From positions 225,205 through 289,204 of the forward strand of contig OZ025753.1 of the NCBI GenBank assembly GCA_964019335.1: a DNA stretch of 64,000 nt, read 5' to 3'. This document shows positions 1 through 64,000 of this stretch, in pieces. The notes beneath the pieces were generated by a model. That model did no database searches. It was not told where the DNA came from and worked only from the letters and a program-made list of their open reading frames with translations. A program made the position numbers and the translations under genes. Every line of letters begins with the position of its first letter. Position 1 is the stretch's first letter. This DNA comes from Diplonema japonicum (lineage: Eukaryota > Protista > Euglenozoa: Diplonemea).

Positions 1-1053
1 TTTTTTTTTCTTTTTTTTTTTTTTTTTCCCCTTTTAACAATTTATGAAAGAAGTCTGGAAGTGGGGAGCCTTTGAACACAGAGAGTCCTTTCCGGGAGAG
101 GAAAAAAAAAAGAATTTCTTTTTTTATATTTCCCTTTGAAACAAGAAAAAAGAAAAAAAAAAGAAAAAAAACAAATAATAATTGTAAAAATGAAATATTA
201 TTTTTGCCTAAAAAGAAGAAAAGAGTCGAGGTAGGCTTTTTGTTCTGCCTTGACCTTTTTTGCAGTCGGGTTAAACCCGACGTTGCACAAACAAAAGTAT
301 TTCTTTTGTGTGCGTGTGATTTCTCTTTTCTTTTTTTTTCTTTTTTCCTTTTTTTCTTTTTTTTGCGCATGCAGCAAAGAAGAGAGGCGTTGCTATCGTG
401 TAGATTTGCCACACTACGGATTTCTGTATTTTTCCAATTTTTTTTTTTTTTTACTCCTTCTCAGTCTATCATCCTTCAGTTAATCTTTTTTTCTTTTTTT
501 GCTTTTGCTTTTTTTTTCCATCTTCTACTTCCCATCCCTCTCTTTTTTTCCTTCTTTTTTTTTTATATTTTTTTTTTTTTCGTACCAAACAAAAAAAAAC
601 AAAACATGGTACCCGAAAAGAACTATCGAAAAAAAAAAGTAGCTGTCATTCCTTGGTTTTTATTTTCACGACACTCTTCACCAATTTTTTTTTTTTTATA
701 TTCAGTTTCTAATGTGTTGATGACGAAAAAAAAACGAGAAAAAAAAAATTGGGAAAGAAATGAAAAACCTCGACATATTTCAAGAAGAGTGGAAATATGA
801 TAGCTGACTCCCTTTTTTTGTTCTCCTACGACTTGATTAAGATTTTCGAGTTTTTGATTTTTGAGTCAGAAGGGGGTGGGGTACATGACAGGTGTTGTAA
901 AGAAATGAAAGATTGGGCGAAACGCTTCAAAAAAAAAAAAAAAAAAAAAAAAAAAAGGACCTTTCGTCTGTCCGCCAGCTCTTCTTTTTTTCCTTTTTTT
1001 TTTTTTTCCATGTTTACTGGTACAAAAGAAGCAAAAAGAAAAGTTTTCGGTAA

Positions 1054-1431
1054 GTTCCTGGTAATTGTGGTTTGGAGAAACACAAGCGAAAGGGAAACTC
1101 TCGTTCTAAAGCCGTACACGTGGGGAAACCTGGAAGGGGGTGGAGAGCCCACCCTACGCGTGGCGCCAGTTAGCATCGCCCTCAACGGAGAGTCCCTTAT
1201 CCCATTACATCGAACAAGGAGGTGGCTTCACCAGGTCAGAAGCAAGTAGCCTCCCCGCGGCATCGTGCCTCTCCAGTTGGTGTTTAATTGCTTCTGTGGC
1301 CAGCTTTCTTTACCTCTCCACTTTTCTACTTTCTACGGGACCACAGGGGACGTGGGAGGCTTCGGGGCGAAGTTTCACAAGGGTGGCCGCTGTGTCACAT
1401 ACTGCATGGCACCACTAAAATCGAGACAACT
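1054..1431. repeat. Dispersed repeat family A (~380 bp, SINE/retroposon-like), copy 1
   Basis: Near-identical to 49437-49854, with a partial copy at ~11790-11903. Both full copies end in ...CACCACTAAAATCGAGACAACT followed by a T-run. Confidence 0.85.
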
Positions 1432-1737
1432 CTTTTTTACAGAAGTCGTTGTTTTGGCAAACAAAAAGTCCAAAACAACAAAAAGACTTGCATTACCGCA
1501 AACCCCACCTGTGAGGGATGGCATCAGATTTCTTAAAGCATCTTATTCCATTTTTTTTATCTGTTTAGGCATCTTTTATCGGCTTTTTTTTTTTTTTTTT
1601 TCTCCCTCTGACGGTACTGTGAAAAATGAAAAGATTCTAAGAAAATAAATTTGAAAAAAAAAAAAAAAAAGACGACATTATGAAATCTTTATTCCGACAG
1701 CTTTTCGTTTTTTGTAATTTTCTTAACATGGAAATAT

Positions 1738-1890
1738 AAGAAGTACATCAGATGTGTTGTTCGCTGTTGACCTCGGTAGCACCCGAGCAGATGCTCAGGG
1801 TGATGCACGCGTACATATAACAATCGATTGAAAGAAAAAGAACGCATACCAAGGGTGATGCGACGCGGAGCGCAGAAGCTACAGCTTGTT
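1738..1890. repeat. Dispersed repeat family E, deleted copy
   Basis: Shares AAGTACATCAGATGTGTTGTTCRCTGTTG, GGTAGCACCCGAG and GCAGATGCTCAGGGTGA with 61200-61495. Other fragments at ~6121, ~10146 and ~28690. Confidence 0.7.
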
Positions 1891-2316
1891 CATGGTTCGA
1901 TGCACACTTAGCGCTACTTGGTGTTGCAAAATCCTATTTTTCTTTTCTTTTTTTTTTTTTTTTCCAATTTTTCTACATATTTCTTCTTCTTCTTTTTCTT
2001 TTTCCTCCCTCTCTTTTTTATCCCTCTCCCTCTCTCTCTCCCTTTTTTTTTTTTTTCTTCTTTTTTTTTTTTTTTTTTCGAGGGCCTGGTTGGGGTCCCA
2101 TTCAACAAATCGCAAAAAGATTTTTAAAAAGAAAAGAGAAAGAAATCGTAAACCCCCCCCCCCCCCATACGTTCACCTTTAAAAAAGAAAAAAAAAACCT
2201 CCCCTTTTTTTATTTTATTCCCCACCCCCCCGCCCATTTCTTTTTTTTCGATTGCATAAAAAACACGGGCTCTTGCAAAGTACGAAAACAGGGAAGGGGG
2301 GAAAAAAAAAAAAGGA

Positions 2317-2862
2317 ATGCCGTCTACTGTTTACGATTTTGATTTCGGCTGCGACATAAACGGCAACAAGGTAACGCGGGGAATGCTTGAAGGGAAGGTG
2401 TTGCTTATTGTGAACGTTGCCTCGCTTTGATACCTATCGAAGGCGCACTACAGCGCCTTCAGGGAGCTCACGGAGAGGTTCGGCGGCAGAGGGTTCCTCA
2501 TCGTGGCCTTCCCCAGCAGGCAGTTCGGGGGACAGGAGAACTCCGACCCCAGCAGCATACGCGACTTTGCAGCTTCTTATAAGTACGACGGCTTGATGAT
2601 GCACCTGACCAAGATCATCAGACACTACCATTGCTTCCCATGCCCCCCTTGCATATGCTGTTGTGTAAGAAACAACATACATCCTCTCTGGGCCCATTTA
2701 CAGGGCTCTCAAAGGGTCGTGTGGAATTTCGAGAAATTTTTAATTTCACGCCGGGGCACGCTTCTGACCAGAATGCTCCCCAACGAAGGTGTGCACAAAG
2801 CAGATAAATGCGCCACAAATGTCCTACTGGAAGCGATTGAAAAAGCATTAACCACTGGTTAA
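2317..2862 (+). CDS. GPX: Glutathione peroxidase, putative selenoprotein (TGA 2428-2430 read as Sec, residue 38)
   Basis: ATG 2317 reads MPSTVYDFDFGCDINGNKVTRGMLEGKVLLIVNVASL-TGA-YLSKAHY...IVAFPSRQFGGQE...VVWNFEKFLI in one frame. All three GPx signature blocks are present and the TGA is at the catalytic Cys/Sec position. Confidence 0.88.
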
Positions 2863-3485
2863 AGAAGAAAAAAAAAAAAAAAGAAATAAATAAATAAAAC
2901 AAAGTGAAGTGCCTTTTTTTAGTCCCAGTGCCTTTAAAGGAAACAACAAAGAGAATGCACCTTTTTTTTTTTTTAAAAAAAAAAAGAAGAAAAAAGAAAA
3001 AGGAAAAAAAAGAATGTGTGTTTTTTTTTTCCCTTGGCAGGGATCTCGGGGAGGGGCAGGGGGGTTTAAATTCTTTTTTTTTATATATATGAAGAATATA
3101 CACAACAACGTAAGAATCCTGACGACCCACCCCCGAGGGCATGGAAAGGTTTTAAAAAGAAAGAAAAAAGAAAACGAAAAAAGAAAAAAAAAAGCAAAGA
3201 GATTATTTAAAAGAAAGCAACGAAAAGAAATGCCACCCCCCCCCCCCCTCCCCCTTACGTCTTTGAGAGTGATGTGTCTTTCTCTTTTTACCAGTGCCTT
3301 TAAAGGAAAAACAATGAGACACCAAAAAAGGTGTTTTTCTTTTTTTAGGTCAAAGTTGTGCACACAAAGAAAAAAAAGGAGAAGATAAAAAAGAAGTTTT
3401 TTTTTTGTTTTTTTTTTTCTTATCACACAGCGACGCCTATTCACATTTCACTCAGGGAAAGATAAGGGGGGCGGGAAAGTGTGTC

Positions 3486-5585
3486 ATGAAGTGCTGCCTC
3501 TTCTCACGCGCGGTTCTCCCAACAGATGACCCAACTACTGCGTTCCGCAAGAAAGTGTTCATTTCATCCCTGCTGGCAGGCGCGGCCATCTATCTCCTTA
3601 ATATTCTATCTGGCTCAGAATCGAGCATAGTGTTTTGGCGCAGGTTGTCTTACATTGTAGTTTCGCTCGGGGTTGCATGTCAGATCATCCTCGAGAGAAG
3701 GCTGAGGTCCCTTGTGATACACACTACAACCGTCTTCTACGGCACAATGTTCCTTTTCGGTGATCTGATGGCGTTTGCTGAAGGCTACGCCAGAATGTGG
3801 CCTTTCTTCATCGTCCTCATTGATATCTGCCTTGTTACCAGGATGGGGAACCACGTCACAATGAGCTTGCTTGTCATGCTCGTTCTCTATCTTGCCGTCC
3901 TGCTCTTCGAGAACACCTACCGGTTCGGCCTTTACGATCTTTCATTTCTCGCCTCGCAAGAAGAGCGTCGCAAGGTTGTAGACTGTTCCAGCCTTCCCTG
4001 TCCGATGGAGTTGAGTACTAGCATTCAGCTGTTTTTGTCTCAGGTGTTCGTGTTCCTTCTTGACTTCTACTTCACACGCAGCTTTGCGAACGGCCTCCAT
4101 GCGGAGCACGACAAGATGAACAAGGTGATCGCGGCGACGGAGCAGATTGCGACCTCCTTCTCCCGTTTCGACCTTGAAGCGGCAGAGGCTGTCATCGACT
4201 CCGCCTCCCTCCCCCCTCCGCTGCTCCTCTCCTTCAGCAAGATCTTGGAAAACCTGAAGGGTTACCGTCCTTACCTCCCCGATGCCCTCTTCCACAGCAT
4301 GCACACCGAGGCATTGGCAAACTTCGACATCCCGGCTCCTGGTCTGAAGTCACACCGGTCTACACTCGTCTTCACCGACATCCAAGGCTCGACGGCAACA
4401 TGGGAAGCGTGCCCTGAGGGGATGAGGGATGGGCTTCAGGTCCACAACACTGCAATCCGAGGCTGCATAGTTGACCACAGCGGGTACGAGGTGAAGACGA
4501 TCGGGGATGCCTTCATGGTGGCCTTCGAGAGTGCTTCCGATGCTGTGTGGTTCGGTCTGTCTGTTCAGGAGAGGCTCGTGGGAAGCTCGTGGCCTGAGGA
4601 GCTCCTGTGTCTTGAGAGCTGTTCATGGCAGCAAGAAGGCCCCTGGTGTGGACTTCGTGTTCGTGTTGGAATACACTGCGGGGAGGTGGAGGTGCAGCTG
4701 AACAACTTGACTAATCGGTACGACTACTTCGGGAGCACTGTGAACAAGGCGGCTCGCATGGAAGGGGCTTGTGTGGGCGGGGCTGTTGCTGTCACTTCTG
4801 AGGTGTTGGAAGCAGTTGCCCCACTTGACTTAATATGCGTCATCCCAATGGGAGAGGTGGAATTAAAGGGTGTGAGTGATCTAGTGTCTCCCTTCCTCCT
4901 TCTACCTGAAAGCCTTTGTGGGAGGAAGCCCTTCATGGAACAACAGCTTCTTCTGAAGTGTGAGGACAGGAGGCTGGCAACCATGAACTTCACTGGTGCA
5001 GAGTCGCATTCAAGCCACACTAGCGAGCTCATGTCTTCTCACATGCAGCAACGCCCCTCTGCCACTGTCGGGAGGGTGGTAATTGCTTTAAAGAGCTACA
5101 TTGACGGGGTCGAGGCAACCATGAACAACGGGCTTCTTAAGGTTCTGACATGCACTGAGAGGTCACACGGTTCTGTTCTGTCGCTTCAAGGGAACAGGGT
5201 AGGGGTGTGCTGGAATGGTTTGAAGAGTTGTGCGACTCATGTTGAGAACTCGTTGGCGTTCGTGAAGATGCTCGGGAGGGCAGACCCATGCTTCCACATC
5301 GGGCTGTCCACTGGGGCCATTCTCCACGGGACTGTGGGTGCTCGGGCTCAGAAGTTCATGTCCGTCCTCGGGGCCTGTGTTGCGGTGGGCGACACGTTGT
5401 GTGACGATGCTGTTTCGGATGGTGTTCTGTGTTACTACGCGGCACGCAACGAGCCAGCTGAGATGGATGAGCTTTCCATTACAAGCAAGGGCACGGTACT
5501 GGCACCTGATGACTGTCTGATGCAGCTGCGGCGGGTGGAGTTGGTTACTGCATCACAGACCGTACTTGGTTTTGAGGAAGCTTAG
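3486..5585 (+). CDS. Multi-pass membrane class III adenylate cyclase with a degenerate second cyclase domain
   Basis: About 6 hydrophobic segments, then VFTDIQGST, GYEVKTIGDAFM, RVRVGIHCG and YDYFGSTVNKAARME (metal-binding Asp residues, ATP-specifying Lys/Asp, Asn/Arg). C-terminal FHIGLSTG..HGTVG looks like a pseudo-domain. First ATG at 3486. Confidence 0.92.
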   Translation: MKCCLFSRAVLPTDDPTTAFRKKVFISSLLAGAAIYLLNILSGSESSIVFWRRLSYIVVSLGVACQIILERRLRSLVIHTTTVFYGTMFLFGDLMAFAEGYARMWPFFIVLIDICLVTRMGNHVTMSLLVMLVLYLAVLLFENTYRFGLYDLSFLASQEERRKVVDCSSLPCPMELSTSIQLFLSQVFVFLLDFYFTRSFANGLHAEHDKMNKVIAATEQIATSFSRFDLEAAEAVIDSASLPPPLLLSFSKILENLKGYRPYLPDALFHSMHTEALANFDIPAPGLKSHRSTLVFTDIQGSTATWEACPEGMRDGLQVHNTAIRGCIVDHSGYEVKTIGDAFMVAFESASDAVWFGLSVQERLVGSSWPEELLCLESCSWQQEGPWCGLRVRVGIHCGEVEVQLNNLTNRYDYFGSTVNKAARMEGACVGGAVAVTSEVLEAVAPLDLICVIPMGEVELKGVSDLVSPFLLLPESLCGRKPFMEQQLLLKCEDRRLATMNFTGAESHSSHTSELMSSHMQQRPSATVGRVVIALKSYIDGVEATMNNGLLKVLTCTERSHGSVLSLQGNRVGVCWNGLKSCATHVENSLAFVKMLGRADPCFHIGLSTGAILHGTVGARAQKFMSVLGACVAVGDTLCDDAVSDGVLCYYAARNEPAEMDELSITSKGTVLAPDDCLMQLRRVELVTASQTVLGFEEA

Positions 5586-6384
5586 CGGTTCGGGCTGGGT
5601 TTTGGTTTTTTATTTTTTTTTAGTTTAGCCCCCCTCACAGCGCGTTGCTTATCATTCGTTTCCTATCACTGAATACTTTACGTTTTCTGTTCCCCCCTTT
5701 TTTTATTTGTTTCAAAGAAGACTAGTTGATGGCAGCGAGATGAGTTTGTGTTTATTAGGTGAAAATACCGCTCGTGCACACAAACAAATCCCCCTCCTCC
5801 CGTTCCCCATTTTTTCAAACAGGTAAACCGCGTTGTGTTTGCTTTTTTTTCAAAGAGCGTCCTCAGGTGGCTGAAAGACCTAGATTGTGCGCACAAAAAG
5901 TTTCTTATTTCAACGCACCCACGGGAGGCAGCCCCTCAGCTGGGATTGTCCTTTTTTTACTTTGAGAGGGTAATTACTAGGACGGTAAGAGTGGCATGGA
6001 GCCCCCGTCTACCCCGCTTATCGAAGAGATTGTACGGTGCAGCGATTTGCACATCTTTTCTGTGTTCCTTTTTTGTTTCTTTCTTCTATTCTATATAAAT
6101 ATAATATAATGATATAAATAAAAGTACATCAGATGTGTTGTTCGCTGTTGACCTCCTCGTCGGTAACAGTTCTTGTGCAGGGTGCCACCAACACTGGCCT
6201 CCTTTATCTCTTATATTTATTATTATTTTTTTTTTCTTTCTTTTCCCGTGTCCACAAACAATGCTAAGAACGGACTCTTTTTTTGCTTCTTTCATTTCTT
6301 TTTTTTCCTCAAAAGGGGACTCGTCTTCTTTCTGTTTTCAGTTCTACACCCCACATATATTTCTGCAGGAAGAAAAAAGGAAAG

Positions 6385-8097
6385 ATGACACAGATCAGAC
6401 CTCCCAGGAACACAAATCTACTGCGCAAAGCTGTTCCAACTGTGCCTAAGTTCAAGGTAGTGTGGGTGGCCAAGCCAGACGACGCGGATGCCTATCGTAG
6501 ATTTCTTGAGCTGAACAAAGGAAGGGACGTTGTTCGTGTCGATGGCGAAGCTGGAATGCGGGCAGAGATCGAAGGGGGCAGGGTGGGGTGGGTGGTACAA
6601 GGCGGCTCGGCTGCAAAAACCGCCGCAAAAAACAACAGATTTATACAACTGGGAAAACCAAGCGCCTCCTCCTTAAACCAGACAGAGGAGGTGTTTATGT
6701 ACATCTTTGACGACCATTCCTGCCACTTTGGGAGCCTAGCCAGCACTACATATAACAACATCCCTTCAAATGTGACTCAGATCTCACACGCTGGTACCTT
6801 GGAGCTGTCCCGTGACGCTTGCCCCAATGCCTTCCATAATGGAAGAATACACCAGTCTGATCACAAGGTGCTGCTTGACGCCATCATTGAATGCGACAGC
6901 AGCCCAAGGGGAGGAACACCGGTCATTGTCACAGTACCTTGTCAAGGCGACGAGAAGCTGACGCAGTACTTAAGGCAGCGGGTGCCTTGTCCTACTTACT
7001 ACACCTGCCACGAGGCGCTGACGCTTCTTTCTCACGGTGAGACCTCCGGCATCGTTATCACCATCCATAATTGCTATGCCAGAATCGTCCCTGTTCTGGA
7101 TGGCAGCCCTCTTGTAGACTACATCACCACCCACAACGGCTTTTGCATTCAGGTCAACGTCAAAAACACATACGTGTTGCCTGATGCGAAGATCAAGTCG
7201 CTGCTCGCTGCTGTCGAATCCCACGCTGTGCTCAACAGTACTGTCGCGCCATCCTATATCTCGGATAAGGAATTCTACAGAATCCTAGGGCACGCCGGTT
7301 TCCCTCATGAGACAGACGAGGATGCGTGGCTGGAGTGCGAAAAGGTTTTCTTCAAGGACATCGATAAGGTCTTGCGGAGACGTTACATGTGTACCTTCCG
7401 CACAACTCCTGTGAAGGCATCCCCCGTGTCGCACACTGGCATTATCGAGAAGATCCACGAATGTGTCGCAAAACTACCGAAATCAGAGCTGGGGAAGGTC
7501 TGCAAGAGGATTATTCTGGACGGACCTGGGGCAGATGTCACCGGAATGCGCGAGCGTATCGAAGAAAGCCTATTCCCTAACCCACCGGAAAAGACCGGGG
7601 CATGGACCATTGGGGAGCGGCACCCCACTGAACTCGACAGAAATCTCTCTCAGGCCCTGACGCGGCAGCATCAGGCAGGGTCAAGATTCTACCATGTAGG
7701 GGGCAGCGTGTACGACCTTGTTGGGCTCAAGAAGCTCACACCCTCTCTGAGAAACAAGAACTTGTCACGCCGAATAACACCTCCGAACCACCCCACGTTG
7801 CCCGTGTTCGCCTGTCTCCCTCACGATGTGGTTGTTAACGTGCTTTCGTACTTAGAGCCCTTGGAGCTGCACACTGATGGGCATGAGATCATGGACCCTC
7901 CACGTACCGCGAAAGGAAGCACTCTGAGCAGCATCATCCAGGCATACCTTGGGGCACGGGTAGCCGCTGAGAGAACGTCCCGAGAGGCCATAAGAGCCGC
8001 GAAGCAACATAACAGTGAACGAGGTGTCCGTGTACTTCTCGACACTCAGGCTTTCATGCAGAGCACAGCACGCGCCAGGTTGGCACACCGTGTCTGA
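6385..8097 (+). CDS. Highly divergent actin-related protein with WWE-like and F-box-like insertions
   Basis: [31 protein letters not shown] aligns to actin [68 protein letters not shown] aligns to [44 protein letters not shown] aligns to VWIGGSILA. Confidence 0.75.
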   Translation: [570 protein letters not shown]

Positions 8098-8543
8098 AAA
8101 AGAAAGGGGGTGGGAAGGCCACTCAGGTTTCTACCCGGTGGCTACTTTTTTTCTTTTGAGCGACAACACCAACGACACATCTTTTTACCATATTCCCTTG
8201 CCCCGTTCTGGTCTCCTTTTTTTTTTTTTTTAAATCTTTTTTATTTTATTTTTCGCCCTAACTGCCGTCACCTCCTTTTTTTTTTTTTTTTGTCGCATAT
8301 TTCTTTTGCTCATCGGGCGTGAGGTTCAATTGAGCTTAACACTGCCTGAACTTGGAGGTTCTTCGGCCTCCTCTTTGGTCTTTCTTTCTTTTTTCTATGA
8401 ATAGTGCCTGCATGGTATGTTCGCCTGTCACGATGAAGAATATTAGAATGCGTTGCAATTAGTCCCCCCCCCCCCCCCTCTTTTTTCATTTCTTTTTAAA
8501 GAAAAACACATATTTCTCAGGCTTGAAGACACACCACCCCACG

Positions 8544-8921
8544 ATGCCGAGCCCTGTGAACAACAAGAGGAAGCGTATTTCCGAGTGGAGCGAGGTGACC
8601 GCAGGGTCGCAGCAAACCGCAGAGGAGCTCCTGGAGGAGGCAGGGGCGTCCTCGTTCGAGAAGGGAAGTTGCTACTACCGCCTTGGGAAGAGCAAGGAGA
8701 AGATCTCCGCGACGAGGGACATGGTGTCAGTGAAGGAGGGGGATTCGGAGCCTGACATGACAAGTGCGAAGAAGATCAAGAAACTGTGCGGATGGAAGGA
8801 GGACAAGTCTATCAGCGTCACCAACCGCTCTGTCCCCGAAGGTAGGGATGTCTACATCAAGGTGACGGCCCCCAAAAAGAAGTTCAGGGTTGGCACCCGT
8901 GTCCTAATTGAGGTAGAATAG
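8544..8921 (+). CDS. Small basic hypothetical protein (125 aa)
   Basis: ATG after a pyrimidine tract/CAG, coding-like composition, NKRKR NLS-like motif. No family recognised. Confidence 0.55.
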   Translation: MPSPVNNKRKRISEWSEVTAGSQQTAEELLEEAGASSFEKGSCYYRLGKSKEKISATRDMVSVKEGDSEPDMTSAKKIKKLCGWKEDKSISVTNRSVPEGRDVYIKVTAPKKKFRVGTRVLIEVE

Positions 8922-9039
8922 TACAACAACGAAAGGAAAAAAAACAGTTGTTTTTTTTTTTGCTGAATGCGAAAAAGAAATTGGCTTTTTCTTTTTAGAA
9001 AGTGTTAGTAAAGCAGACCCCCCCCCCCCCCCTCCCCTA

Positions 9040-9334
9040 GGCATAGTGGTGAGACGACTCGCACCAAATTCTCGCACATTCTCGCATGCGAGAATGATGC
9101 GAGAATTTTTTTGGCTGAAACTTCAACAGGGAAAGCTAGGTGCCTGAGTGTCAAAATCTTCTAAGGACCTCAACAGGCAGTGCTTTGCCCCGTGGTGGGG
9201 CAAAGACGGGTGGACGAATCGTGCGAGAATCATGCGAGAATGTGCGAGAGTGTGCGAGAATGCGAGTCGTTTTGCGAGAATTTCGGCTCAGATTTTTTTT
9301 AATGCGAGAATGCGACTCGCACCACCACTATGCC
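9040..9334. mobile_element. MITE with GGCATAGTGGTG terminal inverted repeats and internal TGCGAGAA repeats
   Basis: GGCATAGTGGTG at 9040 and CACCACTATGCC ending at 9334, flanked by TA on both sides. Many TGCGAGAA/TTCTCGCA units inside. Confidence 0.8.
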
Positions 9335-9336
9335 TA

Positions 9337-9986
9337 GGGGGTCACATGGGGGTGGTAAAGTGGGTTTTTTCAAATTCGGAAATGCAGAGCACTGGAGCTG
9401 CTTAAACCATGTAAAACACCCCCTTCTCGACCAAAAAATCGATTTCCGCCCGGTACTTTTCACTTTTGGGCACCTACAAGGCATTATTTTGCATTAAAAG
9501 AGGTGACCACGACGGTTTGGTACCTGGCCTGTTGCCTCCCCTGTGGTTTCTGAATTTTCTGAATTTTCTGAAAATTTTAGAATTTGACCATGGTTGTACC
9601 ACCCTTTGAACGCGGCTCTTTAGGACGCCGCTACCATTTGAACGGCAGGGTACTGTCTTACATCGCCGATTGTGAACTTTTCTGTGTTTTGCGCGGCATT
9701 TCTGATGAATATCTATCATTTTCCCGAGGTTAGGAGTAAGTTTGTTTTTGCAAAGATTTCAGGTACCAAACCGTGGTCACTGTTTTTCAAAAATACAGAT
9801 AAAGCATTAACAAGTGCTCAGAATTGCTCTAATCTGGCGAATTTTGATTTTTTGGTTAATTTGGAGGGTATTGGGCGGTTTTTTTTACCTTAGGGAAAAA
9901 AATTTTAAAAAACCTTTTTTTTTCACGTTTAACCACGTTTTTAAGGACCATTTAAAAAAAAAAAAAAAGGACCATGTGACCCCCCC
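9337..9986. mobile_element. Second MITE with GGGGGTCACATGG terminal inverted repeats
   Basis: TA-GGGGGTCACATGG at 9335-9349 and CCATGTGACCCCCCC-TA at 9972-9988. Internal inverted repeat 9503-9526 / 9760-9780. Confidence 0.7.
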
Positions 9987-10494
9987 TATCCCCCCCCCCC
10001 CCCCTTCTGCTCGATTTAAGTTTTTGTTTTTTCCTTTTTTTTTAAATCTTGATCTTTGTCATAACAGGCAGGTTCTTCCAAACGTCAACTCTTTTTTTTT
10101 TTTTGTATTTTACCCTCTTTTTTTGGTGGACTATGGAGATTCAAAGAAGTACAACATCAAATGTGGTGTAGCACCCGAGTAGAGGAACGTATTGCAGATG
10201 ACGGGGCACTAACTGGCAAGCTAGACCTTTGGTTGGGTCTATGGTACACTTGGAGCCAACTGGTGGTCGTACTGAGCGCCGTTTGACTTGTCACCTTGAC
10301 GTTACAAGATCGAGTTTTCTTCCTTTTCATTTTCTGAAAAAGAAAAAACGCGACAACACCTTAAAGAAAAAAAACAAAAACGCAAGATATTTACCTTTTT
10401 CTTTCTTTTACTTTTTTTTTTTTTTGAAGATTTTTCTTTTATTTCTATCTTGGCAGGTACCCTTGCTCTGTCACCTGTCATGTGTGTCTCGTTA

Positions 10495-11329
10495 GCATTT
10501 TGTCGCTGCGAAGGGCGGCGAGGACGTGGAGGCACTGCTGAAGAGGTTAGCGGACGATGAGCTGTCTCCCTGGCTGGGGACGTACGCGATCGTGGCGGCG
10601 GCGGTGAGGAAGGACGGAGCTACCTTGGGCGAGGTGGTTAGAAGAAGCAAGTCGTGGATCCTGACGGCAAGGGCTGTGCAGGCTTTGGCAAAGTTCGACC
10701 AGACACAGGTCGGGGAGATCTTCCTCCACAAGGACACCTCGCTGCAGCTGAAGTCCGTGATCGTGCCGACCTTGGTGCAGATCAACGCCTCTATCCTTCA
10801 AACAATACAAGAGAACTCTGTGCTGGGGGGCTCTTGGCTTGCGTTGCTGCTCCTCTGTCGAACCACCATTACTCCTGCACACAAGGAGCTCGTCCGCGCG
10901 TGGCTCCCGAAGCTGGCAAGGTTCACGAAGCTGGAGCCCAAGCCAGGAACGTCGGCCTACGCACCCCTTGGGAAGAGTCACGTCTATGGAAAGATCGATT
11001 TGGAGAACATCTACCAGTCCCTGGCGAAGAAGTACCCCGAGGTGCTGCTGGAGATGCTTGGTGCGGACTTCGAGGACTCTGTGACCGCCCCGGTCATGAA
11101 GTGCTTGCTGGAGGAGACGCCGTTCGAGAACTTCGAGACGACAGTGGAGTCTGTCCAGCACTTGGAAGAGCTGTTCAGCCTCTGCTTGGATTGGGGGGCT
11201 GGTGACTGGATGAGCTCCTGGTCGTTCTGGGCTGCTTCTGCCTTTGTTCACCACCGGGTTCTCTCACCTACGAGCAAAGAGAGAACAGTGTTCTGAGGTT
11301 CAGCAAGGATGTCTTGGGGAGGATGGATG
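10495..11329 (+). pseudogene. Partial, internally deleted duplicate of the 13680-18944 gene
   Basis: Near-identical to ~13745-14312 joined in frame to ~15222-15480. Lacks the parental ATG and has a frameshift near 11280. Confidence 0.88.
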
Positions 11330-11926
11330 CGGTCGACCTAATTGCAACAGAAAGGATCCACATGGATGGTGAAGACCTAGCGAGCTGGGCAAGAAAAATC
11401 GGCGGAATCCTAAGAGTTTTGGACAGGATTCACCAAAAAGGCACGGGGAGTCACCTGATTCCAGCAGAACCTAAAAAATCAGTACACTCTTTGCGTACCC
11501 TAGGGCTCCACAGCCAACCCATCACTGGGTACTCCACTCGACCGGTCTTCGCATCCCCGAAGGTCACCCACCCTATCCTAGAGGAACAGTTACGAACTCA
11601 TTGCATCCTCAACAACTCGCTAGTTGGTTTCACGCCCAAGCTGCTGATGAGATACTACGACGGGCCTAAGGCACTACCACGACAGAAGGGATCAAACACT
11701 AGATGAGTTGATTGTCGTTAGGCGATCCTGTCACATACTGCAGGCTCCCTCAAAGACATCTTTTATTTGAAAGTTCATCACGAAAAAGGGAGTGGAGAGC
11801 CCACCCTAGCGTGGCGCCAGTTAGCATCCCCTTCAACGGAGAGGTCCTTTCCCCTTTCAGAGCTAAACTTTCTTTTCTTTCACATACTGCATGGCACCAC
11901 TAAGATGTACTCATACAGGTGCTGGC

Positions 11927-12205
11927 ATGTCAGTAGATTTACACATGGTGCTCCCTGACAGGACAGTGGTCCCCTTAGAAGCCCACTGCAAGGATAGCAT
12001 CAGGTTACTGAAGGCACGTGTGGCAGAGCAGGCAGGGATGAACCCTGGATCCATTTCACTTACTTTCAACGATGAAGTGCTAGAAGGCAGCTTGAAGGTG
12101 GGAGATTGCCCGTTTGCTGACCAGAGTAGGGTGCACGTGGTGCTTGCAGGGAAGCAGGTGGCTGCGATTAAGATACAGGACTACTGGAGGAGAGTGCGCC
12201 GTTAG
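11927..12205 (+). CDS. Ubiquitin-like domain protein with an IQ-like tail (possibly a first exon or truncated)
   Basis: MSVDLHMVLPDRTVVPLEAHCKDSIRLLKARVAEQAGMNPGSISLTFNDEVL...PFADQSRVHVV is paralogous to the UBL at 33237. AAIKIQDYWRR resembles an IQ motif. Confidence 0.6.
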   Translation: MSVDLHMVLPDRTVVPLEAHCKDSIRLLKARVAEQAGMNPGSISLTFNDEVLEGSLKVGDCPFADQSRVHVVLAGKQVAAIKIQDYWRRVRR

Positions 12206-12494
12206 ATTACATGTCCCTTTAGCCCTAGCCCAAAGCAAACAGAATGCTGTTTTTCTTTTTTTTTTTTCTGGCATTCCTCCCTCTTTTTCTGCTTCTTTTT
12301 TGTTATTCTTTTTTAAGTTTTTTATAGCTCGTTCGGATTAAAATGTCAACTGTGACAACACTTTTTTTGGGAAAGAAGTTTCGAGAAAGCTTTTGTTTTT
12401 TGCATGGACTGATGAAGAAGATCTGGCACACATGGGAGCTAGGGAGGGTACTGAAGAAGGTGAAAGGAGGGAGCCTTCCCAGCGGAACCGTGCT

Positions 12495-12660
12495 ACGATC
12501 CATCGGGAGGACAAAGGCGGTGATCGGATGGAACAAGAGGGCGATATTTGCATCACCGAAGACCAAGCATGACCTAGAGGCGCTGAAAGGACAATGGGCA
12601 AGAAAGAAAGGAAAAAGCGAGAACAAGGAGGCGCAAAGACTTCCTTTAACTCATATATAT
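12495..12660. repeat. Dispersed repeat family C (probable retroelement 3' fragment)
   Basis: Matches 59450-59690. The tail CAAAGACTTCxTxTAACTCATAT also occurs at ~29380-29415. Confidence 0.65.
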
Positions 12661-13679
12661 ATTTGTTTTGATTATTTGGGCAAAAAAGAAAAGAGCAGCA
12701 TGCAACTATAGGAAGACGACATATATGTTGTACCTGTTGCCGTTCTTTCAATTGCGATGCCGTGAGAGTAGCAGGCTTTGCAACCGATTGGTCCCGGTAA
12801 GCGAAAAACAGAGGTCAGAAAAATGGCAGAAATGTAAAACCGCAATTTTTAAAGCTTAAAATACAGCAGCTGGCGCAAGTGGAGATAGAACCACTACACT
12901 CTACTAGACGGGATGGTGTGAGGCACACAGCACACCAAAATCGGCATCTGTGGGGACAAACACGTCACGAAACCTCTGCGAGGTGGTACCGGTGAGACGT
13001 GTTGTGTTACATCAGCAAAAAAAAACCTGGCGTGTGAAGCGACCGTGGGTGTCTCACCCAGGAAGTGCGCGTGAACGTGCCTGAACATGCGGCGGGCCTT
13101 TTTCTGTATCATGGACAGGTCACCCTGAAGAACTACTGTTTGTTCTTGTGGGGTCATTTCTCTTTTCTTTAATTTGACATTTCTTCTTCTTCGAAAAGTC
13201 TTTTTAGTTTTTTCGTTGTAACAGTTCGTCTGGAAAGAAATGTTGACAAAATGGACCCTCTTTTGCAGAGGAAAACCCTCGGAAAGATTCTTTAGCTAAA
13301 AAAGTAGTCCACTTCGTATGCAGAAGGGCCGTCTAAAGGCCATATCTCTTACTCTAAGTACTTTTAACAGCAAACTGACCCCGAGTTGTACTCGGGGTAA
13401 CAAGTGCTGCAAAACACCACTTTTATGCACCCTGGTCTTCCTATGCAAGCGGGCACTGCACACCGTTGCCATGGGTGGCTGGCCTCGTCGTGGAAGGACT
13501 CGTTGTGCGTCGTGTACCAGCTCGTTGCTCCCGTTCTTGAACTAGAGTGATCCACACTTGACCAGGTTTTATACATGTTATTTTTCGTATCATGTCACCC
13601 TCCCCCTTTTCCATCACGCACCACCAGGTTCTCCCCCTTTTCGTTGTGAATTACACAAGAAAGGAAATAAGAAGAAACG

Positions 13680-16600
13680 ATGCCTTCCATCACGGAGGTG
13701 TTGGAGAAGCAAGATAATCACAACGCAAGGATGCGTCAGACGGCATTGCTCGCTTCGAAGGGCGGCGAGGACGTGGAGGCACTGCTGAAGAGGTTAGCGG
13801 ACGATGAGCTGTCTCCCTGGCTGGGGACGTACGCGATCGTGGCGGCGGCGGTGAGGAAGGACGGAGCTACCTTGGGCGAGGTGGTTAGAAGAAGCAAGTC
13901 GTGGATCCTGACGGCAAGGGCTGTGCAGGCTTTGGCAAAGTTCGACCAGACACAGGTCGGGGAGATCTTCCTCCACAAGGACACCTCGCTGCAGCTGAAG
14001 TCCGTGATCGTGCCGACCTTGGTGCAGATCAACGCCTCTATCCTTCAAACAATACAAGAGAACTCTGTGCTGGGGGGCTCTTGGCTTGCGTTGCTGCTCC
14101 TCTGTCGAACCACCATTACTCCTGCACACAAGGAGCTCGTCCGCGCGTGGCTCCCGAAGCTGGCAAGGTTCACGAAGCTGGAGCCCAAGCCAGGAACGTC
14201 GGCCTACGCACCCCTTGGGAAGAGTCACGTCTATGGAAAGATCGATTTGGAGAACATCTACCAGTCCCTGGCGAAGAAGTACCCCGAGGTGCTACTGGAG
14301 ATGCTTGGTGCGGAGACAGACTTCGACTTCAGGTGGTACAGGTCGTCGAGGGAGCTGGCCGCCTCGCACCCCGACGAGATGATGAAGATCTTCGAGAAGC
14401 ACAGCGGCAGCTCCAGGGGAGTGTGGTTTCTCTCGAGGCCCCTTGTTCGGCACCGCCCAGAAGAGGTACTGTTGATCTTCAAGCGGATCGGTGCTCTTTC
14501 AGCTGCGTTTGCCTGGTGTTTCAAGAAGTTGATGTACTCCCCGAGGCACCGGGAGGTGGGGCTGGACGTGATTGCTCATTGTATACCGGGGACCACGAAC
14601 GACAAGGACATCAGGGCAGTCGTGCGTTTGATGGTGAAGCTGCTGAAGGAGGGGCACACGTCGAGAAGGATCCACGACACCCTTTGTGACCTCGTTGCCG
14701 CGTACACAGTGAAGGACAGCGTCTTCGAGCTGAACGACCTGATGGAGCAGGGGAGGGGGGTGGACAAGTGGAGCTTCGACCCTTCGCAGGAGAGGGTGGA
14801 TGCCCTCGTGGCTCGGCAGCTTCGCGTCGGCAGGGTGAACATCAAGCGGTGTCAGGACGGGAAGCTCAAGGCGGCACTGGATCACTGCGCTGTGCAGGAG
14901 GAGCATGCAGAAGTGGTGGGCGAGATTGTGAGGAACCATGCGGGATGCCGGAACATGCTTCCACGGAAGGTGGTGCAGCAGGTGCTCGGCGAGTGGGTCG
15001 TCTCCGCCGACTTCTCTTCCCTCGACGTGGTGACCAAGGCGTCCACATACTCAGACATGGACATCGGTACCTCCGAGGAACCGCTGAAGGCGCTGCTTGG
15101 CACGCACGATGCTGCTGAGAGGACCGCAGTGCTGGTGGCTCTGGTGACCGCTTCCGCAAGGTCTCGGAAGAGTACAAGCCGTCTCATGGACTGGATCAAG
15201 ACGCGCATCAAGAACGAAGAGGCCTCTGTGACCGCCCCGGTCATGAAGTGCTTGCTGGAGGAGACGCCGTTCGAGAACTTCGAGACGACAGTGGAGTCTG
15301 TCCAGCACTTGGAAGAGCTGTTCAGCCTCTGCTTGGACTGGGGGGCTAGTGACTGGATGAGCTCCTGGTCGTTCTGGGCTGCTTCTGCCTTTGTTCACCA
15401 CCAGGTTCTCTCACCTTCGAGCAAGGAAAGGGAAAACAGTGTTCTGAGGTTCAGCAAGGATGTCTTGGGGAGGATGGATGATGCACGGGTGCAGACTGCG
15501 AAGGATGTCCTGGAGGCCTACAACAAAGCAGCCGTGAAGGTCAAGGAGAGGTTGGACAAGAAGAGCTATGAAGCCGTTGGGACACAGATGGTGAAGTACG
15601 CTGAGATGGCATACAAAAGGCGCATCAGAGTCAGCGACGATGAGGCCGCGAAGTACTACAACCTCAAGCGTCCAGAGATAGTTGCCTTCACTAACCTGAA
15701 CAGCTTCGTGGAGCTTATCAAGGTAGCTGGGGTAGAGTTTGTGACTGGTGCTCCGCGGCTAGCGTGTCACGCAGAAACACTAATCGAAGGCATCACAATG
15801 ACCTACCCTGTCAGTGCGAAGTGCCTGAACGAACAGACCGATGTGTTATCGAGCACTACATTATGGAGGGGTGTCTGCGTGAAGGCCCTTTCCGGGCTCA
15901 AGAAGAACAAGGAGGACGGCTTGAAGGTCTGTGGACTGGTTTCCACGTATCTCAAAAGGCTTCCCATCACGGAGAAGTCTTACAAGGAGAAGCTCGGGAA
16001 GGGTGCAAGCGACGTTGATGCTGTGAAGAGGTACCTTCAGTTCTACAAGCCACTGCTTCTCGAAGCGTGTAAAGTGTACTCAGCAAAGTGGAAGCAAGAT
16101 GAAACTTCTAAAACATGGTGGTCCACAACCTCCTCGATCTTCAAGGAGTACCTTGTGGACAACCTGAGGTACATACCCGAGGTGGAAGCGGGTGTCATAG
16201 GCATCATCAATATGAGCGTTGGCATTAGCAGCCTTTTTAGGTATAAGAACTACACAGCTGAACTAGTTCGCGAAATAAAACATCCTGACGAGCATACAAA
16301 AGATGTTTTCAAGTTCGCGGTTGAGCACGTGGATCCAAACATATGCAAAGATGTGGTAATCAGCCTGGCTGAGTACTGCGATCCGAAGCACGTTGCATTT
16401 GTTGCCCGCCCCTCACGTACCTTTGATGCCACCTCGCAGTCCCACCACAGGCGGCCCAGGTTTAGGTTCCAACGAGGGTCCGCAGCTGCCCGCCGCAAGG
16501 CTTCCATAGCAAAGAAGAAGAAGGACTGCGCCCAACGGGCCAAGGATTCCGAGGGTTGGGGAGCACCTGTTGCAAAGCTCATGCAAAAGCTTAGTCATAA

Positions 16601-18944
16601 CGATGCTTATTATGCTGCTGAAATGTTAGAAGATCTATTGAGCTCGCCTATCATGTCGAAGGAGAAGCGCAACACCATCAAAGCTGTCTACACCGCTCTG
16701 GACAACTGCACTGATGATATGCGCTATTTCAACTTCAACTGCTTGAGGAATGATCCGAACCTTGAGGCTTTCATGGCGAAGCATGTCACAAGTTCCAACG
16801 TCAAAGCTGCTGTGGACGAGTACCTAGGTCCTTTCCATAAAAGGAAGCGGAGGATGCAACATCTGATCAAGAAAGGGTTGGGGTCTTGCGATCCGAGAAC
16901 TGTTTTCGCGGAGAGCACGTTGTTTCAAAAGTACGTGTTCAAGTACTACCCGGAGCAGGTGAAGACGCTGCTGGATGGCAGGAAGGAGATAGGCCTCCCC
17001 GGCATCGTCGACAACCTCCTGGGTGCGGCCCCTAGATTCGGTGGGCAGACCACAGATGTGATGCGGTATGTGCACACACTTCCCCCATGGGTGCAGCAGT
17101 ACCTCTGGGACGAGTGGATCATTCCCTGCGCCTTTGACGTTGAGTCTGGAAAGCTCTTCCTTGAGCGCTCCTCATACGAAGGGCAGGGAAATGAGGAGGA
17201 CAGCAGCCACCAAACAAAAGCAAGGAGGATGTGGCTCGGTGCTGCGATGTCCTCGGCACCGAAGATCCCTCCTGTGACCTCGGCAGACCACCCGTTCAAC
17301 AAGTTTTTTGTGCGGACCATAATAGACAAGGAGGCTGTGGAGGATCTGACCAAAGAAGAGGAAGGCAACGTCAAGAAGTCGAGCAAGCTGGCGGAGGGGA
17401 TCCTGAGGACCTCTCGTTCGGCACAGCTCTGCTTGGAGCTTCTGCTTGCGCTGAGGACACACGACTACCCTTTGGCGGCCCTGGAGGTGCTGACGGCGCA
17501 CCTGGACCAGGGTGTGGCGGTGAAGACGGCGATCCCGTCGACGGCAGCGGCTCTGAGGTGCATCAGTCCGAATGATGCCTGCGAGGTGCTGCAGAAGGTC
17601 CTTGGGAGGGAGGAGACGAGGGCGGCGGCGAGGTCACAGCTTGGGAGGTGCTGCATCAAGCTGCTGCATCCCGAGCAGGCACTTGGCTTCGTGGAGCGTG
17701 AATGGAAACAAGAGGGCAGCTGGGTGATGGTTTCTGACGAAGAAGAGAAAGAGGAGGAGGAGGAAGAGGACAAAGAGGAGGGAACTCGCCGGTCTGGAGG
17801 AGGACGAGGAGGAAGGGGAGGGAAGGCGAAGGTCTTTGCGTCGACAAAAGTGGCACTCATTTGCTCGTTGGTGACGTCGCCCTCTCTGAGGGAGCTCCCG
17901 TCTCTGTGGGGGCGCATCATGTCGATCTCAGAGACGAGGACGGAGGAGAACATCTACATCGCAGGTCAGATGCTTGAGGCGTTGGCGGGGACGAACGGTG
18001 TGCGCACCCTGAACATCGACTATTGGCCCTTGTGTGCAGCGGACGGGCTCGCCGGGCTGGTGGCATCCTTCAGCGACGTGAAGATCTTGGAGGACAATGT
18101 GTTGGCTGTGCTGCGGAAGTGGTTCAAGATGCTGAAGTGCAACCCGTCTGCGGAGGTCTCCTTCAGCGACTCGGAGGGGGTGACCAGAGCCTTGCTGGAC
18201 AGCACCGACTCGCCTTTGGTGTGCGAGATGATCAGGGCGCTGACGGCGGCGCGCCCCGGTTTGTTTGCTGGGGTCTGCAAGCACAAGACGGAGCAGATGG
18301 CGGCGGCGGCTGCCAGCAGGGATCTGGGGAAGCTGAGGGATGTGAGAGTGTCGCTGACCGGGGTGATGGAGAACGGCGAGACCGCGATCGAAAAGGCGGA
18401 GTATGGGAAGGCTATCGATGTGCTGGTGAGAACTCCCGGTGGGGTTTCAGCGGCAATCCAGCTTGTGGCCAATCACTGGGCGGCGCACAAGGAAGACCGC
18501 AGTGAAGGGGCAGCGCTTCGGAAGATGGCGGAGATCCTCGATGAGGTGGGGCAGCAGGGCTACAACGTGTTCGTCACCGGGAACGTTCTGTCGAAGATGA
18601 AGAAGGACAGGTTGGCTGAGATCTGCAGGGAGATGCTGGAGGAGACGGATGATGCTGAGGGCGGGGCAGGGCTCCCTGACAGCTACAAGTACGTCTTGCT
18701 GAAGTACGTCAAGTACTGCAGGCCCTATTCTGCAGATTCGAGCGTAACGGAGCTTGTCCGAAGGCTCCTCGTGGACCCCTCAGGGGTGGTGGCGGCGGCG
18801 GCGGCAGACACCCTTGATTCCATGCCTGCAACTGTGTACCGCCCGCAACTGGTGTTACTGGACAAGCTCAAAAGAAGTCCCAGAACATACAGAAGATATG
18901 AGTATGATTATCATGGGTATAGTTATGATTATATGAGCCCCTAG
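13680..18944 (+). CDS. Large uncharacterised alpha-helical (HEAT/ARM-like solenoid) protein, 1754 aa
   Basis: Long uninterrupted ORF with strong codon bias, Leu/Ala/Glu/Lys-rich amphipathic helices, and an acidic + RGG patch near 17730-17830. Confidence 0.85.
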   Translation: MPSITEVLEKQDNHNARMRQTALLASKGGEDVEALLKRLADDELSPWLGTYAIVAAAVRKDGATLGEVVRRSKSWILTARAVQALAKFDQTQVGEIFLHKDTSLQLKSVIVPTLVQINASILQTIQENSVLGGSWLALLLLCRTTITPAHKELVRAWLPKLARFTKLEPKPGTSAYAPLGKSHVYGKIDLENIYQSLAKKYPEVLLEMLGAETDFDFRWYRSSRELAASHPDEMMKIFEKHSGSSRGVWFLSRPLVRHRPEEVLLIFKRIGALSAAFAWCFKKLMYSPRHREVGLDVIAHCIPGTTNDKDIRAVVRLMVKLLKEGHTSRRIHDTLCDLVAAYTVKDSVFELNDLMEQGRGVDKWSFDPSQERVDALVARQLRVGRVNIKRCQDGKLKAALDHCAVQEEHAEVVGEIVRNHAGCRNMLPRKVVQQVLGEWVVSADFSSLDVVTKASTYSDMDIGTSEEPLKALLGTHDAAERTAVLVALVTASARSRKSTSRLMDWIKTRIKNEEASVTAPVMKCLLEETPFENFETTVESVQHLEELFSLCLDWGASDWMSSWSFWAASAFVHHQVLSPSSKERENSVLRFSKDVLGRMDDARVQTAKDVLEAYNKAAVKVKERLDKKSYEAVGTQMVKYAEMAYKRRIRVSDDEAAKYYNLKRPEIVAFTNLNSFVELIKVAGVEFVTGAPRLACHAETLIEGITMTYPVSAKCLNEQTDVLSSTTLWRGVCVKALSGLKKNKEDGLKVCGLVSTYLKRLPITEKSYKEKLGKGASDVDAVKRYLQFYKPLLLEACKVYSAKWKQDETSKTWWSTTSSIFKEYLVDNLRYIPEVEAGVIGIINMSVGISSLFRYKNYTAELVREIKHPDEHTKDVFKFAVEHVDPNICKDVVISLAEYCDPKHVAFVARPSRTFDATSQSHHRRPRFRFQRGSAAARRKASIAKKKKDCAQRAKDSEGWGAPVAKLMQKLSHNDAYYAAEMLEDLLSSPIMSKEKRNTIKAVYTALDNCTDDMRYFNFNCLRNDPNLEAFMAKHVTSSNVKAAVDEYLGPFHKRKRRMQHLIKKGLGSCDPRTVFAESTLFQKYVFKYYPEQVKTLLDGRKEIGLPGIVDNLLGAAPRFGGQTTDVMRYVHTLPPWVQQYLWDEWIIPCAFDVESGKLFLERSSYEGQGNEEDSSHQTKARRMWLGAAMSSAPKIPPVTSADHPFNKFFVRTIIDKEAVEDLTKEEEGNVKKSSKLAEGILRTSRSAQLCLELLLALRTHDYPLAALEVLTAHLDQGVAVKTAIPSTAAALRCISPNDACEVLQKVLGREETRAAARSQLGRCCIKLLHPEQALGFVEREWKQEGSWVMVSDEEEKEEEEEEDKEEGTRRSGGGRGGRGGKAKVFASTKVALICSLVTSPSLRELPSLWGRIMSISETRTEENIYIAGQMLEALAGTNGVRTLNIDYWPLCAADGLAGLVASFSDVKILEDNVLAVLRKWFKMLKCNPSAEVSFSDSEGVTRALLDSTDSPLVCEMIRALTAARPGLFAGVCKHKTEQMAAAAASRDLGKLRDVRVSLTGVMENGETAIEKAEYGKAIDVLVRTPGGVSAAIQLVANHWAAHKEDRSEGAALRKMAEILDEVGQQGYNVFVTGNVLSKMKKDRLAEICREMLEETDDAEGGAGLPDSYKYVLLKYVKYCRPYSADSSVTELVRRLLVDPSGVVAAAAADTLDSMPATVYRPQLVLLDKLKRSPRTYRRYEYDYHGYSYDYMSP

Positions 18945-19238
18945 GAGTTGAGAAGGTAGTGGAGAATTCAACTTGTACTTATGTTCCCCTCGCACAACAC
19001 CAAATAAGAGAATTAATAACGAATGAAAAAGAATGAATAAAAAAGAAGGAAGTCGGTTTATATCTTTTGCTTTCTGTGCACAATATCGGAGAAGAAGAAA
19101 ACTGAAAACATTCTTGTGAACATTCCTTTCGTCGGCATTTTATTTTGATTGTTTCCCTCCTTTCTTCCTTTGCTGCATATCAAAAAGAAAAAAAAGAAAT
19201 GCCACAATACAGGACACAAGAAAAAGCAAAAAAAAGAA

Positions 19239-21623
19239 ATGCACGAAAAGCTAAGTCACATTGAGGAGGCACCCATATGGTGGCACCTTCACAATGAACA
19301 GCTTGGCGAAGGGGGCTTTGGGGCTGCTAAGAAGGTAGACGTGGGAGGGATAGAGTACATATGGAAGGTCTTCAAAGCAGACCTAGTTGCAGCGAACCCT
19401 GACGCGGCCTTGAACGAGATCAACGCTCTGGAGAACATCAGGGACAACACAAGCACGGTGCACATCGTGAAGTACTATGAGGCGAAGAAAAGAGGCGAGA
19501 ATCTGTGCCTGCGCTTCGAGTTGTGTTCGGGGGGTTCCCTGAGACGCTCCCTCCGCCAGCTTTCGCCGGAGCAAGCTCAGCGGTTTTCGCTTCACCTTTT
19601 CATTGGGGTCGCCGCTCTTCACGGAATAGATCTCATCCACAGGGATTTGAAGCCCGACAACCTCGTTCTCTCTGGTCACGACTTGGACGCAGCTGATCTG
19701 AAGATCATCGACTTCGGGTTTGCCCGTTTGCAGGAAGGAACACGATGCTACACTCTCTGCGGTTCAGAGAGATACCAGGACCCCATGATGAACAGGATGC
19801 CCAGCACCCAGTACCCTCCCAAGGCAGCTGACTTGTACGCAATCGGGATGATGCTCAAGGAGGACCTCTTCAAAATGGAGAACATCGGACCTGTGAGCGA
19901 CAAGCTGCGAAAGGCGGTCGACGTTGCGGTGGGGAATCTGTTGACGGAGGACGTGAAGGAGAGGTGGACGATAGAGGACCTGATGGCCTCTGACTTGACT
20001 AAGATGTGCGAAGAACAAACGGAGCGCATGGAGAGCACCACGACAGAGGTATGCCACCCGGGGACGTTCGTGATGATGGAGAACGCTGCTGCTTTTTCTG
20101 CTGTTTCGGTTTCGTGCCACATCAACGCGCTTGCTGTTGCCGATGGGCACGGGTTGAAGCTGGTGGATCTGAGTGACGGGGTGCCGGTTTTTGCAGTTCG
20201 AGCGTCTTCTGCAGTGCGCTGTGTGGCAGTCTTGTCATCCAAGGAGGTAATCTTCGCCGACAGGGTTGGGGTGTGGTACGCCTGTGCCGATTCGGAGCAG
20301 CGCGCCCGCCCTCTGCAGCTGGTGGAGCGTGTTGAAGGCGTGACGCACATCAGCACAACGGATGGGGGGCGATGGGTCGCGTACACGACCCCCGTGGAGA
20401 CTCGTATCGCAAAGGTGCACAGAGATGGGAAAGGGATCTTCCTGACACACTTCACCTTCGTCAACGGCGTGTCTCCGTGCATCGTGGAGAACTCGGAGAA
20501 AGGCCTCGTAAAGGGGTTCATCGACTCCATCGGTGAGCTCGACGTCAGCACTCACAAGGCCACCGCAAAGCTCGCGCAAGGCAACCAGGCCCTGAAAACC
20601 GCCTTCCAGCGCCAGATCTACGAGGCCCTTGTCAGGCGGAACCTCCGCGAGGTTTCCGTGAAGGGGGACCTGAAGAGGTACAGGCAGTGGCCGCGCGACA
20701 CCGTCGCCAGGGGCATACCTAGCAACGCCACCCTGATTCTGTCCTGCTCCGGGCGGCACGTGGCTATATACGACCCAAAGCAGGAGAAGGTCCGGGTTAT
20801 CAAATACTCAAGGGAGTCGAACAGCCTCGACAGCATCTTAGAAGTACCCCGTGTGAGCAGCATTACTTCGATGTCCTTCTCCTCGGGTGCCAGTGGGCTG
20901 GAGACCTCGTGCGAAGGGTACTTTATGGTGACGTGCAAGAACTGGATGATGAGCTACTACGCGTACGTTTACAGCCTGAAGGAAGGTGCTGGGAAGACCT
21001 ACGTCAAGAGGATCCAGTTGAGTAGTTCGAAGGACGTGGCTTTCTTTGCCCCGCCAGGGGACGGCAGCAACAAGGACGACCAGCCTCCCGTAGTCACGGT
21101 GCTGGAGATGGACAAGAAGGGGATGAACCTGGTGTCCGGCGGGGAGAAGATACCCAATATTCTCCAGGACAAGTTGAACATTGTTCCGGAGCACAGGGAT
21201 TCAGGGCTGTCCGCGGAGAAGTACGGGTGCATGCAATGGGTGAGTGGAGAGCTGGTGTGCAACGGGTCAGCCTCATACCCCGCTGTTCTTGGAAACACTG
21301 GCTATGAACTGCTCGTTGTTCCATGTGACCCTACGAAGCCGCGTATCTGCCTACACCACAAAGACTTTACTTGGAAGTGTTCGGGTCTATCGGCGACGCT
21401 GTACCACGGCCATAATATGAAGATGACGTCCGTCTTCAAGGTGAGTGACACCGATGCGGACCTGGCCTCGCTTCTGGAGTTTGAAGACACTGCAGTGTCG
21501 TCAAAGGACAAGGAGATTGAAGCAGGCCTCTCTGCTGCTCTTCTGAATCCTTCCCTTGCTCACCTCCGGCCAATGTTGGACCTTCTACAGGTAGAGGCGG
21601 GGAGCTACCCTAGCAGAGTGTAA
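19239..21623 (+). CDS. Ser/Thr protein kinase with a C-terminal WD40-like beta-rich region
   Basis: LGEGGFG, IWK, alphaC Glu, HRDLKPDN, DFG, CGSERYQDP, DLYAIG. The tail has propeller-like strands (INALAVADG, VRCVAVLS, VTHISTTDGGRWVAY, ITSMSFS). Confidence 0.9.
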   Translation: MHEKLSHIEEAPIWWHLHNEQLGEGGFGAAKKVDVGGIEYIWKVFKADLVAANPDAALNEINALENIRDNTSTVHIVKYYEAKKRGENLCLRFELCSGGSLRRSLRQLSPEQAQRFSLHLFIGVAALHGIDLIHRDLKPDNLVLSGHDLDAADLKIIDFGFARLQEGTRCYTLCGSERYQDPMMNRMPSTQYPPKAADLYAIGMMLKEDLFKMENIGPVSDKLRKAVDVAVGNLLTEDVKERWTIEDLMASDLTKMCEEQTERMESTTTEVCHPGTFVMMENAAAFSAVSVSCHINALAVADGHGLKLVDLSDGVPVFAVRASSAVRCVAVLSSKEVIFADRVGVWYACADSEQRARPLQLVERVEGVTHISTTDGGRWVAYTTPVETRIAKVHRDGKGIFLTHFTFVNGVSPCIVENSEKGLVKGFIDSIGELDVSTHKATAKLAQGNQALKTAFQRQIYEALVRRNLREVSVKGDLKRYRQWPRDTVARGIPSNATLILSCSGRHVAIYDPKQEKVRVIKYSRESNSLDSILEVPRVSSITSMSFSSGASGLETSCEGYFMVTCKNWMMSYYAYVYSLKEGAGKTYVKRIQLSSSKDVAFFAPPGDGSNKDDQPPVVTVLEMDKKGMNLVSGGEKIPNILQDKLNIVPEHRDSGLSAEKYGCMQWVSGELVCNGSASYPAVLGNTGYELLVVPCDPTKPRICLHHKDFTWKCSGLSATLYHGHNMKMTSVFKVSDTDADLASLLEFEDTAVSSKDKEIEAGLSAALLNPSLAHLRPMLDLLQVEAGSYPSRV

Positions 21624-21665
21624 GGGTGGGGAATGGGTTTACAAACTGTATTTTTTCGGGTTTTG

Positions 21666-21697
<32 letters not shown>

Positions 21698-22475
21698 TTT
21701 CTTAAGGCAAACCATACCCCCGAACTCCGATACATGTGTTTGCAAAAAAAGAAGAAGGAAAGCTATGTCATTGTTTCGCGATAGCTTTGGATCAACTTTG
21801 AAAAGATGCGTGGATGTGCGAAAGAACATTTCGTTTCACCAGTATGCCGGTGTGTATGTGGGGGAGGGGGTGTTTTTATTCTTATTTTGTCAACCCGTTC
21901 GTAGGTGGAGAGCACTTTTTTCTTTTTGTTTTTTTCTAAGGAACGTTTCTTGCCCCTTATTGTCCATTTCAGTATTTCCATTTTCTTTTTTTTTTTTTTG
22001 CGTTGGGAGTGTGGGGGGGCTCAGAGCTGCGATGTGTTTTATAAAGAAAAAAGAAATAAAACTTCGGGGTACTGTGAAATGGTACACGTTCTCCTTTTTT
22101 CCCCCCTTCTTTTTCTTCTTTTTCTTTTCTTAAAATGGGGATTTTTCTTTTTTTCTCTCTCTCTTTCTCACCCCTTTCTTTTTGAATGGGGACCAAGCAT
22201 GCCATGTCTGAGGCTTCTCGGTTTTGCTTCGAATCACCTCACCACCTCTCAACTGGCAGCCAGCAGGAAAAAACAGCACGTTGGCGATGGCCGGAGATAG
22301 TTGGTATGCTTCTGTTAAGAGTGAGGTTTCTTCTTTTTTTCTTTCTTTCTATCCTCTTTTTATTTTCTTTCTTTCCACACCACTCTTTTTCTATTTTACA
22401 AAAAAAAAAAGCACATTTCTTTTTTTTTTTTTCAAAGCGCCAAGAGAAAACTAATTTCTTTACAGGATACACAGC

Positions 22476-24611
22476 ATGTCCCTAGCATGTGAGCTTTCGG
22501 GGTTGAAAGGGATGAGAGATGTACTGACACCCGAGCAGTTCGAGGCAGCAAAGGACGCTGTTATCGGGGACTACGTAAAGAAGACGGAAAGAGATGCTGA
22601 GACAAAACGCAGTGTGGAAGATAGAGAGCCCCCCGCATTCACCGTCCGTCTATTCTGGGACATGTCTGGTGACGGCGTACCGAATATCGCAGAGCTCTCA
22701 GATGAAGCGAAACGGCTGCAGGAGATGTTAGTTACCAACTGGGATCCAAGCAAAGTGCACTTCGACGGCCGTTCTTACCACTCTGAGAAGATAGATGTGT
22801 CGGATGAGGCCACAGCTGCACTACGCAATGCAGGCTTGGGACCTATACAAAGGAAGTACACTATGATATCTGATCTCACGAAACTGATGGACAACGCAGA
22901 ACCGGCATCTCAGCTGTTGGTGGTGTCTGTCGTGGGTGGAGGCGAATGGTCAGGCATCATCGCCGATGTTTTGAAAGACCTGCAAGAGTACGGGTACAAA
23001 ACGGCAGTCGTTTCCAGCAACGAAGCCTTTCGCCCTATGGGGGCGTTCATCAACTGGAATGAACTGAAGAAGGAGAGGAAGGCAGCAGCCGATCCCACGG
23101 AGCAGAACCCTCCCAAGATGGATGCCCAGATCATAGCAGCACAACTCCGCAAGAAGGTTAAACTCTTAGAAGAAAAGATTGCAATGCAGCAGCTTCTAGA
23201 GCACCAGCCTTTAGAACAGATTCCGAAGCAGCCAGAGAATATAGATGTAATGCTCTACTGGGACACCCAGTTATGCCCCGTTCCCCGAGGCATGACCTTG
23301 GAACAAGTCATGCTGAATGTTTTAAAAGTACTACACACATTGTCGGAGAGGTGGTTCCCTGAGGAGGTCGAGGCACCTATATACCAGTTTCTGGGAGGCT
23401 TTGTCTCTGGCTGCCTTGATAGTGAGAGGTTCGAACACCAAGGCCTGACCCGTGTGGCGTCCTTGCTCCCTTCCATGGAAGAGCATGGGAAGGTTTGTTC
23501 CGTTAAAAACACGGTTTTCGTAGCAATCGCTGTCGCCCCTCCGCCTGTGTGCAGCAATAGAGGGCTGAAAACGGTGGTCTTGATGGACGTGGATAGTGAT
23601 GTGACGGGCTTCCCGTCGTTCAAATGGAACACGTTTAAAGAGTGTGTGGCACCGGTGTCGCAGCGAATCGTTCACGTCAACGTGTTTTGGGACGCAGTGC
23701 ATTCACCGCCCGGAGCGGCGTTCAGCAGATCGACTTTGTATTTTAACAAGTGGTTCATGGAACAGGCGGCGGAACAATTCCCAGGGGATGGTCTTGTAGC
23801 CTACCGGCTTCACGGTTGCGTGTACACAACGCAAAAGGATTTCCCATGGGACGACTGTACATGTCTCAAGCCGAGTGCAAGCCTTGTTGATGATGCTGCT
23901 GCCTTCTCGTACCCTCTGAACCCCGCCGACCGCGTCAATTCCATCATCTTCATCGTCTCCAGCAATCCTGTCGCTATAAGAGCCAAAAGGTCCTTCGCCC
24001 GAAGCGGATACAGTAGTAATAGAATTATCCATGTTGAATCGGTAACCTGTTCCTTGGTGTTGGATCGTTCCGCACCCATATCGGAGAAAAGAAAAGGTCT
24101 TTTACCGTTGCCGGCGGAGAAAAGATTCCGGCACTTACAAACAACGGCCAGTTCCTCTTTGCCGGCGGAGAAAAGAATGAAGGTGGAGGTAGGAGTGTTG
24201 GGTCACAGCAGTGTCGCTCCCGCGCAGGCACCCACACATAATTGGTGGCACGAAAGACCGCCGCCGCCACCTGGCCGCCTGCCGCCACACGTGGTTGAAA
24301 GTTTGGAAAAAAGGTGGACGAAGGTAGTTAGGGTTTTGAGGTCTCAGGAGTTCTTAACCGCAAAGCAAAGTCACACTGAGCTCCCTGCTGCGCTGCGGCC
24401 TCCTGACATCTACAGCGTGATAACCACGAAGAAATTTAAGAAGTGTGTGACGAGATGGCGCAATGCACTTATGTTCTATAGGGCGCCCAAACAGAAAAAG
24501 GACAAGGCGCTCAAGAAGGAAATGAAAAAAGCAGCTGCAGCTAAATTTGCGAATACCCCGTTTCCTACGTATGAAGATGTGGTCGGCGGCGCCTTCATTC
24601 CGTTTTCCTAG
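22476..24611 (+). CDS. SHOCT-like + three tandem NYN (PIN-like) domain protein, paralogue 1
   Basis: N-terminal ELSGLKGMRDVLTPEQFEAAKDAVI (SHOCT-like). Three units begin RLFWD, MLYWDTQLCPVP and NVFWD. Unit 1 ends ..LKDLQEYGYKTAVVS, as NYN domains do. Confidence 0.7.
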   Translation: MSLACELSGLKGMRDVLTPEQFEAAKDAVIGDYVKKTERDAETKRSVEDREPPAFTVRLFWDMSGDGVPNIAELSDEAKRLQEMLVTNWDPSKVHFDGRSYHSEKIDVSDEATAALRNAGLGPIQRKYTMISDLTKLMDNAEPASQLLVVSVVGGGEWSGIIADVLKDLQEYGYKTAVVSSNEAFRPMGAFINWNELKKERKAAADPTEQNPPKMDAQIIAAQLRKKVKLLEEKIAMQQLLEHQPLEQIPKQPENIDVMLYWDTQLCPVPRGMTLEQVMLNVLKVLHTLSERWFPEEVEAPIYQFLGGFVSGCLDSERFEHQGLTRVASLLPSMEEHGKVCSVKNTVFVAIAVAPPPVCSNRGLKTVVLMDVDSDVTGFPSFKWNTFKECVAPVSQRIVHVNVFWDAVHSPPGAAFSRSTLYFNKWFMEQAAEQFPGDGLVAYRLHGCVYTTQKDFPWDDCTCLKPSASLVDDAAAFSYPLNPADRVNSIIFIVSSNPVAIRAKRSFARSGYSSNRIIHVESVTCSLVLDRSAPISEKRKGLLPLPAEKRFRHLQTTASSSLPAEKRMKVEVGVLGHSSVAPAQAPTHNWWHERPPPPPGRLPPHVVESLEKRWTKVVRVLRSQEFLTAKQSHTELPAALRPPDIYSVITTKKFKKCVTRWRNALMFYRAPKQKKDKALKKEMKKAAAAKFANTPFPTYEDVVGGAFIPFS

Positions 24612-24872
24612 CGCCAGCCGAGGTTCCGTACTTTTGCTGAAAGAAGAAGGAAATAGAGGGTTTACCGCTTTTTTTTTAATCCCCCCCGTCACCCCCACGA
24701 TATCAGAGTGAGCTCCTTTCCCCCCCAAGATTGTATTTCATTTAGTTGGGTTTTCTTTTTAAAAAATAGTCTGAATTTGCTTTTTCATCCTAACCATTTT
24801 TATAACAGGAAGGGGGGGGGGAGGGGGGGAAGTGGAAGCTGGAATCGAAAAACGAAGAAATATACGTTGAAG

Positions 24873-26891
24873 ATGTCGGAAGAGGTATCATTGGTGAGCG
24901 AACTGGGCAAGCTCAAGCAACTGTTCGACGACAAAGCGCTGACAAGGGCTCAGTTCAAGGCAGCCACGGATGCAGTCATTGCTAGGTTTAGCAATGCCCC
25001 TGTCAATCCGACTCCGAAGCAGCTACAGGTACGGGTACAGGCACCAGTGGCCATTCCCAAGACCCCACCGTATTTCATTTACCTTTATTGGGACGATAGT
25101 GCTGACTTAGGCCAACAAACGAATTTAGACAATTTGAAGAGGAGCGTGCAGCTCGCAATGCAGCAAAAGTCTGGAATCGACGTCACCAGTGCTGCCATGG
25201 CGGGGTGGTTTTACAGCCGTAAGGGGCGGCAGATATGGCAGGAAACAGAGGGCAGCATGCACGTAGACGGCGACGACAAATCGATGCTCCATGATTTGAT
25301 GGCACTGCCCAAGATGACAAAGACAGTCCTAGTCGTAGTGACCAATAGCTCGGCGGTTTTATCAGCTGATCTGCATGAGCGCAATGGGCTCCAGCACTGT
25401 CTCTTCATCACCGACATGCCGGTTCCGATCCAAAGCAGCATGCATTGCATTGCTTTGCAAGCTGCTCTTATGGGGCACTTGGAGGAGCCAAGTCCACCAG
25501 TACAGAAGGAGGTCGAGCAATCTATCACAACAGAAGCGGAGCCACCTAGAACTAACATCCCCATCTCCTTGCTGTGGGACTGTGCGACGTGTCCTTTGCA
25601 GGTTCCATTTTCTAGATTCGTTGAGCTGTTCAGAAAGCATGTTTCGCAAGTGTTGTCTTGCAGACCTGACGACCTCTGCGTCAGCGGTGGGTACTACTCC
25701 ACGGCGGAGGTGTCGCCTGATCTGTTGGTCGAGATCAACGCGTTCGGTCTGGAAAAGCGGGTAGGTGGCGTGGGCGCCCTTATAACATCTATGCGGGCCA
25801 TTACATCGTTCTCTGCTTTGGGATGTGCCTGCGTCCTGATGACGAACAACGACAGCTTCAAACAGCAGCTCGATTCGCTTCAAAAGGCAAAGGTCAGCAC
25901 GGTAGTGGTCTCGGACGCGTTTCTTGACGGAGGGCGGGACCACAGCCTGCAGTGGGCCGACATGAATGACCGAACGGACTCCGCTGGACACAGATTGCTC
26001 GTGCACTGGGACATGGCAGAGTGCTTATTATCAAAAGCGCACAAGCCGTTCAGCCAGATTCTCATGGAAATCAAGGAACACGTGAAGGCGAAGAAGGTGC
26101 TGGGATGGGACCCTACAAGTGCGTGTTTCAAGGGTACCTACCACAACGCGTCCAGCAACCCGCGCGACTCTGGTGATGTGGAGTTCCACGGGTTGCAGCG
26201 CACGAAGGAGCCGATTAGCACCACGCTGAGAAGGATGGCTGAGATCGCAAAGACAGAGCAACCGCACGCTGCCGTCAAAACCCTGTTGGTGGTGATTGCA
26301 GACGTTGGGCCTTTGAAGAATCAACTGCAGAGCGTCATGAGAGGAGGGTACAGGGTGGCCGTGGTCACTAACAGCATAGTCGAGGTGCCCTCTGTCGTCT
26401 TGTCTATGAAGTGGGACAACTTGCAACGTGTCTCGTTCGAGACTAGCGCCCCTCGTATTATCCCCAATTTCCATGCGAGGGAGAGAGAGGTGAACAACTT
26501 CTCGGGGGAGCTCCCTTTCAGAATCATGAAAGATGAACCTGCTTCGGAAGAAAAGAAGTTTGAAATCCACCTCCCTCCAGCACGACCCGCCGCAGTCCCC
26601 GTGAAGAAGAATAAGGAGGAAGAAGTTGTTGCGGAGCCACCCGTTCCACCACCTCCTGTTGAGTTCATTCTTGCGGACGACTCGGATTCCTCGGAGGATT
26701 ACTTACCGCTGGCGGTGGCCGAGCCGTCGTCTTTTGTGGAGGACGAGGAAGAGCTGTATTGCCCTCAGAGTGCTAATGTGAATACTGCCAGCAGCACCAA
26801 GCGGGCGAACGCAGAAGCTTCGGAGCAACCCGAGGCGAAGCGGCAGAACGTGAACGGCATTAATTATAGTGTTTTGTTGGATGCTGAGTGA
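24873..26891 (+). CDS. SHOCT-like + three tandem NYN (PIN-like) domain protein, paralogue 2
   Basis: ELGKLKQLFDDKALTRAQFKAATDAVI, then units YLYWDD, SLLWDCATCPL...VLMTNNDSFKQQLDSLQKAKVSTVVVS, and LVHWDMAEC...QLQSVMRGGYRVAVVT. Acidic disordered tail. Confidence 0.72.
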   Translation: MSEEVSLVSELGKLKQLFDDKALTRAQFKAATDAVIARFSNAPVNPTPKQLQVRVQAPVAIPKTPPYFIYLYWDDSADLGQQTNLDNLKRSVQLAMQQKSGIDVTSAAMAGWFYSRKGRQIWQETEGSMHVDGDDKSMLHDLMALPKMTKTVLVVVTNSSAVLSADLHERNGLQHCLFITDMPVPIQSSMHCIALQAALMGHLEEPSPPVQKEVEQSITTEAEPPRTNIPISLLWDCATCPLQVPFSRFVELFRKHVSQVLSCRPDDLCVSGGYYSTAEVSPDLLVEINAFGLEKRVGGVGALITSMRAITSFSALGCACVLMTNNDSFKQQLDSLQKAKVSTVVVSDAFLDGGRDHSLQWADMNDRTDSAGHRLLVHWDMAECLLSKAHKPFSQILMEIKEHVKAKKVLGWDPTSACFKGTYHNASSNPRDSGDVEFHGLQRTKEPISTTLRRMAEIAKTEQPHAAVKTLLVVIADVGPLKNQLQSVMRGGYRVAVVTNSIVEVPSVVLSMKWDNLQRVSFETSAPRIIPNFHAREREVNNFSGELPFRIMKDEPASEEKKFEIHLPPARPAAVPVKKNKEEEVVAEPPVPPPPVEFILADDSDSSEDYLPLAVAEPSSFVEDEEELYCPQSANVNTASSTKRANAEASEQPEAKRQNVNGINYSVLLDAE

Positions 26892-27366
26892 AAACGATTT
26901 GTCGTTCATAACGGTGACAAGAAGAAAAAGAAAAGAAAAGAAAAGAAAATGCTTTTCACCAACACTTGCCTCCTTTATTTCCTATAATTTTTAAAGTTGT
27001 AAAACGAAGGAATTATGAACGAGCGGACTCAAAGAGGGGGGGGGGGGGGGGGGGCGAGACGCATGCACAGAAGAACAGAAAGAAGAAGAAAAATAAGACC
27101 TAATACCTTTTTTTATTACGTAGTACCATTTGATTTAACTGATTTTTATTCGAATTTCTTCTTTTTTTCTTTTTGTAGGTGATGTGTTTTGCTGTAGATA
27201 CGGATGAAAAAGAGAAAAAGAGAACCTCCCCACCCCTTCTTTTTTTTGGTTGTTGGCCCGATTCTGTATCCATTCTCATCATAAATCTTTTTTGTTGTTT
27301 TCTCAGTTTTTTTTCCACATAACCCTCCCCGCAAAAAAACAAAACAACAAAAGGAGGGGGGAAAAG

Positions 27367-28207
27367 ATGAATGAAGACCGGACAGAGTCCGTGAGCCTCC
27401 TTGTAACCCTGCCATCCTCAGGATCCCTTCTGTTGGAAACGGACAGGAAAGACACGATAAATAAGTTGAAAGCGAAGATTGCGTCCTCCGCCAACCTGAA
27501 CGCGGCGAACTTTACTCTTTCGTTTCAGGGCGAGGAGCTGGGAGAAGGCGATGCGCTCGTTGGGGAACGCGGGTTTGAGAACAAAAGTTTAATACAGGTT
27601 GTGATGGACAACAAGCGGGATGACGCATTGACACTGCTCTCCAAGATGGGGTGGGGGGACAAAACACCCCAAGACATATACTTAGAGATCTTTGTCACAG
27701 GTGACGACAATAAGTACGCAACCATCCTGAACGCCATGCTGGATGCTAATAAGTGCCAAGATGACGATGCGCTCCGAAGGGTGCTAGTGGAGGCTACCTG
27801 GCGAGGGTACACCTCCTGCCTGCGCATAATTTTAACACGCACCCAGATCGATGTTAACTCAGAGACGCAGCAGGGAAGCTTTCCTTTAATACGTGCAGCT
27901 GCCAAGGGGGATGCTCGCATTGTGTCCCTGTACCTTGACCACAAGGCTGATATAAATGTGCGGGATGCATCGGGTGCGACAGCTCTGCTTCGTGCCTCCA
28001 TGCATGGCTGCGACGATGTCGTTTCGTTGCTGCTTGACTACGGGGCCGACCCGGGTATTCGAGACAATCTGCGTATGATAAAAAAGGGGGAAAGGGGTTT
28101 GGGGGAAAAAACACGATTTCTTTTTTTCACTCGCAGGCCGTCTTCCTGCTGATTGGGCAAACATAAACAAGCACGATGCCGTAGCTCGTTTGCTGGCACC
28201 TTCTTGA
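27367..28207 (+). CDS. UBL + ankyrin-repeat protein, join(27367..28072,28137..28207)
   Basis: UBL N-terminus (DTINKLKAKIA..NFTLSFQGEEL) and ankyrin repeats (FPLIRAAAKGD, TALLRASMHG). Removing a GTATG...CGCAG intron completes the last repeat (DNLRRLPADWANINKHDAVARLLAPS*). Confidence 0.82.
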
Positions 28208-28476
28208 AAAGACATACCGGTCGAAAAACAGCAAATGGGAGTGCATACGTTGGTACCGTTGGTTGTCTAACCCGGGCTTTCGGTGGGGTGGAAACTTTTT
28301 GACGTTTCCTTTTTTTTTTTCTCAGAGACCTTCTGAAATGACTAACCCATTGGCTGGTTGTTCTTTTCACCAACACGTCCTTGGATCCCTTTTTTTTTTT
28401 TTTTTGTGTTCTGTAAAGCAATTAATCCCGGAAGGAAGATCTACCGGAATCCTCCGTGGGGCTTCCGACGTACCCA

Positions 28477-28521
28477 AGAGCAGGGCATCATAGAGCAGGG
28501 CATCATAGAGCAGGGCATCAT
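28477..28521 (+). repeat. 15-bp tandem repeat (AGAGCAGGGCATCAT)x3
   Basis: Three exact copies. Confidence 0.9.
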
Positions 28522-28689
28522 AGGGTAGGCACGCACTGTGGTCGTTGCTTACACTTTATCGCCCAATCACGTTGCCTCTCTTGCCAGTGGACAAAAAAGG
28601 CAAGAATAGTGAGAGGCAAGGGCTGCCTTCCAGCGAGAGGCAAAGGCTAAGTTGTGAAGGTCCGAGGCCATCGGAGACAAGCGTGCCAT

Positions 28690-28855
28690 CCTCGGTCATC
28701 ACCGGTAGCACCCGAGTGGAAGAACGTATTGCAGATGCTCAAGGTGACGAACAGGCAGCAAACTGCACGAGCGAAGTCTTGGTTACCCGAGGCGTCCCGG
28801 CTAGGGTTCAGTTGCACACCGCACGCGGAAGAAACTACAGCTCGGCCGCGGTGTT
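28690..28855. repeat. Dispersed repeat family E copy
   Basis: Aligns with 61240-61420 (CCGGTAGCRCCCGAGTGG...GCAGATGCTCA...CTTGGTTACCCG...GTTGCACACCGCACGC). Confidence 0.75.
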
Positions 28856-30007
28856 TATTTTTGCCATTTCTTAAGCTAAGCTCTTTGCCACAGACAATTT
28901 CTTCAGTGGGACAGCATATGTATATACGGGGGGAAAGCAAGGGTGGCCCCAAACGGTGCTTGAAAAAAGAACGTTCGGAGAAGAAATTACCGGAAGCCCT
29001 GACGGACCGGAAGTTTTTACTTTCCTGTAATTTATTGTTTTACAGTATTTTTCTTTTTCTGTGTTACACTAATCTCTGACCTCTTTTTTATAAATGTCTC
29101 TTTTCTTTTTCTTCTTTTTTTATCGCAATAGAATTCTTTTCTAGCAATAAGAAAAATGAAGAAATATGAATATGAATATGAATATGAATGGGAAAACAGC
29201 GGCTATTCAGAGGTACTTTTTTTATTTTTCATCAAAATGCATGTGGTGTGGAATTAGTTTAAAAAGAATGACCTTTTTGAATAACGCTTTGAATCTCTCT
29301 TTTTTTTTTTTTTCGCCGAGTAAAGTGGATTTAGTTTTCTGCAGGGGTTGTATCTTTTTTTAGGTGCAGGTAGAGCAGAAGGGGGCGTCTCACAAAGACT
29401 TCTTGTAACTCATATGTTTTCTTCTTTTTTTTTTTTAACCATCAAGTTGAGATTTTATTCTGTGCAAGGTCATGGTTCACTTAGAAATGCCTTTTTGTAT
29501 AAGATGGTTAAAATAGTATTCTCCCCTTACCTCGAAGCGGAAAGTAGCCAAACGGCAAGTCTTGCCATATTTCTTTTTCTTCTACTTGTGTACGGGTCCA
29601 TAAACTTCTCCAGGTTTCTACCCGGCACGCACCCAGTTCTTCTTTGGCAGGCAGCCGTGATATTTGCTGCATTTGGACCTAACGGTCTAATATTTATTTC
29701 ATTTTTTTATCCTTTTTTTTTCTTTGGCGTCTTCCACGAATTTCTTTTCCCTGGTCACCACATACATGTCCCGTGCCTTCTCAATAAGAGGGCTGGGCTT
29801 CCGTCATCCTTCTAACTTCCATGTAGCCCGCCATCTGTTCATATGTTGTAACCGCCCTATTCATCACAGCTTCCCCGGCACATGCCTCGCGCACCTTGTC
29901 CTCCAAGCATCTAAATTATTTTATCTTTTTCGAACCTTCTAAGGAAGGTAGCATTCTTTTTAGCTGCATTTAAAAAACCCCTCCCCCACAGGTAGAATTA
30001 AGTTCTG

Positions 30008-31017
30008 ATGTCTGTGGCTCTACACGTGCACCTTCCATCTGGGAGCGCTCTTGACATTGCCATGGAGGGCCATGAGCTGGTGGAACAGCTTAAGGAAAAG
30101 GCGTCCGTAGCTGGTTGAAAACAGACACGTTTCTTTTGATGTTTGAAGGAGAAGAGTTGCGCGGGGAGCAACATGTTTGGGAGCAGCCGTTCGAGGACTA
30201 GAGCGATCTGGAGGTGGTGACGAAAAAAGATACTGAGCTCGAAGCCTACTTCGAGAAGCTTGAGAAACTGAAGGAAGATCACAGTGGGGACCACATAGAT
30301 ATTGTCACAATCCTTTCGAAGATCGCCTCTCGATGCAAGATGAGTGGCGACGTCGCCATCGCTCTGCAATACTGCACAGAGGCACTGGACATGGCAGGAC
30401 GCATCGACAAGGTTCCGATTTTAACCGCGTCACTGTTGTACTTGTTGGGCAACATACAGAAGGCAGCCAAGGACTACCCCACAGCATTGCAGACACTGCA
30501 CGCTTGCATGAAGGTGCGGAAGAGTTTCCATGCAAACATCGAAAGCATCCACTTCAACATCGGACACGTCCACAGGCTGCTGGAGGATCACCAGATGGCA
30601 TTGCATCACTACAAACAAGCACTCCGGCTCCTCGGCAGATCAAGCATCCATGTGAAGCTTAAGTATTTGACGCGCATAGCTACGACGTATCTTTCTATAG
30701 GTGACAGCAATGCTGCACTGGCGCGCTACCTTAGGGCTTTGGAAATGGGGGATCTCGCATGCCTGAAGAGTCCATCTGTTGCCTCTAGGATGGTAAGGGT
30801 CGCGGACATCTACGAGTCAATGGGCGACACCGACAAGGCTTGTCTGTACCTTGTCGACTCCGTCGAGATGCTGAGGAGCATTGACTCGGTTGATCACCGC
30901 CCCATCATCGCCACCACCTCTGACAGGATAGCCCAGCTGTCCCACGATGCAGGCAATCTTGCGGCTGCTGCAGAGTACCGTGGCATCGCCTCTGAGATGC
31001 GGGGCTGTCAGGACTGA
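30008..31017 (+). pseudogene. UBL + TPR protein, disrupted
   Basis: ATG 30008 gives MSVALHVHLPSGSALDIAMEGHELVEQLKEKA. There is a 1-nt frameshift near 30114 and an in-frame TAG at 30199-30201 where paralogues have PFEDQS. Intact TPR motifs follow (LYLLGNIQKAAKDYPTALQ, HFNIGHVHRLLEDHQMALHHYKQAL). Confidence 0.75.
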
Positions 31018-31136
31018 AGCATAGCAAAGCAGTGCGCACACATTAGCTTAGACGTTGAGGATATTAAAGAATGTTTGGGAAGGGACTCCTCATCAGCCAG
31101 ACAGCTGCACAGATTTAAAAAAGAAAAAAAGAAAAG

Positions 31137-31814
31137 ATGGGCTGCGAAGCGTCGAAGGAGAAAACCAGGCCCAGGCCACACCCCGTGGACTCGATGCTTC
31201 GGACAGATGACGGGGTTCCTGTGAGCGAGACACCTGCGGAGAAGGAGCTACCTCCCATTTATGAGGCGGTGCCGTATGATGGGAAATGTTGCCCGAAGCA
31301 GAAGGCGTACATGGGCAAGGTTGGCCTCGGGAGCGAAGGGGGGATGGTGCTGACACATTTCCCGGGGAAGATGTTGGCGTGCAAGCTGAGGGACCTGGGG
31401 TGCGATGTGGTGGTGACGCTGCAGAAAGATGAGGAAGGGGCGCAGAAGGTGAAAGCATTGTGTGGTGAGTTCAGCATGGATTGGATTCAGATCGACTTCT
31501 GGCATCTTTACCACTCGGGGAAGTCGAACGAGCTGTTTGCAGAGGTAGCAAAGGTGTCATCCCTCATCAGGTCCGGCAAGCATGTGGCGATCCACTGCGC
31601 AGCAGGCATCCATCGAACTGGGATGTTTGCATACTCAGTGCTACGTGAGATAGGATATTCTTCCAAGGCTGCAACTGACTCCCTGCGCCACCTCAGGGAG
31701 GTGACTTACCTTCGTGTCGGGCGTCATCGCATCCAGGGTGTTGAGAAGATGGTGGGTGGCAAGCCCGCCAACGAGGAAGACCTCCCACCCGCCACAGAGA
31801 CGAAACAAAAGTAG
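31137..31814 (+). CDS. Protein tyrosine/dual-specificity phosphatase with a predicted N-myristoylation/palmitoylation motif
   Basis: Catalytic loop VAIHCAAGIHRTG (HCX5R). The N-terminus is MGCEASK. Confidence 0.88.
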   Translation: MGCEASKEKTRPRPHPVDSMLRTDDGVPVSETPAEKELPPIYEAVPYDGKCCPKQKAYMGKVGLGSEGGMVLTHFPGKMLACKLRDLGCDVVVTLQKDEEGAQKVKALCGEFSMDWIQIDFWHLYHSGKSNELFAEVAKVSSLIRSGKHVAIHCAAGIHRTGMFAYSVLREIGYSSKAATDSLRHLREVTYLRVGRHRIQGVEKMVGGKPANEEDLPPATETKQK

Positions 31815-33236
31815 CAGTGATTCATAAAGAGTCATGTTTCTTCTTCCTTTTACATACAAAGTACTAGGAGGTTCCGAATCGACCTTTTTACAATATATAT
31901 GTATATATATTGATGAGATTCTAAAGAAAAAGAGATAGTGGTAGCATTTGTTGGGCTTATAGGTTAATCCCAGCTGCGCACCCTTACCCTACCCTATCCC
32001 CTGCCTATCCTGTAGACAGGTTCCCTTTGTTATCTTTTGGGGTTCTTTCGGCTTTTTATTTCCCGCAGTTGAAGGTGCTTTTATTCCTGCTTGCAATATC
32101 ATTTCAGGTGTGCCTCTCGCCTGAAAGAGGTCGCGAGATTTGACCGAGAGCTACCCTAGCAACTGACCATCGCGCGGAGTTTGCATGTGACATCGCATTT
32201 TCTTTCTTTTGGTGAGGTCCCGCTGTTTCAATGAACAAGAATACATAAAGAAGAAAATAATGAGGTGTAGATCTTTTTTTTGCTCTCTATCTATCTGACA
32301 TCACACCGTTTGTTCCTTTCTATCTCCTCTACGATGTTTCTCTCTTTTATGACTCATATCATTGGTGTTTCGACGAGCACGCTGCATCATCTTAAAACAG
32401 GTAGGTTTCCAGACATAACACAATAGCTAAGATGCCCTGTGAAGAACGACAATAGCTACGGGTGGGGTGAGACGTGCATACGGTGTGCGTCATCGATCGG
32501 GTGCTGCTGCCTGTGGTGACGCAAACGGGTTTGCGGGTTTGCGGACAAAGGCCGCCTTCTTTGATGCTGGTACCGATCCTGGAGAATGACGTCGTTCCGC
32601 AACCAGCTGAGTAGTAGCAGCCCCCCTTTCTCGAACGACGTTTCCCTCGCCTCCCCTCGCTCGTGACAGCACGCCGGACTGATCCAAACGCCGCGTCTGT
32701 GTGAACGAACACTGTCGCGAAGGTACTACGAAAAGAACAATATTGCAGGAAGATTTAGTAGTGGATGACAAGGGGCATATAACGGCGACCCTTTTTTAAC
32801 TCATTTTCTATATTTTCTTTTTTCGGCTTTTTCAGCACACTCCAGCGGGTTCTTCGGTACCACAACCTGATTGCCTCGAAGCTGCCCTTCCTTCTTCAAC
32901 CTTCATCCTACAACGAGCACTAAATTGTCCTTTCTGCTTTTCGCACTTCATTGCTCAAGCGAAATACCAAGACGACAAGCTCGAAGCTCTATTTCTGAAT
33001 TGCCACCCTTGGCATAGTATGATATTTTCATATATTTAGCAGTGTAATACGACAGCGAAGTCGCACGTACAGGAATGCGATGAAGCGGAAGGAGAAGGGA
33101 AGAGGACACATTCGGTTTTGGTGCCAGAATGGCTTTATTGCCTTCTCGATAGCACTCACCACCGGGCATCGCTTCAAGTCGGGTTTAATGGCCCGTTGGA
33201 AAACAGTGGGGAAGAAAAAAGAAAGAAAAGAACACC

Positions 33237-34088
33237 ATGTCGGTCAGCCTATGTGTCAAGCTGCCCTCACAAGAGGCCATCGCCATCGAAGCAGGTGGGG
33301 GAGACAGAATCGAGGCGCTGAAGGCACGTATTGCTGAATTAAAAGGCTACGACGTTGGTAGCATTTCACTAACATTCGAAGAGGAGGAGCTGAAGGAAGG
33401 CAACAAGGTGTGCGACTACCCCTTCGAGGATCAGAGCGAGGTGGTGGTGGTCCTGGGCAGGAAACAAGCCGCCCTCTTGGCACTGGACACAATGAAGTGG
33501 ACAGCAAGAACAAGACGCTTAGCACAGGCAGAAATGAATCTGGTAGACGAGGAGCGGTTCGTGGCAGCGTTGGAGCTGATGCACGATGCCGACCTCCTTG
33601 ATGCAGAGGTGGACAAGCTGCTGTGGAATGCAGTGACTTGGCATAAGCTGAAGGTCGTTGAGGTTATCTTGTCCCGCGGCATGGTCGACACAGAGAAGGC
33701 GTTGTTTAGGAACCCCGTTCATGAAGCGGCAAGCATGGGGCTTGAGGATGCTCTTCGCATTCTGCTTCGGTACATGAAGACCGTCCCCTTAAATGCTGAA
33801 AGAGCGACTCCTCTTCATGTGGCAGCAAGTACAGGCAATAAGCGCATCACAGAGCTTCTGATCGATACTTGGCCAGCTCAAGTGAACATGGTTAACCGAC
33901 GCAATGAAACGGCTCTTCATTGTGCTGCGGGGCTCGGGCACAAACGCGTCGTTCGGGTCCTCTTGGACAGGGGCGCCGACCCGTCAGCGAAGGCGAAGGG
34001 TTCCACCCCCGCCTCCGTGGCGCGCAATAAGAACGGGAACTTCTGTCCTTCCTTCGCAAGGTTCATTGAATCGTACTCATCGCTGTGA
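33237..34088 (+). CDS. UBL + ankyrin-repeat protein
   Basis: UBL (DRIEALKARIAELKGYDVGSISLTFEEEEL..PFEDQSEVVVV) and ankyrin repeats (NPVHEAASMG, TPLHVAASTG, TALHCAAGLGHKRVVRVLLDRGAD). Confidence 0.9.
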   Translation: MSVSLCVKLPSQEAIAIEAGGGDRIEALKARIAELKGYDVGSISLTFEEEELKEGNKVCDYPFEDQSEVVVVLGRKQAALLALDTMKWTARTRRLAQAEMNLVDEERFVAALELMHDADLLDAEVDKLLWNAVTWHKLKVVEVILSRGMVDTEKALFRNPVHEAASMGLEDALRILLRYMKTVPLNAERATPLHVAASTGNKRITELLIDTWPAQVNMVNRRNETALHCAAGLGHKRVVRVLLDRGADPSAKAKGSTPASVARNKNGNFCPSFARFIESYSSL

Positions 34089-34470
34089 GCATGCTGGGGG
34101 GGGGGGGGGCGTTATTAGATTAGCTTTTCTTTTTCGAAGGTTTCTTCCACTTTTCTTTAGGGGTGGGGTTTCTTTGTTGGGAACAGAACAAAGAAAAAAC
34201 TACCCTCTTTTTTTTTAACAAAGTAATCGCAAAAGAAAAGAGTAGAGGCAGCTTGTCTGTTTATCCCTACTGTAGGTGAAGACGGCTTGCACAAATTATC
34301 CACTGACTCTTTTTAAATCCTGGTCCCCCTCCCCCCTCTTTCACTAACCATGGTCATGCCGGTTTCTCTTCGGTGACGTCTTTCTGTACTTTCTTTTGGA
34401 AAGCCCAAAGGACCCGAGTTCAGGGTCCAAATAGCCATTCCAGTTTGAGATACACAAGGGAAAGAAAACA

Positions 34471-36534
34471 ATGCATGATGAGGAAGAGGAGTTAAGAATG
34501 CCCGAAAAGGCGAAGAAGGATGTTATCAAGAAGGTAGTACTTCTGGGTATTGAAAAGACAGGGAAGACAACGCTCATCAAGCGTTACGTTCATGATATAT
34601 TCAGTGAGCGGTACAAGTCAACTATTGGTGTAGATTTCTCTCTGAAGCAACTTACTGTGGGCGACACATGTCTTCGTTTGCAACTGTGGGACGTAGGGTC
34701 GGATAGTATTGTGAGATCTGGATCGATGATGCGTATCTACCTTAAGGACACAGCAGCTGTTGTTATGGTGTATAACAGTGCAGATAAGGCATCGCTTGAC
34801 TCTCTTGAGGAAGTCTATTCGACATTGAGCGAACACTTAAAAGGAATACCTTTGTGTTACATTGGTACGCACAGCGATATGAGGGAGGAGGAAGAAGCGA
34901 AGCCTCACAGCGACGCAAGCAAGAAGAAAGTTGTCTCGGATGACGAAGTTCAATCCTGCGCGCTGCGAATCCGCCCCTCTGAACCAGTGCGCTCCTTCAT
35001 GGTGTCCAGCAAAACCGACGAAGGAGTAAAAGATGCGTTTTACAGTTTGGCCAAGTACCTGACCCTTCCTCATGTGCGCCTTATCTACGTTAAGAATTGC
35101 GACGAAGACATGATTCGAGGTCTCGCAGAAGGGGTTTGCAACATCACAATGACAAGTGTGTCTTCAGAGGATTCCCTTAGAGTTGCCATCGAAGCCGACG
35201 CATTAAGTTCACACCTCATTCTATTATACCAGGAAGCGCGTTTGTCGACAAGATGGTTGGCGACGATTATGAGGGGTGTCAGGAAATATGTCCTCCCTAA
35301 GGTCAACGTTCTTTTTCTCATGCTCAATTGCCCAGAATCTGAGACAGTACCTAGACAAGCGATTGACATATTTCTAGCTTCTCGTGAAGCCGCGCAACTC
35401 TCGTACTCCCAGGCGAGGTACAGCCAGCTCACCATTGATGAGCTGCGGGAGTTCTGCGCAGTAGATGGCGATGTAGCACCTTCAAAAGGCTTCATCGTGA
35501 CGCTTCGTTGTGATGATGATTTTAAGGAGTTGCCCCTGACTCTTCCCAGAAGAGATGTGTTAGTTGAAGCGTTGTGCATAGTTACAGCATCTAGTTTTTA
35601 CAATACGGAAAAGAAGGTGTTCCTCACCATTGGCAAGGCGTATACCGCAACGGGCACCATCAGAGCAGAGAAGACCATCTCTTTCTCCTCCTCGTTCATC
35701 CCAGCGAGGAAGAACTGCGTTGAAATATGGCACGAGGGCAAGGTGGTCCCTGCTGTAGTAACACCACACGGAGTACCCAACATCCAGTATCACGTTTTTA
35801 GTCTCCCCGGAACTGGAGCTTTTGAAGCACATTGGTGGGGATCACCGCTCATAGCACCTGTCGGGACTCATGTAAACACACCCTTTGAAATAGAATGGAC
35901 TGCTGATAAACATGGGCTAAGTACATGGGAGTCGGTACTCACCACGAATGAGGAGCACGCTCTGCCGGCACGAAGCTTCCCTCCTTGGGGGGCCTCTTCT
36001 ATTGGCGTCATGGGGGTGGTGCATCCTTTGACAGCATCGAGCGCTTCGTATCTAATTGTAACCGGTTATGAAAAAAGTGGGAAGAAGTCGGTGTCGAGAT
36101 GGCTTTCTAATTCTTTCGAGCTGAGCAGAGAGGAGGACTGTTACGTGGGCTCCTTCGGGCACGAAGGTGCTACGAAGAGAGTTTACTGCTGTGACCTCGA
36201 TTCGAAGGCTTTGGAGGTACACAACAGGCCAGCTGGTATTATTTTCGTCATGAATCGCAAACATCTTAATCAAGGAGGAGACGTGGTCTCCTTAGAGCTT
36301 CTCCGTCGCTTCGAGGCGTTGTCCGCCACCTCCGCCCTTGTCCCCATCCTCGTCTACCTGAATAAGGAGGATGACGACAAAGATGAGGGCACAGGCCTGA
36401 TCGAGGACCTTTTGGAGAAGCTGAAGAAGGGGTTCAAGTCCGATGTGGTACACCTGCAGGCATCGTCTGCAACCTGTGGGAAAGGTATCGTAGAAGGGCT
36501 ACGTTTGTTTGTACAGATGATTTTGGAACAATAG
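34471..36534 (+). CDS. Multidomain small-GTPase fusion: Rab32/38-like + TIR-like + Arf-like
   Basis: N-terminal GIEKTGKTTLIKRYVHDIFSERYKSTIGVDFSLK..RLQLWD (Rab32/38-like). C-terminal GYEKSGKK..GIIFVMN..PILVYLNKED..LQASSATCGKGIVEGL (Arf-like). Central alpha/beta segment resembles a TIR domain. Confidence 0.8.
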   Translation: MHDEEEELRMPEKAKKDVIKKVVLLGIEKTGKTTLIKRYVHDIFSERYKSTIGVDFSLKQLTVGDTCLRLQLWDVGSDSIVRSGSMMRIYLKDTAAVVMVYNSADKASLDSLEEVYSTLSEHLKGIPLCYIGTHSDMREEEEAKPHSDASKKKVVSDDEVQSCALRIRPSEPVRSFMVSSKTDEGVKDAFYSLAKYLTLPHVRLIYVKNCDEDMIRGLAEGVCNITMTSVSSEDSLRVAIEADALSSHLILLYQEARLSTRWLATIMRGVRKYVLPKVNVLFLMLNCPESETVPRQAIDIFLASREAAQLSYSQARYSQLTIDELREFCAVDGDVAPSKGFIVTLRCDDDFKELPLTLPRRDVLVEALCIVTASSFYNTEKKVFLTIGKAYTATGTIRAEKTISFSSSFIPARKNCVEIWHEGKVVPAVVTPHGVPNIQYHVFSLPGTGAFEAHWWGSPLIAPVGTHVNTPFEIEWTADKHGLSTWESVLTTNEEHALPARSFPPWGASSIGVMGVVHPLTASSASYLIVTGYEKSGKKSVSRWLSNSFELSREEDCYVGSFGHEGATKRVYCCDLDSKALEVHNRPAGIIFVMNRKHLNQGGDVVSLELLRRFEALSATSALVPILVYLNKEDDDKDEGTGLIEDLLEKLKKGFKSDVVHLQASSATCGKGIVEGLRLFVQMILEQ

Positions 36535-36702
36535 TCGCCAACCGAGTTTTTTTTTAAATCCTGACGGCAGACTGTTGATGCAGAAGGGTTGCCCGTTGAC
36601 GGCCTATAACCGATATACGTCCTTTTTTTGAGTACTTGTTTCTTCTTTTGCTGCAGCTTTGTCTCAATAACATCACAACAGTTTAGCGGTTTTCTATTTC
36701 AA

Positions 36703-38202
36703 ATGGCTTCATTACAGAATCTGCTGGTGTGCGTCCTCTGTGCTTGCGCAGACAGTCTGACCCTGCACAAGGTTATCGCAGTGTCCAGGCACAGCGTGCG
36801 TGTGGGGGAAGGCGGCCAGCCAGGGATGTCGCGAGACGGCAGGAACTGGTTCACGGACTACGAGAAAGACTGGGGAGCGCAAGGGCCGGGGAACCTCACA
36901 GTTCACGGGAAGGCTGCAGCGAAGGAACGGGGCAAGTGGTGGAGACAGCTGTATGTTGAAACGGGCATCGTTCAAGACGCCAGGAACATCACGGTGTACG
37001 CAGACGGCAGCGACCCAACAAACAGGGAGAAGGTCACCGGCGAAGGCTTCCTGTCGGGTTTCCTCCCTGCGAGCGAAGTGCACATGCACCTTGAACCTGT
37101 CTTCTCGAAAAACATGTTTGGCCATGGCGCAACGAGGAATGCATCTGATTACCGTTGCGGTGTTCCCGGCAAGGCTACTGTGGATGGACTCATAGGTGGA
37201 AGCATGTCAAGGATACACACCATCATCGATCCTGCGATGGAGAAGGCGACAGCACAGTACGATTGCTGCAGCGACACAATCTGCGAGCAGTACGGCGGGA
37301 CGGACACACCGTGCACCTTTACGAACATCCCTGAGGTGTGGAACTCGGGAATGGGGTTCTATGTAGGGTCGTGGGTGACCGGTCTTATGGCTACCGACTA
37401 CGTTTCGATGATGTACGTGAACAACATGTCGTGGGACCAGGTGGCGCAGAACACGGGCAGCTTCGTGGACTGGATGCAAGAGGTGGAACGTCCCATTAGT
37501 AACGTGTTTCACACCTATGTTTCGTCGGATCAGTATTGCCGTGCATATGGCAGCCAGTTCTTACGGCACATTGGTGACACAATGCTGCAGATCACATACG
37601 GGGAGGAGACCTACGGACTTGACTCAAAGGCCGCGGACAGCATGGTGCTGTACTTCGCACACGGGGAGAACATTGGTTACCTTACGCGACTGCTGCAGTT
37701 TCAGTGGGTGTTTGAGATGTGGGGTGCAATGAACGTTCCTCCTGTGTGCATGCTCGTCTTTGAGATATTGAAGGAGGGAGAGATGTTCTACGTAAAAGCG
37801 TATGTTGAGACGCAGCAACCAGAGCAGATACGGAACCTGGAGGAGCTGTCCCCTGAGTCCCCTCCTGACAGGGTATTCGTTTCGATCCCCGACTGTTCGC
37901 ATGGCCCTGAGGCTTCCTGCCCTGTGAAGGACTTTGTGAGCATTATCTACGATGCGATCCTCAGCACGTGCACCATGCCCTACAAGGAGGGCGACGAGCC
38001 CACCCCAGCTCCTACCAGCGCACCAACTCCTGTTCCTTCGGAGACATCTGAGTGTTCCAGCAAGACAGGGCTTATTGTAGCCGTTGCAGTTTTGGCTTTC
38101 CTTGTCTGTTGCTTGCTCACTGCCATGTTTTACTACTACAAGAGATTTGCATCTGGAAGCGTGGATAAGGCTGAATATATCGAAAGTGTCGCTGTCAACT
38201 AG
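36703..38202 (+). CDS. Type I membrane histidine acid phosphatase (clade 2, phytase/AppA/Agp-like)
   Basis: Signal peptide, RHSVR nucleophile motif, GNLTVHG, LYFAHGENI, PPVCMLVFE, PT linker and a C-terminal TM helix. Confidence 0.85.
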   Translation: MASLQNLLVCVLCACADSLTLHKVIAVSRHSVRVGEGGQPGMSRDGRNWFTDYEKDWGAQGPGNLTVHGKAAAKERGKWWRQLYVETGIVQDARNITVYADGSDPTNREKVTGEGFLSGFLPASEVHMHLEPVFSKNMFGHGATRNASDYRCGVPGKATVDGLIGGSMSRIHTIIDPAMEKATAQYDCCSDTICEQYGGTDTPCTFTNIPEVWNSGMGFYVGSWVTGLMATDYVSMMYVNNMSWDQVAQNTGSFVDWMQEVERPISNVFHTYVSSDQYCRAYGSQFLRHIGDTMLQITYGEETYGLDSKAADSMVLYFAHGENIGYLTRLLQFQWVFEMWGAMNVPPVCMLVFEILKEGEMFYVKAYVETQQPEQIRNLEELSPESPPDRVFVSIPDCSHGPEASCPVKDFVSIIYDAILSTCTMPYKEGDEPTPAPTSAPTPVPSETSECSSKTGLIVAVAVLAFLVCCLLTAMFYYYKRFASGSVDKAEYIESVAVN

Positions 38203-38780
38203 AGGGTTTTGTTTCGGTTTCTTCTTCTTTTTTTTTTTTTTGGATGCGAGGACAGGCTTTGGCATATGAGCTCTTCTGCAGCAAGATCTTTCAGAAGTCT
38301 TGTCTTTTCTATTTTCTTTGAATGACATTTGAGGAAGGCGCATCTGCAACCATTCGAACACTTTTTTGTTGCTTCTCTCCTTTTTTCTTTGGCGGGCCGT
38401 TGCTAACCACTTCGTTCCTATCATAGTGAATTCTTTTCCATTCCCTAGCTTTCCTTTTTTTTGTTGTTAAGAAACGAGTGATACGTCGTCCCCAGCAAAG
38501 ACCTTCGATTGTTGGTTCAACATTACTCTTCTCCTTTCAATCTTTGTAACCTTTTCTTTTTTACTTCTTTTTTCTTTTTTTGCTTCTTGTTCTCTGTTTG
38601 TCTTTTCCCTGAAATGTGTCTTTTCTGTTATGAGATATGTGGTGTTGTTGTGTGTCATTAGACAAATCTCCGTCGCAGTGACGGAAATGCAAAAAGAAAC
38701 AGAAATAGAGATTCTCAATATCCGTTTATTTTGTTATTTCTTTTTATGTCAGGCAAACAAATTCGCAGGAGTATACGAAG

Positions 38781-40235
38781 ATGAGCATAACGGTTTTTCT
38801 GCGTACGCCGCATGGGGTGCATGATGTAGACGTGAAGGGCTCGGAGACGGTGGGGTGCTTGTACACGAAGGCCTCGCATGCAGCTGATCTAGCAGAAGGA
38901 AGGTTCAAGCTGATCTGGAATGGAGGGGTCCTGGATAGGGGCATGCATGAACAGATACAAGGAAGTGGCATGGCAGAAGGGAGTGAGGTTTTAGTGGAGG
39001 CGGACACGTCCGTGAGACAGGGAGAGCTGACAGCCAGACGCAGTGAGCTCGAGGATAGTGTTAAAGCTGACCCCGAGATGGTTCTTGTGGTGGATGTGTC
39101 AGGAGGCGGGGAAGTGTGTAACTTACACAATTCTGAGCTTCCTGCAGGGATTCGGCACCTTGTCCTCATCGACCCCGAGAAGCGTGTAACGACGTTAGGC
39201 TCTAATTTTCTCAGCGGACATCCCTCTCTGGTGTCTGTTGATTTAAGAGACCTATGCAATGTTGTCACTATCTGTAACAGTTTTCTTTACGGGTGCAGAG
39301 CACTCGTTTCCGTCGAGTTAAGCGGGTTGAACATTGAATCTATTGGAAGTGACGTTCTTTACTGTTGCACCTCACTTAAGTCCGTCGACCTGAGTACCTG
39401 TACGAGGGTGAAGTCCATCGGCAATAGCTTTCTGTTTAGTGCTCGTTCCCTCACGTGCGTTGATATGAGCAGTTTATGCAGCGTTGAGACTATTGGGAGT
39501 GGTTTTCTTGTGTCATGCTCGTCCCTAACCTTTCTTGACCTGAGCTGTATGCGCAGTCTACGGTCCATCCATGGTGGCTTCTTGTCACACTGTACTTCTC
39601 TTTCTGCTGTTGATTTAAGCGGTTTTGACAATCTCAACTCCGTCGGCTCCGGCTTCCTGGTACACACTTCCCTTGAATCCGCGGATTTGAGTAGCCTGAG
39701 AAATGTTGTATCAGCTGGTGACTATTTCCTCGCAGGTTGCGCTTCTTTGACTTCTGTTAATTTGAGCGGCTTAAATAAAATGAGAACCATTGGTTCCCAT
39801 TTTCTTGCGGGGGACACCTCCCTCGTAGAGGTGGATTTAGGTGGCATGGAGAGCATCACGACTGTTGGGGACGACTTTCTTTCTGACACTGCCTTGGCTG
39901 CTGTCGATTTGACCCCGTTGTCGAACATTCACTTGAGCAAGCCGCGCTGCTTGAGCAAAGGCCTCATGATTGAGAATATGCTGCCCAATGGTTTTCTGAA
40001 AGGTTGTCGCTCGTTAGCTGTGCTTGACTTCCACCCCTTAGGTATTGAGCGTCTTGACCCAGATACTGACCTCGTGGGGTGCATTTCGTTGGCCACTATC
40101 AGACTCGCAGGAACAGCAAGCTTTCAGACACGAGAACAGGCAGCTGCCACACCACAAGCTGTTTGTGTGAAGAACGAGGGGAAGAAAAGAAAGCGCGGAG
40201 AGTCAATGTTCATTGGTTTCGCGGGGGCCGCTTAG
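38781..40235 (+). CDS. UBL + leucine-rich repeat (BspA/LRR_5-like) protein
   Basis: UBL (MSITVFLRTPHGVHDVDVKGSETVGCL..FKLIWNGGVL), then about 10 repeats of LxSVDLSxLxxVxSIGxxFLxxCxS. Confidence 0.88.
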   Translation: MSITVFLRTPHGVHDVDVKGSETVGCLYTKASHAADLAEGRFKLIWNGGVLDRGMHEQIQGSGMAEGSEVLVEADTSVRQGELTARRSELEDSVKADPEMVLVVDVSGGGEVCNLHNSELPAGIRHLVLIDPEKRVTTLGSNFLSGHPSLVSVDLRDLCNVVTICNSFLYGCRALVSVELSGLNIESIGSDVLYCCTSLKSVDLSTCTRVKSIGNSFLFSARSLTCVDMSSLCSVETIGSGFLVSCSSLTFLDLSCMRSLRSIHGGFLSHCTSLSAVDLSGFDNLNSVGSGFLVHTSLESADLSSLRNVVSAGDYFLAGCASLTSVNLSGLNKMRTIGSHFLAGDTSLVEVDLGGMESITTVGDDFLSDTALAAVDLTPLSNIHLSKPRCLSKGLMIENMLPNGFLKGCRSLAVLDFHPLGIERLDPDTDLVGCISLATIRLAGTASFQTREQAAATPQAVCVKNEGKKRKRGESMFIGFAGAA

Positions 40236-40599
40236 GACGGGGTTAATTCTCAACGATAGTTGCACGGAAGGTTTCCGAAAGCTGAGAGACTGTGGTTCCC
40301 CCTCGCACGCTTCTTTTCTTCCATGTACTTAGGGAATATGCTTTGTACTTTTATTTTCTTAGGATGCTCCATTTTAACGAATACTTTTTATGAAACAGTG
40401 AGCAATGCACACTGAAATTGTCGGGTTTCTAATTCATTATTTTTTAAATTCAAATCTTTTTATTTAAGTATTTATTTTGGTTTTATCGACTTTCTAGCGT
40501 TATCTTTCCACAGGAAACAAGAAAAAGAAAAAAGAAAACACGGCAGAGCAAAGTGTGCAGAGATATACTTCAGGAGTTACGTGTCTCAGTCGGACGTGC

Positions 40600-41130
40600 T
40601 GCAACTATGCGGGGGTAGACTCGCTTCGCTATCTTATTTTGAATTGCACCGAATTTAGGCTATTGGCACGCGGGGCAACCGACAAGGCATGGCCTCCCGA
40701 CACGCACGGCTTACAACATGACCAGCGGTTCAGTAGTGTGAAGGGTGATGGTGTAACCGATAGACAGATGGTGTAACGGAAACCAAACATCATGATATTC
40801 GATGTCAGTGATGCGTCGTCGCCGAAGCTGCTGGGCAGCAGTGCTGATTGCATTGGGTGCAACACGACAGCTCAGTACGTAACTGTGGTGGGCACAACGG
40901 CTTACGTGGTTCCTGTTGACAATCCCTCTGGCCCCCATGCCCACACAGTGTTCGCGATTGTTGATGTAAGCACGTCAGAATGATCTTCCTCAGACAGTGC
41001 AGAGGAGCACAACATATACGCTTTTGAATCTTATCTCTGTGTGGTCTCTGGTAGGATCGTCAACATCATCGACATCTCACGTTCGTCCCCAAAGCAGATG
41101 GGTACCTTGACCCTCTTCTTTGACTCTTCT
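40600..41130 (+). pseudogene. LVIVD-repeat protein relic
   Basis: Fragments IFDVSDASSPKLLGS, YVTVVGTTAYV, FAIVDVST and NIIDISRSSPKQMGTL, separated by stops. Confidence 0.5.
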
Positions 41131-41531
41131 TTGCAGTTCTTTTCAAAGTTTGTATACTTGTTCCAGCAAAAAGGAAAAAGAAATTGGGTTGAAGGGGTGA
41201 AACGTCCTTACTCGTCGAGAGCTCTACTAGGACTCCTTCAGTCTGCAGTTCCTCCCTTTTCATCAAGCAACTGAATATTATGGCTTTCGCTAAGCCCATT
41301 GTAAAGCCTCATGATTCTCAGGGTGCTCAAAAGGCGAACAAACCCGCTCCCCCCCAAAGGTGACAAGTTTCAAGTATTTCTATCTACAGCGGTGTTGTTC
41401 ATTCTTTTACTTTGAGGCGTCCTGCCACATACCGCAGGTACCCTTAAATGTCTCTTTTTTTTTCTTCTTTTTTTTTGAGTTTCTTTTTTGCTTTCTTGCA
41501 AATCATTTCCTCACAGTATTGCTTTAACAAC

Positions 41532-42700
41532 ATGATGCGCAACATGGGGATGAGGCTGCTGCTGTTTACGGTACTTGGTGCTGCAGGTTTCAACGGTTGT
41601 ACTCAATGGGGTGTGAAGCTGGAATGCAGGGCAGACCCCGACTGCTGTTCCGCCTTCCTGTCCTGGTGATGGGTGCTTGAATATGAACTGCTTGGAGGTT
41701 CCCCCTTCTACTGTCTTTTGGCCGGTGGCCAGATTACCTGTATTGCACAGTCAAACAATGCCATGGTTGGCCACTGTGCCCTCACGATTCCAATTACGTT
41801 CCAATTATCGCAGCTCCTTGCGCAAGGTGGGGTGTGAAGCTGGAATGCAGGGCTGACCCCGACAGCACTTGGGGGCCTGTTCCACTTTCTTGTCCTGGTG
41901 ATGGGTGCTTGAATATGAACTGTTTGGAGGTTCCCCCTTCTGAAGCTGCAGCAGGGATGTCTTGCGCCAACTGCCTCTTGGCCGGTGGCCAGATTACCTG
42001 TATTGCACAGTCAAACAATGCCATGGTTGGCCGCTGTGTCCCCACAGTTCCTCCACACTGGGGTATTGGGTGCTATACCGATATGATCGAAACGAGGCAA
42101 CTGCCTCACCTTGCATACAGGAGTCAGGATAACACTGTGGACTCGTGCCTGATCAAGTGCCACACGAAAAACTACGACTTTGCAGGGGTTCAGTATGGAG
42201 AGGAGTGCTGGTGCGGAAACTCAATGTCGGGATCCGTGAGGCAGGCTGCTGTGGACTGCGAGAAGATGGAGTGTTCTGGGATGCTTCAGTGAAGTGCGGC
42301 GCAGGTTATAAGATGAAGGTGTACCAGTACACAATGCCGACGCCTCCGCACCCTCCGGTCTTGGAGGGGTGCTTCAAGGACAACGCGGCGAGGAAGCTCC
42401 CTGTACTTGCTTACGTTGGCGATGTTACGAATGAGGAGTGCGCGACTACCTGCCAGTCACGAGGGTACACGTACGCAGGGACCCAAGATGGAGATCAGTG
42501 CTGGTGCGGGAATGACCTGAGCACTTCCGTGAGGACAACCATGTCGAAGTGCGACGAACCGTGCGCTGGGGACGGGGGACGGTCCTGTGGTGGGCCCTGG
42601 AGGAATCAGGTCTATTCGCTAGCCCCGTTGCCTTCGAAGGATTCCTTTCAGTACGCAGCCTGCTGTCCCCACCCCACTAGATCCCCACTCCCCTTTAGAA
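41532..42700 (+). pseudogene. Secreted WSC-domain protein, disrupted and internally duplicated
   Basis: Signal-like N-terminus, a duplicated Cys-rich block (41609-41780 vs 41828-42040), and two WSC domains (GCYTD..AGVQYGEECWCGN; GCFKD..AGTQDGDQCWCGN). A 1-nt frameshift near 42280. Confidence 0.75.
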
Positions 42701-42901
42701 GAAAATCTACAAATAGTGGAGACCACCACGTCGGACATGCCGCGGAGTTCGCGGAAATGACACGCCGTTGACCCTCCTCGGTAGAGACTTCCGGCAGATC
42801 CTCCCTGTGCAAGAGACGCGCCTTGGGTCCACAGAGGCAACGCTCCATGCATCCGAGCTGTGGCAAAACTGCACCAAGATCGCCCTCACACAGTACATGC
42901 G

Positions 42902-43255
42902 GATTCTTCATCGACAACCACGTCTATCGTCATCTCCATGTCGGCGGCAGAGCTCATTACCGTTGAGGACGCAGCGTATCTTGTGATGGGTGCGAATATC
43001 GGGACCTCCGTCACCAACACCATTGTGTCAATCGCTCACTTGAACAGTCCCGCCGAATACAGGTGGGCTTTCACCGGTGCCGTCTTCCACGACATGTTCA
43101 ACTGGCTCACCGTAGGGATGTTCCTCCCTCTCGAGGTTGCATCTGGTTTCCTCAAGGAACTTGCTGGCCAGGCAGTTGACTCAATGAACCTGAGCAGCGA
43201 CAAACGCGACAAGGTGGAGTTCATCAAGACAATCACGAAGCCTGCTGGCGGCCGC
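42902..43255 (+). pseudogene. Fragment of an SLC34/NptA-type Na+/phosphate cotransporter
   Basis: SSSTTTSIVISM..MGANIGTSVTNTIVS..AFTGAVFHDMFNWLTV..LPLEVASG is the SLC34 signature region. No start or end of the gene is nearby. Confidence 0.78.
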
Positions 43256-43364
43256 GTGGTCTATGCTTTTTCGCATGGACATTGGTCACTCTGCCCCCTT
43301 CCCCTTTTTGCTTTCCCCTCTTTCCTCCTCCCAAATATCTCCCCCCTCCCCACTCTTTCCTCCC

Positions 43365-43530
43365 TAGTTTGTTTTTGAATTTGCCTCTTCTTCTCCTCCC
43401 CTTTCCTTTTAAGAAAGAAGAAAAAAAGAAGAGACCCACTCCTTCCTCGGGTTCAATTTATCATCGGTGGACTTGTTTCTTTTTCCTTTTAAAGGTTTCT
43501 ATCATATCAGTGGACTTTGCCTTCCTCTCG
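43365..43530. repeat. Dispersed repeat family D
   Basis: GTTTTTGAATTTGCCTC...CTCGGGTTCAA recurs at ~50025-50135 and ~59893-60045. Confidence 0.65.
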
Positions 43531-43734
43531 GGTGGACTTGTTTTACTTTTATTGTATGTTGGGTGCCTTGCTTATTCTGAGGATTTTCGACAGTGGACTT
43601 TGTTTTCCTCCTGTGGTGTTCCTTTTGAAAAAAAAAAAAAAAAAAAAACATTCTCAAAGTCCCCATACATACCTCTCTTGTTTATCAGAATATCACCTTT
43701 TTACGGCGGACGCCAAGAAAAAAAGCCAAGGAGA

Positions 43735-43946
43735 AGGAGTTTAGGGAGTTAATGAAAGACCTACGGCCCCAAAGAAGGCGGTGAAAACAGCCATGGTGGG
43801 CCAGCCCTGGCAGACAGGGAGCCTGAACACCAAAAACACCGCGGAGCCAAATTTGCATCCGGAATTTTCGGTTTTCAAACTACAAAAACCCCCTGTAGGC
43901 ATCTGCGTCCTTCCAGCCCCATTTTGGCACCCCTTTTGGGTGCGGA
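43735..43946. repeat. Dispersed repeat family B, copy 1
   Basis: Near-identical to 49048-49249. Confidence 0.85.
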
Positions 43947-44623
43947 AAAAAGAAAAGTGGTGTCAGTGGACCCGGTCGGCACCGAAGGGAACCTGCACCT
44001 GGTGAAAGTGCAAGAGGAGGGTGGGGAAGTGGTCCCCGTGGCGGAGTACCAGAGGGTCTTGGAGGCGCGGAAAAGACACAGGGAGTTCGCGGCGGCAAAC
44101 AAGAGGCAGAGGGAGGGGAGCGAGGGGATGGTGGGAACCCCGGACGGACAAGGGAAGTCGCTGGAGGTCCAAAAGTCCAGGAAACAGCTCGCCCCTGCGC
44201 GCGGGGTGGAGGCGCAGGAGGAGATGGACACCTATGTCGGGAGGTTGTCACCATCATCTTCGGAGGGGGGCTCCCAAGGCGCGACCCCATCCCCCTTCAG
44301 ATGGAGGGGGTTGATGACAGCGAGTATAATTGAGAGGGATTTATTGAAAAAGAATAGGCGGCAGGCAGTTGAACGCTGCGTGAGTGGTGGGCGGGTTGTC
44401 GGTGCTGTGCTGCTGCTGTGCGCGCTGTCTGGTGTTTTTCTCCCTCCTCCCACCCCCAAGTCCCGGCGCTCAGCTCCACCAGCGTCTCACATCAGACGCC
44501 AGCTGAGCAGCCTCACCCCCGGCCCCCTACTCCAGGCCGCGAAAAGCCCGACACAACTGCGTTGACCCCTGACTTGTTTATCTTCCTTTTCTTTCCTTTC
44601 TTTCTTTGTTGTTTGTGTTCATC

Positions 44624-44673
<50 letters not shown>

Positions 44674-45088
44674 ACCTAGAAACCCCTGTATTTTCCTTTT
44701 TCTTTTTTTTGTTTTTGTCCAACGATTCTAAAGCTACAGTTTCTGTACTTTATTGGTCGTTCGTGTTCTGCTGGGGCCTGCCGCCTCTGCCTGGGTTTGC
44801 CGCTGCCGTCGTCGCCGTCGTCCGGGGGGGTTGTTTTGCCCGTCGGCCTGCCCGCCGCTCAACGAAAGGATCCCCTCCCCCCCAACACACACTATAAAAC
44901 AAAACAAAAAAAAAATGGATCCAAGACGACTCGCAGGAGGAGGTGACCGCAGCCGCAGCCGCAGCCGCAGCCCGCAGGAGCAAGCCCGCAGCGCACGGCA
45001 CAGAGACCCACCCAACCAGACAATCTGGTTGGGCAGTATGAATCCCCCCCTAGATCCCCCCACTCTCCTTTAGAAAAAATTACATTAA

Positions 45089-46845
45089 CCCATAACACTC
45101 CGGGGCCTATCTACATAGGGGTCCCTTTTTTGCTCCTTTTCATAATTTGAGGGGGAAAATGGCAGAATTTAACCCCCGTTTGCAGGTAAAACGGGTTCTT
45201 TGGACCAGGAAAATTAAAAAAAAAGTTCAAAAATTAATAAAAATACAAAGGGGGTGAAGAGTTGAATGGCCGTAGGGTGCTCAAAAACGACCATGTCAAA
45301 ATGGGTTGTGCACGGGGGGGTGTAAATTGAGCATCCTGGGACAAAAAAGGCAGCATCAGGACCCCTCAGATGTCTCAGACCGAGAGAAGTGCCTCTTTGC
45401 GGGTGGAATATCGGCCTCGAAATCGTCAAGAGGCCTTTTTGGGGTGATGGAAGAGTGGTACGAAAAAAGCACTTATTTGGACAGAGGTGTTGGTTTCAGG
45501 TGTAGCATTTGTAGATTGAGCGTTTTGTGCATCCTTTCAACCTGCAGACCCTGGAGGTGCCCCCTTTGAGTGGCTAGCGGTCACGTTTGGTGTAATCTGG
45601 GGTATCGGGGGTGTGTGCACCACTAGTTGGGTGCCGGGAGTGGTGTTTTTGCAACGCTGGACCCATTAATTAGGCTCTCTCGAAAGCGCTCTTTAAAAGC
45701 AGCCAGGGTGGTGTATCTCTTTGGCATCCCTGAACCATATTTTATTTGAAGTGCATGGCAGTTAACTATTGTCTTCTAGGGTCCACCAGAAGAGTCCGCA
45801 ACACCCAAACGAAATGCAAGCCCCTCACAGTCAAAAAGTAGCTATCGCAAACTACCGTGTTGTCATTTCCCCGGAAAGGCTCTGTTAACCCCAGCCCCGC
45901 TTTTTCCACAACACTGAAATCTTCAAGTGTGTGCCCCTCGATTTTGGTGGCGTGGATGTGAAAACGCAAAAGATAACCCGTGCTCGTGCAGTTTAGGCAG
46001 TAGATTTTTATGCCACATCTTTTACGCTTGAGAGGACAGTAGACCCGCAGCCCCCCAATTGCCCCGTGAAGGTACGAGTGTCTCGTCAATGCTTAATTAT
46101 TTTCCTGGCACTGCTGCTTTTGCCCACTTGTCACCAATTCTGCCCAGAAGCCCTCGTATCTTCACAACACATCACCGTTTGACTCTTCTGTGTGAGTGAA
46201 GTGGAGGCTACTTTTGATTTCCCAGTAGCGTCTCCTGGGCATCGTGTTACTGAAAAGGGGGATTTTCATGGGTCCTATGGACCAATACGACTGCTGATTC
46301 TGGGCACGCCGTAAACGCATCGCAATGCTCAATCCGAGTAAGCGGTGGAGTCCTGGGTCGAAATTTTATCAATCTCAGCGTCCTTTTGCTTGTTTGTCTC
46401 TTCTTGGATGACGTCTGTGAGCTTCTTATAAAAAAACCGAAGGAATAACCATTTTGCGTCGTCAGGTTTCTGCGTACCACGGGACAGGTTTTTTTCTCCC
46501 CACTGGCCTATTGTATGGTCTCTATGGGTACCAACCCCCTTACCCATGAAGGTTGGACCTCGTCCGTAGCTGTTTTGACTTTACCTTTGCGTTTTTTGGG
46601 AACAATTTGGGCACAGTATGCACACCCGTTATTTTGCGTTTTTAGCCTATCTACTCGGATTTGGGACCCACTTGGTGGGTGGATAACAAGGTAAAGTGAT
46701 GCAGCGCAGCATGAATTGCAGTTGAAAATAACTCCTCACTATAGTCGTTCTTGGAGATCCAGGGGTCGTGGGGACGAAGAAAAGTACTTAGAGAAAAAAA
46801 CGATTTTTCAAAACGACAAATATTTGCGCCTTGGAGTGTTATGGG
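45089..46845 (-). mobile_element. Defective piggyBac transposon (family PB-a)
   Basis: TTAA-CCCATAACACTCC ... GGAGTGTTATGGG-TTAA termini. Minus-strand transposase remnant YCPLKRKRCGIKIYCLNCTSTGYLLRFHIH..TVVCDSYF. Confidence 0.88.
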
Positions 46846-46849
46846 TTAA

Positions 46850-48348
46850 CCATTAAAGGACGAAGCGCTAGATATCTAGCGATCAAAAAATTAAAATTTT
46901 TGTTTTGGCATTTTAAGTACCATAGACCCTTACCCTTGCACAGAATGACCTAGTTCCGCGATTTCTTTTCCATCGAAAATCACTTTTGGCCCCTAGATTA
47001 ACCTCCAAAAACACCCTCGAAACCAGTTTTTGGTGGCACGAAAGCTCATATGAGCAGTACTGATTCAGACGAGTTCGGGAGTGCCAAAGGGGATATTCTC
47101 ACTGACGATGGGACCTCACCTAGCGCCAGTAGTGACGAGAAGAGTGAAAATATGCCCTGGGAGAGCGATATTACGCAGGTTACGCGTAAGAAGTGACAGG
47201 GCACAGGGGGGCAGAAATCACCCTTTTCCCACATGAGTGCATCAAGGATTTCCAAGCTGTTCAGCTCAATGGGTTTGTGAAATCTTGCACCGTTTGCAAG
47301 TACCACAACCCCGACTTTGACTTCACTGTGGACGATATCTATCAGTTTCTGGCCTTGTGGGTGCTCATGGACATCATCCGTAAGGCTGGCATAAAAGATT
47401 ACTGGCCGACCATTTGTGCCCTCGCCACACCTTTTTTTGGCAAGTGTAATGAAACGTACTGCTTTTTGCGCTTACAGCGGTCGTTGCATTTTGGAGGGGT
47501 GAAGAGACCCCGGGTGCCCGCGCCGGTACAAACAATCATGTTTAGAGTGTAACCGGTGTCTGATTTGCATTTTGAACCCATAACGCTTCCTCTTCTTCGG
47601 CTCATAAACAATGAACCCGACACGGCTTCTACAGTGTATGATGGTTCATCCACAGCAAGGTTTCGCTTGGGTACATACAGGGATGACCAAGAAGGAACCA
47701 CAAGATTTATAAGATTGTGCCCTTTAGCCATTCTGTCTCCTTCTCCTCCACCAGGGGGCAACCCAAACCGCATTTGGCGCATTATTCTTAGGAGCCTGTT
47801 TCTTTCCATTAGTAGACCTTGATATCTGTCTTGATTATGAGCCCTGTAAGTATCCAAAGGCCTCTATACCACTCGAATGGCTTGCTGCCCACCCCACGAT
47901 AGCTTTTTAGAGCCACAGGAGTGAAAAACAACTCAAAGTACAGGACAAACCCCCTGCTGGAGGGGCGCCCTATCAAAAACAAAGGAAAAACCTCCAGTCC
48001 GTTGAGACCCACTACTGGTACACTTGGACCTGGTACCTTGCGAAATATTTTCCTCCCCACCTTCTCGATTTTGTCCTCCCATTCTATATCCGGGATATCC
48101 CCATCATCCGGTGACTGACCCTTCTTCAGAAGTACTTTCGGCACAACTCCTTATGGGGTGTAGAAAAAACAATGTCTGTGCCACTATTTTTTTTCTCCCC
48201 TTGCAGTTTGGATGCAAAGATTTACGGGCGATAAAAAAAGTCGCGCAATAAGGCCCCTCTTTAAAGAGTGGGCATGCAGAGCAAAATGCCTTAGCAGAAT
48301 TTTAGTTTTTTTTTTTTAGCTGAATATTCAGCTCCGGTCCTTTATGGG
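46850..48348. mobile_element. Defective composite piggyBac element with convergent transposase 5' fragments
   Basis: TTAA-CCATTAAAGGAC ... GTCCTTTATGGG-TTAA. Plus strand: VDDIYQFLALWVLMDIIRKAGIKDYW..LQRSLHF. Minus strand: MERNRLLRIMRQMRF..DRMAK..YVPKRNLAVDE. Confidence 0.82.
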
Positions 48349-49047
48349 TTAATAAATAATAATTGCACACAATCCCCCCTCCCCCCTTTTTTTTACCCCC
48401 ACTTTTTTATGTTATTTCTTTAAAAGAAAGTAAGCTTTGGCTGAAACCAATGTGAGCCATGGTAAACAAAAAACAAAAAATACACAAGGGTGAGAGGGTA
48501 GGTTTTAAATGATGAGAAGAGTTAACAGAAGGAAGCCAAAGAGAGCAGTAGCGAAAAAGTGAATTGACAAGGGGGGAAAGAGGGAGGAGAAAGCAGACGA
48601 AAGGGAAAAGAAACATGCAAGAGTGACACGGGGGTAGGGATCAAGCCCTCCAAGCTGATCCCAAAGCATGGAATAACCCTACACTGCAGATCCAAGCTTG
48701 AGTACCACCCAACATCATCACTTAGGCTGCCAAGGTTGCTCACTCCTTTAATTGGAACCCCTCACAAGTGTAAAAAAAAAAAAAAAAGAACCTATTCCGA
48801 GGGTGTTTAGGAAAAAGAAAACTTTTTTTTTTCCTCTTTTTATTTTTCTTTTTTCTTTTTCCCCCCTCCATCTCTTCCTCTCAAGTTCTGATAGCCCTCC
48901 CTCCCCCCCCACTTTCTTGAACTTCTTTTCACCACATTTTTTGAAGGTAAATAAAAAATGCCTTTCCCGTCCCTTGTTCACTCCGCCGTGCACCCCGATA
49001 TCCTCCCTTTAGTTTCTTCCCCCTGGTTTCGCACGGGTGGGTCCATT

Positions 49048-49249
49048 AGGAGTTTAGGGAGTTAACAAAAGACCTAGCCCCAAAGAAGGCGGTGAAAACA
49101 GCCATGGTGGGCCAGCCAGGGAGCCTGAACACCAAAAACACCGCGGAGCCAAATTTGCATCCGGAATTCTCGGTTTTCAAACTTACAAAAACCCCCTGTA
49201 GGCATCTGCGTCCGTCCAGCCCCATTTTGGCACCCCTTTTGGGTGCGGA
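49048..49249. repeat. Dispersed repeat family B, copy 2
   Basis: Near-identical to 43735-43946. Confidence 0.85.
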
Positions 49250-49436
49250 TTGGGACCCCCCCCCCCCCCCCCCCCCCCCTGACAAGAGGGGGAGGGAAGG
49301 GAGCGAAGGCACGCTGAAGGACAATACAAGCATGACCAGGTATATAGAGAGAGAAAAAAAAAAGAAAAAAAAAGAGAGAGGAGAAGTAAGTTTTTTTTTT
49401 TTTTAGGGGACCAATGTTTCCAACCTCCCTGTGGTG

Positions 49437-49854
49437 GTTCCTGGTAATTGTGGTTTGGAGAAACACAAGCGAAAGGGAAACTCTCGTTCTAAAGCCGTAC
49501 ACGTGGGGAAACCTGGACGGGGGTGGAGAGCCCACCCTACGCGTGGCGCCAGTTTGCATCGCCCTCAACGGAGAGTCCCTTATCCCATTACATCGAACAA
49601 GGAGGTGGCTTCACCAGGTCAGGCAAGTAGCCTCCCCGCGGCATCGTGCCAGTGAAGCAAGCCTCCCACAACTCTCCAGTTGGTGTTTAATTGCTTCTGT
49701 GGCCCCTCTCCCTATTTCAATTTCCAAGCTTTCTTTACCTCTCCACTTTTACTTTCTACGGGACCACAGGGGACTTGGGAGGCTTCGGGGCGAAGTTTCA
49801 CAAGGGTGGCCGCTGTGTCACATACTGCATGGCACCACTAAAATCGAGACAACT
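49437..49854. repeat. Dispersed repeat family A, copy 2
   Basis: Near-identical to 1054-1431, with two extra internal segments. Confidence 0.85.
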
Positions 49855-50517
49855 TTTTTTTTTATTTCCTCTCTTGTGTGGTGTGTTTGATGTTCCTCTG
49901 GTTAGGGTGGTCTTTGGGTTTGCTCTCATTCTCGTCCCCTCTTTTTAAAAAAAAAAAAAAAAAGAATAAAGGAGGGCCTCTAATGGTCGAAACCTGGGGC
50001 GGAGGCTCACTTAATTGCACTAGAATAGTTCGTTTTTGAATTTGCCTCTTCTTCTTCTTCCCTTTAAAAAAATCCTTCCCCTTAAAAAAAAAAAGGGAAT
50101 AGAGGAGACTCACGCCTTGCTCTCGGGTTCAATATCCATTTGAGAGGGCCGCAAGGATGCGATACATCTTGGTACGCATCCAGAAATGCTCAGCACGTTG
50201 TGGAAGGTCAGCCTTCCCAACGCCAAATCAAGGGTGCATACCCTTCGACATCTTGGGGGCCCGACGGCACACGGCTACGACAGGAGACCACTCTTCACCT
50301 CGAGCCAAACCGCCCCCTACCTAGCACGACTCCAAGCAATGTTTCTCACCCAGATGCCGTCCATCTCATCGAGACAAACAGCCACCGCAGGCACCAGACA
50401 GCAACCGCAGAACGGTGACCGATTAGTGTGAATTTCTTCTTGAACAGTGAGCACCCATGCCAATTGAAATTTTATCGAGTTTTTCTTGCCACTTTTCCAC
50501 CTCTCTACCAGGTTAAT

Positions 50518-53500
50518 ATGCGTTTTCTTTTCATATGTGCTTTGATACACTCTGCAACATCTGCTACTCCTCAGCCGGGATGCGGCGAAGTTTCCTCTTA
50601 CCATAGTTATGGTTGGGATCCGTTTAGGGCTCAAGTTGGTGTCGGTAAAATTTATTGGCATAGATTCGGAGGTTTTATTTCAATTACATGTAAGTGCTGT
50701 TACTGTGCATCAGAGCCCACATATGTATTAGGCCTTGATAATTCGCAGCAGGGTAAATTTGTACACGTCGATGGAACAACGTACGGTAATAGGGCAAGAT
50801 GTTGCGGTACATCAACCAGATCAGCGCATCTTCCTGCTAACACACTGCTTACCGCAACACAATTCTGCGCAGCCAACAAAGACTTCTTACCAACACCCGC
50901 ACCTCCATCGCCGAGTCCTCCAACACTATCACCACCAACACCAGCACCGACACAAAGTCCACTGACTCCAAGTCCACCTACTGCAGCACCACCTACACCA
51001 AGTCCACCGACACCATCACCACCGACTCCAAGTCCACCTACTCCATCACCACCTACTCCAATTCCACCTACTGCAGCACCTACTGCAGCACCACCTACTC
51101 CAAGTCCACCTACTGAAGCACCACCTACTCCAAGTCCACCTACTGCAGCACCACCGACTCCAAGTCTACCGACACCATCACCACCTACTGCAGCACCACC
51201 GACCCCAAGTCCACCGACACCAAGTCCACCTACTGCAGCACCACCGACTCCAAGTCCACCAACTCCATCACCACCAACTCCAAGTCCACCGACACCATCA
51301 CCACCTACAGCAGCACCACCGACTCCAAGTCCACCGACACCATCACCACCTACTGCAGCACCACCGACTCCAAGTCCACCAACTCCATCACCACCAACTC
51401 CAAGTCCACCGACACCATCACCACCTACAGCAGCACCACCTACCCCAAGTCCACCAACTCCAAGTCCACCTACTGCAGCACCACCGACTCCAAGTCCACC
51501 GACACCATCACCACCTACTGCAGCACCACCGACCCCAAGTCCACCAACTCCAAGTCCACCTACTGCAGCACCACCGACTCCAAGTCCACCAACTCCATCA
51601 CCACCGACTCCAAGTCCACCTACTTCAGCACCACCGACTCCAAGTCCACCAACTCCATCACCACCGACTCCAAGTCCACCTACTTCAGCACCACCGACTC
51701 CAAGTCCACCAACTCCATCACCACCGACTCCAAGTCCACCTACTTCAGCACCACCGACTCCAAGTCCACCAACTCCATCACCACCAACTCCAAGTCCACC
51801 TACTTCAGCACCACCTACTGCAGCACCACCGACCCCAAGTCCACCAACTCCATCACCACCGACTGCAGCACCACCGACTCCAAGTCCACCTACAGAAGCA
51901 CCACCGACTCCAAGTCCACCGACACCATCACCACCTACAGCAGCACCACCGACCCCAAGTCCACCAACTCCAAGTCCACCTACTGCAGCACCACCGACTC
52001 CAAGTCCACCAACTCCATCACCACCAACTCCAAGTCCACCTACTTCAGCACCACCTACTGCAGCACCACCGACACCATCACCACCTACAGCAGCACCACC
52101 GACCCCAAGTCCACCAACTCCAAGTCCACCTACTGCAGCACCACCGACTCCAAGTCCACCAACTCCATCACCACCGACTCCAAGTCCACCGACACCATCA
52201 CCACCTACTGCAGCACCACCTACTGCAGCACCACCGACCCCAAGTCCACCAACTCCAAGTCCACCTACTGCAGCACCACCGACTCCAAGTCCACCAACTC
52301 CATCACCACCGACTCCAAGTCCACCGACACCATCACCACCTACTGCAGCACCACCTACTGCAGCACCACCGACCCCAAGTCCACCAACTCCAAGTCCACC
52401 TACTGCAGCACCACCGACTCCAAGTCCACCAACTCCATCACCACCGACTCCAAGTCCACCGACACCATCACCACCTACTGCAGCACCACCTACTGCAGCA
52501 CCTCCTACTGCAGCACCACCGACCCCAAGTCCACCAACTCCAAGTCCACCTACTGCAGCACCACCGACTCCAAGTCCACCGACACCATCACCACCTACTG
52601 CAGCACCACCGACCCCAAGTCCACCAACTCCAAGTCCACCTACTGCAGCACCACCGACTCCAAGTCCACCAACTCCATCACCACCGACTCCAAGTCCACC
52701 GACACCATCACCACCTACTGCAGCACCACCTACTGCAGCACCACCTACAGCAGCACCTCCTACTGCAGCACCACCGACCCCAAGTCCACCAACTCCAAGT
52801 CCACCTACTGCAGCACCACCGACTCCAAGTCCACCAACTCCATCACCACCGACTCCAAGTCCACCTACTGCAGCACCACCGACTCCAAGTCCACCAACTC
52901 GAAGTCCACCGACACCATCACCACCTACAGCAGCACCACCGACCCCAAGTCCACCAACTCCATCACCACCGACTCCAAGTCCACCTACTGCAGCACCACC
53001 GACCCCAAGTCCACCAACTCCAAGTCCACCTACTTCAGCACCACCGACTCCAAGTCCACCAACTCCAAGTCCACCTACTGCAGCACGACCGACCCCAAGT
53101 CCACCAACTCCATCACCACCGACTGCAGCACCACCGACTCCAAGTCCACCGACACCATCACCACCTACTGCAGCACCACCGACCCCAAGTCCACCAACTC
53201 CATCACCACCGACTGCAGCACCACCGACTGCAGCACCACCGACTCCAAGTCCACCAACTCCAAGTCCACCTACAGAAGCACCACCGACTCCAAGTCCACC
53301 GACACCATCACCACCTACTGCAGCACCACCGACTCCAAGTCCACCAACTCCATCACCACCGACTGCAGCACCACCTACTCCAAGTCCACCTACTTCAGCA
53401 CCACCTACTACAGCACCACCGACCCCAAGTCCATCAACTCCATCACCACCAACTCCAAGTCCACCTACTGCAGCACCACCGACTCCAAGTCCACCGACAC

Positions 53501-54633
53501 CATCACCACCTACTGCAGCACCACCGACCCCAAGTCCACCTACTTCAGCACCACCTACTGCAGCACCACCGACTCCAAGTCCACCAACTCCATCACCACC
53601 GACTGCAGCACCACCTACTCCAAGTCCACCTACTTCAGCACCACCTACTACAGCACCACCGACCCCAAGTCCACCAACTCCAAGTCCACCTACTGCAGCA
53701 CCACCGACCCCAAGTCCACCGACACCATCACCACCGACTCCAAGTCCACCAACTGAAGCGCCACCTACTCCAAGTCCACCGACTCCAAGTCCGCCTACTG
53801 CAGCACCACCTACCCCAAGTCCACCTACTAAAGCGCCACCTACTCCAAGTCCACCGACACAAAGTCCACCGACTCCAAGTCCGCCTACTGGAGTACCACC
53901 TACTGCAGCACCACCGACTCTAAGTCCACCGACACCATCACCACCTACTGAAGCACCACCGACTCCAAGTCCACCTACTGCAGCACCACCTTCCCCAAGT
54001 CCACCTACTGCAGCACCACCGACTCCAAGTCCACCAACTTCAAGTCCACCAACTCCTAGTCCACCTACTGGATCACCACCGACACTAAGTCCGCCGACAC
54101 AGTCACCACCGACATCTTCACCACCCACACCAAGTCCAGCTACACCGAGTCCACCGACTCAGTCCCCGGCAACACCTACGCCACTGACTCCAATTCCACC
54201 CACATTATCTCCTCCGAAACCACCAACACCTAGTCCTCCGACACTGAGTCCAGAAACATCTTCACCACCTACGACTGCGCCGACAGCGTTGCCTACAGGA
54301 GTGACAGAGCCAACAACACCGGCACCACCGACACCTTCACCTTTAAGTAGTGACACACTCTCGCCACCAACGCCAGCACCACTCACACCCTCACCCTCAA
54401 AACTGGAAGGAGACGTGCCACTGGATGCACCAACAGATGTGGCGACTCCTGACGCAGTGCCTCTTGAGAGCACTCTGCAGCCTGAGGATCTGGGTGAAGG
54501 AACGCGGTGGTGGTTCTATCTCGCTTTCTTCGGTGCTTTGAGCACGGTGCTGATGGGTCTGAGTGCTTTCCTGTGGTTGTATGTCAGGAATTCCCGCAGT
54601 CTTGCAGATGAGAATGAGAACTTACCTTTCTAG
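50518..54633 (+). CDS. Mucin/extensin-like type I surface protein with a Cys-rich head and a long PTPSP/PTAAP stalk
   Basis: ATG preceded by CTCTCTACCAG. Signal peptide MRFLFICALIHSATS, Cys-rich ~110-aa head, >1000 aa of pentapeptide repeats, TM helix WWFYLAFFGALSTVLMGLSAFLWLYV, short tail. Confidence 0.9.
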   Translation: MRFLFICALIHSATSATPQPGCGEVSSYHSYGWDPFRAQVGVGKIYWHRFGGFISITCKCCYCASEPTYVLGLDNSQQGKFVHVDGTTYGNRARCCGTSTRSAHLPANTLLTATQFCAANKDFLPTPAPPSPSPPTLSPPTPAPTQSPLTPSPPTAAPPTPSPPTPSPPTPSPPTPSPPTPIPPTAAPTAAPPTPSPPTEAPPTPSPPTAAPPTPSLPTPSPPTAAPPTPSPPTPSPPTAAPPTPSPPTPSPPTPSPPTPSPPTAAPPTPSPPTPSPPTAAPPTPSPPTPSPPTPSPPTPSPPTAAPPTPSPPTPSPPTAAPPTPSPPTPSPPTAAPPTPSPPTPSPPTAAPPTPSPPTPSPPTPSPPTSAPPTPSPPTPSPPTPSPPTSAPPTPSPPTPSPPTPSPPTSAPPTPSPPTPSPPTPSPPTSAPPTAAPPTPSPPTPSPPTAAPPTPSPPTEAPPTPSPPTPSPPTAAPPTPSPPTPSPPTAAPPTPSPPTPSPPTPSPPTSAPPTAAPPTPSPPTAAPPTPSPPTPSPPTAAPPTPSPPTPSPPTPSPPTPSPPTAAPPTAAPPTPSPPTPSPPTAAPPTPSPPTPSPPTPSPPTPSPPTAAPPTAAPPTPSPPTPSPPTAAPPTPSPPTPSPPTPSPPTPSPPTAAPPTAAPPTAAPPTPSPPTPSPPTAAPPTPSPPTPSPPTAAPPTPSPPTPSPPTAAPPTPSPPTPSPPTPSPPTPSPPTAAPPTAAPPTAAPPTAAPPTPSPPTPSPPTAAPPTPSPPTPSPPTPSPPTAAPPTPSPPTRSPPTPSPPTAAPPTPSPPTPSPPTPSPPTAAPPTPSPPTPSPPTSAPPTPSPPTPSPPTAARPTPSPPTPSPPTAAPPTPSPPTPSPPTAAPPTPSPPTPSPPTAAPPTAAPPTPSPPTPSPPTEAPPTPSPPTPSPPTAAPPTPSPPTPSPPTAAPPTPSPPTSAPPTTAPPTPSPSTPSPPTPSPPTAAPPTPSPPTPSPPTAAPPTPSPPTSAPPTAAPPTPSPPTPSPPTAAPPTPSPPTSAPPTTAPPTPSPPTPSPPTAAPPTPSPPTPSPPTPSPPTEAPPTPSPPTPSPPTAAPPTPSPPTKAPPTPSPPTQSPPTPSPPTGVPPTAAPPTLSPPTPSPPTEAPPTPSPPTAAPPSPSPPTAAPPTPSPPTSSPPTPSPPTGSPPTLSPPTQSPPTSSPPTPSPATPSPPTQSPATPTPLTPIPPTLSPPKPPTPSPPTLSPETSSPPTTAPTALPTGVTEPTTPAPPTPSPLSSDTLSPPTPAPLTPSPSKLEGDVPLDAPTDVATPDAVPLESTLQPEDLGEGTRWWFYLAFFGALSTVLMGLSAFLWLYVRNSRSLADENENLPF
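50890..54260 (+). repeat. Coding 15-bp minisatellite (CCACCxACTCCAAGT / CCACCTACTGCAGCA units)
   Basis: Over 200 tandem 15-bp units, with higher-order 60- and 120-bp periodicity. Confidence 0.95.
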
Positions 54634-55201
54634 GGTTTGGGACGAGGTGTTGCTCCTGCAGTGAACACTCCTCCATGTGGTGCTGTGTACAACGCTATGG
54701 AATTGCTGGTTGTGTGGTCGTGATTTCGAAGGCTAACCACTTTGTTTCCTATCATGGTGAATTTTTCTTCTTTCTCACAGTATTTTCTTCTTCTTCTTCT
54801 TCCTCCTCCTTCTTCTTCCTTTCCTATTCCTTTCCCTACCGTCCCCTTCTTCATTTGAAACTGGTAAAAAAAAGCAAAAAAAAAAAAAAAAAAAATCTCG
54901 ACCTATGAAGTTTTTTCACCGATGAAAAAAAAGCAGGGGAAAAGAAGAAGAAGAAGAAGAAGAAGAAGAAAAAGAAAAAAGAAGAAGAATGAAAAAAAGC
55001 CCTCCTCGTCAAAACAAAAAGAAAAGAGACGAGGGTTAAGATTATTGTTCCTCCCTTCTTCTTCTTTTTTTTTTTAAAGTAAATATTTTACTTTTGAAGA
55101 GTACTTTACTATTATTAGCCTTTCTATTCTCTCTCCTTACTACTAAAAACGTTATTAAACAAAAGATAGATGGATATTTCACATTATCTTTTTTTTTTTA
55201 A

Positions 55202-57459
55202 CCACTAAGCCCACAGGCAAAAAACCGAAGCCCATTTTTGAGGCGATTCCAAAAAATTCAAAAAAATGGCAGCATTTAACCATACAAAGTGTTCTTTTTA
55301 TGGAGAAATGACCTCTGGAGACATTCACGTATCAAGGTTTCCCTGAACTGGCTTTTGAACTTATGATTTTTGCCCAACACCCTTTTTGGTAAGGGGGGGA
55401 AGAGGAGTAGAAAAAAGTGCAAAATAAATAATAATAAAATGCACTAAAAACCCCTTGTAACACTATTCTAGCCCAGATTCAGCTTGCGTTTCACACCTCT
55501 CTGGCCAGTGGAGGGGGTCCGGGGGTCCATCAGTAAGTTTCTGGTACTTGTCGGTGTTTCGGGCTCCTGAAGATCATCCTCGGTGATGTCTTCGTTCAGG
55601 TGGTAAAGCCAAAAGCAAGGTGTGGAATAGAGGCACTTGCCACAGGTAGAACATTCATAGCCAGAGGACCTTCTGGGACCCATGCAATGATGGACTACAC
55701 CTATTATGCTAATTTTTGCAGGAAAATGCTCTTTGATGCGGTCAAACGTTACATCCTTCGAGTCTTGTGGTCTCGATGGTGCAGGTTCTTTGCCCATGCA
55801 TTTACAGAGGCCGTGTGCAATGCATTCTTCCAGTTCATTGAACTTGATGGGGGAATTGACGCTCTTCGCAAGTACCCAGCAGTTGAATGAAGAGGCTTTT
55901 GTCAAGCAGGAACCTTAATAGTTTCATCTGCCACCAGCGGCTTTGGACTGCTTTGTGTTGCGTTGGGTGGCAGCGTCGTTCCATCTACACCCCCCATAGG
56001 GGAGGTGTAGGTTTCAACGACCTTTGGAATGGGAGAGGCGACCCTGGACTTTTTCTTTGCCTTGCCGACCCATCTTTGACAAGTGGCGGTCATCTTTGGC
56101 TTGAAAGGGGGTGTGCTCAGGAGAAGCACAAGCTTTCCGCCCCGCCACAAAAAAAAAGTGCATGCCGGGCCTGTTTCGTTGGAACACACGGAACTCTCCC
56201 CTTTTCATCACCTGTCCCCGTTCCTTGATAGTCCGGGAGGCCTTTCCCCAACGCTGCATCACAGCTTCAACCAGCCAGCGGGCCTTGTAGAGTTTGTCAT
56301 GCCGAGCTGATCTCATCTCGATCAGGGTCCCAGGATGGGTCCTTGCACAGATATATGTTTCCAAAGAACAGCTCAAACCGGTTTCCGGACATGACGCGTG
56401 CAAACCTCTGAGTATGCATAATGGAGTCAGGATCGGTTTTCCAGTAGTCACGGAAGTTGGGACGGATGGTGAGGTCCATTAACACCCATAGGCCCGGAAA
56501 CGCTCGGATTTCGGCTTCCGTGACTCTTTTGTCGATTTTGCGGCGCTCCAGGTGGTTGTTTGTGAATGCTGTCAGGCATCGGAGGGTGTATGGTGTAAAA
56601 AGCGAATAAAAAAGCTGGAGAGGGCTCTTCCCTGTTGGGTCGTCTGCTGGTTCGATTACACTGCCTCTTTCCACCCCATTTCCTCCAATTCTTCCACACT
56701 TTCCTCCCCCCAAGTACTACTAGACTCAGAACTACCATTTTCTGACATTTCTTAGCATTCTTCATCACTCTCACGACCAGCCCTCTGCTCCAGTCGAGTA
56801 TTCTTCATTCTCAAATCATTTCCCCCCGGATTTTCGACCTCTCAAATTCTTAAAATAATGCTGAAAAAGGGCAGCATTTAGCCAAACAAAGTGGAAAAAA
56901 TCGTGCAATGGCGTCAGAAAAGTGAAAGAAAGGTCAATTTGACCAAAAGGCCTATATATTTTTTCTTTTTTCGAGCTAACGAGTGGGGTGTACATTTTAG
57001 GCAGACAAGACGACATCACCAAGAGGGCCCGATTGGCAAAAATAATAGAAAAGCTGATGGGCGCAGCCGAGGCACACGCACCAAAGCCATTCATGCCCAG
57101 GGAAATAACAGAATCCGTGGCATTGCGATCGATAGGTGCACCCAAGCGATTGAAGGGGTACACCGGAAGGCCGAAATTCGCATCCAGCAGAACGTGCGAA
57201 ATTCTGGAAAGACGATGCGCAGTACCGACCGCACAGAGAAAAGAGTGGTCCGACCCCTTCGTGCCTGACTACAGAGCACAACAACCTACCAGAACGCAGT
57301 CCACCCTTCCCGCAGCCATGCATCCTTCAGCACAGAAGGGTAGCAACATCCGCTAGCGCGGTTAAGAAGTTGCTCGTACGCCAGGCGGTTTATGAAGCAA
57401 CCAAAGTCATTCTTCTTTTTTTTTATGTCATATATATATATGACATGTGGGTTTAATGG
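55202..57459 (-). mobile_element. Defective piggyBac transposon (family PB-b)
   Basis: TTAA-CCACTAAGCCCACA ... TGTGGGTTTAATGG-TTAA. Minus-strand remnants: SPLQLFYSLFT..VTEAEIRAF..DYWKTD..VMSGNRFE, DKLYKARWLVE, YTSPMGGVD, and the Cys-rich tail YECSTCGKCLYSTPCFWLYH. Confidence 0.9.
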
Positions 57460-59029
57460 TTAAAAAAAGAAAGAAAACGTTTTATATCATCATGTTTTAT
57501 ATTTAAGTAACTTTTTTTCAACCCTCCCCCCCCACCTATTTTAGCAATCACCGAAGTCTGCGTTGAGTTGTTGCAGGTTCACGATACTTTTACGACAAAA
57601 AAAAATAGAAACACTTTATTGTTGTTTTAGTTATCTAAAAGGAATGGTCGTGCAACAATCTGCGTTACAAGCTGACCTTTTTCTTCTTCTTTTCTTTCTC
57701 TCCCCTCTTCTTTTTCTGTAGAGTTAAAAAGGAAGGGGGGGAAAAAAAAGAAGAAATTGCGCACGAAACACAGGTTTTTCTTTTTCTTGTGCTAAATCTT
57801 GTTTGTGCACGCCGTTTGAACTTACAGTAGGGATAAACGGACAAGCTGCCTCTACTATTTTTTAGCAATAACAATTCCTTTCAAAGTTTGATTAGTTCCC
57901 GCAAAAACAAAAGAAAAAAAAGAATGCATAGTTTTTTATTTTATTTTACTTATTTTTTTTACCTGAATTTATCAGAAACTGAAAGAATATTTGAATAATA
58001 CTGTGATGGGGGGGATTCCCCCCCCCCCCCCCCCCCACTACAGCGAGGAAAAAATAAAAAAAAATAAGAAAAAATGAAATAAAAGACTAAACTTCTTTGT
58101 TCCCTTTTTTGTTTTCTCACCAACACGGCCAGCCTGGGGCAATTCACTTGGAAATACCCCCTTCAAAAAAGAAAGGTCAAAACTTCACTCCTTTTAAAGC
58201 TATTTATTTGAAACAAATTATGGCCACAATTTACCCGAGAATCGTGGTTTTTTTTGGCTGAGGGCCTGGAAGGTCCGAAGTCTAGAAAAAAAAAGGAAAA
58301 AAAAAAAAAAAAAACGGTTCGAGAGTAAATGGTATGGCCATATTTTGGTGCAAAATAAGTCATTTTATCTGATTGTTCGGAAATTGAGCCACTCCGATGG
58401 ACCGAGAAAGTGGGCCAAAAACCCCAAAACCAAATGAAAAACAGCCAAAGTGCAGTGACCCAGGCCCGGTTCAGTTCCCAGTGGGGCCGCTTTTTCCCCT
58501 CAGTTTGTCAATTCCCACCAGGTTCAGGCAGGAGACTTCTTCAGCAAGATTCCAAAGAAGCTTGACTCCTTGACTCGGTCCCATTCTCGAACCTTACGGG
58601 TCGCATTTTCCCCTAAAACTGCCCGAATGATTTCAAAAAAAAAAAAACTCGGGGATCGCGAGTTCGAACCCCGCCATGAGCATTCTTACCAATCAATTTA
58701 TAGCTCGGATTATCAAATTATGAGAGGGGAGGCAATCAGGTTATAGGGGGGGTTGGGAAGAAATTTCCGAACTATCAGATACATTCTTTTTTCTTTCTTC
58801 TTTTCTTTTCTTTTCTGCCAATGGCATAACAGCATATTCCCGCATCATCGTGAAAATGAAAGATATTCTAATCCCCCCTCCTCTCCCCGTTTTTCTATGA
58901 TCACGACGATGGGCATGTGAACCGAAACTACTGTCACCATCCTTCCTCTCTGTTTTGACTATTGACTATTGTTAACAAAAGCCTTCGAGACCCTCTCCCG
59001 GTGCACCGAAGACCTCCTCATAGACCAAC

Positions 59030-59690
59030 CAGTGGGGACGCCGGGGAGGGCAGCGTACGTCGGAAGAGGCAAACACACCAGCACAAAGGAGAAGGAAGTG
59101 TGTGCACCAACGACGACGGGAACGGTGGGGGCTGGAACCGTGTACGAAGCTGCATGGCATCCTGCCAAGGGGAGCAGGGAAGGATGTCAGGGAAAGGCTC
59201 GAAGGAACGCAGAGGTACCTGCTGGCGGTGGTGGGGGAACGGGACGCAGCCCTACAAGCGAAGAGGCAGGAGGTGTACCACACACAAGGTCAAGAACACC
59301 CAGTACCGTCGGACAAGGACTTCGGCAAGCTACCGGCAGGGGATGTCCTACGGGAGTACACGAAGGAGGTGCTGAGGTGGATGCGGCAACTGCGCTGGTA
59401 TGCAGGCAGCAGGAACCATTCCCAGCTGAGCCGTGCACAAGGTGCACACACTACGATCCATCGGGAGGACAAGGCGGTGATCGGATGGAACAGGACCGAA
59501 GACCAAGCATGACCTAGAGGCATTGAAAGGACAATGGGCAAGGGAACGAAGAGAAAGAGCGGCCAGGCTGGGGAGAAGGCCGGCAAAACCACCAAAGGAG
59601 GAGAAACCGCTGCTGAAAGGGGATAGGTGCAGGTAGAAGATGAGAACAAGGGGGCGTCTCACAAAGACTTCCTTTAACTCATATATATTG
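59030..59690 (+). mobile_element. Probable degenerate retroelement fragment (family C, longest copy)
   Basis: Purine-rich, coding-like but frameshifted segment. Its 3' part is repeated at 12495-12660 and ~29380, and it is followed by T/A runs. Confidence 0.4.
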
Positions 59691-60237
59691 TTTTTCTTTT
59701 AAAAAAAAAAAAAAATCTTCTATTATGTTTTGGTCCTTCGATTTTAGTTTTTCTCTTTTCCCCTGACTCTATGCTTTTTTCGCATGGACATTGATGTCAT
59801 TCCATTTCTTTCCATTTCCCCTTTTTTCTTTTTTCCCTCTTTCCTCCTCCCTCCTTCCCAAATTGTACTCTCCCACCCCACTCTTTCCTCCCTAGAGTAG
59901 TTCGTTTTTGAATTTGCCTCCTCTTCTTCTTCCCCTCTCTTCCCCCTTAAAAAAAAAAAAATGAGTACAAGAAACCCACGCCTTGCTCTCGGGTTCAAGT
60001 TCCATTTGTCGACTTGTTTTCATTTTCATGTCAGTGGGCTTCCCTCTCCCTTTTTAATTTTGTGTTTCTTTTGCCATTTTTTCTCGACCCCCAGAAGGAG
60101 GAGCACCATAAGGTTGGCATGCCACCGCGGTGGGCCATTGCTAACACTTCGTTTCCTATCATCTTTCTTCCTTTCCTACCATCCCCTTCTTCGTTTGAAA
60201 CTAATAAAAAAAAATTAAAAATTATTAAAAAAAAAAA

Positions 60238-60980
60238 TAACTATTTATTTAGTGAAATAAGATCGTATGATTTTCACGCGTGGTGGCAGTGGTTTAACGA
60301 GTGGGTATATGACTTCACGAGCGAAGCGAGTGAAGTAACATCAACGAGTTAAACTTGCCACCACAAGTGAAAATCAGATCTATTTTAACTAAATCCGTTG
60401 TTTTATTTAACGTCAGTCAGATTTGAAAGGGTGGGGTATTACAGGTTACAAGTTACAAGTTACAAATTTTACTGGGGGTGCTTTTGGTTGATATTGATTG
60501 TCAAGGCATATCCTGTGTGGTGCGGGCTGTGCGTCCATGGGTGCTGACAGGACCTCGGTCTGGACCTGTGGGGCTGCTGCCCGGTTGCTGAGGTTGCCCC
60601 ACTAGCAGCTGTCACCGCTGCTGGCTTGCCAAGCCCACCTCTCTCCCCTTCTGTTGAGGGAGGCGACCGATCCTTGAGTGACGTAAAAAGTGAGATTCCC
60701 AGATTCGAACCGGGGTTTCCAAAACAAGGGGCCTGTGTGGTACCCCTTAGGTGATTCCTTTTCCGTGTTTGCGCCCCCGACCCCTTGCTGTGCAGTGAAA
60801 ATAGGGCAAGCGTGAATATAAAGTACTTTATATTCACTCATAAAGTAATTTTCATTTCTGCCCTTGTTTTCTTCCTAAACAAGCCTGAAATCTGCCGTGA
60901 AAATAAAGTGAAGCGTGAAATTATGTGAAGTATTATATTCACTCCCACCCTTGAAAATCTGACTGGAGTTATATAAAAAG
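60238..60980. mobile_element. Hairpin-rich non-autonomous insertion (Crypton-like architecture)
   Basis: Absent from the paralogous block at 54860-54900. Contains a ~148-nt hairpin (60247-60394) capped by GCGAAGC, an inverted repeat (60414-60435 / 60944-60965) and a 26-bp palindrome (60812-60837). Confidence 0.6.
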
Positions 60981-61199
60981 GGGAAAAAAAAAAAAAAGCT
61001 CGACCTATGAAGTTTTTTTACCGATGAAAATGAAGTAGGGGAAAAGAAGAAGAAGAAGAAAGAAAAAAGAAGAAGGAAAAAAAAGCCCTCCTCGTCAAAA
61101 GAAAAGAAGAAAAGAGACGAAGGTTAAAATTATTGTTCCTCTCTGCTTCTTTTTTTTTTTTTTTTTAGGTGGTGGGGATAACATGGAAAGAAGAAATGG

Positions 61200-61495
61200 C
61201 AAGAAGTACATCAGATGTGTTGTTCACTGTTGGCCTCCACGTCGGTCATACCGGTAGCGCCCGAGTGGGAGAATGTATTGCAGATGCTCAGGGTGACTAT
61301 CAGGCACGCGAGCGCAGAATCTTGGTTACCCGGGGCACCCCGGCTAGGATTGAGTTGCACACCGCACGCATTAAGGACACAGCGCGGAACGCAGAAGAAG
61401 CTACTGCTCGGTCGAGGTGCGCCCCCTGTAATCAAGTAGACTGTGCCTCCAGTTGCTTGTACGCCAGGCGGTTTATAAGCAACCAAAGTCATTCT
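61200..61495. repeat. Dispersed repeat family E, longest copy
   Basis: Contains the segments seen at 1738, 6121, 10146 and 28690. Its 3' tail is also found at 57368-57412. Confidence 0.75.
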
Positions 61496-61518
61496 TTTTC
61501 TTTTTTTTTTCTTTTAAA

Positions 61519-62142
61519 CCCATAACACTCCAAGGCGCAAATATTTGTCGTTTTGAAAAATCATTTTTTTTTCTCCAAGTACTTTTTGATCCCCCCGACC
61601 CCTGGATCTCCAAGAACGACTATAGTGAGGAGCTATTTTCAACTGCAATTCATGCTGCGCTGCATAACTTAACCTTGTTATCCACCACCAAGTGGGTCCC
61701 AAATCCAAGTAGATAGGCTAAAAACGCAAAATTGACAGGTGTGACTGCGCCCAAAAACCGCAAAAGTACAGCCACGGACGGGGTCCAACCTTCATGGGCA
61801 AGGAGTTGGTACCCATAGAGACCATAAAATGGGCTGGTGGGGAGAAAATGAAACTGTCCCGTGGTGCATAGAAATCTGGCGACCACCAGCCACTCAAAGG
61901 GGCACCAGGGTCTGCAGATTGAAAAGATGCACAAAACGCACAATCAACAAATGCTACACCTGTAACACCTCTGTCCTAATAAGTGCTTTTTTCGTACCAC
62001 TCTTCCAAAAAGGCCTCTTGACGATTTCGAGGCCGATATTCCACCCGCAAAGAGGCACTTCTCTCGGTCTGAGACATCTGAGGGGTCCTGATGCTGCCTT
62101 TTTTGCCCCGAGATGCTGAATCTACCCCCCCGTGCACAACCC
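61519..62142 (+). mobile_element. Internally deleted, truncated copy of piggyBac PB-a
   Basis: Reverse complement of ~46845-46465 joined to ~45575-45303. Begins CCCATAACACTCC. Confidence 0.85.
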
Positions 62143-62500
62143 GTAGTAAATATTTTACTTTTGAAGAGTACTTTACTATTATTAGCCTTTCTATTCTCTC
62201 TCCTCCTTACTACTAAAAACATTGTTAAACAAAAGATAGATGGATATTTTACATTTTTTTTTTTTTTTTTTGCCACTCACCTTAACGTGCTCCTCAGTTT
62301 CTGGTAAGAACAAAAAGGAAAAAGGGGGGCAAGGAGTAGTGGCTGCATGCAGTACTGGAACTCAGGATTTGTAACAGTGTGCTGAGAGGCTTTTGGTCCG
62401 AGGTAAAAGAGAAAAAAAAAAGGAGAGGAGAAAAAAAAAAAGAAAAAAAATCTCTGTGTCATGAATAAAAAAAAATGATATTTTATATCTTATCCTCCGG

Positions 62501-62740
62501 ATCCGTTAAGTGACCCTTCGGAAATCGCAATTTGAGGTGCTAAAATCTTTTTCAATTGCTTTTTCTTGGGCTGGAATGGATTTATTTGCGCCCGGGGTCC
62601 AATGTCCGATGTACGGATTTTCTGGAAAAACTTCTTTTCAGTGAACCTTTGGACATTTTTTTTTGATTTCCCCCTGTGTGGCCCTTAGGGATTTCCTTGG
62701 AGGAAACCACCATGGACAAAGGCCGGGTCACTTAGTGGAT
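62501..62740. mobile_element. Small MITE-like element
   Basis: ATCCGTTAAGTGACCC ... GGGTCACTTAGTGGAT imperfect terminal inverted repeats (14/16 match). Confidence 0.55.
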
Positions 62741-63540
62741 GCGAAGCGTGTTATCTTTTTTCGTTTTCTTCTTTCTTTTATTATTTTTTTAAAGTAAACT
62801 TTTTTTCAACCCTCCCCCCCCCCACCTATTTTAGCAATCACCGAAGTCTGCGTTGTGTTGGCTTGTTGCATGGGTTCGAGATACTTACGATTATGTTGTT
62901 TGTGCACAGCCAGGATTAACCTGTAGAAGGATAAGCCCAACAATGCTACCACTACTCTTTTAGCACTAACAATTCATTATCAATATGGTCACCTCTCCGC
63001 TATTTGTCACAAAGTACTGCCCGCAAATTTCATATTTCTTTAAGTGTAAAAATCAAAAGCCATGCCTGGATTTGCTCCAAAAGTGGAATAAAATTTTGAA
63101 TAAGAAAATCATGGCTAGGTGCTGTCATTTTTTTTTACTTTCTTTAAACCCAGCGAAAATTAAGCATGATTTACACTACTTTTCCCTTTAATCCCATGTC
63201 GAAGTTGTGCAAACTGTGTTCATACGCCACGAGAACCGGTACCTTGTTTCTTCAGGAAGGTGGAGTAGCCAACTACATCAGCACCCGAGCCCAGGTACGT
63301 ACATAGAACTCATGAAAAGTGCCTTGGGCGTAACGCAGCCCAATGCGTTGATCACTCCCGGGAGAAACACGAATTGTTCTGCGACTTTGATGCAGAATCG
63401 ATTCATTTTGCACCAAGTCACAATAGCGCAGGCTAACCTGCCGACAATGCATCAAACGCGTTTTCCTTGCAGGGGACTCATGATCTGTAACACAAACGCG
63501 TGTCACTGCTGTCCAAGGAAAAGAACTTGACGATGTCCTT

Positions 63541-64000
63541 ACCCGCAAACCCGCAAACCCGCAAACCCGCAAACCCGCAAACCCGCAAACCCGCAAACCC
63601 GCAAACCCGCAAACCCGCAAACCCGCAAACCCGCAAACCCGCAAACCCGCAAACCCGCAAACCCGCAAACCCGCAAACCCGCAAACCCGCAAACCCGCAA
63701 ACCCGCAAACCCGCAAACCCGCAAACCCGCAAACCCGCAAACCCGCAAACCCGCAAACCCGCAAACCCGCAAACCCGCAAACCCGCAAACCCGCAAACCC
63801 GCAAACCCGCAAACCCGCAAACCCGCAAACCCGCAAACCCGCAAACCCGCAAACCCGCAAACCCGCAAACCCGCAAACCCGCAAACCCGCAAACCCGCAA
63901 ACCCGCAAACCCGCAAACCCGCAAACCCGCAAACCCGCAAACCCGCAAACCCGCAAACCCGCAAACCCGCAAACCCGCAAACCCGCAAACCCGCAAACCC
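63541..64000. repeat. Perfect 8-bp tandem array (ACCCGCAA)n = (TTTGCGGG)n on the minus strand, telomere-like
   Basis: About 57 uninterrupted copies running off the end of the window. Confidence 0.95.

What the first reader, a model, noticed from the sequence alone, without database searches (positions are those of the whole stretch)
11927..40235. Modular arsenal: one UBL head fused to interchangeable recognition modules
Seen: five loci start with a related ubiquitin-like domain lacking the C-terminal diGly (four share roughly D.I..LK.+IA...isL.F..E.L...V...PFEDQS.v.VV; the 38781 copy is more distant). They continue into different modules: IQ-like (11927), ANK (27367), TPR (30008), ANK (33237) and LRR (38781). 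One is already pseudogenised and one is truncated, indicating domain shuffling and birth-and-death turnover. Inference: a lineage-specific adaptor system in which variable ANK/TPR/LRR sensors capture targets and the constant UBL docks on a shared machine (proteasome, p97 or a cullin ligase), analogous to F-box or BTB adaptor expansions. This is a strong candidate for an undescribed system.
Basis: partly seen in the sequence, partly recalled or inferred. Interest (0 to 1): 0.8.

Follow-up and report, generated by a model that had tools for sequence, protein, structure and literature searches.

The report
Ubiquitin-like heads on swappable repeat domains
In a marine protist (likely a diplonemid), five neighbouring genes start with a divergent, acidic ubiquitin-like domain that is joined to ankyrin, TPR or leucine-rich repeats or stands almost alone; it likely serves as a handle by which these target-binding proteins engage a partner that is not yet known.

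Summary

Heads: all five genes start with a non-conjugatable UBL. Four heads (11927, 27367, 30008, 33237) form one clade (97/93) yet carry ANK, TPR or almost nothing, so at least one tail swap occurred. The 38781 head is a UBL (fold Z 12.8) of another, LRR-linked subfamily; a common origin with the four is unresolved.

Corrections:
- 11927 is not a dead stub. It is a complete 92-aa gene whose contig carries a spliced-leader-like 5' end, with excess synonymous change in its head.
- 27367 is complete, with a 64-nt intron.
- 30008 is broken, but an intact version with a near-identical head exists.

Scope: related heads sit on 25 of 119 LRR homologues (plus 3 by eye), 20 of them on megabase contigs, so this is an expansion. 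My nine literature searches found no description of it.

Docking claim: weaker than proposed. Heads diverge about as fast as the repeats, are acidic, and mostly lack Ile44 (1 of 34 has it). No UBX, F-box or UBA domain was found. A non-canonical link to the ubiquitin system is my best guess (0.4); no partner was tested.

The parts
11927..12205 (+). Free type-A UBL head (aa 1-73) with a short IQ-like tail; complete 92-aa gene, no intron
   Evidence: Pfam ubiquitin 34.7 bits; contigs 11918-12241/12254 and leader-like loose end before 11918; sister to the 33237 head 98/92; pS 0.80, pN 0.34
27367..28207 (+). Type-A UBL + helical linker + ankyrin repeats, 258 aa, two exons (27367-28072, 28137-28207)
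   Evidence: Pfam; intron skipped in run X4; spliced length
28073..28136 (+). 64-nt GT-AG intron of the 27367 gene
   Evidence: joint 28072-28137 in run X4
30008..31017 (+). Broken type-A UBL-TPR copy: frameshift near 30100-30112, in-frame TAG at 30199-30201; TPR frame open 30202-31014
   Evidence: intact relatives P0157 and P0158, TPR-only ORF P0156
33237..34088 (+). Type-A UBL + helical linker + ankyrin repeats, 283 aa
   Evidence: Pfam; EukProt Trinity protein P0006 differs at 2 of 283 residues
38781..40235 (+). Type-B UBL + BspA/TpLRR-type LRR solenoid, 484 aa
   Evidence: Pfam LRR_5; AlphaFold pLDDT 87.9; head Z 12.8 to Dsk2 UBL, LRR Z 27.9 to 4fs7; five relatives with the same head type

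Best explanation
These genes belong to an expanded, fast-turning-over family in which a divergent, acidic, non-conjugatable ubiquitin-fold head is joined to ANK, TPR or LRR repeats; the repeats likely bind cytosolic targets, and the head likely acts as a handle that engages a ubiquitin-system partner through a non-canonical surface rather than the Ile44 patch. Shown: the architectures, the one-clade origin of four heads with different tails, expansion of UBL-LRR proteins, transcription, decay of one copy, the loss of Ile44/Arg42/Arg72 and the acidic charge. Inferred: target binding by the repeats; a partner bound in trans (from the maintained free head 11927); and that the partner is ubiquitin itself or an Rpn1-type site, by analogy with the acidic UBL of Ddi1. 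The free head would then act as a competitor or regulator of the fused proteins.
For: Type-A clade 97/93 with ANK x2, TPR x3 and free x1. 25 of 119 LRR homologues carry a related head; shuffled controls score at most 1.5 bits. 20 of them lie on ENA contigs of 11 distinct lengths (0.45-2.2 Mb), 4 sharing one length. 0 of 6 PhM_4-named LRR homologues carry the head, so it was likely added in a lineage. The free head is processed like an mRNA and conserved at protein level. 34 of 34 heads have net charge -3 to -10 against -1 for ubiquitin. Ddi1's negatively charged UBL binds ubiquitin and Rpn1 (PMC11012796, passages). One relative has a B-box before the UBL-LRR cassette (P0203, E 7.5e-4), a layout recalling TRIM-type ubiquitin-system sensors (recalled).
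Against: Of 15 invariant columns among five type-A proteins, most map to ubiquitin core positions (mapping; core assignment from established structure, recalled); only about L7/P8, A31 and V70 are exposed, so a shared docking patch is weakly marked. Heads are not more conserved than the repeats in subfamily B (0.34 vs 0.39; head higher in 7 of 15 pairs) or in P0157 vs P0158 (59/72 vs 181/236, p 0.42). Subfamilies A-D share little surface sequence, so several partners or none are possible. The link to the ubiquitin system rests on fold analogy only. The tree has 75 columns, its bootstrap had not settled, and its outgroup was biased to poly-UBL proteins.
Confidence: 0.4

Rival explanations
1. 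The head is a cis-acting cap: it folds back on, stabilises or oligomerises its own repeat domain (as recalled for SHANK SPN-ANK and parkin), with no shared machine.
For: Conservation is mostly in core positions; each head subfamily is largely tied to one tail class and linker, and the linkers are not homologous between subfamilies (hhalign probability 2.5% or less); SHANK3 and ANKUB1 clusters are look-alikes of P0003.
Against: A free head is kept, transcribed and under purifying selection; one head clade sits on unrelated ANK and TPR folds.
Confidence: 0.22
2. The head docks on p97 or a cullin-type ligase in an undescribed mode, replacing F-box/BTB adaptors.
For: Adaptor-plus-variable-repeat logic and birth-and-death pattern; weak NPL4-N and UBX Pfam scores in single relatives (E 0.021 and 0.19).
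Against: No FPR-type loop (motif recalled) in 34 aligned heads; no F-box, BTB or SOCS/BC-box hit; heads diverge too much for one rigid interface.
Confidence: 0.12
3. The head is a trafficking header, as proposed for Crinkler/RHS (CR) proteins, delivering repeat proteins into prey or endosymbiont compartments.
For: CR proteins are modular, with a Ubl header and exchangeable C-termini, and occur in free-living eukaryotes (PMC5289972, passages).
Against: No Pfam Crinkler hit and no nuclease, NTPase or kinase tail; heads resemble ubiquitin/Rad23-type UBLs.
Confidence: 0.08
4. Canonical proteasome shuttles that bind Rpn1/Rpn10/Rpn13 through the Ile44 patch.
For: Closest solved sequences and folds are ubiquitin, Rad23 and Dsk2 UBLs; P8 and V70 are kept in type A.
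Against: Ile44 in 1 of 34 heads, Leu8 in 0 of 5 type-A heads, Arg42 and Arg72 in 0 of 5, Lys48 is Glu in 4 of 5; receptor binding of ubiquitin maps to L8/I44/V70 (PMC8405992, passages).
Confidence: 0.06
5. Largely neutral turnover: a small, stably folding start domain spreads by duplication and gene conversion in a repeat-rich region, and the heads share no function.
For: A decaying copy, partial duplicates and many repeats in the window; the 68/69 head identity between 30008 and P0157 could be recent conversion.
Against: Purifying selection on the free head; fold kept across four diverged subfamilies.
Confidence: 0.12

Closest known systems
UBL-UBA shuttle factors (Rad23, Dsk2, Ddi1)
   Same: N-terminal non-conjugatable UBL; best PDB sequence hits after ubiquitin are Rad23 UBLs; best fold hit of the 38781 head is Dsk2 UBL; acidic surface as in Ddi1 (PMC11012796).
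   Different: No UBA; repeat solenoids as tails; Ile44 patch eroded; many-copy expansion instead of conserved single-copy genes.
Crinkler/RHS (CR) proteins with Ubl header domains (as reviewed in PMC5289972)
   Same: N-terminal ubiquitin-fold head with exchanged C-termini in lineage-specific expansions.
   Different: CR tails are enzymatic (REase, NTPase, kinase) and the header is SSK1/Mcs4-like; here the tails are ANK, TPR or LRR binders and no Crinkler profile matches.
ANKUB1 and SHANK (UBL fold followed by ankyrin repeats)
   Same: Same domain order as 27367 and 33237; both are Atlas look-alikes of P0003 at 0.94.
   Different: Animal proteins of fixed architecture; no sequence hit to them from the head; here the same head clade also carries TPR or nothing.
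F-box/BTB/B-box plus repeat expansions (F-box-LRR, F-box-ANK, B-box-FNIP; recalled)
   Same: Small N-terminal module with variable repeat sensors, birth-and-death turnover.
   Different: The N-terminal module is a UBL; no cullin-binding motif found; no machine known.

Membership tests
Conjugatable ubiquitin-like modifiers | C-terminal diGly after the last strand | tested here: not met
   0 of 34 aligned heads have GG there (translations)
UBL-UBA shuttle factors | N-terminal ubiquitin-fold domain | tested here: met
   Pfam, PDB profile and fold matches
UBL-UBA shuttle factors | L8/I44/V70-type hydrophobic patch with basic rim | tested here: not met
   Ile44 in 1 of 34 heads; net charge -3 to -10. 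Ddi1 shows that an atypical patch can still bind Rpn1
UBL-UBA shuttle factors | C-terminal UBA domain | tested here: not met
   no UBA hit in the 5 window proteins or 17 relatives
UBL-UBA shuttle factors | Binding to Rpn1, Rpn10 or Rpn13 | not testable with these tools
   no receptor sequence of this organism was available
UBX p97 adaptors | UBX profile and R...FPR signature (signature recalled) | tested here: not met
   best UBX score E 0.19 in 1 of 18 proteins; no FPR in the alignment
Cullin substrate adaptors (F-box, BTB, SOCS/BC-box) | Cullin-adaptor motif N-terminal to the repeats | tested here: not met
   no such Pfam hit
Crinkler/RHS (CR) proteins | CR-type Ubl header | tested here: inconclusive
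   ubiquitin fold present, but no Pfam Crinkler hit; the original header profiles were not available
Crinkler/RHS (CR) proteins | C-terminal enzymatic toxin domain | tested here: not met
   tails are ANK, TPR or LRR only
ANKUB1 / SHANK | Orthology of the head and full architecture | tested here: inconclusive
   shared UBL-ANK order; no such hit, both insensitive to distant single heads
IQ-motif proteins (11927 tail) | IQxxxRGxxxR motif (recalled) | tested here: inconclusive
   AAxxIQxxWR is present but the stop comes before the second half; no Pfam IQ hit

The most novel reading that the evidence does not exclude
Diplonemids run their own adaptor system in place of F-box/BTB expansions: dozens to hundreds of ANK/TPR/LRR sensors carry acidic UBL heads that hand captured targets (for example proteins of endosymbionts or viruses) to the ubiquitin-proteasome system through a non-Ile44 interface, a free, abundantly made head tunes the system, and loci such as 30008/P0157 hold divergent sensor haplotypes behind an identical head.
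Probability: 0.2. Interest if true: 0.8.

Novelty: new variant of a known kind. Interest (0 to 1): 0.5.

Why it matters
Diplonemids are abundant marine protists (PMC10161547, abstract), many carry bacterial endosymbionts, and my searches found nothing on how they sense intracellular targets. A family of UBL-headed repeat sensors gives a concrete candidate system that can be tested in Diplonema papillatum, described as genetically tractable (PMC8611851, abstract listing). Finding what an acidic UBL without Ile44 binds would widen the known ways of reading ubiquitin-fold domains. If the heads are only caps, it is an ordinary lineage-specific expansion.

Tried and rejected
Genome-wide count: no whole genome is held for this window, so partner domains could not be counted genome-wide. 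The cluster look-up could not be made.

Profile search of 1.84 billion representatives: swamped by tandem UBL proteins; 149 of the 150 listed rows had 4 or more stretches and only P0006 was a single-head hit. It says nothing about heads scoring under 118 bits.

Word search with the 33237 head: 1 hit among 215 candidates.

DNA collections: no relatives in metagenome contigs, viral contigs or prokaryote genomes; these find close relatives only. The head alignment was too variable for pattern scans.

Single-sequence fold of P0003: head at low confidence (pLDDT under 50); not used.

Complex prediction of a type-A head with ubiquitin: never queued because the queue was full; no result.

Atlas search with the 38781 head: scores under 0.8, a lead only.

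Sequencing runs: no RNA holder is listed on record; X4 and X5 are read as RNA only from the intron skip and the leader-like end.

Ideas rejected: TAG read as Gln (8 of 14 genes checked end in TAG and long ORFs lack it); a shared linker or UBA-like helix across subfamilies; PB1-like pairing (the beta-1 lysine is kept in 1 of 5 type-A heads; PB1 rule recalled).

dN/dS on repeat surfaces could not be measured; the one 49-codon TPR stretch available, from the conserved C-terminal part, gave 0.31.

Rfam: no match in the window. Earlier findings by sequence and by words: nothing.
Full report
Setting. The window is eukaryotic, with mostly intron-poor genes on the + strand between A/T-rich spacers. 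No whole genome is held. A loose end in run X5 before 11918 resembles the diplonemid spliced leader (recalled); the same 22 letters occur once in the window at 44733. Four of the five earlier, unchecked notes on this genome call it diplonemid or Diplonema. I therefore treat it as a likely diplonemid and did not determine the species.

Observation. Pfam ubiquitin passes its cut-off for 11927, 27367 and 33237, and ANK, TPR and LRR_5 tails are confirmed. Among the heads of 11927, 27367, 30008 and 33237, all 6 pairs score z 14.8-29.6 against 500 shuffles, at 32-52% identity. 38781 scores z -0.1 to 6.2 against them, and no sixth head was found in the window. The 38781 head is still a UBL: Pfam E 0.0015 alone, beta-grasp topology at pLDDT 80-92 in a model from a 17-sequence alignment, and Z 12.8, 1.5 A over 73 residues to Dsk2 UBL. 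No head ends in diGly.

Gene status.
- 27367 is complete: run X4 skips a 64-nt GT-AG intron, giving 258 aa.
- 33237 matches a transcriptome-derived protein at 281 of 283 residues.
- 11927 is not a dead fragment. Contigs of X4 and X5 cover 11918-12241/12254 without an intron, one with the leader-like end. Their depth (1025 and 1373, against 11 and 72 for the next long contig) hints at high expression, but contig depth is a poor measure. Against the 33237 head it shows pS 0.80 and pN 0.34 over 78 codons, pN/pS 0.31-0.60. DNA likeness to 33237 ends just after the head, so the IQ-like tail may be new; Pfam IQ does not match it.
- 30008 carries a TAG held in X3, X4 and X9 (X11 does not cover it) and a frameshift held only by the window and X4.

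The 30008 relatives. A search with this gene returned 3 proteins among 3003 candidates: the TPR-only ORF of the broken copy (P0156) and two intact UBL-TPR proteins (P0157, P0158). P0157 is identical to the window copy at 68 of 69 head positions but only 102 of 153 and 72 of 84 TPR positions (Fisher p 4e-7). In run X3 a 1459-nt contig runs from upstream DNA through an in-frame head and ends at the base before the TAG, at depth 18.9, while the TAG contig has 8.6. This fits a second, intact haplotype, but a paralogue or an assembly chimera is not excluded. P0157 against P0158 shows no such contrast (59/72 vs 181/236, p 0.42).

Family scope. A search with 38781 gave 253 hits, of which 120 were listed; I examined the 119 other than the query. 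An iterated head profile found 25 of 119, and shuffled copies scored at most 1.5 bits. Five are EukProt Trinity proteins with 38781-like heads (type B). Twenty are ENA proteins from contigs of 0.45-2.2 Mb of an unnamed organism (type D). Three more have a UBL-like head seen by eye and supported by profile comparison (type C). Seven of 8 Trinity hits have a head; 0 of 6 PhM_4-named hits do, and none of the lower-ranked, largely bacterial-type hits do. One relative has a B-box before the UBL-LRR cassette. These proteins were found through their LRRs, so this is no census of tails.

Trees. On 75 columns and 36 rows (14 of 20 type-D and 15 of 31 outgroup rows left out), type A is one group at 97/93, with 11927 and 33237 as sisters at 98/92. 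38781 lies outside it, and forcing it in is not rejected (p-AU 0.157). A quick tree of all 65 rows agrees. All heads separate from the outgroup at 94/96, but the outgroup is poly-UBL units only. ANK and TPR are unrelated folds, so at least one tail swap, and one tail loss or replacement, happened within type A. Grouping the two ANK heads is also not rejected (p-AU 0.324).

Docking surface. Mapped on ubiquitin, Ile44 is kept in 1 of 34 heads. Type A has Pro8, Ser/Thr/Leu42, Thr/Ser/Met44, Glu48 (4 of 5), Val70 and no Arg72. All 34 heads are more acidic than ubiquitin. Ubiquitin binds Rpn1 through L8/I44/V70 (PMC8405992, passages), so canonical shuttle docking is unlikely. Ddi1's negatively charged UBL binds ubiquitin and, weakly, Rpn1 (PMC11012796, passages); this is the closest precedent. 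No UBX, F-box, BTB, SOCS or UBA domain passed. Against a single shared machine: most invariant type-A positions are core positions (core assignment recalled), and heads are only modestly more conserved than repeats in type D (median 0.58 vs 0.50; 167 of 190 non-independent pairs) and not in type B (0.34 vs 0.39; 7 of 15). For a partner in trans: the free head is kept under selection.

Mechanism. I commit, at 0.4, to repeat sensors with an acidic UBL handle that engages a ubiquitin-system partner by a non-canonical surface, with the free head as a possible competitor. Architecture, clade, expansion, transcription and surface chemistry are shown; target binding, the partner and the role of the free head are inferred. 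Rivals: cis-acting cap (0.22), p97/cullin docking (0.12), neutral turnover (0.12), CR-like trafficking header (0.08), canonical shuttle (0.06).

Literature. Nine searches gave no paper on UBL-headed repeat proteins in diplonemids. In the D. papillatum genome paper (PMC10161547) a term search of the main text found no 'ubiquitin', 'ankyrin', 'leucine-rich' or 'tetratricopeptide'; in its 7 supplements held as text I saw 2 'ubiquitin-like' rows, both unrelated, and 2 of 27 'ankyrin' rows. PMC7052976 had none of five terms in its main text; its supplements were not searched. PMC12621601 (passages) reports mainly GT-AG introns in several diplonemids. CR proteins were seen only through the review PMC5289972 (passages); the original paper is not held. 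Subscription papers, unseen supplements and database annotations may already note these fusions.

Verdict. A real, apparently undescribed lineage expansion with shown tail swapping. It works like known adaptor-plus-repeat expansions in its logic but is a member of none tested. New variant of a known kind; interest 0.5.

Noticed in passing
window 44719-44756: A genomic copy of a spliced-leader-like sequence of about 39 nt, followed by a short RS-rich ORF at 44916; possibly a retroposed mRNA or a leader-RNA gene copy.
   Followed up: partly
window 10503-11329: Two near-identical pieces (99.6% and 95.8%) of the 1754-aa HEAT-like gene at 13680, forming an internally deleted duplicate just upstream of the free UBL gene.
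   Followed up: no
window 28692-28826 (also 61242-61369, 6118-6164): A short dispersed repeat with summed contig depth 10^4-10^6 in all four runs laid; no Rfam match.
   Followed up: partly
window 63541-64000: Perfect ACCCGCAA array, 57.5 copies, running off the window end; the UBL cluster may lie near a satellite or chromosome end.
   Followed up: no
window 34435-36534: Ras/Roc-family GTPase domain at the N-terminus and a second, Arf-like P-loop domain at the C-terminus, next to the 33237 UBL-ANK gene.
   Followed up: no
window 22476-24611 and 24873-26891: Adjacent, distantly related genes (E 1.7e-5 at the N-terminus), one with a weak NYN score (E 0.044); possibly tandem NYN-like proteins.
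   Followed up: partly
window 50419-54633: About 1370-aa Pro/Thr/Ser-rich mucin-like protein with a likely signal peptide and C-terminal membrane helix.
   Followed up: no
proteins P0200, P0203, P0168: Similar Cys/His-rich N-termini before the LRRs; P0203 has a Pfam B-box (E 7.5e-4) and the UBL head between it and the LRRs, a TRIM-like layout.
   Followed up: partly
window 6385-8097: Protein with a weak actin-family match (E 0.0036) and an F-box-like 'LPHDVVVNVLSYL' stretch near its C-terminus (pattern recalled, not tested).
   Followed up: no
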